Assembly: GCF_001194135.2 (NCBI RefSeq)
Contig: NC_068985.1
Location: forward strand, 4,627,498 to 4,688,924
Direction: 5' to 3'
DNA: 61,427 bases
From: Octopus bimaculoides
Lineage: Eukaryota
Shown here: piece after piece, positions 1 through 61,427 of the stretch
Position numbering within the stretch: position 1 is the first letter of the stretch
Layout: every line of letters begins with the position of its first letter
Notes under the pieces: model-generated
Databases searched by the model: none
Told to the model about the DNA's origin: nothing
The model's input: only the letters and a program-made list of their open reading frames with translations
Program-made: the position numbers and the translations under genes

Positions 1-450
1 ATGAAGAAATTATTTAAAGACTAGGATCATTGCCACTGTTGCCTGACTGGCTCCTGTGCTGGTGGCATCATTCAACCCATGCCAGCATGGACAACGGATA
101 TTAAATGATGATGAAGAAATTATTTAAAGACTAGGATCATTGCCACTGTTGCCTGACTGGCTCCTGTGCTGGTGGCATCATTCAACCCATGCCAGCATGG
201 AAAACGGACGTTAAACGATGATGATGATAATGGAAACCCATTAAGAAAAGGAAATACACTAAATAGATGAGAAATTTAATCATTTGCATAATCTTTGAAG
301 AGAAATTATGGATGCAGACAATGAAAGAGTGAAATAAGCGTTGGGCAGATGGAAGGCATCTCTCTATGGTTTTGTGTTCTCTAAAACAATTACTTTGAAT
401 ATTATTAACAAGAGATCAAATAGGAAATTTTAAAATGTATTCTGACTTAC

Positions 451-660
451 TACGTCAATATTCGTTTTAAACTGCCTCAACTCATCATTACATTCGTATA
501 AAGATTTACCATTATTGCATACAGTGTAGATAAGCATTCCAAGAGAGAACATATCGCTTGCCGGGCTGCAGGTCATCGTTAAAGAATATTCTGGAGCCAA
601 ATAATCCAGTTTAGGTTGGGAAATAGGTGGATAATCAATTTCCCATTCTTGAAAATCAAA
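451..660 (-). CDS. SCYL2: SCYL2 coding exon 5 (FDFQEWEIDYPPISQPKLDYLAPEY...SDMFSLG...FKTNIDV); gene continues left of the window
   Basis: TTTCTTCAG acceptor and GTA|GTAAGT donor. 210 nt. YLAPEY and SDMFSLG correspond to kinase subdomains VIII-IX. Confidence 0.95.
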
Positions 661-1029
661 CTGAAGAAAGATTTTGGAAAATATAAATAAAAAAAACATT
701 AAAAAGTAAATAATAATAGTGAAGAAACAAAATAAAAACATCAAACACCACAGAATCGACAGCATCAGACATTACTAGCATGATGTACAACAATGGTTTT
801 CATCTGGGCTCCATATGAGCCCTGGGGATTCAGAGAAGAATCTTAGGAGCTCACACAAGCAAAATGGTAAATTGGGGGCCCACAGTAGTAAATTAAGGGT
901 CTATGAAAACCATTTTGCTTTAGATCAGTGGTTCTCAAACTGGGGTCTGTGGTTCCAAAGGGGGCCACAAAACGATTTTAGGGGGACTGGAAAGGGACGC
1001 TGAAGTATTGTGAAAATAGGATGGCTTAA

Positions 1030-1250
1030 CCCTTTCGTTACCAACCTGGCTGAAACCACCTCTGGCTCTGAGTACAAATGTCTCGTTTTCATAAGTTCTG
1101 AATTCAAATCTTCCACCAAACCTTAGTCACAATTTATGTTCCTAACACAAGCTGAATGATAACTAAGTTATTTTACTAGATTCTTTGTTATATTTTAAAT
1201 TAACTGAAAGAAACACAGAGCATCTCAACAGAAATACAGTAACAAAAGGG
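1030..1250. mobile_element. piggyBac-type MITE, 221 bp
   Basis: TTAA|CCCTTTCGTTAC...GTAACAAAAGGG|TTAA. Confidence 0.8.
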
Positions 1251-1726
1251 TTAAAGACAGTTAAATTTTAAATTTCAAGACTTTCAATTTTTCGCATGCA
1301 ATGGAGATTATGATTCTGAAACAATTTCCAAAAATTTTTGTAGTTAGGTTTAGTGTCAGGGTGTTAGGGTTAAGGTTTTAGAGTTAGGGGTAGGGTTTAG
1401 GGTTGGGGGGGGGTGTTAGGGTTAGGGGGTTAGGGAAAAAGTAAAAAATGAAGAAATGTGGGGAATGGGGGGCAAAATTTCAAAATGCTGATTTTTGACA
1501 ATTTTCCAGAATCTCTGTATCCGAAAACGGGGGTTTTTGAAGAAAAAAAAAATTGGGCGGAAATGGTTGGGGACGGGAGGAAGTCTTTCCAAAATATGCT
1601 ATAGTTTATTAATTGCTTTCATTATAAAGAATAAAAAGTTTTGAATGGTACAACAATGCACTATTACACAAAAAATGGACTACGTACCTGTTGTAATTTG
1701 AGAGTTATAAATGCTGAGAAACTTAC

Positions 1727-1876
1727 ATTTTGACTAGATTTGTTGTTACTGGAAATGCAGAATTCAAACCCACTGAGTTTCCAGGCCCCGTTTTTGTTTA
1801 CAATGATTGATTCAGGACAGATGTTGTGGTGCATCATATTGACATCGTTGTGCAAGAAGGCCAATGCTTCAACAAG
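1727..1876 (-). CDS. SCYL2: SCYL2 coding exon 4 (LVEALAFLHNDVNMMHHNICPESIIVNKNGAWKLSGFEFCISSNNKSSQN)
   Basis: CTGCAG acceptor and AAT|GTAAGT donor. 150 nt. Degenerate kinase motifs (HHNICPE at the HRD loop, GFEF at DFG), as expected for SCY1-like pseudokinases. Confidence 0.95.
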
Positions 1877-2137
1877 CTGCAGAGACAAAAAAAAAACAAA
1901 AAAAAAACCCAAAAATTCCATAAATTCAGGTCAGTGATCCACAAACAATTAGCCACGTGTATTTATTTGCAGTCAGGCTAAGAAGAAAGGGCAGCAGTCA
2001 ATGCCCAAGAAAAAAATAGAGGGAAAAGAGTAACAGTAGGAGAAGTAAAATGAAAGTGAGAGGAACAGGTATAGTAACAGTCAGAGTGGCAGGTTTCATT
2101 CCAATTCCAATAATATGAGTTATCTCCCTTATGAATG

Positions 2138-2141
<4 letters not shown>

Positions 2142-2222
<81 letters not shown>
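2142..2222. repeat. (GT)n microsatellite
   Basis: Uninterrupted GT run. Many other (TA)n, (CA)n, (TAA)n and (GAT)n tracts occur across the window. Confidence 0.95.
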
Positions 2223-2231
<9 letters not shown>

Positions 2232-2599
2232 CGCTTTAAAATGAATTTGCTTTGTTTTCAGTTTTTTTTTTCCTCTTTGAAAATAAACCATGTAATAATA
2301 TTCTTTTACTTGTTTCGGTCATGTTGACTGTGGCCATGCTGGAGCACCGCTTTTAGTCGAACAAATTGACCCCAGGACTTATTCTTTCTAAGCCTAGTAC
2401 GTATTCTATCAGTCTCTTTTGCCGAACCACTAAGTTACTGGGATGTAAACACACCAATATCGGTTGTCAAGCGATGGTGAGGGAACAAACATATAAAAAG
2501 TTCGAATGATCCGAACATGTTTTTTCTTGTCCCTCTTTTGTATCATCTGTCTGGATGTTTTGCATTCTTGTCCCGTTTTTTGTATTCCTTTATATATAT

Positions 2600-2790
2600 A
2601 TGGGAGAATTTACGAAAAAAACAACAACAGACGAGGACAGGTGGTGTAAACAACAAAAGGATGTATTAGTTTAACGCTCGGAAATAGAGAAAGTCTTTAA
2701 CATTTCGAGGTATGCTCTTCAACAGAAAGAAATAAGGAGAAAAACAAGGAAAAAAAATATATAAATGTAGTGGTCAGCGATCTATCATGG
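2600..2790 (-). mobile_element. Penelope-like terminal repeat carrying a hammerhead-like motif (family B); runs into a gap
   Basis: Homologous to 39818-39995. Both begin at (TA)n-GGGAGAATT and contain TCTTT-CTGT(T/G)GA...GAAAT-GTT-AAAGA on the minus strand. Confidence 0.5.
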
Positions 2791-3189
2791 NNNNNNNNNN
2801 NNNNNNNNNNNNNNNNNNNNNNNNNNNNNNNNNNNNNNNNNNNNNNNNNNNNNNNNNNNNNNNNNNNNNNNNNNNNNNNNNNNNNNNNNNNNNNNNNNNN
2901 NNNNNNNNNNNNNNNNNNNNNNNNNNNNNNNNNNNNNNNNNNNNNNNNNNNNNNNNNNNNNNNNNNNNNNNNNNNNNNNNNNNNNNNNNNNNNNNNNNNN
3001 NNNNNNNNNNNNNNNNNNNNNNNNNNNNNNNNNNNNNNNNNNNNNNNNNNNNNNNNNNNNNNNNNNNNNNNNNNNNNNNNNNNNNNNNNNNNNNNNNNNN
3101 NNNNNNNNNNNNNNNNNNNNNNNNNNNNNNNNNNNNNNNNNNNNNNNNNNNNNNNNNNNNNNNNNNNNNNNNNNNNNNNNNNNNNNNNN

Positions 3190-3228
<39 letters not shown>

Positions 3229-3562
3229 CGGGCTTCTTTCAGTTTCTGGATACCAAATCCACTCGCAAGGCTTTGGTCGGCCCAAGGCTAAAGTCGAAGA
3301 CACTTGCCCAAGGTGCCATGCAGTGGGACTGAACTCGGAACTATGTGGTTGGGAAGCAAGCTTCTTACCACACAACTACGTCTGCGCCAAACATGCTGTG
3401 TTTTCAGTTCTTTTCTTTTTCCCCCTTTGAAAATAAACCATGTAATATTGTTTCTATATATTTATAGCAAACATTAACGGCAAAAAGAAACATTTGTTTT
3501 TAATAGTGAAAATCACTTTCCATAAATATTCTCTCTCTCTCTCTCAGGACATAGATACTCAC

Positions 3563-3707
3563 CTGAAGTAGACCGTATTTTATTTCCACTTCATACAGCT
3601 TGTGTTCTTCCAGCTCCTTTGGTAGGGGAGCCGGCAAATTCTGATAATACTTCACAACATTGGCAAGACTTGCAAATATCGGTTCTGTAGCAAATGCTAA
3701 ACTTTCT
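3563..3707 (-). CDS. SCYL2: SCYL2 coding exon 3 (ESLAFATEPIFASLANVVKYYQNLPAPLPKELEEHKLYEVEIKYGLLQ)
   Basis: CTGCAG acceptor and CAG|GTGAGT donor. 145 nt, phase 2 to 0. Contains LAF.TEP.FASLANV and LY.VE.KYGLLQ. Confidence 0.95.
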
Positions 3708-4455
3708 CTGCAGATTGATAGAAACGGCAGAATTTATCAACTCGATAAGACAAACAACAACTCATACAAAATGTAAAAACGCCAAGAGGTCTAACAACAA
3801 CATAGAATGTTCTGCTTGTTAAATGGCTCGTAACATGAATGAAAATTAATTAAGCGTAAAGTGAAGAGCTGACAGAATCAGTAGAATGGCAGGTAAAATG
3901 CTTAGCAGCAGTTGGTCTGTCTACATCATGGGTTCAAATTCCACCGAGGTCAACTTTGCTTTTCATTGTTTTGGGGGCCAATAAAATAAGTACCAGTTGA
4001 GTACTGGGGTCCGATGTAATCGATTTAACCCACCCCCCTCCGAAATTACTGGCCTTGTGCCAAAATAATAAAGCAATATTTATTGAACGTCCAACTGATT
4101 CCCATGAGAACCACTCTTAGACACACTCCAACCTTTGATACATAACTGTACTGTCTCCTCTCTCTCTCTCTCTGATACTTTGATGGCCTTTGCTCCTGGG
4201 ATCTGGTTGAAGTAATGCTACATTCACTGAGGCATTCCTATTCCATTCATCGCTCCTCTACTCATCACCCCTGTAGCGCACAACCCTCAACTCCCCACAC
4301 TGGTCACTACGGCCAACCCTTCCTTCTCTGAATGCTCACCTTCCATTAGTCCCTTTCAGTTACTGACTTACAAAGCTTTGATGGAGACAATAACATGAAC
4401 CCTACCAATTTAGTAGGGTCTACAAAGGCCATGGACACTGCCTCTTCCTCTTGAC

Positions 4456-4719
4456 CAGTGGTTCTCAACTGGAGTTCATTCGACCCCTCGGGTCCACTTA
4501 AGATTTTGTTGCTAGAATTTATGTACTATAAATTGGTTAGACACAAAATATTTCAACTATTATTTTAAATACAATTTCTAATAACATTTGGTTATTAAAA
4601 TAGGGTTTCTTTTAGAATATTGAATGGTTATGGGGTCCAGTAGAGTAAAACAAGAATCAAAGGGGTCCATAGACAGGAAAAAAAGGGGTCCATAGAAAAA
4701 AAGGGGTTGAGAACCAATG
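4456..4719. mobile_element. hAT-type MITE (CAGTGGTTCTCAAC TIRs)
   Basis: CAGTGGTTCTCAAC...GTTGAGAACCAATG; TSD not recognisable. Related ends at about 926, 16970-17365 and 44169. Confidence 0.65.
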
Positions 4720-5531
4720 AGGACCCAGCAAGTAAAATTTTTTAAGAAATTGCTTTTCATAACATTTTCACCTGCCTTCCTGACTATTATCGTTTCTCGT
4801 TTTCCTGTTTCATAAAATAAAATTGTTAAATCACAGCAAAGGGAGGGGTTCAAAGAAGTAATCCTTAGATAGGACACCTACACTGAATACTTGCAGCAAA
4901 GTGGACTCCATTTAAAGCACCAACAACCCAGGTGGTGGTGGTGCAGACCGAAGGGACTTGAAGTCAGAGCCTGGCTCCAAGAACCTGTGACATTAAACAG
5001 ACAAGGAACCAGTATTCTTACTATTACATACACTAATTTATTACATAGAGGCATCAATCATCTATTTTGGCAATGGTTTCTACAGCCTGGTGCCCTTCCT
5101 AATGCCAACCACTTTACAGAGTGTACTGGATACTTTTTACATGGCACAAGTACAGGTGCTGTTCATGTGGCACAAGTATGGGTGCTTTTCATGTGGCATT
5201 ATATAATGCATGCATTATAGCTTCAGAGTTCTATTACTCTTCACTTTTCAAAGAAAATTTTTTTAATTCAGCAAACTTCCATACTAAAAAAAAAAAAATT
5301 TTAATTAAAAACAAAAAAAAATGTCCTCCAGAAATTAAAATGGTAAAACTGCAAAACTGCCCAAGCTACACAAATAAGTCAATTTGTTGAAGTTTGATTA
5401 TGGCAGTGGCATCATCTCCTGAAATATTGCATGAATAGCTAAGAGTGTTTCCAAAGATTTGTGAAATTATAAAAATCTTGGTTTACATTATTTACATTTG
5501 ACAGATATTTGTCCTCATTTTGTTTGTTGTT

Positions 5532-5577
5532 AACACAACGTTTCTGCTGATATAGCCTCCAGCCTTCATCAGGTGTC
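5532..5577 (-). ncRNA. Hammerhead motif family A copy (stem II base mismatch)
   Basis: GACAC-CTGATGA-A-GGCTG(n10)CAGCA-GAAAC-GTT-GTGTT. Confidence 0.55.
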
Positions 5578-5584
5578 TTGGGGA

Positions 5585-5585
<1 letters not shown>

Positions 5586-5618
<33 letters not shown>

Positions 5619-5977
5619 GATATAGCATGCCCAACTGACAACAAGGTATGCGATAAGGAAGAAAGAAAAGTCGAGAGATATGACAGGTTAGCTTGGGAAG
5701 TTAAGCAGTTGTGGTCGATGAAAAAGGTAGCAGTAGTACCAATAATTGTCAGAGCCCTGAGAACAGTGAGCAAAAATCTCAAGAAGTACGTGGAACAAAT
5801 AGGGGCTGCAATAAGGGTGGAGCACTTGCAGAAAACAGCACAGCTTGGAACCGCTCGAATACTCCGGAAGGTGCTCGAAAAATAAGAGGTGTTACCTTAG
5901 TTCACTGGTAGTGAACAGGTGACACTGTAGTACATCTCCAGTGTTAGAAGCTGTGCAAAGGTAATAATAATAATAAC
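5586..5977 (+). mobile_element. R4/Dong-clade non-LTR retrotransposon 3' fragment in (TAA)n
   Basis: Restriction-like endonuclease tail IACPTDNKVCDKEERKVERYDRLAWEVKQLWSMKKV...GTARILRKVLEK*, with (TAA)n on both sides. Confidence 0.85.
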
Positions 5978-6025
5978 ATCGAAAAATACCTTAGGAAAGA
6001 GAACCCAGTTTTGAAATTTCCCCAA

Positions 6026-6068
6026 GACACCTGATGAAGGCTGGAGGGTATATCAGCTGAAACGTGTT
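6026..6068 (+). ncRNA. Hammerhead motif family A copy (cleavage triplet deleted)
   Basis: GACAC-CTGATGA-A-GGCTG(n10)CAGCT-GAAAC-GTGTT. Confidence 0.5.
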
Positions 6069-6203
6069 AACAATAAACAAGATGAGGACAAATATCCGTC
6101 AAATGTAAATAATGTACATAATTCCTCATCTCTTCAATACAGAACTGTGAAATCTTGTTTTAATTTGAAAGCAGCCAAAAAATATTGAGAGGTAACAACT
6201 CAC

Positions 6204-6361
6204 CGTGACTCTTCCAAAGGATGCAAAACAGAAAGAATTCTCGGATGCCGTAACCGTGTCAACTGAGACACACCTCTCTTTAAGACATCAGTGATGATGT
6301 CACGGTCTCGCTTGGAGTATCGTTCAAGTAACCTTTTTTCAAATACAAATATAGCCACCTC
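6204..6361 (-). CDS. SCYL2: SCYL2 coding exon 2 (EVAIFVFEKRLLERYSKRDRDIITDVLKRGVSQLTRLRHPRILSVLHPLEES)
   Basis: TTGTAG|GAG acceptor and CG|GTGAGT donor. 158 nt, phase 0 to 2. Contains the hallmark QLTRLRHP..L...HPLEES. Confidence 0.95.
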
Positions 6362-6929
6362 CTACAACAAACAGAAGAGAAAATATATAAACAAGATACA
6401 AAAATAACAAACAACTAAACATTAGCTGTTTCCCACCCACCATGATGAAGAAGGGTAGTAATAAGAAGAAGAAATGAGGTATCATCATCATCATCGTTTA
6501 ACGTCCGTTTTCCATGCTGGCATGGGTTGGATGGTTCGACTGGGGTCTGGGAAGCCAGGAGGCTGCACCAAGCTCCAGTCTGACCTGACAGTATTTCTAC
6601 AGCTGGATGCCCTCCCTAACACCAACCACTCAGAGAGTGTAGTGGGTACTTTTTACATGCCACTGGCACAGGGGCCAGAGGGGGCTGGCGTTGACCATGT
6701 TTGGATGGTGCTTTTATGTGCCACCGGCACAGGGGCTAGTCAAGGCAATGCTGGCATCAGCCACATTCAGGTGGTGCTTTTTACCCTTCTGTATCCAAAT
6801 TACTTTGTCAAATATGATGCTTAATTATTCCCAAGAGTTTTGAATTAATCATGCATTATCTCGTCATTTCAAGAAATATATATATATAACCCTCTTTCAT
6901 GGGGCCGAAGAGATGATAGTCCAGTGACG

Positions 6930-7180
6930 ATGATAGTCCAGTAACGAGGAAGTGAAAACTATAAGGAAGAAGTGGCCCAAAAAACAGTCAACAGAATTTT
7001 ACGGGGTAGGGATACACGCTCTCATTCGAAAGTGGAACATTGCTATTGAGAGAAACGGTGACTATGTTGAGAAGTAAGGATGTGATCCACAGAGGACCAG
7101 CTTCATTTTGATGTATGATACATGTTCCTGTGTTGGTAATTATATTCGTGTCCTAAACAAAATACTTTTTGACTCGTATT
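6930..7180 (+). mobile_element. mariner transposase 3' remnant
   Basis: FYGVGIHALIRKWNIAIERNGDYVEK* resembles the mariner C-terminus (FY..GI..L..RW.KCI..NGDY). Confidence 0.6.
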
Positions 7181-7684
7181 TTACTAAGGTTATTTCTACA
7201 GATATTCTATAGAAATTTTAGCCAACATTGATTTTTTGCAACAATGTTTCGTATTGAGACATCTGATGTAAACAAAGAATGAGATTGAAGACAAAAATAG
7301 GTAATGAGAATATATGCCACATTCTGTGGGGGGGTCTCCTTCATCAGCATCCATCTGACCCATTCTCACCTCCAAATACATTGCTTATATAACCACTGCC
7401 ACTGCATACAGTGGTGTTAAGTTATCAAATATACCAATTTACATATTAAACACATTCCTGGAGCTGGTATGTAAATATTAGCGACTTGTAGGCACGTGCT
7501 ATTTCGTTAAGCAACCACAATACACTATAAGGTACACTAAATGTACCTATAGCTACAATTAGTATACTAATAATTTCATAATGCCTGAAAATAAGAATTG
7601 CATTAAAGTTAGAATGTTTTCTGTCCACAGATCAACCTTGTAAAGGTTGACCTCGGAGTAAAGAAGAGAAAATATCATTTCTAC

Positions 7685-7837
7685 CTGTTTGGTTGTTCTC
7701 TTCACACCATTGTACACCTTCCATAACAAACCGGGCCCAGCACTGGCTATCTGACTTAAGAGTTCAAAATCCCTTGATAATGGATTTCCAGGCAAAGCAT
7801 TGCTCACAACTGTTTTCAATTTGTTAAACATATCCAT
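7685..7837 (-). CDS. SCYL2: SCYL2 coding exon 1 (start codon; MDMFNKLKTVVSNALPGNPLSRDFELLSQIASAGPGLLWKVYNGVKRTTKQ)
   Basis: ATG at 7837. Donor CAG|GTAG at 7685/7684. Acceptor (pyrimidine tract + CCAG) at 7900 gives exon 7899-7685. Peptide matches the recalled SCYL2 N-terminus (GNPVTREF...IASGGNGLAWKIFNGTKKSTKQ). Confidence 0.95.
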
Positions 7838-9059
7838 TTTGTTTTTTTACTTCTTGTTCTTTTTCTTTTTTTCTGTACTTATTCAGCTGTCTAATAATGC
7901 TGGAAAAGAAAGAAGAGAATAATTGAGATAAATGATGATGATGATGATGATGGGCAGTTTCTTCGTGTCTGGAAATCAGAAGGGAGAGCAACACATCCTC
8001 AAGTGATTGTTTGTTATGTAAACCAATCCTTGACCCCCCCCCCCACCGCCCCGCCTACAGGGCTTTCCGTCCTGCCTGCATTAAGTAGTTTCAAAGTGAG
8101 AATCAAGTTCACACATTCCCCGTTTTTATACTCAAAGGTCTGACCACTGTGGCTCACCGAGCTAAGATGGTTGTGGTGGCCATCAAGCTGTGAGTTTCAC
8201 ATTGGAATGGCCATCATCTGTTAGTGTAGACAGCTTTGTGAGAGAAGAGTGAAGAAACTGCAGACAGCATTAGATGTATTCTTTGTAAAGCATTGTTGAG
8301 AAAGAACTTCATCCAAGACGTAGCAGCTTCGGCCCCGTTTTGATTGTTGCTTTTCAACTGAATTAAGCTTTTATTATTCAGATTCCTCTGTCATTTATAT
8401 AATACTTGTTTATTCACATTGTTTTCAATTAATCACACACTATATTGTAGTTTAGAGATTTTAATGATGTGACTATGTATATAATGATATTGAAGGATAG
8501 GTGTGAAAGGCTAGATCTGGTCAATATGAACATAAAATGGGCAGAATATTTGGGCCAGATTAAATGCTAAAGGGTTGATGGTAAGTAGGCCTGGATATAT
8601 GAGATTAAGATTTGTTTTCAATAACTGGGTCTCACGAAGGTAAAGTGGCAGATGCCAGTGGCACATGAAAAGCTTCAAGTGTTGGGCCTCACGGAGCCAA
8701 TGACCGAGACCTTTCGCACTGTCTCATACTTGAGAAGAAGACCCATTGAGCCAAGTAAAATCACAGTTGTGGCAGATACCGGAGTCACGCAAGCGGCACG
8801 TAAAAGCACCTATTACACTCTCGGGGTGGTTGGTGTTAGGAAGGGCATCCAGCCATAGAAAACCATGCCAAATCAGACTGGGGTTTGGTGCAGCCTTCCA
8901 TCTTACCAGCCCCGGTCAAACTGTCCAACACAAGCCAGCATGGACAACAGACATTGAATGATGATGTTTCATAATTCTATAACATTAAACATTAACTAAC
9001 TAAAGTTTCTAATTTTTTTTATAACTTTTGATTACGTGTAACATTATGTTGTTTGAGGT

Positions 9060-10620
9060 TATCTAAAGGTATTAATTGCTTGTCACATGAAATGCTTATC
9101 AACTTCATTTGAATTTGTCTCTTTCATAAGGCGACAGGGACAGGCAAAGAATGCTACTGGAAGTCTGCAGCTTTGACCCTGCACACAGGTTGTCATAGCG
9201 ATGGCTGTTTTTCACAGACCTGAGATAAACGGGTATTTTGATATCTTTTCAAGATGACAGAGCAGACCCCATTAGGTGCAGCACTGCTCTCGCCAATCTA
9301 AGGACAAGGGACTGAAAAGGAACCCTTATCAAAGCCTGCTCTAACTGAACTTACCAGGCCATCTCTCCTGGTTGGTCACCAGTTGGTGTAGCTGAAGACA
9401 CAGAGAAACTTATTAATCCAGACACAACCAAAACACCAGTAAATCAATCCTTGGCTCTTGAATTATTACGGCACAACTGGAGAGTGACAAGAGACCTGAG
9501 CACCAAACTGTTCTTATAGCCAGAACACTGAGCAGATGCAACACTGACATAGCTGCACTGAGTGAGACGAAATTTGCAGAAGAGGGTCAGCGAGAGGAGT
9601 TTGGGGCAAGTGAAACAGTCTTCTGGTTAAGTTCAAAGAGGAAAACAGCACTTTGTTCTGCAATCTCATCTTGCTAACAGACTCAACTCACTCAACAAAG
9701 GAATTAATGACCATTTCATGAAGCTGTACCTTGAATTGGCAAGTAACCACCATCAAAAGTGCCTACACCCCAACCATAACCCACATGGAGGAATCTGAAG
9801 AAGCCGTCTGTGACAACATCATCATCATCAGTTTAACATCAGTTTTCCATGCTGGCATGGGTTGGACGGTTCGACTGAGGTCTGGAAAGCCAGGGGGCTG
9901 CACCAGGCTCAAATCTGATTTGGCAATGTTTCTACAGCTAGATGCCCTTCCTAACGCCAACCACTCCGAGAGTGTAGCGAGTGCCTTTTACATGCCACCA
10001 GCACAGGGACCAGGCATCGACCACGATTGGATGGTGCTTTTTACGTGCCACCAGCATGGGGACCACAACTACAATTTCCATTTGATTGTGATTTGATTTC
10101 TTTTGATGTTGATGTGCTTGACTCAACAGGTCTCCTCAAGCACGGCCTGTTGCCCTACGATCTCATCTGCCTTCATTTGGTTTGCAACATCAAGTGGCAG
10201 GACACAGTCCTCAACACAGGGATTCAAGCAAGATGCAACATTTTAGGCATAGAATGCTTCCTTATCAAAATACAACTGAGGTGGGTTGACCATGTGGTAT
10301 GCAAGGAAGACACTCACTTACCTAAAGCCTTTCTTCTATGGTCAACTTAGCTCTGGTGCCAAGCAACAAGGCTGTCCATTGCTCCATGATAAAGACAATC
10401 TAAAGATCTACTCGAAAACCTTTTAAGATAAACCTTGAAGACAGGAATTGTTTGTGCTCAATAGAACTTGGTGGAGAAGCTCTTGCTACCAACTTGAATC
10501 TGACTTTCGAGGTGGTCAAGATCAACACCCAACATAGAGCCAGGTCAAGTCTGTCACCAAAGAGAGGAGACACGGACTGCAATATCTGCAGATAGATCTG
10601 AAAATCAGACATAGGCCTGA
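9060..10620 (+). mobile_element. Degenerate RTE (BovB-like) LINE: 5' UTR and AP-endonuclease start joined to the C-terminal region, with a SINE at 9815-10140
   Basis: RPEHQTVLIARTLSRCNTDIAALSETKFAEEGQ (APE N-terminus) and IKWQDTVLNT...QLRWVDHVVCKED.HLPK (RTE C-terminus). Confidence 0.75.
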
Positions 10621-10901
10621 ATTCCCATACGAAACGACACAGCAAAACATCAGGCTAAAAACAATGCGTAGAAGTAACAAGTGTCTAATAAAAATAATAA
10701 CAATAAGATTTATAGGAAAACTACTTGTCTATATACGTGTATATATGAACATAATTCTAAAGCAATCACTACCTCTAGTTGACAGGGAACTTAATGTGCA
10801 TTCTTTTAATTTTTTTAATGGTTTCAGTAGTAGGGCTGCAGCCATGCTGGAACACTATGTGTCTGCATGTAAACGGATATATATATATATATATATATAT
10901 A

Positions 10902-11174
10902 GGTACTACTAAAGCAGCGCGGACCCGAACGCGCAGACGCGCGTCCGCGCTAGCTAGTCGTGAGTGGTCGATCCTAACCCTAAACACGTATTCATTTGCA
11001 CACGCGGGTTAGGGTTAGGGTTAGGGATAGGGTTAGGGATAGGGTTAGGGATAGGGTTAGGGTTAGGGTTAGGGATAGGGTTAGGGTTAGGGATAGGGTT
11101 AGGGTTAGGATCGACTAGCGCGGACGCGCAACTGCGCGGCTGCGCGTTCGGGTCCGCGCTGCTTTAATAGTACC
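10902..11174. mobile_element. Non-autonomous TIR element (Merlin-like MITE) with internal telomeric TTAGGG/ATAGGG array, inserted in (TA)n
   Basis: Termini GGTACTA...TAGTACC. First 35 nt of the TIRs match with 1 mismatch, and similarity continues with indels. About 17 hexamers at 11006-11109. Confidence 0.8.
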
Positions 11175-12155
11175 TATATATATATACATACACATTTATA
11201 GATAGATGTGTGTATATACATATATATGTTTGTTTGTATATAATTATATCTATCAGTATATTTAGAATTAGTCTTCAGATAGATAGATAGATACCAAAAG
11301 AACTAAAGTTCCCTCCCGGATTCTGTAGCATTTACCTTCTCCGAGCTCTTGGACGGGACGCCGTCGCACGTAAAATGAAGTGATTCGCTCATGAATACAA
11401 CACATAGTCCAGTCCAAGAATCGAAACCACAATCTTACGATCACGTGTGTAACACCCTAACCACTAAGCAACGCGCATCCACACACATACACTGTATGTA
11501 TGTGTGTATGTATGTATACCTCCATATATATATATATATATGGAGGTAAACGGGGGCGGCTCACTTTGTGTAGGCATGCTATGTTACATAGAGACAAATG
11601 TTTCTCTAGCCATGTTTTTACCATCAAACCCGACAAAACAACTTATGACTAATATCTGACGGCTGACAAATAAATACCGAGGCACGGAAAGCCAGGTGCA
11701 ACTAAAACTTAGGTGAGCCGTCCATTCGATATGGACTTAAATGGGGAAAATAGAATAGATTTCTCGTAAGACCATTTTTAAAATGGCTTTAAAATAATCA
11801 TCACACGGTGGGAGACATATATAAACCACTATTTATATTCCCAAACTAAATGTTCTAAACGAAAAAGGAACTGAAATCGAAGCCAGGTGTAAACGTCATC
11901 TGATATCTCCACAGACTTTGCTTACCTACCTTTTTGTTAATTATTTGTTTTATTAATAGTAAACACTTAGTGAAAAACCAATTGTATCCCATATCTTATA
12001 AATATGTGTACAAATCATTTTATCATATTAATTTTTTTTAGAGAGAGAGAGAAAACTGCGTGTTGAAATAATAAAATATTCGTGTTGTTTATCATCATCT
12101 CAAGAATTAAAAGAGGGATTGTCATATTTGCATCACCCAGATGTGTGCTGTGTGC

Positions 12156-12214
<59 letters not shown>

Positions 12215-12401
12215 ACAAGCCCTGGTGTGAATAATGACTAACATTATACGGCAAAATAGCAGATATCACGAGACAATATATATATATATATCTATAATAT
12301 ATACACACACCAGACATTCCTTTCTCCACTACCAGTAGTCATCTACTATATTTATGCGCGTGTGTGTATACTCTACAGACCTATCTTGTACGAGTATATA
12401 A

Positions 12402-12447
<46 letters not shown>

Positions 12448-12528
12448 TCTGTGTATACTCTATAGACCTAGTTTGTATATATACTCTGTGTATACTCTAC
12501 ANNNNNNNNNNNNACCTATCTTGTACGA

Positions 12529-12562
<34 letters not shown>

Positions 12563-12987
12563 TTACATTCATACAGACACAAACATGATATACACATAAG
12601 TAGCAACGTGTGTGCACGCACGAGCACACACACACACACACACACTGGGGTGTAAAATTTACGATTGATATTGATTGTAAGTCAATGAATAGAGAAATTA
12701 ATGACAGTAGGAAGTTCTCTAAACCGTTAAGACATTCTTCACAAATAAACTCGATACAATTAAACCAGATTCTTACATACNNNNNNNNNNNNNNNNNNNN
12801 NNNNNNNNNNNGATATAGAATAATATGTGCGAAACATTCCATAATGTGTGTAAATGGTTAACAAGTGGAATTGGTTTGTGTTGAACGAAGTTAGAAAACA
12901 AACTCAAGATCTTCAGAGAGAAACAAACCGAATGATTATATTCATTCGTTGTTATCATTCAATTTTGCCTTCAAAGAATCTACTCAC

Positions 12988-13060
12988 CTTAAAAGACATG
13001 TTTTGTTGTTGTTATATTCAAAATAAATAATCTATGAAGGAATAGAGAAAGCCCATTCGG
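12988..13060 (-). other. Candidate non-coding first exon of SCYL2 (5' boundary unknown)
   Basis: Perfect minus-strand donor AAG|GTGAGT at 12988/12987, next to CpG-retaining sequence at 13.06-13.4 kb. The ATG exon begins with an acceptor, so an upstream exon must exist. An alternative donor lies near 15.87 kb. Confidence 0.4.
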
Positions 13061-13400
13061 TTAAGCTCCGAACATTGTCAATGCATTTACTCCATCACGC
13101 CTTTCTAACGTGATGCACTCAGGCCCAGGATTTTCCTTTCTTTCACTCTCTTGTTTATTTTCGCTAAATTCCTAACATACTCTCACTCACACTATCACTT
13201 GCTTTCGCCCACTCACTCACACTTGTCCTCCTCGCTCTCACTCATACTCCTCGCACTCGTGTTTCCCTCACAGGCGGTTCCAGCGCACCGGTATTCTACC
13301 CAACTCCGCAAATTACTTTCGTTTTCTCCTAAATATTTTTCTCACTTAAATTTTCTCTCCCTTTTTAATATTAATTAATGAATACCGTACACATTTCAGC
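13060..13400 (-). promoter_or_regulatory. Putative SCYL2 promoter region (CpG-retaining)
   Basis: Non-repetitive-looking sequence rich in CpG for this window, immediately 5' of the candidate first exon. No TSS data. Confidence 0.3.
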
Positions 13401-13429
13401 GCCTATGTATCGTTACATACATACATAGG

Positions 13430-13650
13430 TGGGGTGCTGGAAAGTTCCTGGCTTTGTGTAAAAAAAAAAAAAAGAAATTCGGGAGGATCAGTTAATTATG
13501 ACTTTATTCAACATATTCCCCTCTCAGATTCACACACATATTTGTAGTGGTCCTTCAGTTTTTCTAAGCCCTGTAAAAGAACTGGAATGTTGGGCCTCTC
13601 ACTTAGCCTTTCGCGACACCCTTAAAACCAGGAACTTTTCAGCACATTTG
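13430..13650. mobile_element. mariner-type MITE remnant
   Basis: Inverted ends GTGCTGGAAAGTTCCTGG and CCAGGAACTTTTCAGCAC. Confidence 0.55.
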
Positions 13651-13688
13651 TGCTTCTTTTTCACATTTATGTTCTACAGACGATCGAT

Positions 13689-13721
<33 letters not shown>

Positions 13722-14003
13722 TGTAAAAAAAACATAAATTTGAAAGAAGCACACTCTAAAATATAGAGCAATGTATATTAAAAATGGGGAAGACCGGTTT
13801 ATGGGATTACCTTAGGTTTCCTGTCCATAAAGGGTTTAGTTTTACGGCGTATCGTCAGATCCCAAAAACCTGTTGGGCCAAGTTACGGGGACGTAAACAC
13901 ACCAACATCGGTTGTCAAGCAATGGTGGTGGTGGGGGGACAAATACAGACACATATATATTATTTACATTGAACGAATATATGTCCTCATCTTATTTGTT
14001 GTT

Positions 14004-14049
14004 ACCACAACGTTTCGGCTAATTTACTCTCAAGCCTTCATCAGGTGTC
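14004..14049 (-). ncRNA. Minimal type I hammerhead ribozyme motif (Penelope-like, family A), best-preserved copy
   Basis: GACAC-CTGATGA-A-GGCT(n12)AGCC-GAAAC-GTT-GTGGT. Stems I and II present, palindromic ACGT as stem III. Confidence 0.65.
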
Positions 14050-14210
14050 CTGGTAAAATTAATCCTGTAGATTAAGTGCATGTAAAGATTTGTTGGAAAA
14101 ACTTTTACGATGGTTTGGGGAGAGGAGTTTCGGAAAGTTCACAGGACCCAATTTCCCCTCATAATTTTCTGGAAAATAGATATTTTTTAATGAAATTTTA
14201 TACAAATTCC

Positions 14211-14471
14211 GGTAATCTTCAAGTTTAGGGGGATAAAAATAAATAAATAAAAATATTCAAGGGAAGTAACTGAACGTCTTACCAGTATTCTCCTTACATC
14301 TCTGTTTATAAATAAATCACACACGTGATTTGATTGACGTTAGGGTTAGGATTAGGGTGTGATTTATTTATAAACAGCTAGAAGAAAACGGATAATACTG
14401 GTAAGTCGTTCAGTTATTTCCCTTGAATATTTTTATTTATTTTTTTTATCCCCCTAAACTTGAAGATTACC
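14211..14471. mobile_element. Foldback MITE (Merlin-like) with 8-bp TSD and telomere-like loop
   Basis: TSD CAAATTCC at 14203-14210 and 14472-14479. Termini GGTAATC...GATTACC. Arms about 110 bp. Loop contains TTAGGGTTAGGATTAGGG. Confidence 0.85.
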
Positions 14472-16084
14472 CAAATTCCTTTCAAACAGTGTAGATTTGT
14501 AGGCAAAATGTTTTTAAGGGTGCGGGAGAGGAGTTTCTGGAAAACGTAGTTTCGGATCAGCCCACATAAGTTGCAATTTCTCCGTTTTGACGGGGATTTT
14601 TACCAATGTTTTCCACCAAAGTCTTTGGAATGATGGGAGGCATCTTTTCACGAAAACAAAAAAGAAAAAACTTTTGAAAATTTTTTCAATATTTTTCTCC
14701 CCATAAACAAATTTTATGGAATAATAATATTAAAGTAACACACGTGTAGTCCCAACCGAGTGAGGCCGTGTTATGTGTGTGTAAGAAAAAAAAACACCTA
14801 AAAACATCTTTAGTGTTCATATTAATGTCAAATGTAATGCTTATCTGTTCACGTTATTTTGAATTATTCAGGTTCAAAAGGGGTGTCTACAATATTTGCT
14901 TGCAATTTTGTAAATTTTTCACATACAGATTTGAAATTTTGTCAGTGGGTGCTTTATATACCACTGGTTTATAGTTATGTAATTTTAGCTGATCTTGCTG
15001 AGTAAATTTAACTTTTATGGGTAGATAAATTTAATTAACATGTGTAAAAGCAATAACATTATGGATAAACACTAAAATTGAAATTCTTAATGCATCTTAT
15101 CTGTTTGATTTGTTACTAAAATTATCTCAGATGGTAACCGACAACAATTTTGCCACTTTTCAAGACCAGGTACATTAATTTGAATTACTTAATGTACAGG
15201 TATAATCGGAACAAGATTTTATTCTTTCGGTAAATATTTCTTACCTCGGTGTGGAATAGTTTTTTCGGTTGCATTCAATGTATCTGACCTCCAAACCGCC
15301 GCAAGCCATTTTTTTTTCCAGAAAAAAGACAAAGAAACTTCCCACTTCAACGTTTATTTTCTACTTCGCCAACTCGAAGCAAGTTGGTAATGTCATGTGG
15401 CGCAATTTTCTGGTGTATAAAACACGTAAATGCAGGTGTCGATTAAATAAATTATTTAAACCACAATCCGATGTTTTCCCATTGTTTTACTTTGATGTCG
15501 TCCACATGTCTATTTTATCCGCAATGCCTCAACGATATCTTTTGCTACACCATTCCGTTACAACTATTATTAACGACAATGAAAATATCAAAAATGAGGC
15601 TAACTAATTTCACGTGCTAATAATTTTAATGAATTAAGTATTATAACATTGATATGATACTGTATACCTACTTTTACACACACACCACTGTACTACACGA
15701 TAGTTTAGAATTTTTTTACCAGCCTGACGACCCGGGAAGGCGGCTAAGATAGATGACAGGAACCTACGTCGCTATAATATAGCACAATTGCTTCCTGTTA
15801 TGTTGAGCAAGCTGCATATTCCTGCCTTAGTGTATGTAATAATCAATCGCTTTGGACCACTTCCCATACCTGAGAGGATTATTGTAGCTATCACCCCAAA
15901 CACCTGTATATAATATGTGCCGGACTCTCCGTCCGCGTTCTGTGTCGGAATCCTACCTTCAGGGAAAATAAAATCTAAAAACTGTGAAACTTCTGTACTT
16001 GAGTTATGCGATGTGACTGACAAAAGTATAAAACAAAAAATTGAAGAGAAACAGCGATGAAAAACGAAATCTGGAAATATCTTT

Positions 16085-16500
16085 TTCTTCAGCTGTCCAT
16101 TGTAGGTCGATGTTGACTGTTCTTGTTTAGTAATTATCTTTGGCAGGCTCACGTGTGGGCTACAAGGACTGCTCCTGATCTGTAGCAACGATCGACATCT
16201 GCGGAAGGTGAAGTTACTGGACACAACGGAGAAGTGATACTTCTCATAACCTCTGAGGCTTTCTTTCTGTTGTTACTCTTCAATGACTGGTATTACGAGC
16301 TTCAACGGTCAGTGCCATTCATAGCGTCACATGGCCTTCTCTTCCCAAGTATCAGCGGTGATGCCAGAGCTCTTCGTATGTCTGTTCATCCCTGTATCGC
16401 ATCTACGAGCCACCACGATTTAGATTAGAAGACTGGCTGTTACAACCACATATGCGGAAGATCGACATGAGAGATTGCTAGAGAATATGAAGCAATTTTT
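16085..16500 (-). mobile_element. RTE (BovB-like) LINE 3' remnant
   Basis: RGGS*MRYRD...GITADTWEEKA...DRCYRSGAVLVAHT*ACQR*, which resembles the RTE C-terminal zinc-knuckle tail. Confidence 0.65.
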
Positions 16501-18712
16501 TTAAGGGCGTTACTTAGATAACATTTATAGGCTGGGTATAGAATACGATAGTTTTTCAATACTAGAAACGACTAAATTGTTGAGTTCCTTTAAATACCGT
16601 GAAAAGTCAAAACAAAAAATCACGTGAAAACGGCAATTAATGACTGACTTAATGTTTTATTTATTGCATTGTTTTAATTAAGATATTAACTAAAACAATG
16701 CAGTCTGGTCCTGTAATGTCTATATAAAACTCTGTCATAGTGAACAGGCCAGGTATTAACTGTTAATAAGCAATTTAAAAAATATATTTCATTCCTTCAA
16801 CCATTATTTCTGATATTTTAAACGGAATAGGTCGTTTCCTTTCAATTTTAATTCTGTTCCTCGTCCTCATTGTTTCTGAGATGTCTTTTTATAGAAGTCG
16901 TGAAAGTTAAGTATGAGATCTTTCTGTGTCGCTCACCCAAATTTCCCTCCAAATTATATACCTTACAGCAGCGTTTCTCAACCCTTTTTTCATCTGTGGA
17001 CCCCTTTCATTCATATTTTACTCAAATGAACCCTCATAGATATTCTGTTTAAAAAATCCTGTTATATTTTCATAATTGAATATAATTAGGAACTCCGCCG
17101 AGGTCGACTTTGCCTTTCATCCTTTCTGGGTCGATTAAATAAATACCAGTTACGCACTGGAGTCAATATAATCGACTTAATCCCTTTGTCCCCTCTATGT
17201 TTAGCACCCTGTGGGCGATAAAGAAATAAATATTTCTAGGAACTGTATTTCAAAAAAATTGTTCAAATATTTGGCGCAGAAGCAATTTATGGCTCTTAAA
17301 TTTTAAGAAACAGAAAATCTTAAATGAATCCCCAAGGTTCTATAGCCTTAAAAAGGGTTGGGCACATTCAAATAATATAGTCTGGATACACTATGCCTAA
17401 AAACAAACCAGGATGGCCACTGTTGGAATGACTTTTATCATCTGTCTGCTCTATTAGGATTGACGAGGGATTTAATAAGTCGAGAGATTCAGTGTCTTGA
17501 AAAGAAGTCAAATTTAATTAATTTGAATCTTCATATTGTCGATTAAACCATTATTTGTTCCAGATTTTTTATTTGTTTTGCTCTGCTCCCTAAATTCCTC
17601 TTGGACTTGTTTTGAGATCTGATAGAATCTATCCCTTTCCAGATCGGGAACGTTGCAGATTTCTTTCAGAAAATAAAGACAGCAGAATGAGAGAGGAAAA
17701 AAAAGTGAGGAATGAACTTCAGCACAAGACTCGTACTTTACTTATTGGCCTCGGCGATATTTGAACTCAAAGTGCAAAGAATCAGAGCAAATCGCGCAAA
17801 AACAAAAAGAAGCAAACAATCCGCTAACGACTTCGTTAATTGGACGCTTTTCAATGAATTGAGTTCTGCTCTGGAAATCCAAAGTGATCTGCTTATTTAA
17901 AGCAAAATATTAAATTAAAGCAATTGTTTCGTAATGAACGCATACTTTCTCATAAAGATTACTCGACTTAATTTAGGTAAAACAATTTATTTTCAATAGT
18001 AAATAAAAAAGAAAAGAACCTGGAAGTGGAAAGTAGGGATGTTTGACATCACGACGAACAGTAAACGGTGTAAGGTGAATATAGTCCCGCCATTAACCAC
18101 ATCGAATTCAGTCGACGGTAAATTATAATTGTGTTTTGATTAGAACGGTACACTTATTATTAATATTATTATTATTGACAATTACACGATAACCAAATTT
18201 TAAAAGTGTAACTATATACATTAGGGTTTCGATTCTTTTTAATTTCTATCGTGTACTAAGTTTTTTCATAGTGAAATGAGCGACGAATAGAGTTTTGAAT
18301 GATATAAACTTTAACTATTAAGATGAGAGAAAAATAAAAACACTTTACTTTTCGTAATGCATTAGGTTTATTTGGAAGACAAGAAAACTACAACGAAATG
18401 CTTTGGGTATTTCTGAAGTAACTTCCACGTAACAACTGTTTAGGGCCATCTCTCCCAGCGATTTTCTTTCCTCATAATTTTCTCAATACTTGTTTCTAAT
18501 TTAGGCACAAGGTCAGCAGTTTTTAAACATAGTGGGGTTACTGGGTTGCATTGACCTCAGTATTTAACTGGTATTTTATTTTATCGACTTGCATTACGAT
18601 GAAAGGCAAAGCTGGCTCCTGTGGGATTTGAACTGAGAACCCAGTGTACTCCATCCGTCAAATAAAGGATTGGGTTTGAAATTCCCCCAGAACGACTGAT
18701 GAAAGCTGAGGC

Positions 18713-18960
18713 GTGGAGCTGGCAGAAACATTAGCCCGATGTCGACTTTGCCTTTCATCCTTTCGGGGTCGATAAATAAAGTACCAGTTACGCACTGGGG
18801 TCTATGTAATCGACTTAATCCTTTTGTCTGTCCTTGTTTGTCCCCTCTATGTTTAGCCCCTTGTTGGGCAATAAAGAAACGTTAGCACGCCAGGCGAAAT
18901 GCTTAGAACGTAGCGGCAGACGAAATACTGCTAAGCTTTTCGCCCGGCGTGCTATCGTTT
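18713..18960 (+). mobile_element. Second SINE family (GAGCTGGCAGAAAC...GTCGACTTTGCCTTTCATCCTTTCGGGGTCG core)
   Basis: Same core at about 3868-4082, 17095-17230, 31225-31437(-), 32350-32520(-) and 51070-51270(-). Confidence 0.75.
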
Positions 18961-20808
18961 CTGCCTTTCAGTTTCTGTCTCACAAATCCTTGGTCAGTCT
19001 GGAGTTATATTAGAAGACACTTACCCAAGGTGTCATACAGTGAGACTGAACTCAAGGTCACATGATTGGGTAGCAATTTCCTTACCTCAGCCATGCTCTT
19101 ATTAGGAGCAAGTTACATGAATGGTTCAAAGCTATGAATTTCTTATCTTTCTGGTTAATTTAAAATAAAAAAATAATGACAAATAAAAGATATATATTAG
19201 CGTCAGAGGCAATATTAACACCAAGAGGTTTAATTTATCCCCACTTAAAAACGTGGATGTTCAGTTAAAACAAACTATTCTGTGGTAGATAGCATGAGAG
19301 ATCCTCTCGTATTGGACTTTGATGCAAAAAGCATTTGTGTTTTTATTGCTAAATAAAAAGAATTGCTGCAAATTTTATAAAAGATACACATTTTTAAGAA
19401 AGCTACAGGAACCAAAAATCTGGGTGGTTATGCCAAAGGATTGTACAAATATTTCATTAATGGGTCTGCAATGAGTTTCATGACCTCAACACAACCAGGA
19501 CAAAGTCTGGTACAATGAATAAGAATTTTATTTGCTTTTAATTGCTGTAACTCTTTGGTAATTATTGGCAGTTAATGACTATGCTTTTCTCACATTTATG
19601 AAAACAACTAGAATGTTACACATGGCTACTAACCCCATAACATTAGTTGACAGAAATTTATGTGTGCTGTGTACTCACTTTGAATCATCATCATTGTTTA
19701 ACGTCCGCTTTCCATGCTGGCATGGGTTGGATGGTTTGACTGAGGACTGGCAAGTCGGAAAGCTGCACCAGGCTACAATCTATTCTGGCAAGCTTGATGC
19801 CCTTCCTAACGCCAACCACTCTGAGAGTATAGTGGGTGCTTTAGTGGCACAGGGGCTAGTCAGGCAGTATTGGCATTGACCACGCTTGAATGGTGCCTTC
19901 TACGTGCCACTAGCATGGGAGCCAGTCAGGCAGCACTGGCAACGACCACACTCGTATGGTACTTTTTACGTGCCACTGGCATGGGAGCCAGTCAGGTGGC
20001 ACTGGTAACAAAAATATCCTCAGCCCTATCTACTGTGGTTTTGTACCTATTTGTGTACTGGTTGATATAGATATCCGCTATCTCTCACGGAATCGATAAT
20101 AGAGGCCACCGTGCAACCTTCTGCAGGTACCATCTACTTTCAGTGATTGACACTTCTTTATACAGCTGTCTTCATTCAAATGCCTCACATGTCCAAACCG
20201 ACATAGTCTTCTCTCTTGCATGCTATATTTGATTCCACTTATGCCCGACTTTTTTCTCAATACATTTGCACTTTACTGCACATCCTTAGTTATCGACAGA
20301 AATGGAATTAGGAGAACTAGGAAAAGAGTAAGATCAGACATTAGCCCCTTCAGACATGGTTGATGCCAGCCCCCTCACCCCGACTGGCTCCTGTGCCAGT
20401 GACACGTAAAAAGTACCATCTGAACATGGCCAATGCCAGCGCCGCCTTGACTAGCTACCGTGCCAGTGGCATGTAAAAGCACCATCCAAACGTGGTTAAT
20501 GCCAGCCCCCTCTGGCCCCTGTGCCAGTGGCACGTAAAAAGCACCCACTATACTCTCAGAGTGGTTGGCATTAGGAAGGGCGTCCAGCTGTAGAAACACT
20601 AGCAGATCAGATTGGAGCTTGGTACAGCCTTATGGCTCACCAATCCTCAGTCGAACTGTCCAACCCCTGCCAGCATGGAAAACGGATGTTAAATGATGAT
20701 GATGATGTTCTACAAAATTTTGGGGAAATTGTTGTGTGGATCAGTATGTATCTGTACAAAGTTTTTTTTTTTTTCAAATTAAATTCCAATATAATTGTAA
20801 CCAACACT

Positions 20809-21166
20809 GTGGCTGTGTGGTAAGAGGCTTGCTTCCCAACCACTTGCTTCTGGGTTCAGTCCCACTGCATGGCACCTTGGGAAATTGTCTTCTACTATAG
20901 CCTTGAGTCAACCAAAGCTTTGTGAGTGGATTTGGTAGACGGAAACTGGTATTTGTGTGTCTGTGTTTGTCCCACCCCCACCATCACTTGACAACTGATG
21001 TTGGTATGTTTATGTTCCCTGAAACTTCGCGGTTTGGCTAAAGAGACCGACAGAATAAGTACTAGGCTTACAAAGAATAAGTTCTGGGGTCAATTTGTTC
21101 AACTAAAGGCAGTGCTCTAGCATGGCCGCAGCCAAATGACTGAAACAAGTAAAAGAATAAAAGAAT
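20809..21166 (+). mobile_element. tRNA-derived octopus-type SINE, near full length
   Basis: Head GGCTGTGTGGTAAGA...GGGTTCAGTCCCACT (A-box and B-box-like) and tail GAAACAAGTAAAAGAATAAAAGA. Further copies at about 2300-2490, 3225-3390, 30790-31170, 33060-33260, 35420-35730, 46471-46922, 56820-56990 and 59390-59735. Confidence 0.85.
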
Positions 21167-22896
21167 ATATCTGAAAGGTATTTGTTGAAAATTTCATTAA
21201 GAAAGAAAACTTTTATTTTTCTGAAAGTTATGAGGAAACAAAGTTGATAGGTGGCAACACACTTGTGTTGGTACATCAGAATCTTTCTAGTGTTGTATAT
21301 ATGTAGATATATTCCTGGTTCCCTGTCTTTGTGAAGTAGCAATGAAGATGACTTAGGAAGAAGTTGTCACTTTGCTTTAAGATGTCATGGATAATATTTC
21401 CTGCTTTTTGGTATTCTGATGGTAGCACTGACTGCAGCAAAGGTTGCTGACTCAAGATTGATGATGATGATAATAATGTTTTAATGTCTATTGTCCATGC
21501 TGGTATGGGTTGGACGGTTTGACCAGGCTGGCAAGCTAGAAGGCTGCACCAGACTCCAGTCTGATTTGGCATAGTTTTCTATGGCTGGATGCCCTTCCTA
21601 ACGCCAACCACTCTGAAAGTGTAATGGGTGCTTTTATGTGCCACCAGCATGGGTACCACCTGTGTGACACTGAGGTGCCTTTATGTACTACCAGCACATG
21701 TGCCAATGATGATAATGAAGATGATGATGATAACGATAACGATGACAATAATAATGGTTATTTCTCAAAATTATTCTGAATTGCAGGTATAGGAGCTGGT
21801 TTTCCTGACTGGTATTTCAGTAGGGATGTGCCAGCTAATGACTTGAATAGCACCATGGTAAATTCCAGGGGTCATAGAAGATCTTTATCACATCTAAGAA
21901 TTTGTGCATGACACACCTGTCTGCAGACATCTGAATTTCTTGAGATTTTTGTAATCCATCTCACACAGGGAAGGGCTGCCCCAAGCAGCACACTCTGACC
22001 ACTGCCCTGAAGCTTCGAGCAGGAATGTTTCAACTGTATCCAAGAGGAAAAAAAACTTTATAAGCATTCAGGCATGGCAATTCATCCTACAGATTCAAAA
22101 CATGATGGCCATCATCATCATTGAATGTCCTCCTCCTTTGCTGGTATGGGTTGGACAATTCTGACGGGACCTGGCAAGTCAGAAGGCCGCACCAAACTCT
22201 ACTGCCTGCATGGCTTCCACACCTGGATGCCCTTCCTAACACCAACCACTTTACAGATTTTCTCATGCATAGCAAATTACTAATTGTGTTGGTCTTTTGT
22301 TATCTGCTCTGTGAAGTTTAACGTCATGTTGGTCATTTTACCCCATGTCTTCCTCTTCCACAGGTTCCCTCCAGATTTATAGATCAGCACTTCTTTTATG
22401 CAGCTTTCCTCATCCATACACATCTCGTGGCCATGCTAGCACATACTTCTCTCCTGCACACTATATCTAATGCCTCTTATGCTCTAATTCTCTCTCAACA
22501 CATTTATGCTTTGTTTAATATGCACATCCAGCAGAGCATGCTGCCTTTGTTTTTTTCAAGCTTTCACATGTCCTCTACATTCACAGCCCATGTTTCACTG
22601 TCATGTAGCATAGCTGTTTGTACACAGGCATCGTGCAATCTACCTTTCACTCTGAGGAGACGACCTTTGTTACTAACAAAGATAACAGCTCTCCGAACTT
22701 TACTCAGCCAGACCTTATTCTTGCAACTAACTTTCAGAGCAATCCCCCACCCCCCACTTCTTATTTCATCACCCAGGTCACAAAAACTATCTGCTACTTC
22801 AAAGGATCCTCTTGAGCATTTGAGGAAATCTATTTACTATGTTTTCATTCTGCATTTGGTTTGCAAGATTCTTTATGTGAATTTGTGTGTTGAAGC

Positions 22897-23108
22897 ATAT
22901 TTTATTGTCTGGGGGGAGCCATTCTCTTTTAATGCCTTATTAATTAACACACTCACTAGTTCAGTTTCCACTCATTTACTTTTTTTTTCTAAAATTCTCA
23001 CTGATTCTTGCAACTTAGAAATAAATAAATAAGTGGAAATTGAACTGGTGAGTGTGTTAATTAATAAGGCATTGAAACAGAATGACTCTCCCCAGACACA
23101 ACAAAATA
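22897..23108. repeat. Foldback inverted repeat (about 95-bp arms), probable MITE
   Basis: 22897-22990 is the reverse complement of about 23015-23108, with a few mismatches. Confidence 0.7.
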
Positions 23109-23714
23109 NNNNNNNNNNNNNNNNNNNNNNNNNNNNNNNNNNNNNNNNNNNNNNNNNNNNNNNNNNNNNNNNNNNNNNNNNNNNNNNNNNNNNNATTCTC
23201 ACTGATTCTTGCAACTTAGAAATAAATAAATAAGTGGAAATTGAACTGGTGAGTGTGTTAATTAATAAGGCATTGAAACAGAATGACTCTCCCCAGACAC
23301 AACAAAATATTTACTATGGGCCAGTCAGGCAGTACTGGCAATGACCACGTTCAAGAGGTGTTTTTATGTGCTACCTGCACGGGAGCCAGTCTGGCGGCAC
23401 TGGCAACAACCACGCTTGAATGTTGTTTTTCATGTGCCACAAACACATGTGCAGGTAAAGTGACGCTGGCAACGATCATGTTCGAATGGTGCTTTTCACG
23501 TGTCACTGGCATGGGAGCCAATCCATGGCCCTGGCAACAATCACGTTCGGATGTGATTTTAACATTCCACTGGCACAAGTGCCAATCAGGCGATACTGTC
23601 ATCAGCCACGTCAGCGATTTTGATTTGTTCACACTTGCCTCAATAGGTCTTAGCAAGCAAGCAAAGTTCATTGTCCAATGAATGAGGGGTACTCATAAGT
23701 GGGTCAGTTACACC

Positions 23715-24838
23715 CCACGTCATATATATAAGCAAGGTCTAGAATTGAAGGGCCTTAGAGTCAACCCAGCTAAAACCAAAATCCTAATAAGTAGGAAGGT
23801 AGATAAAACACAAACCCCTTCAGGTAGATGGCCCTGCTCAGTATGTAGAAAAGGAGTAGGTAGTAACTCTATAAGATGTACCCGGTGCAAGCTATGGACA
23901 CATAAGAGGTGCAGCAACATCAAAGGCAGGTTAACTAGCAAGTTAGTTTTTGTTTGTGGCAGATGTTCAGGTGCAATAAAGACTGTAAACAAACAGGAAA
24001 CAACTTCTATCTCATTCCAGGGTGAAAAACTAGAGGTAGTCGATAGCTTCAGCTATCTGGGCGACCAAGTTAGTAGTGGGGGTGGGTGCGCTGAAANNNN
24101 NNNNNNNNNNNNNNNNNNNNNNNNNNNNNNNNNNNNNNNNNNNNNNNNNNNNNNNNNNNNNNNNNNNNNNNNNNNNNNNNNNNNNNNNNNNNNNNNNNNN
24201 NNNNNNNNNNNNNNNNNNNNNNNNNNNNNNNNNNNNNNNNNNNNNNNNNNNNNNNNNNNNNNNNNNNNNNNNNNNNNNNNNNNNNNNNNNNNNNNNNNNN
24301 NNNNNNNNNNNNNNNNNNNNNNNNNNNNNNNNNNNNNNNNNNNNNNNNNNNNNNNNNNNNNNNNNNNNNNNNNNNNNNNNNNNNNNNNNNNNNNNNNNNN
24401 NNNNNNNNNNNNNNNNNNNNNNNNNNNNNNNNNNNNNNNNNNNNNNNNNNNNNNNNNNNNNNNNNNNNNNNNNNNNNNNNNNNNNNNNNNNNNNNNNNNN
24501 NNNNNNNNNNNNNNNNNNNNNNNNNNNNNNNNNNNNNNNNNNNNNNNNNNNNNNNNNNNNNNNNNNNNNNNNNNNNNNNNNNNNNNNNNNNNNNNNNNNN
24601 NNNNNNNNNNNNNNNGGCACATAAAAGACACCATTTCGAGCGTGGCCGTTTTCGTGCAGGTGACACGTAAAAGCACCCACTACACTCTCTGAGTGGTTGG
24701 CGTTAGGAAGGGCATCCAGCTGTAGAAACTCTGCCAAATTAGATTGGAGCCTGGTGTTGCCATCCGGTTTCACCAGTCCTCAGTCAAATCGTCCAACCCA
24801 TGCCAGCATGGAAAGCGGACGTTAAACGATGATGATGA
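23715..24838 (+). mobile_element. RTE-like LINE 3' portion with a Cys/His finger inside the RT C-terminal region (partly in an N gap), ending in a (GAT)n tail
   Basis: GLRVNPAKTKIL...WPCSVC...CTRCKLWTHKRC...CGRC...EVVDSFSYLG. After the gap comes the family's 3' UTR and tail. Confidence 0.85.
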
Positions 24839-26768
24839 TATGTATACTTAAGGATAAGCATATTAAAAGGGGTCCATGTGAAAAACTCATTTAAATAAAA
24901 GGGGTCCTTGGTAGTGAAAAGGATGGGAACCAACAATCTATAGAGATAAACTTACAATTGAGAATATTCTCTGATAAAAATTCTTCTGGTATTAAATATT
25001 TTATCATTTTAACACTCCAACTTATTGAGAAATAACACTTCAAAAGAAAACAGATATATAAACAATCAACATTAAAATTCATGTGGTGCTTTTTTAAAAT
25101 TTTATTTGTATTTTTAATTGATGTAAACTTTTTTATTAACAACATATTTTTATAGGAACAAAAGAAAAATAACACTAAAAGTACAAAAAAATCAAATCAT
25201 CGAGAAAAAAACCCCACAACCATCTCACCAAGGTAACAAAGAAAATGAAGAAAGAGGGTGGGGATCAAGCAGTAGAAGACAGTGGGGTGGGAGCAATGGG
25301 CACACCCAGCCATACCTCATGGTCATGACCACAAAGATGCTGCTGTGAAGAATGGCTAGTGACAACCACTACAACAGCTACTGCACTTCACAGGGTCCAC
25401 CTCCAGATGGCTACAGCCATCCTGACCCTGCTATGGAAACTGACAATGTGAAGTTTGAGGACACTCAAGATTTTGACAGAAAAGCAACACAAACTGATAG
25501 CAGCCGGCCAGGCTCCTGTATTTGTTTATTTTTCTCTCCTTTGCATTTCAGGTGAGTTTGCAGACTGGAGCTGAAGAGCTTGTCGCAGCATGTCATGTCT
25601 CAGATTAGATGTCTGACTCCCTTGTATGGAAAGAGGGTTAATCTGCTGGAGTGCTTTACCATCCCCACAGTTAAGACCCAGCTCCAGTCATGTCAAGGCC
25701 CCTTCTAATTATGGTGTTCAGAGAATGTTGGGAGAACTGGCCTTCACCCTAATTAGATTTCTCCTTAATTATCTATAACGAAATGGAATACATATCTTTT
25801 TGATTTTGATACAGTTCTGAATTTAACTTTTTTTTTTTTGTCATTTCAGAAATAATTGGTACTTTAAAAATGAATTTATAATAGAAATTAAACATAAAAA
25901 TTAGTGTTGCTATCTTTCATCTATTAACATAGAATATTCTGCTAAAAATGCTCACTTTATTGTGTAAAATAATCCACAAAAAAGAGTAAGGATATTATCT
26001 CTGTGATGCATCTTGCAAACCGTTAACACATACAGCTATTTCACAACAGGAAGATTCTTCTATTGCACAAAGAGGAAGAAGTAGACTGGACTTGAAAGCA
26101 AGTAAAGAAATATACCGAGAGAATAAGTTATGCTGAATATTAATCTTTATAGTATAGCTTTAGTTAAGCTATACACAAAAAAATTAACAGAGACCCAGGA
26201 TGTGTTAGTGAAAGATTTATTTAGTTGAACACATGAGGGCTACATGTGTGTGCTTAAGCTATCTCCCTCAGGGTTACAGAAAACTATCCCCCTTGGATTA
26301 TTACTTGTTCCCCTCTATGGCTCCTGCTGCTTACAATGCTTCATCAACCAAAATTAGGAGGAAACTTCACTGAAGGAATTCTTTATCTTGAAAGACAAGA
26401 ACTGGTATCAACATGGAATCAAAGAACTGGCAGAAAAGTGGCTTCAGATGGTGCAGCATGATAGCCTCCACTTTGAATGTTAGGCTGCCTTTGCTGTAAC
26501 TCGATGAAAAAAGCAAATAAGGCATTAAAATATTGCAAAGCTTTTGATTCAACACAATACTTTGTAAAATGTGGTGCTCCAGCATGACCGCAGCCACATG
26601 GCTAAAATGAGTAAAAGGGTATAATAATCCTCTATATTAGTTTGTAAATAATTCATTTTATATAAACTCTATTGATTACAATGAAAAAATAATGTTAAAA
26701 AAGTAAGAGATTTAGATGTTATTCAAACTTTGTTTTAATAAAAGTGGGATTGAGAAAAAAAAAGGCAA

Positions 26769-27042
26769 TCAAATGTCTACTTCCATCTCGTTTCCTGCTT
26801 CTGCTACTGCATCTCTTAATATTTTATCTATTTTTGCTACTTCTGCTGCTTCTGCTGCTGCTGCTACTTTTGCTGCTTTTTCTGCTTCTTCTGCTGCTTT
26901 TCTGTCTTCCTTGTTATATATATTTGTGTAAAAATCTCGAAGATAGAAGTGCATTTTCCCAACAGGGCATCTCTCGTCCATGCGATCTTGAAAAGTATAC
27001 CTCAGCTCTTTATCCATATATTCTGGCTTGAAAGGTCGGTCT
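26769..27042 (-). CDS. Gene 2 terminal coding exon (DRPFKPEYMDKELRYTFQDRMDERCPVGKMHFYLRDFY...KAAEEAEKAAK...EMEVDI*)
   Basis: CATTTCAG acceptor at 27043; phase 2 matches the previous exon. TGA ends at 26769, with ATTAAA about 30 nt downstream as a possible poly(A) signal. Confidence 0.75.
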
Positions 27043-27420
27043 CTGAAATGTGCAATGATAATTAGATTTTCAATGATAATTAGATTTTAAACAACAACAG
27101 TAAAAGAGGACGGTGGACAATAACAACAACAACAACAACTACATCTCTCCAAGAGCAGAAGTCTATGGCAGCTGCTGTGCTTGTTTCCAGGGCATCAACA
27201 GTGGCAGTTTCAAGAATAAGTAGAATGGAAACATAAAAGTGTCTCATCTATTGTACCACAACCACCAGAGACCGACCACGGTCAAGAATCAGGAGGAGAG
27301 TGGAGGATCCACCTCCAGCACAGAAATGGTTACAAGCGGCAGTTCCATTCTTACTATCTTGAACTGATTCAGAAAGCTAGAATAGGTTGGGGAAATATTA
27401 AGAGAAAAAGCAGAGTGCGG

Positions 27421-27451
<31 letters not shown>

Positions 27452-28044
27452 GCCCAGATAAAAGACAAACAAACCAGAAGTCTCCCAGGAAGAGGTGCCA
27501 ACCTTTATAGAGTGTCTTACTTTTCTAGCGATCTGAAAGGCAAACTGCAGCCTACCTAGTCTAATGCTGATCCTAAACGAGAAACAACTACAAAGAAGAT
27601 GAAAANNNNNNNNNNNNNNNNNNNNNNNNNNNNNNNNNNNNNNNNNNNNNNNNNNNNNNNNNNNNNNNNNNNNNNNNNNNNNNNNNNNNNNNNNNNNNNN
27701 NNNNNGAGAGAGAGAGAGAGAGAGAGAGATAAATATAGTGAGAGAGAGAAAGAGAGACCCTCACAATTATTTGATTGACCCCTCTCTACAAAAATACATC
27801 CTATTCCAAATGTAATAGAGTTGACAAAAGATTTGAACTTTTATATTGGAACTCTGTTTTTTCTTTCATGTCGTCCACATACAAAATGACATCATTAATA
27901 CTTTTCATGTCATACCCGCAAGAAAAAAAAACTGCAAAATATACAAAACACACACAAAAAAAAAAATAAAGAATGCCATTTGAATTGCAGTACAAAATAT
28001 TAACAGTGAAAACAATTGTTTTCAGCTTGGAAAACAGACATTAA

Positions 28045-28265
28045 CCCTTTAGTGTTCACATTATTCTGCCAAAATTAATGCTTTTTCATCCACATTGTTT
28101 TGAACTAATCATGCATTATCTTATAGCTATGAGATTTTGATGAGGTAGCTGTTAATTTTCAAAATGATATTGTAGGGTTGGTGTGAGAGACCAGATTTGG
28201 CCAGTTTGAACATAAAACAAGCAGAATACTTTTGGCCAGATATGGCCGGCTTAAATGCTAAAGGG
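28045..28265. mobile_element. piggyBac-type MITE, second family, 221 bp
   Basis: TTAA|CCCTTTAG...CTAAAGGG|TTAA. Degenerate copies near 8370-8577 and 59080-59310. Confidence 0.8.
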
Positions 28266-28587
28266 TTAAACAATAATGATTAGCGTGAATATATCCTGTG
28301 GAAATGTGAATGAAAACAACTTTAGTAGACATGAATCTATCACATCAAACATAAATACGAATAACAAAATACTACTCTAGAATAACATTTGAATAATGCA
28401 CTCTTAATGATTAAAAAATAAATGTCCAACCATACCCGTTGTTGACTCCAATTTCTTCAATTATCTATTCACATGCAAATGCAAACCTGGAAGTACGTAT
28501 AATACTACTACTGGATAGCCCAGGGTGAAATCTGAGGGTGGATGACCTTTATACTGTACTCTACTACGTTCTTAACAGAACATACCA

Positions 28588-28622
<35 letters not shown>

Positions 28623-29124
28623 GCACAACTGGGGAACTCACCTAATTTCCTTCTCCAGACATCCCCACTATCATTTCTCTAATTGCAGTATTTTGTTGTT
28701 GTAAAAGAATGTAAGTAACCAAGCAGTTCCACTTATAGCAAGAAACCCATTCCATTCTGGACCTTCTTCATACTTTGAGCTCCCACCCCACCCCACCCCA
28801 CCACATCAGTGAGCATAACGCCACCCTCCTCTTCTGTAACCCCACTCATTGAAGGGGTGCTTGGTCTTACATCTAATCTACCTACTTAGCTTGGTTTATA
28901 TGACTTATGTTTAATATAAACACTTTAGGGTTACTCCATTCACACTACAGTGGTAAGAAATTCTCAAGAGAGCCGAACAGCAGAAGGTCTTTAGAAATGA
29001 TCCCTGCCCTTGCCTTAGGCAAATGTTTTGGCCCTTTACTTTTTAGATTCTAAGGAGACCTGGTTGTATTCAGATTGTGAATCCTGTGTACCCTTCTGCA
29101 AGTTTCCAATCACACCACTTAATA

Positions 29125-29997
29125 CATGGAGCGTCCCGAAAGTCACTGATGGTTTTCAATTTTTAATAACTCCCTCAACTTTACAAATAAATGCAAGAAA
29201 TTTTGATACAACATAAAGGACATAATGGAAATTAATATACACAAGTCAAATGTTGCAACACCATTACCTCACATATGAAAAATGACATTGCTTAAATGGT
29301 AGCCATTTTCGGCTTTGTATGTCCATGCTCTTTCCAAAACTTGCACCATAACACCCTCAAGAGTTTCAGACTCCACTTCTGATTTCTCTATTAATGTTCT
29401 CCTTCAGTTATACCAGGATCTCTAGTTTGCTGATGTAAATCCTCTCTTTCAGGTATCCCAACAAGAAAAAATTTGGGCTGGTCAAGTCTAGGGAATGTGA
29501 AGGCCAGTTGACATTGCCGTAGTGGGAGATTATTCTCTCTCCAAAGCACTGCCATAGCAACTGCATTGTTTCTCTTGCAGTATGGGCAGTTACCCCATCT
29601 TGCTGGAACCATGTGTGAGGTCTACTTTGAATGGTTAGGTGTAAAAAGGGCCTCAACCATGGTTCTGTACCATTCTCCAGTCACTGTGACAACATTTTCA
29701 TCATCTGGAGTAACTGAACAAGAGCATCAATAGAGAAATCAGAGAAGTGGGGTTGGAAACTCTTGAGGGTGTTACGGTGCAAGTTTTGGAAAGAGCATGG
29801 ATGTGTGAAGCTGAAAATGGCTGCCCATTTTAACAATGTCATTTTTCTTATGTCATGTAGTGGTGTTGCAAAATTTGACTTATGCATATTAATTTCCATT
29901 ATGTCTTCTATATTGTATCAAAATTTCATGCATTTATTTGTAAAGTTAAGGGAGTTATTAAAAATTGAACCCCATCAGTGACTTTTGGGACACCCTG
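29125..29997 (-). mobile_element. Internally deleted Tc1/mariner-superfamily element (DD37D/maT-like) with long TIRs
   Basis: TA on both flanks and TIRs of about 200 bp (CAGGGTGTCCC-like ends). Transposase remnant WFQQDGVTAHTARETM...NWPSHSLDLTSPNFFLLGYLKERIY. Confidence 0.85.
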
Positions 29998-30262
29998 TAT
30001 ATAACTCAAAAATATAAAAACCAACAAGCAAGTAGCAATGTGCTCATGCAACCTACTAGAAATAGCAGCCAAATATTTGCGACCTAAAGAAAGGAAAGAC
30101 ACACTGGATAATGAGGGCCTAGACGGAAAAAAAAAACAAAAAGAAAATAAGAGTCCAAATAACATGAGGAGCGGAAGATATTGTAATGGCTGACTACTCA
30201 GCATTGACCTTGGGTTAAATAAGAAGAACATTAAAAAAAAAATGTGAAAATGAATAACATAC

Positions 30263-30351
30263 CCTCTCAAGGCTTTTCTAAGGTTAACCAGCCAATCATA
30301 TTTAAACATTCCACCGTCAAAGAGGACACCGTTTTTATAAAGTATCAGATC
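30263..30351 (-). CDS. Gene 2 exon, 89 nt (DLILYKNGVLFDGGMFKYDWLVNLRKALR); first half of a SEP-like domain
   Basis: TTTTTGCAG acceptor and GG|GTATGT donor. LxLYKNG...DxG...Y...L...RG resembles the recalled SEP domains of p47 (LKLWKSGFSLDNG) and UBXN11 (LKLYRNG). Confidence 0.8.
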
Positions 30352-32906
30352 CTGCAAAAATAATTTTAAAAATGGAAGAAAGTAATTCAGAATTTAAAGA
30401 TTAGTTGCAAAATTACAAGAAATTTTTAGTTCTTTTTATAGGATTGAACTGTGCAAAGACTAAATGGATGGAAAGGTCAAACTTGAAGGAACAAAATTTA
30501 TAAAAACATAATGTATATGTGTATATACATATATGTGTGTGCATGTGTCATCATCATCTTTAATGCCCGACACCCATGCTGGCATGGGTTGGATGGTTTG
30601 ACTGAGGACTGGCACATTGGGGACCTGCACCAGACTTCAATCTGATTTGGCATGGTGTTCCACAGCTGGATTCCCCCCCTTTTAACACCAACCACTCCTA
30701 GAGTGTAATGGGTGCTTTTATGTGCCACCGGCATGGTTGCCATTTGCGTGACACCAGTATCTTCCACAACTGTAATTATATACATATTTTTACAAGCTTC
30801 AGTCATTTGACTGTGGCCATGCTGGAGCACCACCTTAAAGGGTTTTTTTAGTAGCAGCAATTGATCCCAGGACTTATTCTTTGTAAGCCTAGCACTTATT
30901 CTATCGGTCTCTTTTGCTCAACTGCTATGTTACAGGGACGTAAACACACCAACACTGGTGGTCAAGCAATGGTAAGGAGTCAATAATAGACACAAAGACA
31001 CGCACATAAATATATATGGGCTCCTTTCAGTTTCCGTCTACCAAATTCACTCAAAGCTTTGGCTGGCCAGAGGGTATAGCAGAAGACACTTGTCCAAGGC
31101 GCCACACTGTGGGAATGGTACCTGAAATATGCTGCTGGGAAGCAAGCTTCTTACCACACAGCCATGCCTGTATATGTGTATATACATATATATATATATA
31201 CACATATATATTTATTTATTTATTTATTGCCCACAGGGAGCTAAACACAGAGGGGACAAACAAGGACAGACAAAAAGATTAAGTCGATTATATCGACTCC
31301 AGTGCGTACTTATTTAATTGACCCCAAAATGATGAAAGGCAAAATCAACCTCAGCAGAATTTGAACTCGGAACATAATGGCAGACAAAATAGCGCTAAGC
31401 ATTTCACCCGGTGTTCTAATAATTCTGCCAGCTCGCATATTTATATATATATATATATAAACATCTTTACCCCTGGTAATTCCCGGGGGTAAAGATGTTC
31501 TATTGAAATGCCTTATTACTCTGATATAAGAAAGCAGTTTTATTATAACTGCTACAAAAGGTGTATTTTCCGTCATGAAAAAGTACAAAAAACTGTCAGC
31601 TGGAGGAGGGAGAGATTGTTGGAAGTTGGAGAAAGAGGTTTTCGGAGATTGGCGAGAAAGATTGTCGCAGGTTGGTGAGAGGCAAAGACATTATTCTGAT
31701 TAGCAAAGGCATCTGGGTAATGTATAACTGCTGTCATTCACAGAAAAACTATTGTTTTACCATGAGAAAAGTGCTGTTGAAGTGTCAAGTGAAATTTGGC
31801 AATCGAGGATCAAATCCACACTATGCCTGCATGAAGCCACTACAAATACATTGTGGAATAAAAAACTTATCTACTGTCATGGAAAAAGTGTAACTGTAAA
31901 AATGCAGAATTATTGGAGCAATGGGCATTAAAAAAGTATGTATCTATAGAAATGTATGAATGAAGTCTTTAAGGTTTAAGATTCAAATTAAGGAAGTGCA
32001 ATAATAATGTTTAGCAGTTCAAAACTGTGAGTAGTGAAATGCAGAACTGGGTTGGCTGATCGTGAGAATCAAATATTGATCGCTTCGCTAAAATCTGCAG
32101 GTGGTATAGGTTGTTTAAGTAAAATATTAGTAATATGTAGTGATTCCAATCTGATCTGGCAAGGTTTCTACAGCTGTATGCCCTTCCTAACACCAACCAC
32201 TCCAAGAATGTAGTGGGTATTTTTTACATGCCATGACTATGGTCTCACTTGGCTTGGCAGGTCAACGCAAGCATGGTATATCACCAATATACTGAATATT
32301 GTAAGGCAGCAAGCAGACAGAATTGTTATTGAGTCAGGCAACATGCTTTAGCAGCATTTCATCTATCTTTATGCTCTGAGTCCAAATTCTGCTGAGGTTG
32401 ACCTCTGCTTTCTGTCCTTTCAGGATTGACAAAATAAGTACCAGTTGAGTACTGGGGTTGATGTAATTGATTTACCCCGCTCTCCTTTGAAAGTGTTAGC
32501 CTTGTGCCAAAGTTTGAAACCGATATACTGAACAGCATACTCAATTGTGAGCATGGTGAGTTTTTAAAAGATTTACAAAAAAAAAAAAAAAGTTATGGTT
32601 TGACCCATGCCAACAAGGAAAGCAGACAGTAAGTGATGGTGATGATATAGCTTTAATTATTAAAGTTGGAATTAGTTGTAATTAATAAAAACCGTACATT
32701 TTTAAAATCATAGCATACACAACCATGATATAAGATATGTAACCAATTTAGTATCTATATGAACAGGGTTAATTAACAGCATGAGTTAAGTCGATTCCAT
32801 CACAGATTATTAAAGAAATGATATGACTTATACAGTTCTACGAAATGACTTTAATTACAGTGTACTTTTTTAAAAATAGAAATGAACAAAAAAAAATAGT
32901 ACAAAC

Positions 32907-32967
32907 CAAATCAACAGGAACACATTCAATTCCTAAGTGATTTTCAACCAATTCATCTGTTCTTGTT
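32907..32967 (-). CDS. Gene 2 exon, 61 nt (TRTDELVENHLGIECVPVDL)
   Basis: TTTTTTCATTCCAG acceptor and TTG|GTTTGT donor. Phase 2 to 0. Confidence 0.75.
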
Positions 32968-33899
32968 CTGGAATGAAAAAATTACACAAGATTTCACAGT
33001 TGCAAATGTAAAGTATTTCCAATGATTGTATATAACCTATATTTTCTTTTTTTACTCTTTTACTCTTTTACTCGCTTCAGTCAGCCAACTGCAGCCATGC
33101 TGGAGCACCGCCTTTTAGTTGAACAAATCGACCACAAGACTTTATTATCTGTAAGCCTAGTACTTATTCTATCAGTCTCCCCTGCCAAACTGCTAAGTTA
33201 CAGGGATGTAAACACACCAAAAATGGGTTGTGAAGCGATGGTGGGGGGACAAACATATACATATATTGGGTCATCCCATAAATAATGCGGTTTTTTCAAT
33301 TACATGAACTAAAAGTCAGAGGGGACAGGATAAACTACCTGCATCAACTTGCTATAAAAGCAGGTAGTAATTTTACTGGTCAATATAAAGATCCTCACCC
33401 AGGAACAAAAAAAAAAAAAAAATNNNNNNNNNNNNNNNNNNNNNNNNNNNNNNNNNNNNNNNNNNNNNNNNNNNNNNNNNNAAAAAAAAAAAAAAAAAAA
33501 ATTAACCAGCCTGGGTGGGTGGTGCTAGCAAGTATGTGCAAAACGAATATGAAAACAAAAATGTGTGCTGATGACCCTCGGGGGTGGGGAGGCGACTTTT
33601 GGAAAATTCACAAGATCCGATTTTTCTGTCGTAACTTCTGGTAAAATGGATATATATTGATTTTTTTTTTAATGGAATCCCACGTTTTTGGTTATGGAGG
33701 ATTGAATTCTGAAAAAAAAATTTTCAAAATTTCAATCCCTCCCACCATTACTTTTCACTTTTACCGGAAATTTTTTTTTTTAATTTGAAATTAAAATTTG
33801 AATTTGTGTTTATTTTTTCCATATTCTTAATCTCCATGTTTCCATGCAGACTGATGGAAAAAAAAAATTCTAAAAAACCACTTTAATTTCACATGAATT

Positions 33900-35285
33900 A
33901 CTTTGTTGTATTATTGTGGGAAATTAGCTCTGATCTTGAGCAGTTAAGATAAAGCCTTCACTCTCTGCCTTTAGCCCTGAGCTCCATGGCCACTGATGGG
34001 TGTGCTTCTCATCTACATCAGCTTGTTTGTTATGGGCCACATATTTGCCATGCAGAAGTTTTTGTTCCCACCTATCAGCCAATTGTTCAAGAGCATTTTA
34101 CTTTGCTATTGATTTCACCTTCTTTACAACTGCAGTTGCTGCACTTCCATCATGCTGTTCAACCTGGGTATTATGCATCAACTCCCCTGAAAATATATTG
34201 CTCTCCTTCATAACTTCTTACATCTTTCATGGTTTTCAATGAGCTTTAGCATCCAGTTGTCAGATGTTTCAAGATATTTTGCCAGTCCAATTGTACTAGT
34301 TTTGTAAGAGATTTTAAATTGGATCAAGCCTCAACCTCCTTGAGTTCTGAGTAAGTAAAGATGATCTGCATCTGTCTAGGTGGTGCATCTTATGAACTTT
34401 CCTGTCAATCTTCCTTATTCCGCTTATGTTCCAGTTCAGCACATTGAAACTGTAAATAACAACTGAAACTGCTAAGGAATTTATAGCCAACACCTTGTTA
34501 CGTGCATTTAACTCGGATTTTAGAAGTGCTCAAACTCTCATGTAACATTCCTTCCTGATTTTTTCTTTCATACTTGTATGCTGAATGCCAAAGCCTTCAT
34601 CTATTCCAAGGTATTTGTAAGTTTGTTCCTGCCCGAGTTCTTTTATGACTGTGTCAACATCCAACACCACTGAATGTGAGGTCTTCAATTTCCCTTTCTG
34701 GAAAGTGGCCTTAGCACAGTTATCAAGATCAAATTCCATCCCAATGTCATCACTGAATGCTTTCACAGTACGTAGCAGTCCTTCAAGCTCATTATCATCT
34801 TTGCCATAGAGTTTTCAGTCATCCATATACTATGGATGACTGACTTTCTTGTCGCCAATTTATATCAATACCCTGTTCTGTTACGTTCACTTGCAAGGGG
34901 TATTAGAGCTATGCAAAAAATTGAAGGTGAAAGTGAATCACCTTGGAAAATGCTGCAGTTAATATTAATATTTTTTGTGGTCAGTACTCCATTAGAGTGG
35001 TATAATTGGAAATTCATATTCCAAACTGATATGTTGTGCTTCAGGAAGTTTGAAATCACATTATTATTATTATTATTATTATTATTATCATTATTATCAT
35101 TATTATTGCCTTTGCACAGCTTCTAATGCTGGAGATGTACTACAATGTCAGCTGTTCCCTACCAGTGAACTAAGGTAACACCTCTTATTTTTCAATCACC
35201 TTCCGGAGTATTTGAGCGGTTCCAAGCAGTAATGTTTTCTGCAAGTGTTCCACCCTTATCGCAGCCCCTATTTATAAGTTCATGT
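33900..35285 (-). mobile_element. R4/Dong-clade LINE: degraded RT fragment (33.9-35.06 kb) plus a separate 3' fragment (35.1-35.28 kb) around a (TAA)n tract
   Basis: IFQGDSLSP, YMDD-region remnant, FSDDIGMEF.LD.CAKATF..G, YKYLGI, GLKAESEGFI.TAQDQ. Multiple stops and frameshifts. Confidence 0.85.
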
Positions 35286-35793
35286 GGAGATGAAGTTACA
35301 AGGGAGCCCCTTTTTTGATCACTCAACCAGCAAAAAATAGTAACTAAATCTCCCTCATTTTAAATAAAGCAAGACACAGACATCCTAACAAAAGAATTGG
35401 AATTTGTCTTCTATCTTTTACTTGTTTCAGTCATTAGACTGTGGCCATGCTGGGGCACCACCTTGAAGAGTCTTTTAGTCAAATGAAATGACTCCAGGAC
35501 TTATTCTATTGGTCACTTTTGCCAAACTGCTAAGTTACAGGGATGTAAACACACCAACACCAGTTATCAAGTAGTGGTGGGGTACAAACACAGACAGACA
35601 CACACATATATATGACAAGCTTCTTTCAGTTTCCATCTACCAAATCCACTCACAAGGCTTTGGTCAGCCTGAGTCTATAGTGGAAGCTACTTGCCCAAGG
35701 TGCCACATAGTGGGACTGAATGGGGAACCTGCATTTAGCCACAGTTAGAATGCTTTTGATATGTCTGTCACTCTTAGAGATATTAATTAGAAA

Positions 35794-35842
<49 letters not shown>

Positions 35843-35847
35843 CTTAC

Positions 35848-35960
35848 TCATGTCTTCCTTCAATTAATTCAGTTGTTACATTATTTTTGCCCTTCAGAAG
35901 AGTCACGTCATTCTTTTTGGTATCATTACGTGGAATATCAGCAACGATATTCTCAATTTC
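35848..35960 (-). CDS. Gene 2 exon, 113 nt (EIENIVADIPRNDTKKNDVTLLKGKNNVTTELIEGRH)
   Basis: TTTTTTCCAG acceptor and GA|GTAAGT donor. Phase 0 to 2, no stops. Confidence 0.8.
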
Positions 35961-36214
35961 CTGGAAAAAAATCAAAGGATGAAAGATTTCCAAATTGAAA
36001 ATAATTACGAACGTGGTAACAACAACAGCACCATCATTGTCACCATCTTCATCATGACAAAAGACAAAGGCATGGAAGGGGAAGAATATAATAATAATTT
36101 CCATCTTAGGCCCAAGGCTTAGAAGCTTCCTAGAGAAAGATATAATAAATAGTAATTTGTAGAAATCTCTTCACTACCATTAAGTATGAAAAACAAAGTC
36201 AAAATTAAGCCAGT

Positions 36215-36415
36215 GATTGGTTGGTAATGCTGATGATGATGAAGCTGATAATGTTGATATTGGTGATGATGGCAGAGATTGGTTGATAATGCTGATGATG
36301 TTGGATAATGAAGATGATGGCAGTAATTGGTTAATAATGCTGCTGCTGATGAAACTGATAATGTTGATAATGCAGACGATGGCAGGAATTGGCTGATAAT
36401 GCTGATGGTGAAGAC
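36215..36415. repeat. Minisatellite, about 4 degenerate units of 48-62 bp
   Basis: Recurring (G/A)ATTGG(T/C)T..TAATGCTG...GATGGCAG. Confidence 0.7.
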
Positions 36416-36975
36416 CAGAACAGGCAAACCTCACCTTTATTGGCAATTGGTTCCAAAACATGTGACTTAACTTGAAAAATGATATAACATGGAAAATCAT
36501 TTAAAAAATTCAATAGTTTAAATCCATTTTAATAAATGGTGCGTCCATATTTTTATATCACCATCACCATCATTTAACATCCCTTTTCCATGCTGGCAAG
36601 GCAGAAGAGCTGTACCAGGCACCAATTATCTGTTTAAGCATGTTTATACAGCTGGATGCTGTTCCTAATGCTAACCACTCTACAGAGTGTACTGGGGGCT
36701 TCTTACATGATGCCAACACATATGCCTTTTGCATGTATTTTATATGATTTTCCACCTCAGTATTGGGTTTTAGGTGTTTTTTTAAAAATTTGTTTTTAAA
36801 TGTTTGCTGAGACTGATGTAATGTCAAATAAATTGAATAAAGCATTCAATCTACTAAAATTAATAACCAAGCTTCCATCAACTCATGTCCTTGTCGTAAA
36901 ACCAATGGAAGGACATTGGATGGTTATCCTAGATGCACTATGTTTTAAAGGAACAACTTTGGTCGTTATCTAATC

Positions 36976-37686
36976 CAGTAGTTCTCAACCATTTTTTGCC
37001 TATGGTCCCTTTTGATTGCTATTTTACTAGGATGAACCTTCATAATCATTCCATGTTTCAAATATTTTCATAATTAAATATTATTGGGAACCATATTTTT
37101 TTTACTTGTTTCAGTCATTTGATTGTGGCCATACTGGAACACCACCTTAAAAGGAGTTAGTTGAAGAACTCGACCCTAGGACTTATTCTTTGTAAGCCTA
37201 GTACTTATTGTATTGGTCTCTTTTGTCAAACTGTTAAGTTACAGGGGATACAGACACAGCAGCATCAGTTGTCAAGTGATGGCAGGGGGACAAACACAAA
37301 TACATACAAATCATCATCATCATTTAATGTCCACTTTCCATGCTGACTGATGACTAGAAAGCTAGGAGGCTGCACCAGGTTCCAATTTGATCCAGCAAGG
37401 TTTCTACAGCTGGATGCCCTTCCTAATGCCAATCACTCCAAGAGTGTAGTGGGTGCTTTTTATGTGCCACCGGCACTGGCATTGACCACACTTATATGGT
37501 GCTTTTAACATGTACAATGGGCTTTTTCCAGTTTCTGTCTACCAAATCCACTCACAAGGCTTTGGTTGGCCTGAGGCTATGGTAGAAAAAATTGTTAAAA
37601 TATTTTGTGTATTGTAGAAATATAATCAGTTTACTGCAGATAAATTTTAACAAAATCTTGTATGGAAGCCCAGTTGAGAACCATTA
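36976..37686. mobile_element. hAT-type MITE with nested SINEs
   Basis: CAGTAGTTCTCAAC...GTTGAGAACCATTA with a partly matching 8-bp flank. SINE pieces fill about 37100-37580. Confidence 0.55.
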
Positions 37687-38092
37687 GTCTAGTGAATCAA
37701 AACTGATATGGGAGTTAAACAACAGCAGCAGCCACTGCCACCACCACTGCTGCTGCTACTTTAGTGTAATGCTAATGTTTCTTTCTTGAACCATGCCAGG
37801 CTCCTAAGGGCTGGTTTCCCGGTTTCATGGCGTCAATATTCACCAACTGGATGGGACGCCGGTCCATTGCAACGTTACTCATTTTTGCCAGCTGAGTGCA
37901 CTGGAGCAACGTGAAATGAAGTGTTTTGCTCAAGAACACAACGCCTCACCCAGTCCAGGAATCGAAATCACAATCTTACGATCATTAGTACAACACTCTA
38001 ACCACTAAGGCACATGCCTCCACTATTTTAGTGTAAAAGGTAGTCTAAATAATAAAGAAAGCCAACTGTGAAGTAGGCATTGTTTTACAAAC

Positions 38093-38138
38093 CTTGATTA
38101 ATAAATCTACTTGCAGGAAATACTTATCCAGTTTAAAC
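38093..38138 (-). CDS. Gene 2 exon, 46 nt (FKLDKYFLQVDLLIK)
   Basis: TTTTGTTTTACAG acceptor and AAG|GTTTGT donor. Phase 2 to 0. Confidence 0.75.
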
Positions 38139-38441
38139 CTGTAAAACAAAATTGAACAGTTACTGATTTCTATTAATGACATGTGACTTCAGATTTAGGG
38201 AGAAAAATAGAGTTGATTAATTTGATGTCAGTATATCACTGGCATTTATTTTATTACCCTCCCTCAAATGATAAAAGGTGAGGCTAGCAGCAATAAGATT
38301 TGAACTAACAGCATAAAATTGTGAATTGGCAGAAACAAAATATCACAAAACATTTTGCAAGGTGCTAGTTTTACAGCCAAATTAGTGAATATCATTAATC
38401 TATACATAATGTGTGTATGTGCATGTGTGGTGTTTGTAGAA

Positions 38442-38480
<39 letters not shown>

Positions 38481-38690
38481 ATAATTAATATTTTGAACTA
38501 ACAGGTATAAATTGATTAATGTGTTTAAATGTTGAGTAGAGTACTGGCACAGTTTAGGCTACATGTCATCTGCAGTTGTGCTATACTCCAATTGGATCTA
38601 TTTCAGGAACTCTGCAGTGTTAGTTAGGGTAATTGTATTGATTAAGTAACAAGAAGGTGGATTTACTACAAAACTTTATTCAGTATAATG

Positions 38691-38754
38691 TTTGTTTCCA
38701 CCTGTCCTACTATTGTCCTTTACATAGGACACCAGCAGGACAGGTCGAAACGAA
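38691..38754 (-). ncRNA. Pre-miRNA-like hairpin in a gene 2 intron
   Basis: 29-nt arms without bulges and a 6-nt loop. On the minus strand: 24 Watson-Crick pairs, 2 G-U pairs and 3 mismatches. Confidence 0.35.
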
Positions 38755-38929
38755 TGTTGCACAGAATGGAGTTTAATACCAAATCCATCTTCTCATTACT
38801 TAATTAATATATATATATATATATATATCAAAATTCAATACAGGAAGAGAGATTCAGGTATCAAGTTATTACTGGTCAAAACCAACACATATTCAAGCTG
38901 CGAGCATAACAATATATATACATACTTAT

Positions 38930-39157
38930 TTATTATACCACATACATATGCATATATATATATATATACACATGCATATATATACATATGCACATATATA
39001 TATACACACATACATATATATGCATATGCACATATATATACACACATACATATATATGTATATGCATATATATATACGCACATACATATATATGTATATG
39101 CACATACATATATATGTATATGCACATATATATATGCACATGCACATATATATATGC

Positions 39158-39193
<36 letters not shown>
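38930..39193. repeat. Compound (CATATA/TA)n microsatellite
   Basis: Low-complexity run that generates spurious YI/HI ORFs. Confidence 0.9.
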
Positions 39194-39203
39194 NNNNNNN
39201 NNN

Positions 39204-39795
39204 AAGTCTGTTTTTAAGAGGCCAATTTTTGAGAATTGCATTTTCCTCGCGTTCAGTAAAAATGTGTTTATTATGGTAGCTTAGTGTGAGGCATTATTCT
39301 ATAGTAATGCCCTTATATAAATATATTCTAGAGATAATGATGGATTTTTCCCTTACGAGTTTTTTCACGCTAGCTACTTGATAAAATTTTTGTAAAAGAT
39401 TTTTATCCTATTATTGAATTAATCAAATATATAACCGGAATATATTCAGTGCTGAATTATTTTCTGGTATAAACATGTGTACCGAAGTGCAATTAAAAAA
39501 AAGCCCGCTTCTTACATGAATGTATAGGGAAGAACAATCTTCTATGTACGATGGCGGATACATGGGTGTTCATTTTGGTATGTTGAATCTTTTGTTTATT
39601 TTTATATATTCTGACCATACTATACTAATGATCGAAAGTTACATATTATTGTAATAATCGGGAAATCGTTCGATATATAGTTAAGTCTGTTTTTAAGAGG
39701 CCAATTTTTGAGAATTGCATTTTCCTCGCGTTTGGTAAAAATGTGTTTATTATGGTAGCTTAGCGTGAGGCATTATTCTATAGTAATGCCTTTAT
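39204..39795. repeat. Direct repeat of about 115 bp at a 479-bp period, each copy ending in a hairpin before a TA run
   Basis: AAGTCTGTTTTTAAGAGGCC...GAGGCATTATTCTATAGTAATGCC at 39204 and 39683. Confidence 0.85.
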
Positions 39796-39817
39796 ATATA
39801 TATATATATATATATAT

Positions 39818-40326
39818 AGGGAGAATTCACATAAAAACAAAAGACGAAGACAGGTGGTGTAGACAACAAACAGATGTATTAGTTTAATGCTTGGGAAGTA
39901 AAAAAAGTCTTTAACATTTCAAACCTATCCTCTTCCACAGAAAGAAACAAGGAGAGAAAATAAAGAATGTGTAGTGGCTAGCGTTCTATCATGGTGAATG
40001 CCAGACAGAAGGATCACACAGGAGAGCTAGGAAGAAGGGGAGATAATAAAGTAGTGGTGATCCCAAAACGAAGGTGCGCATGCATGTGTATAAGAGAGTA
40101 TGTATGTGCGTGTGAAAGAGGACTGGTGACCTTGATGTGTGTGTGTGTGTGTGTATATGTAAGTGTGAAGATGTGGGGCTGGGAAGTGGTCTGTGCTAGT
40201 GTGTGCGTGGTGATGTGTTGTGTTGTGTGATATGGTGGTGTATGGTATAGTGTGATGGTGTTGGGAGGTGGGGGAGGCAAGAGTGGGGAAAGCAAGGGTT
40301 GGTGGGGGTTAGGCTGCAGGTGGAGG
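39818..40326 (-). mobile_element. Penelope-like terminal region, family B; runs into a gap
   Basis: Homologous to 2600-2790. Hammerhead-like motif at 39908-39945. Confidence 0.5.
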
Positions 40327-42337
40327 NNNNNNNNNNNNNNNNNNNNNNNNNNNNNNNNNNNNNNNNNNNNNNNNNNNNNNNNNNNNNNNNNNNNNNNNNN
40401 NNNNNNNNNNNNNNNNNNNNNNNNNNNNNNNNNNNNNNNNNNNNNNNNNNNNNNNNNNNNNNNNNNNNNNNNNNNNNNNNNNNNNNNNNNNNNNNNNNNN
40501 NNNNNNNNNNNNNNNNNNNNNNNNNNNNNNNNNNNNNNNNNNNNNNNNNNNNNNNNNNNNNNNNNNNNNNNNNNNNNNNNNNNNNNNNNNNNNNNNNNNN
40601 NNNNNNNNNNNNNNNNNNNNNNNNNNNNNNNNNNNNNNNNNNNNNNNNNNNNNNNNNNNNNNNNNNNNNNNNNNNNNNNNNNNNNNNNNNNNNNNNNNNN
40701 NNNNNNNNNNNNNNNNNNNNNNNNNNNNNNNNNNNNNNNNNNNNNNNNNNNNNNNNNNNNNNNNNNNNNNNNNNNNNNNNNNNNNNNNNNNNNNNNNNNN
40801 NNNNNNNNNNNNNNNNNNNNNNNNNNNNNNNNNNNNNNNNNNNNNNNNNNNNNNNNNNNNNNNNNNNNNNNNNNNNNNNNNNNNNNNNNNNNNNNNNNNN
40901 NNNNNNNNNNNNNNNNNNNNNNNNNNNNNNNNNNNNNNNNNNNNNNNNNNNNNNNNNNNNNNNNNNNNNNNNNNNNNNNNNNNNNNNNNNNNNNNNNNNN
41001 NNNNNNNNNNNNNNNNNNNNNNNNNNNNNNNNNNNNNNNNNNNNNNNNNNNNNNNNNNNNNNNNNNNNNNNNNNNNNNNNNNNNNNNNNNNNNNNNNNNN
41101 NNNNNNNNNNNNNNNNNNNNNNNNNNNNNNNNNNNNNNNNNNNNNNNNNNNNNNNNNNNNNNNNNNNNNNNNNNNNNNNNNNNNNNNNNNNNNNNNNNNN
41201 NNNNNNNNNNNNNNNNNNNNNNNNNNNNNNNNNNNNNNNNAATAAACCACTGTTGTCCTTGTAAGTTGTTTTTCATGTTTACTATGGATTGCTTGAAGCT
41301 AACTTTCTTCCTACACCTCGATCTTCGGATCTTACATTTATAAATACATATATATAAGTGTGAGAAAGAGAAAGAATTTTATGTAATGACAAGTTTATTT
41401 AGCAAGAGAATCAGAAAGGAAGAGGTTTGTCAATGTTGTACAGTGTGAGGACCAAAGGCACGGGGTATTCTGGATTGCAAGGCAATGTATCAGAGAAAAT
41501 CGTGATGCTTTGGGAGAGAAGTATGTATGCATGGATAATGGTATGTTTGCACTTACTGACTCTGTAAAGAAGGAGCCGTGGCAATGAAAGGTTGTTAAAC
41601 ATGAAGAATGATTGGGAGAAAGACGGACCAGCTATCCTAGTAAATAGTACAGAAAAGAGTCAAATGCTAAACTGGTGTAGCAGTGGTATAGTAAGTTGTT
41701 CCAAGGATAAAGGAGATATCTGACAGAGGCATCATATTGTTGGACCAAATCATGAAAGTTGCAGAAAAAATTACAGCTCAATTAATTATCTGTATAATCA
41801 TCATCCTCATTTAATGTCTGTTGTCTATGCTGGCATGGGTTGGACGGTTTGACTGGCGGCTGGCAAGCTGGAAGGCTACACCAGACTCCAGTCTGATTTC
41901 GCATGGTTTCTATAGCCGGATGCTCTTCCTAATGCCAACCACTCTGAGAGAGTAATGGGTGCTTCTACATGCCACCAGCATGGGTGTCATTTGTGTAAGA
42001 CTGGTATCTGCCACAACAGTGATTTTCCTCAGCTTGATGGGTCTTCTTCTCAAGTACGACATAATGTCAGTCATTGCTTCTGTGAGGCCCAACATTTAAG
42101 CCAGAGGTCTCAGTCATTGCCTCCGTGAGACACAACACTCAAAATGAGCTCAGCCACTTTGCCCCCATGATGCCCAATGCTTGAAAGGTGCCTTAAAGGT
42201 CTCAGTCATTGCCTTCATGAGGCCCATATCTGCCATGACTGTGATTTTGCTTGGCATGATGGGTTTTTGTCTCAAGCACAACATAATGCCAAAGGTCTTG
42301 TTCATTGCCTCTGAGGTAATATATATATATATATATC

Positions 42338-42900
42338 ATCATCATCATCATCGTTTAACGTCCGTTTTCCATGCTGGCATGGGTTGGATGGTTCAACTGG
42401 GGTCTGGGAAGCCAGGAGGCTGCACCAGGCTCCAATCTGATCTGGCAGTGTTTCTACAGCTTGATGCCCTTCCTAACACCAACCACTCCGAGAGTGTAGT
42501 GGGTGCTTTTACATGCCACTAGCACAAGGGGCCAGGGGAGCTGGCATCGACTACGATCAGATTGTGCGTTTTATGTGTCACTGGCACGGAAGCCAGTCAA
42601 GACGGCACTGGCATCAGCCACATTCAGATGGTGCTTTTTACACGCTACTGGCATGGGGTTCACAACTACAATTTCCATTTGATTTGATTTTGATATTGCT
42701 GATGTTGATGTACTTGACTCAATAGATTTCCTCAAGCACAGCAGGTCGCCCCCTACAATCCAAGGTACTTTTGAATGGGCTGGGGCTGGTTATGTGAAAC
42801 TGGTGTAGGATACAGCTGTGAACTCACTTTATTCGCCAGGTCTTCGCAGTCACAGCATATTTCCAGAGGTCTTGGTCTTTCGTCATTGCATCTGTGAAGC
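42338..42900 (+). mobile_element. RTE-tail SINE or LINE 3' UTR with (CAT)n end
   Basis: CATCATCATCGTTTAACGTCCGTTTTCCATGCTGGCATGGGTTGG...CTGGATGCCCTTCCTAAC unit. Many more copies, e.g. 6480-6790, 8650-8965, 9815-10140, 19685-20000, 20340-20700, 44270-44635 and 57010-57375. Confidence 0.8.
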
Positions 42901-43558
42901 CCAACATTCAAAGGTCATGCTTCACCACCTCATCCCATGTCTTCCTGGGTCTCCTTCTACCCCGGATCCCTTCCACTGTTAGGGAATGACACTTCCTCAC
43001 ACAGCTCTCCTCATCCATCCGCAGTACATGACCATACCAAAGCAAACGTCTCTCTTGCACACTACATCCGATGCTTCTTATGTCTAATATTTCTCTCATG
43101 GCACTTACACTCTGTTGCGTGTGCACACTGACATTACACACTCAGCAGATCATGCTAGCTTCATTTCTTTCGGGCCTACGCATGTCCTCCGCAGTCACAA
43201 CCCGTTTCACTGCCATGAAGCATGGAAGTTCGTACACATGCATCATACAATCTACCTTTCACTCTGAGCGAGAGGCCCTTTGTCACCAGTAGGGGTAGAA
43301 GCTTTCTGAACTTTGCCCAGGCTACTCGTATTCCAGTAGTAATACTCTCTGAGCATCCTACCCCACTACAGACTTGGTCACCTTGGTAGCAGAGTCTGTA
43401 TATATACGCGCACACACACATTTGTGTGTGTGCATGCATCTATGTGTCAATGTTCACACACACACGTGCACATATACATATGCATAATATATTTTTGATA
43501 GTAAGAAAGAAGAGATGGATTGACAGACAGAAAGACAGAGAAACAGAGTGACACATAC

Positions 43559-43602
43559 TCTTGATGCCTTGCCCTGATGGCTGCAAGTTTTTCCATTGTA
43601 GG
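43559..43602 (-). CDS. Gene 2 exon, 44 nt (PTMEKLAAIRARHQ)
   Basis: CTTTCTTTTTCAG acceptor and GA|GTATGT donor. Phase 0 to 2. Confidence 0.75.
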
Positions 43603-45442
43603 CTGAAAAAGAAAGATGAAACAATATTTAAAATTTAAAAATAAAAAGACAAAATATTCACTTTTAAACAAAATTCAATTCAACTCATCAAAAATTTTAA
43701 AGGTTAACATTTATTTCAAAATTCATATTTAATAAAATTTCAGCAAATTTACATTTTTCATTCTTTTGATTTTCTTTCTTTTTTTTTTTTGTTTAGAATC
43801 CAGGTGTGGAAGCAAAAGCTGGAACAAAGGCCTTGGAATTAACTAAGGAAAGACTAAAGTTTCAGCTAACAGCAAAGCAGATAGGATTCTACTCCCTTCA
43901 GGTAAATGGTTCTGCTTGATATGTAGGAAAACTGTAGGTAGGAATTCCATACATTGTACCCAGTGAAAAGTTATGGACACACAAGAGATGCAGCGGAATC
44001 AAAGGATAGTTAATGGAAAAAGTAGTATTAGTAAGAGGAAAATGCACAGGAGCAACAAACACTAAGGATACACTGGAAATAAATTTTCTGAAACACCTTG
44101 GAGGCTCCCTAGAAGAAGTAGATAGTTTCTGTTACCTAACTGACCTAATTAGTAGTGGCGGAGGATATCAGTGATTCTCAACTATTTTTTTGCCCTTGGA
44201 TGCCTTTGGTTCCTATTTTACTCACTGGACCTCCATAGCCATTTGATATATATATATATATATATCGTCATGGCACCTGTGCCCAGCATCGCCTCCCTGG
44301 CACTTGTGCTAGATAGCATATGTAAAGACATTTGAGCGAGATCGTTGCCAGTGCTGCCGAACTGGCTCCTGTGCAGGTGGCATGTAAAAAACACCATTTC
44401 GAGCGTGGTCGTTGCCAGTACCGCCTGACTGGCCTTCGTGCCGGTGGCATGTAAAAGCACCCACTACACTCTCAGAGTGGTTGGTGTTAGGAAGGGCATC
44501 CAGCTGTAGAAACTCTGCCAAATCAGATTGGAGCCTGGTGTAGCCATCTGGTTTCACCAGTCCTCAGTCAAATCGTCCAACCCATGCCAGCATGGAAAGC
44601 GGATGTTAAACGACGATGATGATAATGATGATGATATATAAATATCTCACTGTATTTTTATTATTAAATATTATCAGGAACTGTCACCATCATCATTTAA
44701 CGAATGTTATCCATAGTGGTAAGATGCCAGTCTGATTTGGCATGGGTTCTACAGCTAGATTCCTTTCCTAAAGCCAACCACTTCGAAAGTGTAACAGGTG
44801 CTTTTTAAGCCAGAAGCATGTAAAATAGCAATTTATTGCACATAAATTTTAACAAGAAAATCTGATATGGACTGCCAAGGGCCATATGGACTCTGGTTGA
44901 GATCCACCGGTTAATATATTAATTAAAAGAAAAATTTGTAAGTAAACCAAAAGAAGAAGAGAGGTAGTGGTCATTACTTTTGCAAGCCGTGTTGAAATAA
45001 TGCAAACATAAACATCTGCCTGTTTATGTCTGGAGAAAATCACAGGCAGGGAAGGAAGAGGAGGCCTGATTGAATGCTTGTGATACAAGAAAAAAAAAAA
45101 AAAAAACCCTCTGCTAAAGACACTCTAGGATTGCAGGTGTTAAATTAAGATGAAGTTAAGCCTACTACTAATATAACAATTATCAATTTACTATAGAAGT
45201 TAGCCAAGATTTTAGGAAAAATTAATTACCATAGAGTATTTGAATCAAAATTAAACTAAAATTTAGACCAAAGTAGTTAAGTCTGATCCTAGATATTTAT
45301 AGAACCTAGTATAGCTTAATTGAGACAAAATCAAACATGAATTTATTAAACAGACCCAAAGCAATTTGTCTTCTTCAGCTCTATAAACGTGTATTAGCGT
45401 CCCATAGTCCAAACCAGTCCAAATGCTAAGATAGCGAATCAC

Positions 45443-45461
45443 CTGACGGATATCTAATTTT
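45443..45461 (-). CDS. Gene 2 microexon, 19 nt (KLDIRQ)
   Basis: TTCTTTTATTTATTTCAG acceptor and CAG|GTGATT donor. Supplies the phase 2 to 0 link needed between 47462 and 43602. Confidence 0.55.
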
Positions 45462-47461
45462 CTGAAATAAATAAAAGAATTATAAAAATATAATAAAACA
45501 AATTCATTAAGAAAATACTTTTTAACAAGTTATAAAATATTCTTCAACTATCTGTTTAGTATAAAATATTCCAAATGCTTTCTCTTTAACAAGAAGAAAA
45601 GGCAAACCACAACCATAAACCTCAACACCATACCTGTAAACTCCAGCCTCACAGGAATATTATCTGGTCAAAATATTAGTCAATGTTTGCTGCTCTTGAG
45701 TCGGCAAATATATAGAGAAGGGGTACACTAGGCTCATCCTATATCTCTGTATAGATTATCTAAGATTAGATGTTACAAATCTGAGATTCTCTTCAGTATT
45801 GTAAAACAGTTAAAATGTTTCAATGCTAAAAGAGCATTGAAACATTTTATTAAAATAATGTGAGACTGGTAAAATGTAAAAAGACGATAATACAAGGCAG
45901 CTTACAAGTTAAACACATGATTTGGAAGATTATAGAGTAGAGATAATACAGAAGCTGGATAATCATTTTTCATGTAAGAAAGGAAAATCTTGATGTATTT
46001 ATCAAACTCTAAATAGAAAAAATAATAATTTCTTAATCATCACAAAGTCATGAAACTGGAAAGAAGGGTGCAATCAATTTAATAGATCCTAATATTTCCT
46101 AAGTGTTTATCATATGACATCTGGAGGTATGAAAAGCAAAATTAACTCTGCTAAGATATTAACACAGATCTTACAGATCTGAGTTCATATCTGAGATAAC
46201 TAAATAAATCTTACCTTATCTGACCATAGGAGCCCCACCCAAACATAGAAAATGGTTTATGCACAATGATTATAAACATTTTAGGGGTGTGCTTATATAA
46301 TAGTCAAGGGTGAGGCAAATACAAATATAAACATCAAAACAGACTCACTCAAAGACTCAACCATATTGTATTCCGAGTGGTTCCATGCCCTCAAATGTAA
46401 TCTTCAGAAAGATTTCAAACACTATTCCTTTCATAAACACTTTCATCAAATTTACTAACAGTAAGGGATTGGGCATGGCTGTGGAGTAAGAGGTTTGCTT
46501 CTTCCCAACAACGTGGTTCCAAGTTCAGTCCCACTGCATGGTACCTTGGGTAAGTATCTTCTACTGAAGTCCTGGGTCAACCAAAGCCTTGTGAGTAAAT
46601 TTGGTAGATGGAAACTGAAAGAAGCTTGTCATGTATGTGTATGTGAGTGTAGGTGTGTGTGTGTGTTTGTGTGTGTATGTGCATGTGTGTATGTGTATGC
46701 ACATCTCTATGTATGGTAGCACCTCACCACTGCTTGACAACTGGTGTTGGTGTGTTTACATCCCCATAACTTAGCAGTTTGGCAAAAGAGACTGATAGAA
46801 TAAGGCTTAAGAAAAAATTAAGTACTGGGGTTTCATTCATTTGACTAAAAATTCTTCAAATGGATGCCCCAGCATGGCCACAGTCTAATGACTGAAACAA
46901 GTAAAAGTTAAAGGATAAAAGATATCCTGAAGTACAAGCAAGACTGTGTGGTAAGAAATTAGTTTCTAACCACATGGCTCCAGGGTTTCTTGGACAGGTG
47001 TCTTCTTTTGTAGCCGCACTCCCAACCAAAACCTTGTCAGTCGACTGGGAAGACGGAAACTGAAAAAAGCCCACTGTGTATATACATGTGTGTGTGTGTT
47101 ACCGTCTCCTTAACTTGACTTCATGTGATAGATTGTAAACGAGTGTCACTGTTATGCAAGTGGTGTCCTTTGTTTGCTATCTGCCATGGAAACATGTCTG
47201 GTTATGGAGAAATATTATCTTGAATGGGAACAAGCGAAGACTGGCAATCGGAAGGGCATCAGGCTGTAAAAAATATGCCTCAACAAATTCTGTCCAATCC
47301 ATGACAACATGGAAAAATAGATGTTAGAATGAAGCTGATGATGGTAATGATGATGATGATTACAATGATAATTCCTATATTATTATCCCATTTATACATC
47401 AGTCTTCTCATTACTTAAAAGCAAAAGTCAAATTTAAACAAGATGTGATAATATTACTTAC

Positions 47462-47526
47462 TCAAATTTTTGTCTTTCCATGATGCTAGGGAGCTTTTCT
47501 ACGCCCCTCTCAAATTCTTCATATTC
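47462..47526 (-). CDS. Gene 2 exon B2, 65 nt (EYEEFERGVEKLPSIMERQKF)
   Basis: CATTTCTAG acceptor and GA|GTAAGT donor. Only the phase-0 frame is open. Confidence 0.75.
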
Positions 47527-47784
47527 CTAGAAATGTTTACAAAGAAGGCATTTATTGTGACTTTATAACAAAAGTAATGGATTTCACACCTATAATTCCA
47601 TTTTAATTTGCACATTGACTGTTCAATGAAACTGGACATTTGTTATTTTTATCTTTTAATCTAAGACTCATGAAAAGGGGAGAGGAAAATATTCTCAAGT
47701 GCAAATCTTGTCTCAGGTATGGCTGTGTAATAAGAAATTTGCTTCCAAACCACATGGTTCTGGGTTCAGTTCCTCTTTGTGACA

Positions 47785-49305
47785 CCTCCAGCCCATCAGG
47801 AATCACCGCTAAGATGTTTAAAATATCTGGCAGTGTGGGAAATTGTTTAGTCACCTGTATTGTAAATAACATGGTTCATGAAGGAGTCATACCCAATGAT
47901 TGGTGTAGCAGTACCATACTAAACTGTTACAAACGTAAAGGTGATGCTTTAGATAGAAATAATTACAGAGGTATCAAATTGTTGGATCAGGTGATGAAAG
48001 TTACAGAGAGACTTAGTCTAGATGAGATGCAGTTTGGTTTTGTACGAGGTAGAAGCACCACTGATGCTATATTTCTGGTAAGGTAACCTGTCCAAAGAAA
48101 AATCTCTGTAGCTGGCGTTTGTTGACATAGAGAAAGCTTTTGACAGGGTCCCCTGATCCCTTATCTGGTGTCAATGCGGAAACTAGGGATAGACAAGTCG
48201 TTGATGAGAGCCGCAGAAGCCTTGTACAGGGACACTATCAGCAAGGTGAGGGTGGGCAATGAGTACAGCAAAGAATTCAGCGTACAAGTAGGGGTTCACT
48301 AAGGATCAGTACTCCCCTCTTGTTCATCATAGTCATCCGGGCAATAACAGAGGAATTCAAGACACAAAGGTGCAGCAACATCAGAGGAAGGTTAACAGGG
48401 AGACTAATTTTGTATGTGAAAGGTGCACAGGTACAATAAATGCTAAAAATGCACAGAAAATAGACTCCATCAACTGCTTCCATTATCTAGGAGGCCAAGT
48501 TAGTAGTGGAGGTGGATGTTCCAAGAGCGTAGCTGTGAGAATAAGATTAGGCTGGGTAAAGTTCAGAGAGCTCCTACTCCTGCTGGCAACAAAGGGCCTC
48601 TCTCTCAGAGTGAAATGGAGATCGTTTGATGCCTGTGTGCAAACAGCTATGCTGCATGGCAGTGAAACATGGGCTGTGATAGCTGAGGACATGCGTAGGG
48701 TTGGCAGAAATGAAGCCAGTACACTTTGCTGGATGTGCAATGCCAGTGTGCATGTTCGACAGAGTGTAAGCATCTTGAGAGGAAACTGGCATAAGAGGAA
48801 CTAGATGTGGTGTGCACAGAGAGACAACTGCATTGGTCATGTGATGTATATGTATAAGGGTAGCTGTGTAAAGAAGTACTGATCTCTAAATGTGGAGAGA
48901 ACCTGCGGTAGAGGAAGACAGGGGACAAGGTGCTGAGGCATGATCTTCAAACTCTGAGCTTCACTAGTGACTGAAGCCTATGGCAATGTGCTGTGCTTGA
49001 GAGGACTCATCAAGCCATGTGAAATTGTAGTTGTCATCAATGCTGGTGTCATGTAACTGGCATGCAAAAAGCACCTTTTGAGTGTTGGGCCTCACAGGGG
49101 CAAAGTGGCTGACTGATGCTGGTGGCATGTGAAAAGTACCTAGTACACTCTCAGAGTGGTTGGCATTAGGAAGGGCATCCAGCCGTAGAAACAATGCCAA
49201 ATCACACTGGGGTCTAGTGCAGCTTTTCAGCTTGTCAGCCCTGGTCAAACTGTCAAACCCATGCCAGCATGGACAATGGATGTTAGATGATGATGATGAT
49301 GATAT
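47785..49305 (+). mobile_element. RTE-like LINE, degraded RT with 3' tail
   Basis: IPNDWCSSTILNCYKRKGDALDRNNYRGIKLL, QFGFVRGRSTTDAIF, MLHGSETWAV. Frameshifted. Confidence 0.85.
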
Positions 49306-49324
49306 ACATATATATATATAGTTT

Positions 49325-49801
49325 TAGGGAAAATAACCAAGTTTCAAGAACTCATCGAGGAAAATCCACTATCACATATAGAAAAATTAATAATCAGGAA
49401 TTACGGAAAAATTTGGATAAGTACTGTTTTTTACTTTGCTAAAGATTTTCTACTATTTGAAAATATGTATTCTTGTTTTTTATATTATTCATTTGGTTCT
49501 TTATAGATTATTTTTAATAGATAACTTATTTAACACTAAATTATTTAGAAGTTATAGTTTCGTTTCAACATAATATTAGAACTTCGATTTGAATAGTGTT
49601 GATATATTTTCGATTATCTTTGATTAATAATTAATCTTTATAGTTTATAATATCGTTAAAGATTTTTTAAAATTAAAACTTTGTATATATATATAAAGTT
49701 TAATCTTTTATTCTTAATAATTTTTTCTTTCCTAATTTTTCCATTCATAATTTTTTCATTCATATTTTTATTATTACGTTTGTAGAAATAAATAATCTTG
49801 T
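49325..49801 (-). mobile_element. Very AT-rich remnant, possibly a Penelope-like GIY-YIG tail
   Basis: Broken frames give SKIYQH...IIYKEPNE..K..E.IF. Abuts (TA)n and a gap. Confidence 0.3.
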
Positions 49802-50999
49802 NNNNNNNNNNNNNNNNNNNNNNNNNNNNNNNNNNNNNNNNNNNNNNNNNNNNNNNNNNNNNNNNNNNNNNNNNNNNNNNNNNNNNNNNNNNNNNNNNNN
49901 NNNNNNNNNNNNNNNNNNNNNNNNNNNNNNNNNNNNNNNNNNNNNNNNNNNNNNNNNNNNNNNNNNNNNNNNNNNNNNNNNNNNNNNNNNNNNNNNNNNN
50001 NNNNNNNNNNNNNNNNNNNNNNNNNNNNNNNNNNNNNNNNNNNNNNNNNNNNNNNNNNNNNNNNNNNNNNNNNNNNNNNNNNNNNNNNNNNNNNNNNNNN
50101 NNNNNNNNNNNNNNNNNNNNNNNNNNNNNNNNNNNNNNNNNNNNNNNNNNNNNNNNNNNNNNNNNNNNNNNNNNNNNNNNNNNNNNNNNNNNNNNNNNNN
50201 NNNNNNNNNNNNNNNNNNNNNNNNNNNNNNNNNNNNNNNNNNNNNNNNNNNNNNNNNNNNNNNNNNNNNNNNNNNNNNNNNNNNNNNNNNNNNNNNNNNN
50301 NNNNNNNNNNNNNNNNNNNNNNNNNNNNNNNNNNNNNNNNNNNNNNNNNNNNNNNNNNNNNNNNNNNNNNNNNNNNNNNNNNNNNNNNNNNNNNNNNNNN
50401 NNNNNNNNNNNNNNNNNNNNNNNNNNNNNNNNNNNNNNNNNNNNNNNNNNNNNNNNNNNNNNNNATATATGTATATACATACATACATACAAATATATAC
50501 ACACACACACACATACAAATATACACATGTGTCTTTGTCTGTGATTGTGCCCCACCACTGTTTGACAACCAGTGTTGGTGTGTTTACATCCCTGTAACTT
50601 AGCAGTTTGGCAAAAGAGACCAATAGAACAAGTAAGTACTGAGGTTGATTCACTCAACTAAAGCTTTTTAAAGGAGGTGCCCCAGAGACATTGCAAAGCA
50701 TTCCATCTGGTGTCTTTTTATTTTTGGCTTGTTTCAGTTATAGGAGTGTGGCCATTCTGGAGCACTGCCTTGGAGGGTTTAATCAAACAAATTGACCCCA
50801 GAACTTCAGCCACCAATAGAGTGACCAGGACTTGGGCTGGTGATTCATTCACTGAGCATGAATAGATGAAAATATACTGGTATATGAGGCCAGAGCATAG
50901 AGAGCTAGAACAAATACTGCAAGACATTTTAGACAACACTCTAATAACCAGTCAATTTGCTATCTTATACAATATATAAATATATAAAATTCAACTAAC

Positions 51000-51033
51000 C
51001 TCGTTGTATGCAAAATAACTTTTCGCTAGTTCT
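51000..51033 (-). CDS. Gene 2 exon A2, 34 nt (ELAKSYFAYNE)
   Basis: TTTCCTTTGCAG acceptor and GAG|GTTAGT donor. Phase 2 to 0. Confidence 0.75.
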
Positions 51034-51274
51034 CTGCAAAGGAAAATAAAAATAATAATAATAAAAATAATAATAATGGTTTCAAATTTTGCTGCAAGGG
51101 CAGGAACTTTGGGATAGGGGATGAATCAATTACATTGACCCCAGTGTTCAACTGGTATTTATTCTATTGACCCTGAAAGAATGAAAGGTCAAGTCAACTT
51201 TGGTGGAATTTGAACACAGAATGCAGTGACAGGCAAAATACCGCTAAGCATTTCGTCCGACATGCTAAGTAGTA

Positions 51275-51410
51275 ATAATAATAATAATAATAAGGAACTG
51301 AAAATTATTCAAGAATGATCCCTGGCTTCCCATCCCTGCAGGAAGTGCAAAAGATTGTCTTAACTGCTACATCACATGTATTGGGAAGAGCATTGTCACT
51401 GTGAATTTTC
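51275..51410 (+). mobile_element. R4/Dong-like 3' end fragment after (TAA)n
   Basis: ...MIPGFPSLQEVQKIVLTATSHVLGRALSL* directly after a TAA run. Confidence 0.55.
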
Positions 51411-52447
51411 TTTCCCTTTTTTCCCCTTTATTTTTTTGTTTACTTTTTGTTTTCCTTTTTCTCTTCATCTTTCTTCCTCTTTCTCTCTTTCACATGGCTT
51501 TGTAAATGAACAATCCAGTGTATCTATTTTAATGGCCTACCAATGTATACAGTGATTTCCTCTGCTCTAGGTGTTAGGAAGACACTTGGCAAGAAATGGA
51601 AACAAAATTGAAAGAAGACGATAATGAAAATAATAATAATAATTTCTTTATTGACCACAAGGGACAAGTGCGATTGAACACAAAAATTGAGTGAACAATA
51701 AAATAGCAATGATAAATAACAAGAAAATTCTAACAACTAAATTCTACAATAAGAAGGAGTTTCTTACAGGAACCTCACAAATCCTGATTGTCCTAACCAC
51801 CAGGTGCACATGTTACTGTGGATCTGTGTAGTTCTGTAGAGTGTTAGAGTAATGAAGAATGAGGCCAGACTGGAGTTTATATTCTGGTGGTCCTTGTGGT
51901 GTAAATGGACACCATACAGATTAAAGAACCAAAGCTACATGGAAATCATAACCTTCATACAAGAGGATCACACCCACCATAGGTCTGACATGTAGAATAA
52001 CACTTGGTACACTCTATTGCTCATCTCCATTTTGTGCAGTGTTTCACATGTCACATTGGCACAGCAATTTTTCTTCTTCTTAAACAAATATTGTTATCAA
52101 ACAACCACCACAGATAATCTTGAAGCAGATGGAGTACATAAGTCTTAGTTGTAGTTGCTGATGTTTTGTCCCAAGCACAGCTCTAATCCAGCACACCTAT
52201 AATCAAAAATGTTGTAGCCATGATGAATTTGTCGCTTTTTGAAACAGTACATTTGGCATTACATTATGCAATGTGTCCTTCCTGCTTTAAAATGATAGGA
52301 TATGATTTCAATGAAATTTAGCTCTTTTTTCTGGCAGCTGGAGCAACCTATAGAGACTTCATTTTGGACATCTGGGTTGAATTTATTCTTCCTGTAATGC
52401 AGTAAGTTATGAATATGTAGAGATTCTTTCATTGCCAAAGATGATAG

Positions 52448-52872
52448 TGTAGTGACGCTTAAATAGCAGACGACTGTTATTGTTCACTTCCCGGAAAGCT
52501 TATCCCCGCATGTGCAGGGACTAGTTCCGGAAGGAACACAGGAAGAGTCTCATGCGCATGCGTAGAGTTCGACATCCAAAACGTTCCCGCTCTTTTCATT
52601 CTCTTGCTTCACTGATCTTCGTTGCGTCGAGACGTCCCACAGAACTCTCTCTCGACTCAGCACCAGAGCAACTCAAATAACCACAAAAACTGCATTGAGG
52701 GCGGCTCAGAAACCGAAGGCGATGAGTTACCGAATTCCCTCCAAGCGTGAGCCGAATTCCACTGTAAATAAATATTGTTGTGTTGTTCAGAATCTGCATT
52801 CCGTTGTTTCTTCTAGAAATTTAATGTACGGAAGCAGGTATACACCTAATGGTGTATAACCACTTTCCTACA
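52448..52872 (+). mobile_element. Solo LTR (Ty3/Gypsy-like), 425 bp
   Basis: TGTAG...CTACA termini, ATAG TSD at 52444-52447 and 52873-52876, AATAAA at 52767-52772, CpG-rich body. Confidence 0.85.
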
Positions 52873-52899
52873 ATAGTATCCGTCTTTTGTCCTTTCAAT

Positions 52900-54360
52900 C
52901 TTATCTCATAGACAAACACTTTTGCAAAACTAGCTCACCTTTACAAGTAAAAGAAGGTGATGGTGTGATCTTCAATATGGACTCACATTATAGACAGATT
53001 GTCCTAAGCAGCATAACAGTTGTTGAATGAGCATTACTGACATCCAGAGTAGCAGGCATTTCAAGAAGGCTCAAACATTCAACACATGTATGCAGAATGG
53101 TTTTATTTCTCTCTCTATCTTATTGTAATTATTATGGCCAGGTTCCAACCCAAGCTGCAGCAACAAAGTCCATCCTGCACACTTGTCAGTCCATCATCGT
53201 TGCCTCTAGGTCCTGGATATGTTTCAAGCCGGTATCTGCAATCAAGTTGTCAATGTAAGTGTGTGATGACGTTTTCCTCTTCTTACATCATGATGAAGTG
53301 GGTTCCACACACTAATTTAGATGCTTCCAGTTCAGCATGTTGCGTGCAGTGACCAGACAGTTGCAGCTGTCTTTGCTTGATCTCCTTGCAAACTTTTAGC
53401 AAGTCTCCATAAAGGCATTTCTTTGTCATACGTTGCTGCCATTTCAGACTTAGGGCCATTTGTAGTATCCTTGTGTAGCACCCATTTAGCCAATTTGACA
53501 ATTTCTTTGTCAGCATCCATGTTTCACTGCAATATAAAAGCACTGATTCAACAGTTGCAATGAACAGCTTGATTTTGGCAGACCCTCTTTAGTTTGCAAC
53601 AGGCTGTCCATGCTTGTGCCTTCCTGATCCTGATGTCTGCATCTTGGATAATCCAAGTTGATGGTACTTCTCCGTTTGTAGAGTATATCTCAACCAGCCA
53701 TTGTCCCACCTTGATAGCACAGGGGAGCCTAGGATTTTTGGAAATTGTTCACAGTCCCCAAGAGAGAAGTTTTCTGGGATACAGCTGCTAGTTCACTCTC
53801 ATTAGTACTCAGAGCTTTTTCAAGAATGTCTTTCCTACTACTATTCCTCTATAAATAACATGGAAATTTCACGAAGTGCATAGCCCAACTAGGAGAGGTC
53901 TATGGGTGATGGGCTACATTCCAGATGCCAGATGCCCATAGGTCTCCATTTGATCCAGAACAGCAGTTCTGATAAACAATTGAGCTGTGTGAAGACATAC
54001 TTCACAGAAAGCGCCAGACCATCTCTGTAGGTGCTGCAAGATCCAGTCACAGTATACTGAAACCTTAGCATGGAAGGTGATGGCAGCAGATCGACTGCCT
54101 GACCTGTAGAAAAACATCCCAAGAAACAAAGGAATGTCATGTGAGAACTGTGCAGTAAGGTATTTTGCTGCATGTCATTTACTAGGGAACCAGTATTAGA
54201 GAACGAACGAAAGAATATTTAAAATTACAGTTCTATAAATTCCTGAAATTCTCATTCAAGTCAATCAACTGAGTTAGTTCTGTGTTGCTCTGTACATTGG
54301 TCATTCCTTGGATGGTTCCAGCAACATATCAGTTTTTCTATAAAAAGAGGTTAGTAACCC
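52900..54360 (-). mobile_element. RTE-X-like LINE remnant
   Basis: LLYCSETWMLTKKLSNWLNGCYTRILQMAL...LYGDL.KV...I.QRQLQLSGHC. Confidence 0.65.
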
Positions 54361-54589
54361 TTTTCTTCAACTTTTAACCACCACTGCTGCTACCACCACC
54401 TGTCTGTTCCAGTCTGTTTTGGCTTGGTTTCTACAGCTGGACACCCCTCCTAATGCCAATGACTCCACAGAGTGTACCAGGTGCCTTTTATGTGTCACCA
54501 GCACTGGTCATGCCTATGATTTCATTTAGTATGATGTAACTTCTCAAGCACAGCAAATTGCCAAAAGTCACAATCATTTGACACTGTCT

Positions 54590-56135
54590 CTGTGAAACTC
54601 AACAACCAAAGATCATATTTCACCACCTCATCCCATGTCTTCCTGGGTCTACCTCTTCCACAGTTAGTGAACTGTGCTTATTTATGCATCTGTCCTCATT
54701 CATATGCAACACATAGCAATACCAGTGCAGTCTTCTCTCTTGCACACTACATCTGATGCCTCCTATACCCAATTTTTCTCTCAAGACACTCACACTCTGA
54801 CATTATCCATTCAGCAGAGCATGCTAGTTTCATTTCTTTCAAGCCTTTGCAAATCCTCTGCAATCACAGCCCGTTTCACTGCCATGTAGCATGGCTGTTC
54901 ACACACAGGCATCATACAATCTGCCATTCACTCTGAGGGGAGAGACCCTTTGTTATCAACAAAGGCAGAAGTTCTCTCAACTTCACCCAACCCATTCTTA
55001 TTCTAGCAGCTATGCTCTCAGAGCATCCTCCTCCTCCACTGCTGACTTGGTTATCGAGGTAACAGAAGCTATCTACTACTTCTAAATACATCCTCGGAAA
55101 GTTAATGAAGTCAATTCTTTGTACATTCCTAGTGTTTATTGTGTCTACACATCTGCAACACACAGAGACTACTTTCTCTATTAACCTTCCTCCGATACAG
55201 CTACATTTCTTATGTATCCATGCTTGCACTGGGTACATGTTATGGAGCTTCTACCTACACTTTTTCTGCATATTGAGCAAGGCCATCTCCTTGAAGGGCT
55301 TGTGATTTGTCTGTTCAATTTACTAAGACTTTGGTCTTAGCAAAATTACCTCTAAGGCCCTTATCTTCCAGATCTGGCTTCCACAGCTGGAATTTTTCTC
55401 TAGTTCTGATAGTAATTCAACTATAAGAACAAGGTCATTAGCATAGAAGAGCTCCCAAGGGCAGCCCATCTTAAGTTCTTCTGTTATGGCCTGGAGGACT
55501 ATAATGATCAAGAAGTGAGTTGAGAACTGATCCCTGGTGAACTCCTACCTGTACACTGAATTCATAGCTAAGGACGGTGGACATTAAATGATGATGATGA
55601 CTCATTGCCAAATTTCCTGTTACTGGCAGCATCCTTGTACGACTCACCAACCACTCATCAATTCCTAGCTTCCACATTAACCATCAGATAAGGGAGCAGG
55701 GAACACTGTCAAAGTCTTTCTCCATGTCAACAAGAGTCAGGTACAGAATTTTACCAGAAATATAGCATCAGTAGTGCTCCTCCCTGGCACAAAACCAAAC
55801 TGTATCTCATTTAGACTCACTTCCGAGTTAGTTTAGCTATGATATTCTCTGTAACTTACATTGCCTGGTCTAACAATTTGAAAGTTCTGAAATTATTTCT
55901 GTCTAAGGCATCACCGTTACCATTGTAGCAGTTGATTGTCATGCTGTTACAGCAACTATTGAGTATGACTCCCCCATGGACAACCTGATTAACTAGACAG
56001 GTGACTAGACCATTTCCCACTTTGCCAGATATATTAAGCATCTCAGTGGTGACACCTGATGAGCCAGGGGCTTTCCTTGTCTTCATATCCTTCATAGCTT
56101 TATCTACCAAGCTGCTATCTATTTGGATAGCTGCT
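54590..56135 (-). mobile_element. RTE-like LINE, degraded RT
   Basis: KAPGSSGVTTEML, QVGVHQGSVL, ELFYANDLVL, EVVDSFCYL. Same family as 47.8-49.3 kb; further fragments at about 20100-20290, 22330-22800, 41420-41770, 42910-43390 and 43800-44165. Confidence 0.8.
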
Positions 56136-56585
56136 CTCATTTTTATCAATTTTAATAGTGACATTTCCAAGCCTTCAAATTCATAAAACCCAGCTTTCAA
56201 ATTAAAATTGGTGGAGTTCCTCCAACATTTCATGTAAATTTGAATTTCAGTATAATTTAAAACATTATTCAATTCAATTTTTTCTTTTTATCCCACTTGA
56301 CCATTTCAATCTGTGAAAATATCTTATTTTAACATTTTAAATTTCAAATGCAAAGAAACTGTGAAGTAAAATTGAGCTTGGACTGAAAATTTCTTCCTTT
56401 ATCTCTGTATGCACTTGGGCCTTATATCTTTAATCTTGTAGTTAAATATAAATATTAAAAAAAATGTAATAAAAACTAGATGAACAGGATTCTGCATATC
56501 TGCTTATGTCATCATATTCATGGATTGTAGTCTTGCATCGAATTACAAATAAAATTCAAATTAAAGATGTCATAAAATTACTTAC

Positions 56586-56650
56586 GTGATCTGTGAACTT
56601 CGAATAATTTCTGGCAAGCTTTGAATTTTGCTCTCCAAGAAGCAATATTC
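56586..56650 (-). CDS. Gene 2 exon B1, 65 nt (EYCFLESKIQSLPEIIRSSQI)
   Basis: CATTTCTAG acceptor and CAC|GTAAGT donor. Paralogous to 47462-47526, whose only open frame fixes the phase as 0 to 2. Confidence 0.75.
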
Positions 56651-59600
56651 CTAGAAATGTTCACAAATAAAGAATTTGTAGTGACAGCCTCATAAAATTG
56701 AGAACATTATATCTATAGTTTTTAGCTGGCATATGACTCGTCTATGAAACTAAACATTATCTGACTTAGAGAAACACTTCTGTTGTTTTGTTTCTTGATG
56801 TCCACAGTAGCATCAAGTGTGGCATACTTTTATTCTTTTACTTGTTTCAGTCATCTGACTGTGGCCATGCTGAAGCACCGCCTTAAAGCGATTTTTAGTA
56901 AAAGAAATCGACCCCAGGACTTATTGGTCTCTTTTCCTGAACTGCTAAGTTATGGGGACATAGACACACCAGCATCGGTTATCAAGCAATGGCCGGGCAA
57001 AAAACACAGGCATAGTGCTGCCTGACTGGTCCCGTGCTAGTGGCATGTAAAAAGCACCACTTGAGCATGGTTATTGCCAGTGCTGCCTGACTGGCTCCTG
57101 TGCCAGTGGCAAGTAAAAAGCACCATTCAAGTGTGGTCGATGCCAGTACCATTTGACTGACCCTCGTGCCAGTGGCACATAAAAAGCACCCACTACACTC
57201 TCAGAGTGGTTTGTGTTAGGAAGGGCATCCAGCTGTAGAAACCTTGCCAGATCAGATTGGAGCCTGGTACAGCCATCTGACTTGCCAGTCCTCAGTCAAA
57301 CTGTCCAACCCATGCCAGTATGGAAAAGGGACGTTAAATGACGATGACGACAACGATTATGATGATGATGATGATAATAATATATATATATATATACACA
57401 TATATCTGTAATATAATATGTGACAGTCATTCGGTTGCCATAATAAAACTCTGAGTTTTGGATGTTGGGACAGAAATCTGCTCCGGCATCTCGTCAGTTA
57501 TTAAGAGAAACAAAAATGCTATGATTTTCATAGCATTTTTGCTTGTCATGCCATGCAATGGGACTGAACCCAGAACCATGTGATTGAGAAGCAAGCATCT
57601 TACCACACAACCACGCCTGCGCCTATGATGTATGATTCAAAACAAGACTGGGAAGGAATATAAAAATAATTCCAGAACATATTATTTCAAACAACTCTAT
57701 GGCTTACTAAAACTGACACAATGATTTCTAATACAGCTATGTAATCACAAACATTGTAGGTGTGACATAATCTACATATTTGTCCCTAGTATCTCACTTG
57801 TATTTATTCTATGAACCTTGGGAGGATGAAAGGCAAAAGGATGCCTGTGGCTTTGAAAGAAGACTTCGATGGGTTGTAACAAACTACTGTAAGGATATGT
57901 ATCAAGAATTGTTCTGATTTTGTTACCCACTTCCTAAAAAGGAGCCTCAGACCAGTCACTTGCTTTATTAGAAGTGACAGCAAAATCTCCTCAAAATTTC
58001 CTCGAGAATAAAAAAAAAGAATGTTGGATGTATTGAAATTTGTAGCATCTAGATTAGTGGTTTCGGTGGAAATAAGGATACAGAATGGTTACAGCTTCAA
58101 CAATACTGAGCCTAAGGTCAATATTAGAACTGACCTGGAAGTAAACAATAAACAAAACCAGAAAATTGAATACAAATCCAATACAAGAAACAAAGGCTTT
58201 CTCCTTCATTAGTTTCAATATCAAAGCTGTAGTGAGTACTGCTACCAACACATCTTCTACAACTTTACTTGTGTTATCAAGCTTCAATAAATGGAATGCT
58301 ACACTGAACTCACTGGCATTTCAATTCAGAAATTGTAAACATTAAACTAGTATATCAAAATCTTGTAGACCATCAAGTCTCTTCCTCTTAATGCTGCACC
58401 AAATTACCAATATTCAAAAGAGGTGTAGAATTCCAAGACAACGTAGGGAAGCAAAATATGTTTGGCAAATGAAATAAATCTAATCTCTAGTCCCTAACAG
58501 AGAAGGACCCTCACAGAAGGCAGCATATAATCATTCCATTTGCTTAATTATAGCAACCAAATTGTCATCAACTATCATCTTTCAAATGGCATCAGCTTAT
58601 ATGAAGTTCTTCAATTTCAGACAATGATCCAAAAGAAAGACAATACTTTTATGATTTTTTTATAAGTTTGTTAGATGAGGCAAGTTAGTTTCCATGGCAT
58701 TTTGGTAGCCCTGCCTCAGACTTGTAAGAATTTCAGTGTAGGATGTTTAACCTGAATAACTGAAGGTAAACAATAATCGGTGGAGAGGAACAGCTGATTT
58801 GGTCCAAATGCATGAAAGTGAGGGAATTCTCAGTAAAGTCACCCAGGAACCAATCTTTTAAATATTTTGGTTTAAAACAAGAGAAATCTCAGTCATGACA
58901 TCTCTAGTTAAAAGCATGCCAGAAAGAACAGGTGACTTAGATGAAACTGCACCTTATTACATAATGTGATGCCACAGGTAGGCTAATGATATTGTTTACC
59001 TTATTTCTTAAATGAATTATAAGTCTTTAGAAAAACCTTCAGAGATGACAGAATGTCGAAGGTTTTTGCAGGTTTATTGTTAACCATTTAACAGATTATC
59101 CAGTCAAATGCAATGCTTAATTATCTATATTGTTTTGAATTAATCATGCATTATCTCATATATTTGAGACCTTCAATGGTATGACAGTACATTTTTAAAA
59201 TGACATTGTAGGTTAGGTGTAAAAGGTAACAGGTCATTGGTTTTGAACATAAGACAGGTAGGATATTTGGGCTGGATATAGCCAGTTTAAATGCTATGCT
59301 AAAGGGTTAAACATGTATTTGTAGGAACTTTTACGAGCATTAGGGAATTAAAAGCATTAAATTTTATTACAAATGAGAGCACACACAACAGTCAGGTAAG
59401 AAGTTAGTTTCCAAACCAGATGGTTCTGGGCTCAGACCCAATATGTGACACATTCTACTATAGCCTGGGGCCAACCAAAGCCTTGTTAATTGTGGCATGT
59501 AGAAACTGAAAGAAGCCCATTATATACGCATGTGTATGTGTGTGTGTCTATGTCTGCGCTTGAAAAGCAGTGTTGGTGTGTTTACATCCTTGTAACTTAG

Positions 59601-61017
59601 CAGTTTGGCAAAACAGACCGATACAATGAGTAACAAAAAAATTACTCATGTGAATTCATTCAACTAAAAATTCTCCAGGGCGGTGTCCCAGCATTGTTGC
59701 AATCTAATGAGTGAAGCAAGTAAATGATAAAAGAGAAAGGTGCATTGAAGGGCTCTGCCTGCATGAAATGGAACAAAAGAGAGATAAAAACCTCTGGGGT
59801 TAAGATGCTGGTATGTTTCAGTTCATATTACTAAAGTATCTATAACATTATTTCTACAGCAACACAGACAGAAGCAAAGTAGAGAGAAATACTTTGCCTC
59901 ACCAAAGAAAAACAAATACAGACTAAATACCTGGCTGGTTTTGATCCCATGACCCAATAGTTTATTCCTACAACCATAGCATTTCTGCAGGTGTATCTAT
60001 TTCAGCAGTTTATAATTAAATAATACCAGATTTAATAACAAATTAGTTATTTTAAGAATTTTAGTAATTGTTTAGCCCCAGGCCAGTCCTGATCCAGTAG
60101 ACCTATTATCCCAAAAGAACGTTTCTTATGACTAAACCCAAAAAGGACACTTTTGCAGGACCTCCATCAATGGTAGGAAAAGGTGAGGATGAAACCATCA
60201 CTTGTTTGGTATCATCAGACCATTTATCTCAAGTGAATGCTTACTACAGAAGGAATTCCACTGAACGCATCAAAAGTACAGCTGATGGTATTAGAATGGA
60301 GTAGGGATCAAATCTAACACCAAAGAACAAGTAAAGTTTATGCAAGAGAGCTTTCTAAGAGCTTGCTGCTACCAAATTTCATACACGACATTTGGCTTGA
60401 CCCCACCAGATTAGGGGTTGAATATTGAGATTGAAGCTGGAATCACATACTTGCTAAGTAAACTTTTTAATGCATATCAATGCTTGTGCCTGCTTTGTGG
60501 GTGTGAAAGTGGATGGCTGTATTTTAAATGGAAGTGGCCATGGATGGCTGGCAAAGATATTCAATTTGAAACTATATGGTTCCTGATTCAATCCCAATGC
60601 ACAGCACCTTGGGCAAGTGTGTTCTACCACAGTAATTGTTTGACCAATTCCTTGTGAATAAAATTTGGTAGATGGAAACTGTGTAGAAGACCAGCTGTTG
60701 CATGTACATTGAAGCCTCCCTCTGTCTACAGCACAATGTTATCTAAGGAAAAGACAAAGGCCAATACAGTTTCACAGTATGGCTGTGAGAAGGGAAAGGG
60801 CAGGATGAGATATCACAAGGCATCCAATCAAGTGTTTTAACAATCCTAGACTGCTATTATTATTATTACCAAATTCAAAAAGGGAAAGGTACAATTAACT
60901 GCATTGATATTTGAACTCAGAATGTAGACAACCAAGACAAATATCGCAAAGCCTTCTACCAGATGCCTGAATCTCTCCACCAACATATTGGATTGTAAAT
61001 AAATCATATCAACTAAC

Positions 61018-61051
61018 CTCACGCTCTTTAAAGAGACTCGCTGCATATCTT
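61018..61051 (-). CDS. Gene 2 exon A1, 34 nt (RYAASLFKERE)
   Basis: TTTCTTTTGCAG acceptor and GAG|GTTAGT donor. Same length, phase (2 to 0) and donor context as exon 51000-51033. Confidence 0.7.
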
Positions 61052-61427
61052 CTGCAAAAGAAACAAACATATTTTCATCACACCATCACAATCATCATCA
61101 TTATTTCTACATCAATGCACAAACGGAACCATTACAGAACTGTTATTTTGTGTTTGTACATTTTATTATTTTAATCTAAATCTACAATACATTTGAACAG
61201 GTTCAATCTCTGATTATCACCAGGCATCATATTTGTGGATGTCTGTAGAGTATCAAACTGGAATGTATTTAGTGTACTAAGATTTCTCTGTCAGCAAAAG
61301 CAGCCATGGTGAGTGAACGTCAGTTTTAGGTATGTTTTAACTGGCTTTTTAACAAGAGCATGACTCTTGCTAATAGGTAAAGCATCTTGGTTTTCCAAAA
61401 GGAACAAATGAATAAATGATATCACAA

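What the first reader, a model, noticed from the sequence alone, without database searches (positions are those of the whole stretch)
26769..61051. Cryptic 11-exon gene encoding a divergent SEP-like protein with no UBX domain
Seen: 11 small minus-strand exons with canonical splice sites chain in phase into a 280-aa open frame: ...RYAASLFKEREEYCFLESKIQSLPEIIRSSQITELAKSYFAYNEEYEEFERGVEKLPSIMERQKFEKLDIRQPTMEKLAAIRARHQEFKLDKYFLQVDLLIKEIENIV...GIECVPVDLDLILYKNGVLFDGGMFKYDWLVNLRKALRGDRPFKPEYMDKELRYTFQDRMDERCP...AAEEAEKAAK...EMEVDI*. Knowledge: LxLW/YKxG..DxG..Y...L..I.RG..P...V....ED..DE is the SEP-domain pattern of p47/NSFL1C, UBXN2A/B, UBXN11 and yeast Shp1, which are p97/VCP adaptors where SEP is normally followed by a UBX domain. 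Inference: this is a fast-evolving, possibly lineage-specific SEP protein that has lost UBX and ends in an Ala/Glu/Lys-rich helix, so it could act as a non-canonical or dominant-negative p97-adaptor relative. The SEP assignment is by eye.
Basis: partly seen in the sequence, partly recalled or inferred. Interest (0 to 1): 0.8.

Follow-up and report, generated by a model that had tools for sequence, protein, structure and literature searches.

The report
Octopod giant gene tail, SEP-like domain
The 11 exons are real, but they are only the last 34 kb of a roughly 2,000-residue, octopus-lineage-only gene whose C-terminal end carries a very divergent SEP-like domain with none of the known motifs for binding the p97 ATPase.

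Summary
Observation: confirmed almost completely. Eleven minus-strand exons (61051 to 26769) all have AG/GT sites and chain in frame. All five N gaps lie in introns. Ten exons match the ortholog-supported model. One donor was misplaced: the "KLDIRQ" micro-exon reads on for 29 conserved residues, giving 309 aa rather than 280.

It is not a small cryptic gene. The window is Octopus bimaculoides. NCBI already models exons D to J as uncharacterized LOC128247888 (250 aa). The O. sinensis and O. vulgaris orthologs are 1,935 and 2,076 aa, and the O. sinensis gene spans 310 kb. They contain p47-type UBA-like domains, 17-19 copies of a 66-aa repeat, the module seen here, and an Ala/Glu/Lys tail. Exons A to D are the last repeat copy. 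An exhaustive search found relatives only in Octopus and Argonauta.

SEP call: partly supported. Pfam SEP, a PDB profile search and AlphaFold/Foldseek gave nothing. Profile-profile comparison gave 90-94% probability over the SEP core, far above shuffled controls.

No family member has a UBX domain or a SHP, VIM or VBM motif. It therefore fails the definition of a SEP-type p97 adaptor, and the dominant-negative idea is untested. I rate it a moderately interesting new variant.

The parts
61018..61051 (-). Exon A, 34 nt. It starts in mid-codon and encodes RYAASLFKERE, the first half-unit of the last 66-aa repeat. It has an AG acceptor and no ATG, so the gene continues beyond the window end.
56586..56650 (-). 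Exon B, 65 nt, encoding EYCFLESKIQSLPEIIRSSQI(T). It is a repeat exon with the signature flanks aacatttctag| and |gtaagtaat.
51000..51033 (-). Exon C, 34 nt, encoding ELAKSYFAYNE. It is a duplicate of the exon A type.
47462..47526 (-). Exon D, 65 nt, encoding EYEEFERGVEKLPSIMERQKF(E). It is a duplicate of the exon B type. The NCBI model P0001 starts at its internal Met.
45356..45461 (-). Exon E1, 106 nt, encoding KLDIRQVIRYLSIWTGLDYGTLIHVYRAEEDKLLW. It is a possible remnant of a UBA-like domain.
43559..43602 (-). Exon E2, 44 nt, encoding PTMEKLAAIRARHQ(E). Linker.
38093..38138 (-). Exon F, 46 nt, encoding FKLDKYFLQVDLLIK. Linker.
35848..35960 (-). Exon G, 113 nt, encoding EIENIVADIPRNDTKKNDVTLLKGKNNVTTELIEGRH(E). 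Linker.
32907..32967 (-). Exon H, 61 nt, encoding TRTDELVENHLGIECVPVDL. Its last residues begin the SEP-like domain.
30263..30351 (-). Exon I, 89 nt, encoding DLILYKNGVLFDGGMFKYDWLVNLRKALR(G). It aligns to the N-terminal part of the SEP core, from the LKLWKSG strand of p47 through FLESIRRG.
26769..27042 (-). Exon J, the last exon. It holds the rest of the SEP-like domain (DRPFKPEYMDKELRYTFQDRMDERCP...), then the 48-aa Ala/Glu/Lys tail encoded by (GCA/GAA)n-like DNA (26835-26904), then EMEVDI and TGA (26769-26771).

Best explanation
The window holds the last 11 exons of a giant, fast-evolving gene found only in octopods. The orthologs are 1,935 and 2,076 aa, and the O. sinensis gene spans 310 kb.

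The full-length protein, N- to C-terminus, is:
- several UBA-like domains of the same Pfam families as the N-terminal domain of p47;
- 17-19 copies of a 66-aa, probably helical, repeat, each half-unit encoded by a 34-nt plus 65-nt exon pair;
- a probable UBA-like remnant;
- a linker of about 80 aa;
- a strongly diverged SEP-like domain;
- a low-complexity Ala/Glu/Lys tail whose length varies between species.

Shown:
- the exon structure;
- orthology and restriction to octopods;
- the UBA_4/UBA_8 hits in the full-length orthologs;
- the profile-profile match to SEP;
- the absence of UBX, SHP, VIM and VBM motifs.

Inferred:
- The gene descends from a p47/Shp1-type ancestor (UBA-SEP-SHP-UBX). It lost the p97-docking module and gained the repeat array.
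- The protein acts as a large scaffold. Its UBA-like domains would bind ubiquitin or ubiquitin-like partners. Its SEP-like domain would act as a client-binding or self-association surface, as SEP does in p37, p47 and Shp1. It would not be tethered to p97 by any known motif.
For: Exon chain and identity to P0001.

Orthologs:
- O. sinensis P0002, 1,935 aa. The query matches its residues 1438-1683 at E 1.5e-114; the name comes and the 310-kb gene span.
- O. vulgaris P0068, 2,076 aa.
- Argonauta hians P0003, 30% identity with the same exon pattern.

Domains in the full-length protein:
- UBA_4 scores 33.8 bits (cut-off 21.8) and UBA_8 scores 29.3 bits (cut-off 26) in P0002.
- p47 itself scores on UBA_4, UBA_8, SEP and UBX.

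Repeats: 17 copies in O. sinensis and 19 in O. vulgaris. Window exons A to D match the repeat profile at 64 bits.

SEP:
- hhalign of the octopod profile against six SEP sequences gave Prob 94.1, E 1.3e-7, 62 columns.
- 400 column shuffles had mean 11, sd 2.4, max 22.7; the reversed alignment scored 13.1.
- Leave-one-out runs gave Prob 89.9-94.1.
- Octopus alone and Argonauta alone align in the same register, at Prob 49 and 34.
- The best BLASTP segment against p47 also falls on the start of SEP.

Conservation: the SEP-like and E1 segments are the best-conserved parts. SEP-like is 62/72 against O. sinensis and 23/70 against Argonauta.

The role of SEP as a client-binding element comes from the review PMC9941556.
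Against: - The Pfam SEP model gives no hit at E<=10 for any octopod sequence.
- An HMMER profile of the domain finds no SEP chain in the PDB.
- With only database- or PDB-derived SEP sequences (p47 twice, Shp1, one p37-like fragment), hhalign gives score 20.2 and Prob 8. That still exceeds 150 shuffles (max 15.4).
- The diverse SEP alignment relies on four sequences I recalled from memory and checked only by their Pfam SEP scores (63-101 bits). The recalled p47 and Shp1 sequences were confirmed against the PDB.
- The AlphaFold models have pLDDT 40 and 43, and the Foldseek hits are meaningless.
- No expression data were available.
- The N-terminal 85% of the O. bimaculoides gene lies outside the window and did not appear as a protein in the database.
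- All functional statements are inference.
Confidence: 0.7

Rival explanations
1. The SEP resemblance is chance or convergence. On this reading the C-terminal domain is a new octopod-specific fold, and only the N-terminal UBA-like domains tie the protein to ubiquitin biology.
For: There is no Pfam SEP hit and no PDB hit with the domain profile. The SEP set drawn only from the database and PDB gives Prob 8. The structure prediction was uninformative. One of the five SEP-core columns that are invariant in my six-sequence alignment is not matched (p47 L221, which aligns to Pro).
Against: The hhalign score is about 13 sd above column shuffles and is stable when any one sequence is left out. Both lineages independently align in the same register. 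The order UBA_4 then SEP is the order seen in p47. The low-confidence secondary structure (two strands, then two helices) follows the SEP order under that alignment.
Confidence: 0.2
2. One reading: a small stand-alone SEP protein that acts as a non-canonical or dominant-negative p97/VCP adaptor.
For: NCBI models a 250-aa product starting at the Met in exon D, so a short isoform from an internal promoter cannot be excluded. The SEP-like similarity also fits.
Against: Exons A to C are in frame, have canonical sites, and correspond to residues 1379-1422 of the 1,935-aa ortholog. Exon A has an acceptor and no start codon. No SHP, UBX, VIM or VBM motif is present. The SEP adaptor family is defined by SEP plus SHP box plus UBX (PMC9941556).
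Confidence: 0.07
3. The O. bimaculoides copy is a decaying or mis-assembled remnant (pseudogene) of the gene that is intact in O. sinensis and O. vulgaris.
For: Only the C-terminal 250 aa is annotated in O. bimaculoides, and no N-terminal protein was retrieved. The tail is 48 aa against about 295 aa in O. sinensis. The locus has many assembly gaps.
Against: The window has 309 codons without a stop across 11 exons, all with intact splice sites. The SEP-like segment is 86% identical to O. sinensis. The tail length difference lies in microsatellite-like DNA, which is expected to vary.
Confidence: 0.05

Closest known systems
p47/NSFL1C and yeast Shp1 (UBA-SEP-SHP-UBX adaptors of p97/Cdc48)
   Same: The N-terminal UBA-like domains of the full-length orthologs fall in the same Pfam families (UBA_4, UBA_8) as the N-terminal domain of p47. 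A SEP-like domain lies downstream of them, detectable by profile-profile alignment over the SEP core. The domain order UBA then SEP is the same.
   Different: There is no SHP box and no UBX domain. The SEP-like domain is too diverged for the Pfam model. There are four or five UBA-like copies rather than one. A repeat array of about 1,100 aa is inserted, and an Ala/Glu/Lys tail is added. The protein is about 2,000 aa against 370 aa. It is restricted to octopods.
UBXN11, UBXN2A and p37/UBXN2B (SEP-SHP-UBX adaptors without UBA)
   Same: They share the SEP core pattern (LxLW/YKxG...DxG...Y...L...G..P). Among single sequences, UBXN2A gave the highest hhalign score (21.0).
   Different: These proteins have no ubiquitin-binding element (PMC9941556) and all carry SHP plus UBX. 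The octopod protein has UBA-like domains and lacks SHP and UBX. No single subfamily is clearly the closest (scores 16-21).
NCBI models LOC128247888 (O. bimaculoides), LOC115212235 (O. sinensis), the O. vulgaris 'hypothetical predicted protein', and Argonauta hians Ahia01_000159800
   Same: They are the same gene or its orthologs. P0001 is identical to window exons D to J.
   Different: All are unnamed, and the precomputed Pfam lists for the Octopus models carry no SEP. The O. bimaculoides and Argonauta models are truncated at the 5' end.

Membership tests
SEP-domain p97 adaptors (p47, p37, UBXN2A, UBXN11, Shp1), defined in PMC9941556 as SEP domain plus SHP box plus UBX domain | The sequence matches the curated SEP model (Pfam PF08059) at its gathering score | tested here: not met
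   No SEP hit at E<=10 for P0001, P0002, P0003 or the isolated domain. The control SEP sequences scored 63-101 bits.
SEP-domain p97 adaptors (p47, p37, UBXN2A, UBXN11, Shp1) | Remote homology to the SEP core, tested by profile-profile comparison | tested here: met
   hhalign gave Prob 94.1, E 1.3e-7, 62 columns. Shuffles reached at most 22.7 against the observed 42.2. Leave-one-out runs gave Prob 89.9-94.1. Caveat: the low-diversity set drawn only from the database and PDB gives Prob 8.
SEP-domain p97 adaptors (p47, p37, UBXN2A, UBXN11, Shp1) | The SEP three-dimensional fold | tested here: inconclusive
   The AlphaFold models had pLDDT 40.0 and 42.8. Foldseek against the PDB gave no match at E<=0.001.
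SEP-domain p97 adaptors (p47, p37, UBXN2A, UBXN11, Shp1) | A SHP box (FxGxGxxL) after the SEP domain | tested here: not met
   A regex scan found none in the window model, P0002, P0068 or P0003. The p47 control gave 2 hits. The hhalign alignment stops before the SHP columns.
SEP-domain p97 adaptors (p47, p37, UBXN2A, UBXN11, Shp1) | A C-terminal UBX domain | tested here: not met
   Pfam finds no UBX in P0001, P0002 or P0003, or in the precomputed list for P0068. tblastn with four UBX domains finds nothing in the window or in the Argonauta locus. The ORF ends with a stop after the tail.
SEP-domain p97 adaptors (p47, p37, UBXN2A, UBXN11, Shp1) | Physical binding to the p97/VCP N-domain | not testable with these tools
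   This needs co-IP or pull-down. No VIM or VBM motif was found either.
p47/Shp1 subtype (SEP adaptor with an N-terminal UBA-like domain) | A UBA-like domain of Pfam UBA_4/UBA_8 upstream of SEP | tested here: met
   P0002 scores UBA_4 33.8 bits and UBA_8 29.3 bits, both above their cut-offs. The precomputed list for P0068 shows the same families. p47 hits the same two families. These domains lie outside the window. Inside the window, exon E1 is only suggestive: hhalign Prob 76.5 over 27 columns, and no Pfam hit.

The most novel reading that the evidence does not exclude
Octopods evolved a p97-independent class of SEP protein. On this reading, a p47-type ancestor lost its SHP/UBX docking module and became a giant multi-UBA scaffold. 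That scaffold is built from about 35 frame-neutral 34+65-nt exon pairs, whose conserved intron flanks could allow regulated, combinatorial changes in repeat number.
Probability: 0.2. Interest if true: 0.6.

Novelty: new variant of a known kind. Interest (0 to 1): 0.4.

Why it matters
SEP domains are currently understood almost entirely as the client-handling part of p97/Cdc48 adaptors, and the family is defined together with its SHP box and UBX domain (PMC9941556). A SEP-like domain in a protein with no p97-docking element would be a natural experiment on what SEP does by itself. The protein combines it with multiple UBA-like domains and a huge repeat array.

The gene is also an example of a large, rapidly evolving gene restricted to octopods. 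For annotation, it shows that the O. bimaculoides model LOC128247888 and the Argonauta model are truncated at the 5' end. The practical weight is modest until expression and the fold are shown.

Tried and rejected
- AlphaFold2 on P0001 alone and on the three-sequence domain alignment gave pLDDT 40 and 43, which is unusable. Foldseek of the second model against the PDB gave only noise.
- A HMMER profile of the domain against PDB sequences found no SEP chain.
- BLASTP against p47 gave E 0.42. The hit was in the right place but was not significant.
- A database search with the p47 SEP domain returned almost only vertebrate single-exon fragments. These were too uniform for a good profile. I therefore used recalled SEP sequences, checked them against Pfam, and confirmed p47 and Shp1 against the PDB.
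- I tested whether the 66-aa repeat is a degenerate UBA-like domain. hhalign Prob was 0.6, so I rejected the idea.
- I looked for UBX or SHP exons downstream of exon J, and in the Argonauta locus, by tblastn. None were found.
- P0004, a 410-aa repeat protein from a metagenome, hit only a 30-residue stretch seven times. I treated it as spurious.
- L001, the NCBI contig around P0001, is the same assembly with the same gaps. It added nothing.
- blastn self-comparison did not detect the exon duplications because the exons are too short. Direct alignment did detect them.
- I considered exons B and D as mutually exclusive alternatives. I rejected this because both are present in tandem in the ortholog proteins.

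Full report

I delimited the open frames and splice sites and assembled the exons programmatically.

The exons, in + coordinates, are:
- A 61018-61051
- B 56586-56650
- C 51000-51033
- D 47462-47526
- E1 45356-45461
- E2 43559-43602
- F 38093-38138
- G 35848-35960
- H 32907-32967
- I 30263-30351
- J 26769-27042, including the TGA stop

All acceptors are AG and all ten donors are GT. The phases chain into 309 codons plus a stop.

The only difference is the donor of exon E1. The 106-nt form is the one conserved in relatives (section 2).

**The assembly gaps.** All five N runs inside the finding are intronic:
- 49802-50464 lies in intron C/D.
- 40327-41240 and 39194-39203 lie in intron E2/F.
- 33424-33481 lies in intron G/H.
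- 27606-27705 lies in intron I/J.

Frame continuity therefore does not depend on the gap lengths. The O. sinensis ortholog aligns to the window exon by exon, and no residues are missing at any of those junctions. The gap-free Argonauta locus has the same series of exons. So no coding exon appears to be hidden in a gap. The public contig carrying the gene is the same assembly with the same gaps and could not resolve them further.

**2. What it is.**

The only protein found by the word-indexed search was P0001. This is NCBI 'uncharacterized protein LOC128247888 [Octopus bimaculoides]', 250 aa. It is identical to the window translation from the Met inside exon D to the stop. The window is therefore O. 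bimaculoides, and the gene is already partly annotated.

An exhaustive phmmer search of 1.84 billion cluster representatives found only two real relatives:
- P0002 is O. sinensis XP_036358878.1, 1,935 aa. The query matches its residues 1438-1683 (E 1.5e-114).
- P0003 is an Argonauta hians hypothetical protein, 283 aa, 30% identical (names).

A third hit, P0004, is a metagenomic repeat protein that matched one 30-residue stretch seven times. I treat it as spurious.

A search with the N-terminal 1,440 residues of P0002 added only the O. vulgaris ortholog P0068, 2,076 aa. The O. sinensis gene spans 310 kb.

**Architecture of the full-length protein.**
- Pfam finds UBA_4 (33.8 bits, cut-off 21.8) and UBA_8 (29.3 bits, cut-off 26) in the N-terminal 370 residues. 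By eye there are four UBA-like copies; two of the four isolated segments hit the models on their own, weakly. Human p47 hits the same two families, plus SEP and UBX.
- Next come 17 copies (O. sinensis) or 19 copies (O. vulgaris) of a roughly 66-aa repeat. Its consensus is KLAEKYFKGREGYENLLKELLDLPEIDKERAKKLAKKYFGYTKEYKDFEKEVNKYPKSI.
- Window exons A to D encode the last copy, matching the repeat profile at 64 bits.
- Each 33-aa half-unit is encoded by one 34-nt and one 65-nt exon.
- Exon A has an acceptor, starts in mid-codon and has no ATG. The gene therefore continues upstream of the window.

After the repeats comes the module in the window. It consists of exon E1, a linker (exons E2, F, G and part of H), the SEP-like region (end of H, I, start of J), and an Ala/Glu/Lys tail.

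The E1 read-through peptide...IRYLSIWTGLDYGTLIHVYRAEEDKLLW, is conserved. IWTGLDYG is invariant in Octopus and Argonauta. That settles the donor question.

Argonauta has the same exon sizes: 11/22/11/22/35/15/17/39/20/31/34 aa. It also has two further 65-nt repeat exons upstream of its annotated start. Its model is therefore truncated at the 5' end as well.

**3. Is the domain SEP?**

Negative results:
- Pfam SEP (PF08059) gives nothing at E<=10 for P0001, P0002, P0003 or the excised domain.
- A HMMER profile of the three octopod domains finds no SEP chain in the PDB.
- BLASTP against human p47 puts its best segment on the start of SEP, but with E 0.42.
- AlphaFold2 was unusable, both single-sequence and with the three-sequence alignment (pLDDT 40.0 and 42.8). 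Foldseek therefore returned noise.

Positive result:
- I compared the octopod alignment A4 with a six-member SEP alignment A5 (p47, p37, UBXN2A, Shp1, UBXN11, a plant PUX).
- hhalign gave Prob 94.1%, E 1.3e-7, score 42.2, over 62 columns spanning SEP positions 2-69.
- In 400 column-shuffled controls the score had mean 11, sd 2.4 and maximum 22.7. The reversed alignment scored 13.1.
- Dropping any one SEP sequence leaves Prob at 89.9-94.1.
- Octopus alone and Argonauta alone each align in the same register, at Prob 49 and 34.

Caveats:
- I wrote the six SEP sequences from memory. Each scores 63-101 bits on Pfam SEP. p47 and Shp1 were confirmed against PDB chains 1SS6 and 6OPC_Z. The database search with p47 SEP also returned exact fragments.
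- With only database- or PDB-derived sequences (p47 twice, Shp1, one p37-like fragment), the profile is too uniform. The score falls to 20.2 and Prob to 8, though this still exceeds 150 shuffles (maximum 15.4).

Supporting context:
- The SEP-like segment and E1 are the best-conserved parts of the C-terminal module. SEP-like is 62/72 against O. sinensis and 23/70 against Argonauta. E1 is 26/35 and 14/35. The repeats are 17/33 and 24/33 against O. sinensis, and the tail is 26/56.
- The order UBA-like then SEP is that of p47.
- The low-confidence secondary structure has two strands then two helices over the aligned core, with a further strand and helix after it. The core elements follow the SEP order under the hhalign register. 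My reference for the SEP order is my own knowledge of the p47 SEP structures.

My estimate that this is a true, highly diverged SEP homolog is about 0.75.

Exon E1 against an alignment of UBA-like domains gives hhalign Prob 76.5 and score 25.3 over 27 columns, with a shuffle maximum of 18.7. Pfam gives no hit. I call this suggestive only.

**4. Is it a p97 adaptor?**

[quoted passage not shown] It describes SEP as the element that contacts the client directly.

The octopod proteins have:
- no UBX domain;
- no UBX-like or SHP-like exon downstream in the window or in the Argonauta locus;
- no SHP box, VIM or VBM motif anywhere (with p47 as the positive control).

The hhalign alignment ends before the SHP columns. 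The ortholog models end ...EEEEMEVDA, as the window ends ...NEMEVDI.

The defining docking features were therefore tested and not met. I do not file this as a member of the SEP adaptor family. It is a SEP-like protein of p47-type ancestry. The dominant-negative idea is untested and has no positive evidence.

**5. Most likely mechanism.**

Shown: the architecture, the lineage restriction, and the absence of docking motifs.

Inferred: this is a large scaffold. Its multiple UBA-like domains bind ubiquitin or related partners. Its helical repeat array acts as a spacer or interaction platform. Its SEP-like domain binds a client or mediates self-association, uncoupled from p97.

The tail is encoded by (GCA/GAA)n-like DNA (TRF 26835-26904). 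It differs greatly in length: 48 aa here, about 295 aa in O. sinensis, and none in the Argonauta model, which stops right after the SEP-like region. It looks like a rapidly expanding low-complexity appendage rather than a conserved domain.

**6. Rivals.**
- (a) The SEP similarity is spurious and the domain is a new fold: about 0.2.
A short isoform from the exon D Met cannot be excluded.
- (c) The O. bimaculoides copy is a decaying remnant: about 0.05. This is contradicted by 309 intact codons and 11 intact splice-site pairs.

**7. Novelty and verdict.**

The gene models exist but are unnamed, and the precomputed Pfam lists for the Octopus models carry no SEP. No paper in the held library connects octopus with such a protein; the three papers that hold both terms are on other subjects.

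I rate this a new variant of a known kind: a SEP-like domain outside the SEP-SHP-UBX context, in a giant repeat protein found only in octopods.

Interest is 0.4. The gene is real and somewhat unusual. However, the SEP call rests on one kind of evidence, there are no expression data, and the functional story is inference.

Noticed in passing
window 56586-56650 and 47462-47526 (65-nt exons), 61018-61051 and 51000-51033 (34-nt exons); L002 75-139, 6381-6445, 17075-17139, 26778-26842: The repeat exons have intron flanks that are more conserved than the exons themselves. Exon B against exon D is 30/65 identical in the exon body, but 24/30 and 20/25 in the flanks. The same flank signatures (tttgtRaaYatttcYAG| ... 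|GTAAGTAAt for 65-nt exons; |GT[TC]AGTTGA for 34-nt exons) recur in Argonauta. Each 34+65 pair totals 99 nt, so skipping a pair keeps the reading frame. This could allow a variable repeat number through splicing.
   Followed up: partly
window 26835-26904 (minus-strand codons GCA/GAA): The Ala/Glu/Lys tail is encoded by microsatellite-like DNA. Its length differs greatly between species: 48 aa here, about 295 aa in O. sinensis, none in the Argonauta model. Collapse during assembly of the O. bimaculoides genome cannot be excluded.
   Followed up: partly
window 7559-7837 and 430-765, minus strand: There is a separate gene downstream on the same strand. One ORF begins MDMFNKLKTVVSNALPGNPLSRDFELL... 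and a second ORF encodes a kinase-domain fragment (Pfam Pkinase 20.5 bits, below the cut-off). From memory it looks like a SCY1-like (SCYL) pseudokinase. That identification is not verified.
   Followed up: partly
window 23682-24095 (+), 47640-48086 (+), 48370-48804 (+), 54912-55238 (-), 55856-56272 (-): These ORFs look like transposon debris in the introns and the intergenic region. One carries a PHD finger (27.8 bits) and lies next to a gap. Several others look by eye like reverse-transcriptase or endonuclease fragments, but they have no Pfam hit. A motif, LQLDALPNANHSESV, recurs in many ORFs across the window and is probably a dispersed repeat.
   Followed up: partly
Using it would remove exactly the 29-aa conserved segment. 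An alternative isoform lacking the UBA-like remnant is therefore conceivable.
   Followed up: no
P0002 against P0068 (outside the window): The O. vulgaris model has two more 66-aa repeat copies than the O. sinensis model (19 against 17). Otherwise the two sequences are nearly identical. The repeat number may vary between very close species, or between assemblies or annotations.
   Followed up: no

What the first reader, a model, noticed from the sequence alone, without database searches (positions are those of the whole stretch)
47462..61051. Duplicated 34-nt + 65-nt exon pair builds a 33-aa tandem repeat
Seen: exons 61018-61051 and 51000-51033 are both 34 nt, phase 2 to 0, with GAG|GTTAGTTG donors. 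Exons 56586-56650 and 47462-47526 are both 65 nt, phase 0 to 2. The intron upstream of the two 65-nt exons is still alignable (plus strand CCTAGAAATGTTCACAAATAAAGAATTTGTAGTGAC vs CCTAGAAATGTTTACAAAGAAGGCATTTATTGTGAC). The peptides align as A.S.F...EEY...E..(I/V)..LP.I. Each pair is 99 nt and phase-symmetric, so it can be repeated or skipped in frame. The repeat does not show the ankyrin consensus. Inference: an internal module duplication caught while intron homology survives; more modules may lie beyond the right edge, and the pairs could be alternatively included.
Basis: partly seen in the sequence, partly recalled or inferred. Interest (0 to 1): 0.7.

Follow-up and report, generated by a model that had tools for sequence, protein, structure and literature searches.

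The report
Last two modules of an octopus repeat gene
The two 34 + 65-base exon pairs are real coding exons: they are the last two units of a roughly 33-unit helical repeat in a very large, uncharacterised Octopus gene, and across the array the introns next to the exons are more alike than the exons themselves.

Summary
On the minus strand, exons 61051-61018 and 51033-51000 (34 nt) and 56650-56586 and 47526-47462 (65 nt) have the stated phases, identical splice contexts and alignable intron flanks.

They are genuine exons. Spliced with seven downstream exons, they give a 309-aa C-terminus. It is 73% identical, with no gaps over 267 aa, to residues 1379-1645 of Octopus sinensis XP_036358878.1. 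That protein is uncharacterised, 1,935 aa long, and its gene spans 310 kb. It carries 33 tandem modules of 30-33 aa, and the window holds numbers 32 and 33.

The window is Octopus bimaculoides. The 45 kb just beyond its right edge (L001) holds 14 more such exons. Every A exon is 34 nt. B exons alternate between 65 nt and 59-62 nt, giving a four-exon, ~65-aa super-repeat.

The assembly gap at 49802-50464 lies inside an intron and hides no coding exon.

The modules form helix-turn-helix units and match no Pfam family, including ankyrin and TPR.

Unexpectedly, paralogous intron blocks are 80-100% identical while the exons inside them are 54-79% identical. Each module also has a positional orthologue in O. 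sinensis. This points to intron homogenisation by gene conversion while the exons are kept distinct.

Alternative inclusion of the pairs was not tested.

The parts
61018..61051 (-). A exon of module 32 (34 nt, phase 2 to 0), peptide (x)RYAASLFKERE
   Evidence: It aligns to O. sinensis KFAEEYFKGPE within the gap-free 267-aa alignment.
56586..56650 (-). B exon of module 32 (65 nt, phase 0 to 2), peptide EYCFLESKIQSLPEIIRSSQI(T)
51000..51033 (-). A exon of module 33 (34 nt), peptide ELAKSYFAYNE
47462..47526 (-). B exon of module 33 (65 nt), peptide EYEEFERGVEKLPSIMERQKF(E)
56444..56758 (-). Conserved intron flanks around B32, alignable with 47313-47640
   Evidence: Flanks are 65-70% identical over 100 nt and 80-86% over 30 nt; the exon is 46% identical.
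47313..47640 (-). Conserved intron flanks around B33
59954..61270 (-). 1.3-kb block around A32 that is 90% identical to the block around the A exon of module 30 (L001 34090-35391). Inside it the exon is only 65% identical.
49802..50464 (.). Assembly gap inside the intron between A33 and B33
45356..45461 (-). Next exon (106 nt), KLDIRQVIRYLSIWTGLDYGTLIHVYRAEEDKLLW
43559..43602 (-). Exon (44 nt), PTMEKLAAIRARHQ(E)
38093..38138 (-). Exon (46 nt), FKLDKYFLQVDLLIK
35848..35960 (-). Exon (113 nt), EIENIVADIPRNDTKKNDVTLLKGKNNVTTELIEGRH(E)
32907..32967 (-). Exon (61 nt), TRTDELVENHLGIECVPVDL
30263..30351 (-). Exon (89 nt), DLILYKNGVLFDGGMFKYDWLVNLRKALR(G)
   Evidence: The tblastn match to the orthologue is 97% identical over 30 aa.
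26769..27042 (-). Terminal coding exon including the stop codon, DRPFKPEYMDKELRY...EVDI*, ending in a short Ala/Glu/Lys-rich tail

Best explanation
The four exons encode modules 32 and 33, the last two units of a tandem array of about 33 helix-turn-helix modules (30-33 aa each). The array belongs to one very large gene that was found only in Octopus. Its O. sinensis orthologue is LOC115212235: 1,935 aa, a 310-kb gene, UBA-like domains at the N-terminus, an unclassified C-terminal region and an Ala/Glu/Lys-rich tail.

Each module is split over a 34-nt exon (second half of helix 1 plus the turn) and a 59-65-nt exon (helix 2, the linker and the start of the next helix 1). Introns alternate between phase 2 and phase 0. 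Any exon pair, or the four-exon ~65-aa super-repeat, can therefore be gained or lost in frame.

Shown here:
- the exon structure;
- splicing in series, as judged by the orthologue;
- continuation of the array past the window edge;
- an all-helical predicted structure;
- no match to any known repeat family.

Inferred:
- The array grew by unequal crossing-over between the homologous introns.
- It is still exchanging sequence by gene conversion. This homogenises the introns, while selection keeps the module-specific exon sequences apart.
- That is why the intron flanks look better conserved than the exons.

The protein's cellular role is unknown. My best guess is a long helical scaffold with a conserved hydrophobic core and variable surfaces.
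For: Exons and splice sites.

Orthologue:
- It was the only real hit among 1.84 billion cluster representatives (E 1.3e-45, 13 matched stretches).
- Its name is and its 310-kb gene range.
- The spliced window product is 73% identical over 267 aa with no gaps.
- It has 33 modules that alternate between two types.

The window adjoins L001, which is O. bimaculoides CM046605.1.

In L001:
- Seven further A exons are all 34 nt, with the acceptor tttcttttgcag (one copy tttctttcacag) and the donor GTTAGTT.
- Seven further B exons are 65, 62 or 59 nt.

Exons are less alike than their flanks:
- Mean pairwise identity over 9 copies is 0.52 (A exon) and 0.48 (B exon), against 0.66-0.76 in the flanking 50 nt.
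- Same-class blocks are 80-98% identical over 0.3-1.6 kb.
- Identity dips exactly at the exon. B26/B28: 93-96% upstream against 58% in the exon. A30/A32: 99-100% at +101 to +300, 85% within 100 nt, 65% in the exon.

Evolutionary history:
- Every O. bimaculoides module is closest to the same-numbered O. sinensis module (0.52-0.77, against 0.31-0.52 for any other). The exons therefore predate the species split.
- Exon-level conversion is visible in the O. bimaculoides lineage. The 3' part of A32 (FKERE) equals that of A30, and B25 resembles B23.

Structure: a model of four modules has eight helices, mean pLDDT 81.6.
Against: - No transcript data were available. The O. sinensis protein is a computed RefSeq model.
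- O. bimaculoides annotation splits the array into small separate loci.
- No O. sinensis DNA could be fetched. Exon lengths and intron homogenisation are therefore shown in one species only.
- Near-identical paralogous introns in a gap-rich assembly could be partly an assembly artefact.
- NG86 gives dN/dS of 1.2-1.7 for close pairs. Positive selection on the exons is therefore not excluded as part of the cause.
- pTM of the model is only 0.52, and the C-terminal region could not be modelled.
Confidence: 0.8

Rival explanations
1. One reading: a single, fairly recent internal duplication of one exon pair, seen before the intron similarity has decayed, possibly with the two pairs used alternatively or mutually exclusively.
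For: The two pairs have equal exon lengths and phases and alignable flanks. Phase symmetry would allow skipping in frame. One old O. bimaculoides gene model (P0004) joins the A exon of module 18 directly to the B exon of module 22, which could hint at in-frame skipping.
Against: dS between the two pairs is about 1.9, which is saturated. Each pair has its own orthologue in O. sinensis. Both are present in series in the 1,935-aa model. They are 2 of 33 modules. The P0004 join may simply reflect gaps in the first assembly.
Confidence: 0.1
2. The excess exon divergence is caused mainly by positive, diversifying selection on the module surfaces after recent duplications, not by intron homogenisation.
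For: dN exceeds dS in five close pairs (omega 1.2-1.7). Differences cluster in the exon cores, while core positions (LA..YF, EY..F, P) stay fixed.
Against: dS in the exons (0.26-0.54) is also well above the intron divergence (0.02-0.15). The modules have positional orthologues, so the exon differences are older than the species split, while some intron stretches are 99-100% identical.
Confidence: 0.25
3. The flank similarity reflects purifying selection on intronic splicing signals needed to recognise very short exons in long introns.
For: Conservation is strongest in the first 20-50 nt (0.66-0.79). All nine A exons keep the unusual donor GTTAGTT, and eight of nine keep the acceptor tttcttttgcag. 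For the old pair 32/33 only about 100 nt on each side is alignable.
Against: It cannot explain kilobase-long blocks at 80-100% identity. No conserved RNA structure was found around the B exons.
Confidence: 0.35
4. The pairs are not part of one gene. They are separate small tandem genes, or non-coding duplicated sequence.
For: O. bimaculoides annotation holds only fragments of 129-207 aa. No protein containing the window's own exons was found in the first searches.
Against: The 11-exon splice chain is gap-free against the orthologue, and all exons have GT-AG sites. By eye, only one frame is open in all four exons. Second codon positions are the most conserved in the B exons (14 of 21, against 6 of 21 for third positions). 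The fragment models begin in intronic sequence next to assembly gaps.
Confidence: 0.05

Closest known systems
Octopus sinensis XP_036358878.1, uncharacterized protein LOC115212235
   Same: It is the orthologue: 73% identical over 267 aa with no gaps, and the same order of the last two modules, the C-terminal region and the Ala/Glu/Lys-rich tail. Modules correspond position by position.
   Different: Its tail is about 290 aa, against about 50 aa here. The module count in O. bimaculoides is unknown. Its exon structure could not be read.
TPR and ankyrin repeats (33-34-aa helical repeats)
   Same: The period is about 33 aa, and each unit is predicted as two antiparallel helices. TPR domains top the Foldseek list.
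   Different: There is no Pfam TPR or ANK match for the modules. The Foldseek matches are not significant (E about 1, TM about 0.2). The conserved positions (LA..YF.G...EY..F......P) are not those of the TPR or ANK consensus as I recall them.
Repeat proteins built by tandem exon duplication with super-repeats, such as nebulin and titin (from my own knowledge)
   Same: Modules are encoded by short symmetric exon sets, there is a higher-order super-repeat, and the gene is very long.
   Different: Here each module is split over two very short exons, with the boundary inside helix 1, and the family was found only in Octopus.
Primate L/M opsin genes: introns homogenised by gene conversion while exons are kept distinct by selection (PMC3213168)
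   Same: Divergence between paralogues is higher in exons than in introns. Exons date the duplication as old, while introns look young.
   Different: There it concerns two whole genes. Here it concerns dozens of exon units inside one gene, and it is shown in a single assembly without population data.
Clusters of mutually exclusive duplicated exons, such as Dscam (from my own knowledge)
   Same: Tandem paralogous exons have equal length and phase, variable exon sequence and similar flanks.
   Different: The orthologue model uses all modules in series. No conserved pairing structure was found.

Membership tests
Ankyrin repeat | Match to the ANK profile or consensus | tested here: not met
   Pfam scans of the window peptide, the whole orthologue and eight four-module segments gave no ANK hit.
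Ankyrin repeat | 33-residue period | tested here: met
   Each pair in the window is 99 nt. Array modules are 30-33 aa.
Tetratricopeptide repeat | Match to TPR profiles | tested here: not met
   No TPR family reached E <= 1.
Tetratricopeptide repeat | Helix-turn-helix units packed into a TPR-like solenoid | tested here: inconclusive
   The model has two helices per module. The best PDB matches are TPR domains, but at E 0.8-5 and TM about 0.2.
UBA-like domain (Pfam UBA_4 / UBA_8) | Profile match above the curated cut-off | tested here: met
   In the N-terminus of the orthologue only: UBA_4 scores 33.8 bits against a cut-off of 21.8, and UBA_8 scores 29.3 against 26. This part lies outside the window.
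UBA-like domain (Pfam UBA_4 / UBA_8) | The repeat modules themselves are derived from UBA-like domains | tested here: not met
   hhalign of the module profile against the four N-terminal segments gave probability 0.2%.
Tandem exon-duplication array | Repeated exons of equal length and phase, in collinear order, with homologous flanks | tested here: met
   Nine A exons are all 34 nt. Nine B exons are 59-65 nt. Phases alternate, and the flanks align.
Mutually exclusive exon cluster | Only one of the paralogous exons is included per transcript | tested here: not met
   The orthologue model contains all modules in series. No transcript data were available, so this rests on a computed model.
Orthologue of LOC115212235 | Collinear, high-identity match over the non-repeat C-terminal region | tested here: met
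   196 of 267 residues identical, no gaps, E 2e-139.
SEP domain (p47-like), considered for the C-terminal region | Profile or fold match | tested here: not met
   There was no Pfam SEP hit on the orthologue and no PDB sequence hit. The structure model was unusable, with pLDDT 36.8.

The most novel reading that the evidence does not exclude
An Octopus-restricted giant protein carries a previously undescribed helical repeat. Its roughly 66 very short exons are actively kept different from one another while their introns are continually homogenised. It would be a built-in array of diversified binding surfaces, possibly with in-frame module skipping to vary its length.
Probability: 0.25. Interest if true: 0.75.

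Novelty: new variant of a known kind. Interest (0 to 1): 0.55.

Why it matters
It corrects the annotation. In O. bimaculoides this gene is split into small 'uncharacterized' fragments, and its 3' end appears unannotated, yet it is one gene of roughly 300 kb.

It defines a new repeat family with no Pfam model, found so far only in Octopus.

It offers a clean natural case for two questions. The first is how dozens of 34-nt exons are recognised reliably across kilobase-long introns. The second is how gene conversion and selection partition between introns and exons inside a single gene.

All of these can be tested directly with long-read cDNA and a second Octopus genome.

Tried and rejected
- Pfam on the two-module peptide and on the terminal exon gave nothing.
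- The word-indexed protein search found nothing with the 66-aa peptide or with the terminal exon, although the orthologue exists. That index evidently lacks it.
- My first model spliced B33 directly to the terminal exon, which is phase-compatible. It was wrong: six exons lie between them.
- No third module lies inside the window.
- P0002, the second hit of the library search, is an unrelated 51-aa repeat protein. I rejected it.
- Module 31 exons were not found in the readable DNA between B30 and A32. B25's downstream flank reappears immediately after the gap at L001 41292-43300, so module 31 is probably hidden in that gap.
- Overlapping array segments as a pseudo-alignment failed, because MAFFT aligned the overlaps. 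I replaced them with non-overlapping segments.
- The structure of the window's 277-aa C-terminus came out at pLDDT 36.8 and is unusable.
- A PDB sequence search with the C-terminal region and with the module profile gave nothing significant.
- The idea that the modules derive from the N-terminal UBA-like domains was rejected.
- A conserved RNA structure around the B exons was rejected.
- No genomic loci could be retrieved for P0004 or P0005. No DNA was returned for the O. sinensis gene because it is too long.
- Long intronic ORFs gave no Pfam hit.
- No paper mentions the locus identifiers.
Full report
**1. Observation**

The gene runs on the minus strand.

- 61051-61018 and 51033-51000 are 34 nt and read tttgcag|A...GAG|gttagttg.
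- 56650-56586 and 47526-47462 are 65 nt and read acatttctag|GAATAT...|gtaagtaat.
- The composite pattern for the 34-nt exon occurs twice in the window, against 0.03 expected by chance.
- The peptides are RYAASLFKEREEYCFLESKIQSLPEIIRSSQIT and ELAKSYFAYNEEYEEFERGVEKLPSIMERQKFE. They share 10 of 33 residues, and no shuffle out of 200,000 reached their ungapped score.
- The B-exon flanks align over about 330 nt (E 1e-18), and that match is unique in the window.
- The A-exon flanks align only weakly (E 0.004-0.012). Part of the upstream side of A33 is a multi-copy interspersed repeat at 51072-51228.

**2. The assembly gap**

- The N run at 49802-50464 lies inside the intron between the A and B exons of the second pair, 535 nt from one and 2,275 nt from the other.
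- Its upstream edge is a TG/TA microsatellite.
- The orthologous protein reads ...KLAQSYFEYNE|EYKQFVRDIEKLPSIIERQKFE|KLNISQ... without interruption, and the alignment has no gaps.
- So no coding exon is hidden there, and reading frame across the gap is not an issue.
- The gap's real length cannot be checked with these tools.

**3. What gene it is**

- The first two word-indexed protein searches found nothing.
- A full HMMER scan of 1.84 billion cluster representatives found one real relative, P0001 (E 1.3e-45, 13 matched stretches).
- P0001 is XP_036358878.1, 'uncharacterized protein LOC115212235 [Octopus sinensis]', 1,935 aa. Its gene spans 310 kb.
- Mapping it onto the window gave seven further exons: 45461-45356, 43602-43559, 38138-38093, 35960-35848, 32967-32907, 30351-30263 and 27042-26769. 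All have GT-AG sites.
- Intron phases alternate in the same way throughout. Successive exon pairs total 99, 99, 150, 159 and 150 nt.
- The spliced 309-aa product is 73% identical to P0001 residues 1379-1645, with no gap over 267 aa (E 2e-139). This validates every junction.

**4. The array**

- P0001 contains 33 tandem modules between residues 377 and 1437.
- Odd modules are mostly 33 aa, with consensus IDKERAK.LA.KHFG...EY..F.KE...YP.
- Even modules are mostly 31-32 aa, with consensus FG...AKKLAE.YFKG.EGY..L..EL.
- Together they make a super-repeat of about 65 aa. The window encodes modules 32 and 33.
- A profile of the modules found only three more proteins, all short O. bimaculoides fragments: LOC106881217, LOC106881215 and A0A0L8FTR5.
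- The locus of the first fragment, L001, is CM046605.1:4695974-4743618 of GCA_001194135.2. It overlaps the last 58 nt of the window at 100% identity, and the rest of the overlap is masked.
- So the window is O. bimaculoides, and L001 is the DNA just beyond its right edge.

Exons found in L001:

| Exon class | Modules | Length | Splice context |
|---|---|---|---|
| A | 23, 25-30 | all 34 nt | acceptor tttcttttgcag (A29: tttctttcacag), donor GTTAGTT |
| B, odd | 23, 25, 27, 29 | 65 nt | ttttctag ... GTAAGTAATTT-type donor (two copies vary) |
| B, even | 26, 28, 30 | 62, 62, 59 nt | gaatatttRYag ... GTAAATATTTTTA in B28 and B30, GTAAGTAATTTTAT in B26 |

- Exons of modules 24 (part) and 31 were not found in readable DNA. 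For module 31, the downstream flank of B25 reappears immediately after the gap at L001 41292-43300, which places B31 inside that gap. For module 24 the gap at L001 5665-7698 is the likely hiding place.
The 34 + 65 pair is one of two pair types.
- Module 32 is a hybrid. Its A exon is of the even type and its B exon is of the odd type.

**5. Protein features**

- The N-terminus of the orthologue has UBA-like domains above the Pfam cut-offs.
- The modules match no Pfam family, including ANK and TPR, and no PDB sequence.
- An AlphaFold2 model of four modules was built with an alignment of eight non-overlapping four-module segments. It gives eight helices, two per module, with mean pLDDT 81.6 and pTM 0.52.
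- Foldseek against the PDB gives nothing significant. TPR domains head the list at E about 1 and TM about 0.2.
- The phase-2 intron falls inside helix 1. The phase-0 intron falls at the turn before helix 2.
- The C-terminal region has no detectable relatives and could not be modelled.
- A suspected link between the modules and the UBA-like domains was not supported.

**6. Exons are less alike than their introns**

| Region | A pair | B pair |
|---|---|---|
| Exon | 44% | 46% |
| Flanking 100 nt | 47% (upstream), 62% (downstream) | 65-70% |
| Flanking 30 nt | 74-79% | 80-86% |

- Third codon positions in the B exons are at chance level (6 of 21 identical). Second positions are the most conserved (14 of 21).

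Over nine copies of each exon class:

| Region | A | B |
|---|---|---|
| Exon | 0.52 | 0.48 |
| 50 nt upstream | 0.66 | 0.76 |
| 50 nt downstream | 0.73 | 0.69 |

- Between same-class modules, whole blocks of 0.3-1.6 kb are 80-98% identical.
- Identity dips precisely at the exon:
  - B26/B28: 93-96% upstream, 58% in the exon.
  - B28/B30: 93-98% upstream, 71% in the exon.
  - B23/B29: 85-96% on the upstream side and 86-91% within 200 nt downstream, 58% in the exon.
  - A30/A32: 99-100% at +101 to +300, 85% within 100 nt of the exon, 65% in the exon.
- Binomial tests against the flank rate give P of 8e-12 and 2e-7 for the best two pairs.
- For close pairs dN is 0.38-0.67 and dS is 0.26-0.54. 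Both are far above the intron divergence, and omega is 1.2-1.7.

**7. Interpretation of that pattern**

- Every O. bimaculoides module is most similar to the same-numbered O. sinensis module: 0.52-0.77, against 0.33-0.52 for any other O. sinensis module and 0.31-0.50 for any O. bimaculoides paralogue.
- The exon differences are therefore older than the species split. Yet some paralogous intron stretches are almost identical within O. bimaculoides.
- The simplest reading is ongoing gene conversion or unequal exchange between the repeated introns, with selection removing events that would erase module-specific exon sequence.
- The same logic has been described for primate L/M opsin genes (PMC3213168).
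- Two discordances show that conversion does sometimes reach exons in the O. bimaculoides lineage:
  - The 3' part of A32 reads FKERE, as in A30. O. sinensis has FKGPE and FKEYE at these positions.
  - B25 resembles B23 rather than its own orthologue.
- Diversifying selection on the exons, and constraint on splicing signals in the first 50-100 nt, probably contribute as well. I could not separate these causes without O. sinensis DNA.
- RNAalifold found no conserved structure in the flanks.
- Caveat: the assembly is gap-rich, so near-identity between paralogous introns should be confirmed with long reads.

**8. Verdict**

- It is not one recent duplication. These are the terminal two units of an old array of about 33 modules.
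- Alternative inclusion remains untested.
- The protein family is undescribed: there is no Pfam model and no paper mentions the loci. It was found only in Octopus.
- The mechanism that builds it, tandem duplication of phase-symmetric exon sets, is well known.

Noticed in passing
window 433-7846 (-): A second gene lies downstream on the same strand. Its first coding exon begins MDMFNKLKTVV at about 7830, and further exons lie at 6203-6361, 3503-3733, 1667-1930 and 433-771. The joined peptides match the protein kinase domain (Pfam Pkinase, E 1e-17). From memory it resembles the SCY1-like pseudokinase SCYL2; I did not verify that.
   Followed up: partly
window 26769-26912 (-), against P0001 residues 1646-1935: The Ala/Glu/Lys-rich C-terminal tail is about 50 aa in O. 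bimaculoides and about 290 aa in the O. sinensis model. Both end in EMEVD.
   Followed up: no
L001 13639-13671 and 43450-43482 (partial copies at 5169-5192 and 16150-16173): The first 11 residues (MESICSVFQLQ) of two O. bimaculoides gene models (P0004, P0005) are encoded at several repeated intronic positions, about 146 nt downstream of B exons. These model starts are probably annotation artefacts inside the homogenised introns.
   Followed up: partly
P0004 against P0005 (modules 16-23, upstream of L001): Two O. bimaculoides models share the exons of modules 16-18 and then differ. One continues to B18 and A19. The other jumps in frame from A18 to B22. This is either in-frame skipping of four modules or an artefact of the first assembly.
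   Followed up: no
window 60718-60917 against L001 34440-34639: About 200 nt of intron downstream of the A exons of modules 32 and 30 is 99-100% identical, although the exons differ at 12 of 34 positions. This is either a very recent conversion or an assembly artefact.
   Followed up: partly
L001 5401-5664 and 7699-8321 against L001 44395-44658 and window 58162-58785: The sequences on either side of the assembly gap at L001 5665-7698 (where the A exon of module 24 should lie) are 98% and 96% identical to the introns on either side of A32. Modules 24, 30 and 32 seem to share a recently exchanged block.
   Followed up: partly
window 51072-51228, with copies near 3921-4080, 32375-32526, 17091-17184, 18485-18646 and 31277-31383: A short interspersed repeat of about 150 nt, present in many copies in both orientations, sits just upstream of the A exon of module 33. 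It interrupts the A-flank homology.
   Followed up: no
window 54482-56064 against 47791-49062: The introns after B32 and after A33 carry copies of the same roughly 1.3-kb element in opposite orientation (67-70% identical). The long ORFs in it gave no Pfam hit.
   Followed up: partly
all nine A exons (window 61010-61017 and 50992-50999; L001 donors): The donor site is GTTAGTT in every copy, with T at position +3. From my own knowledge A or G is usual at that position.
   Followed up: no
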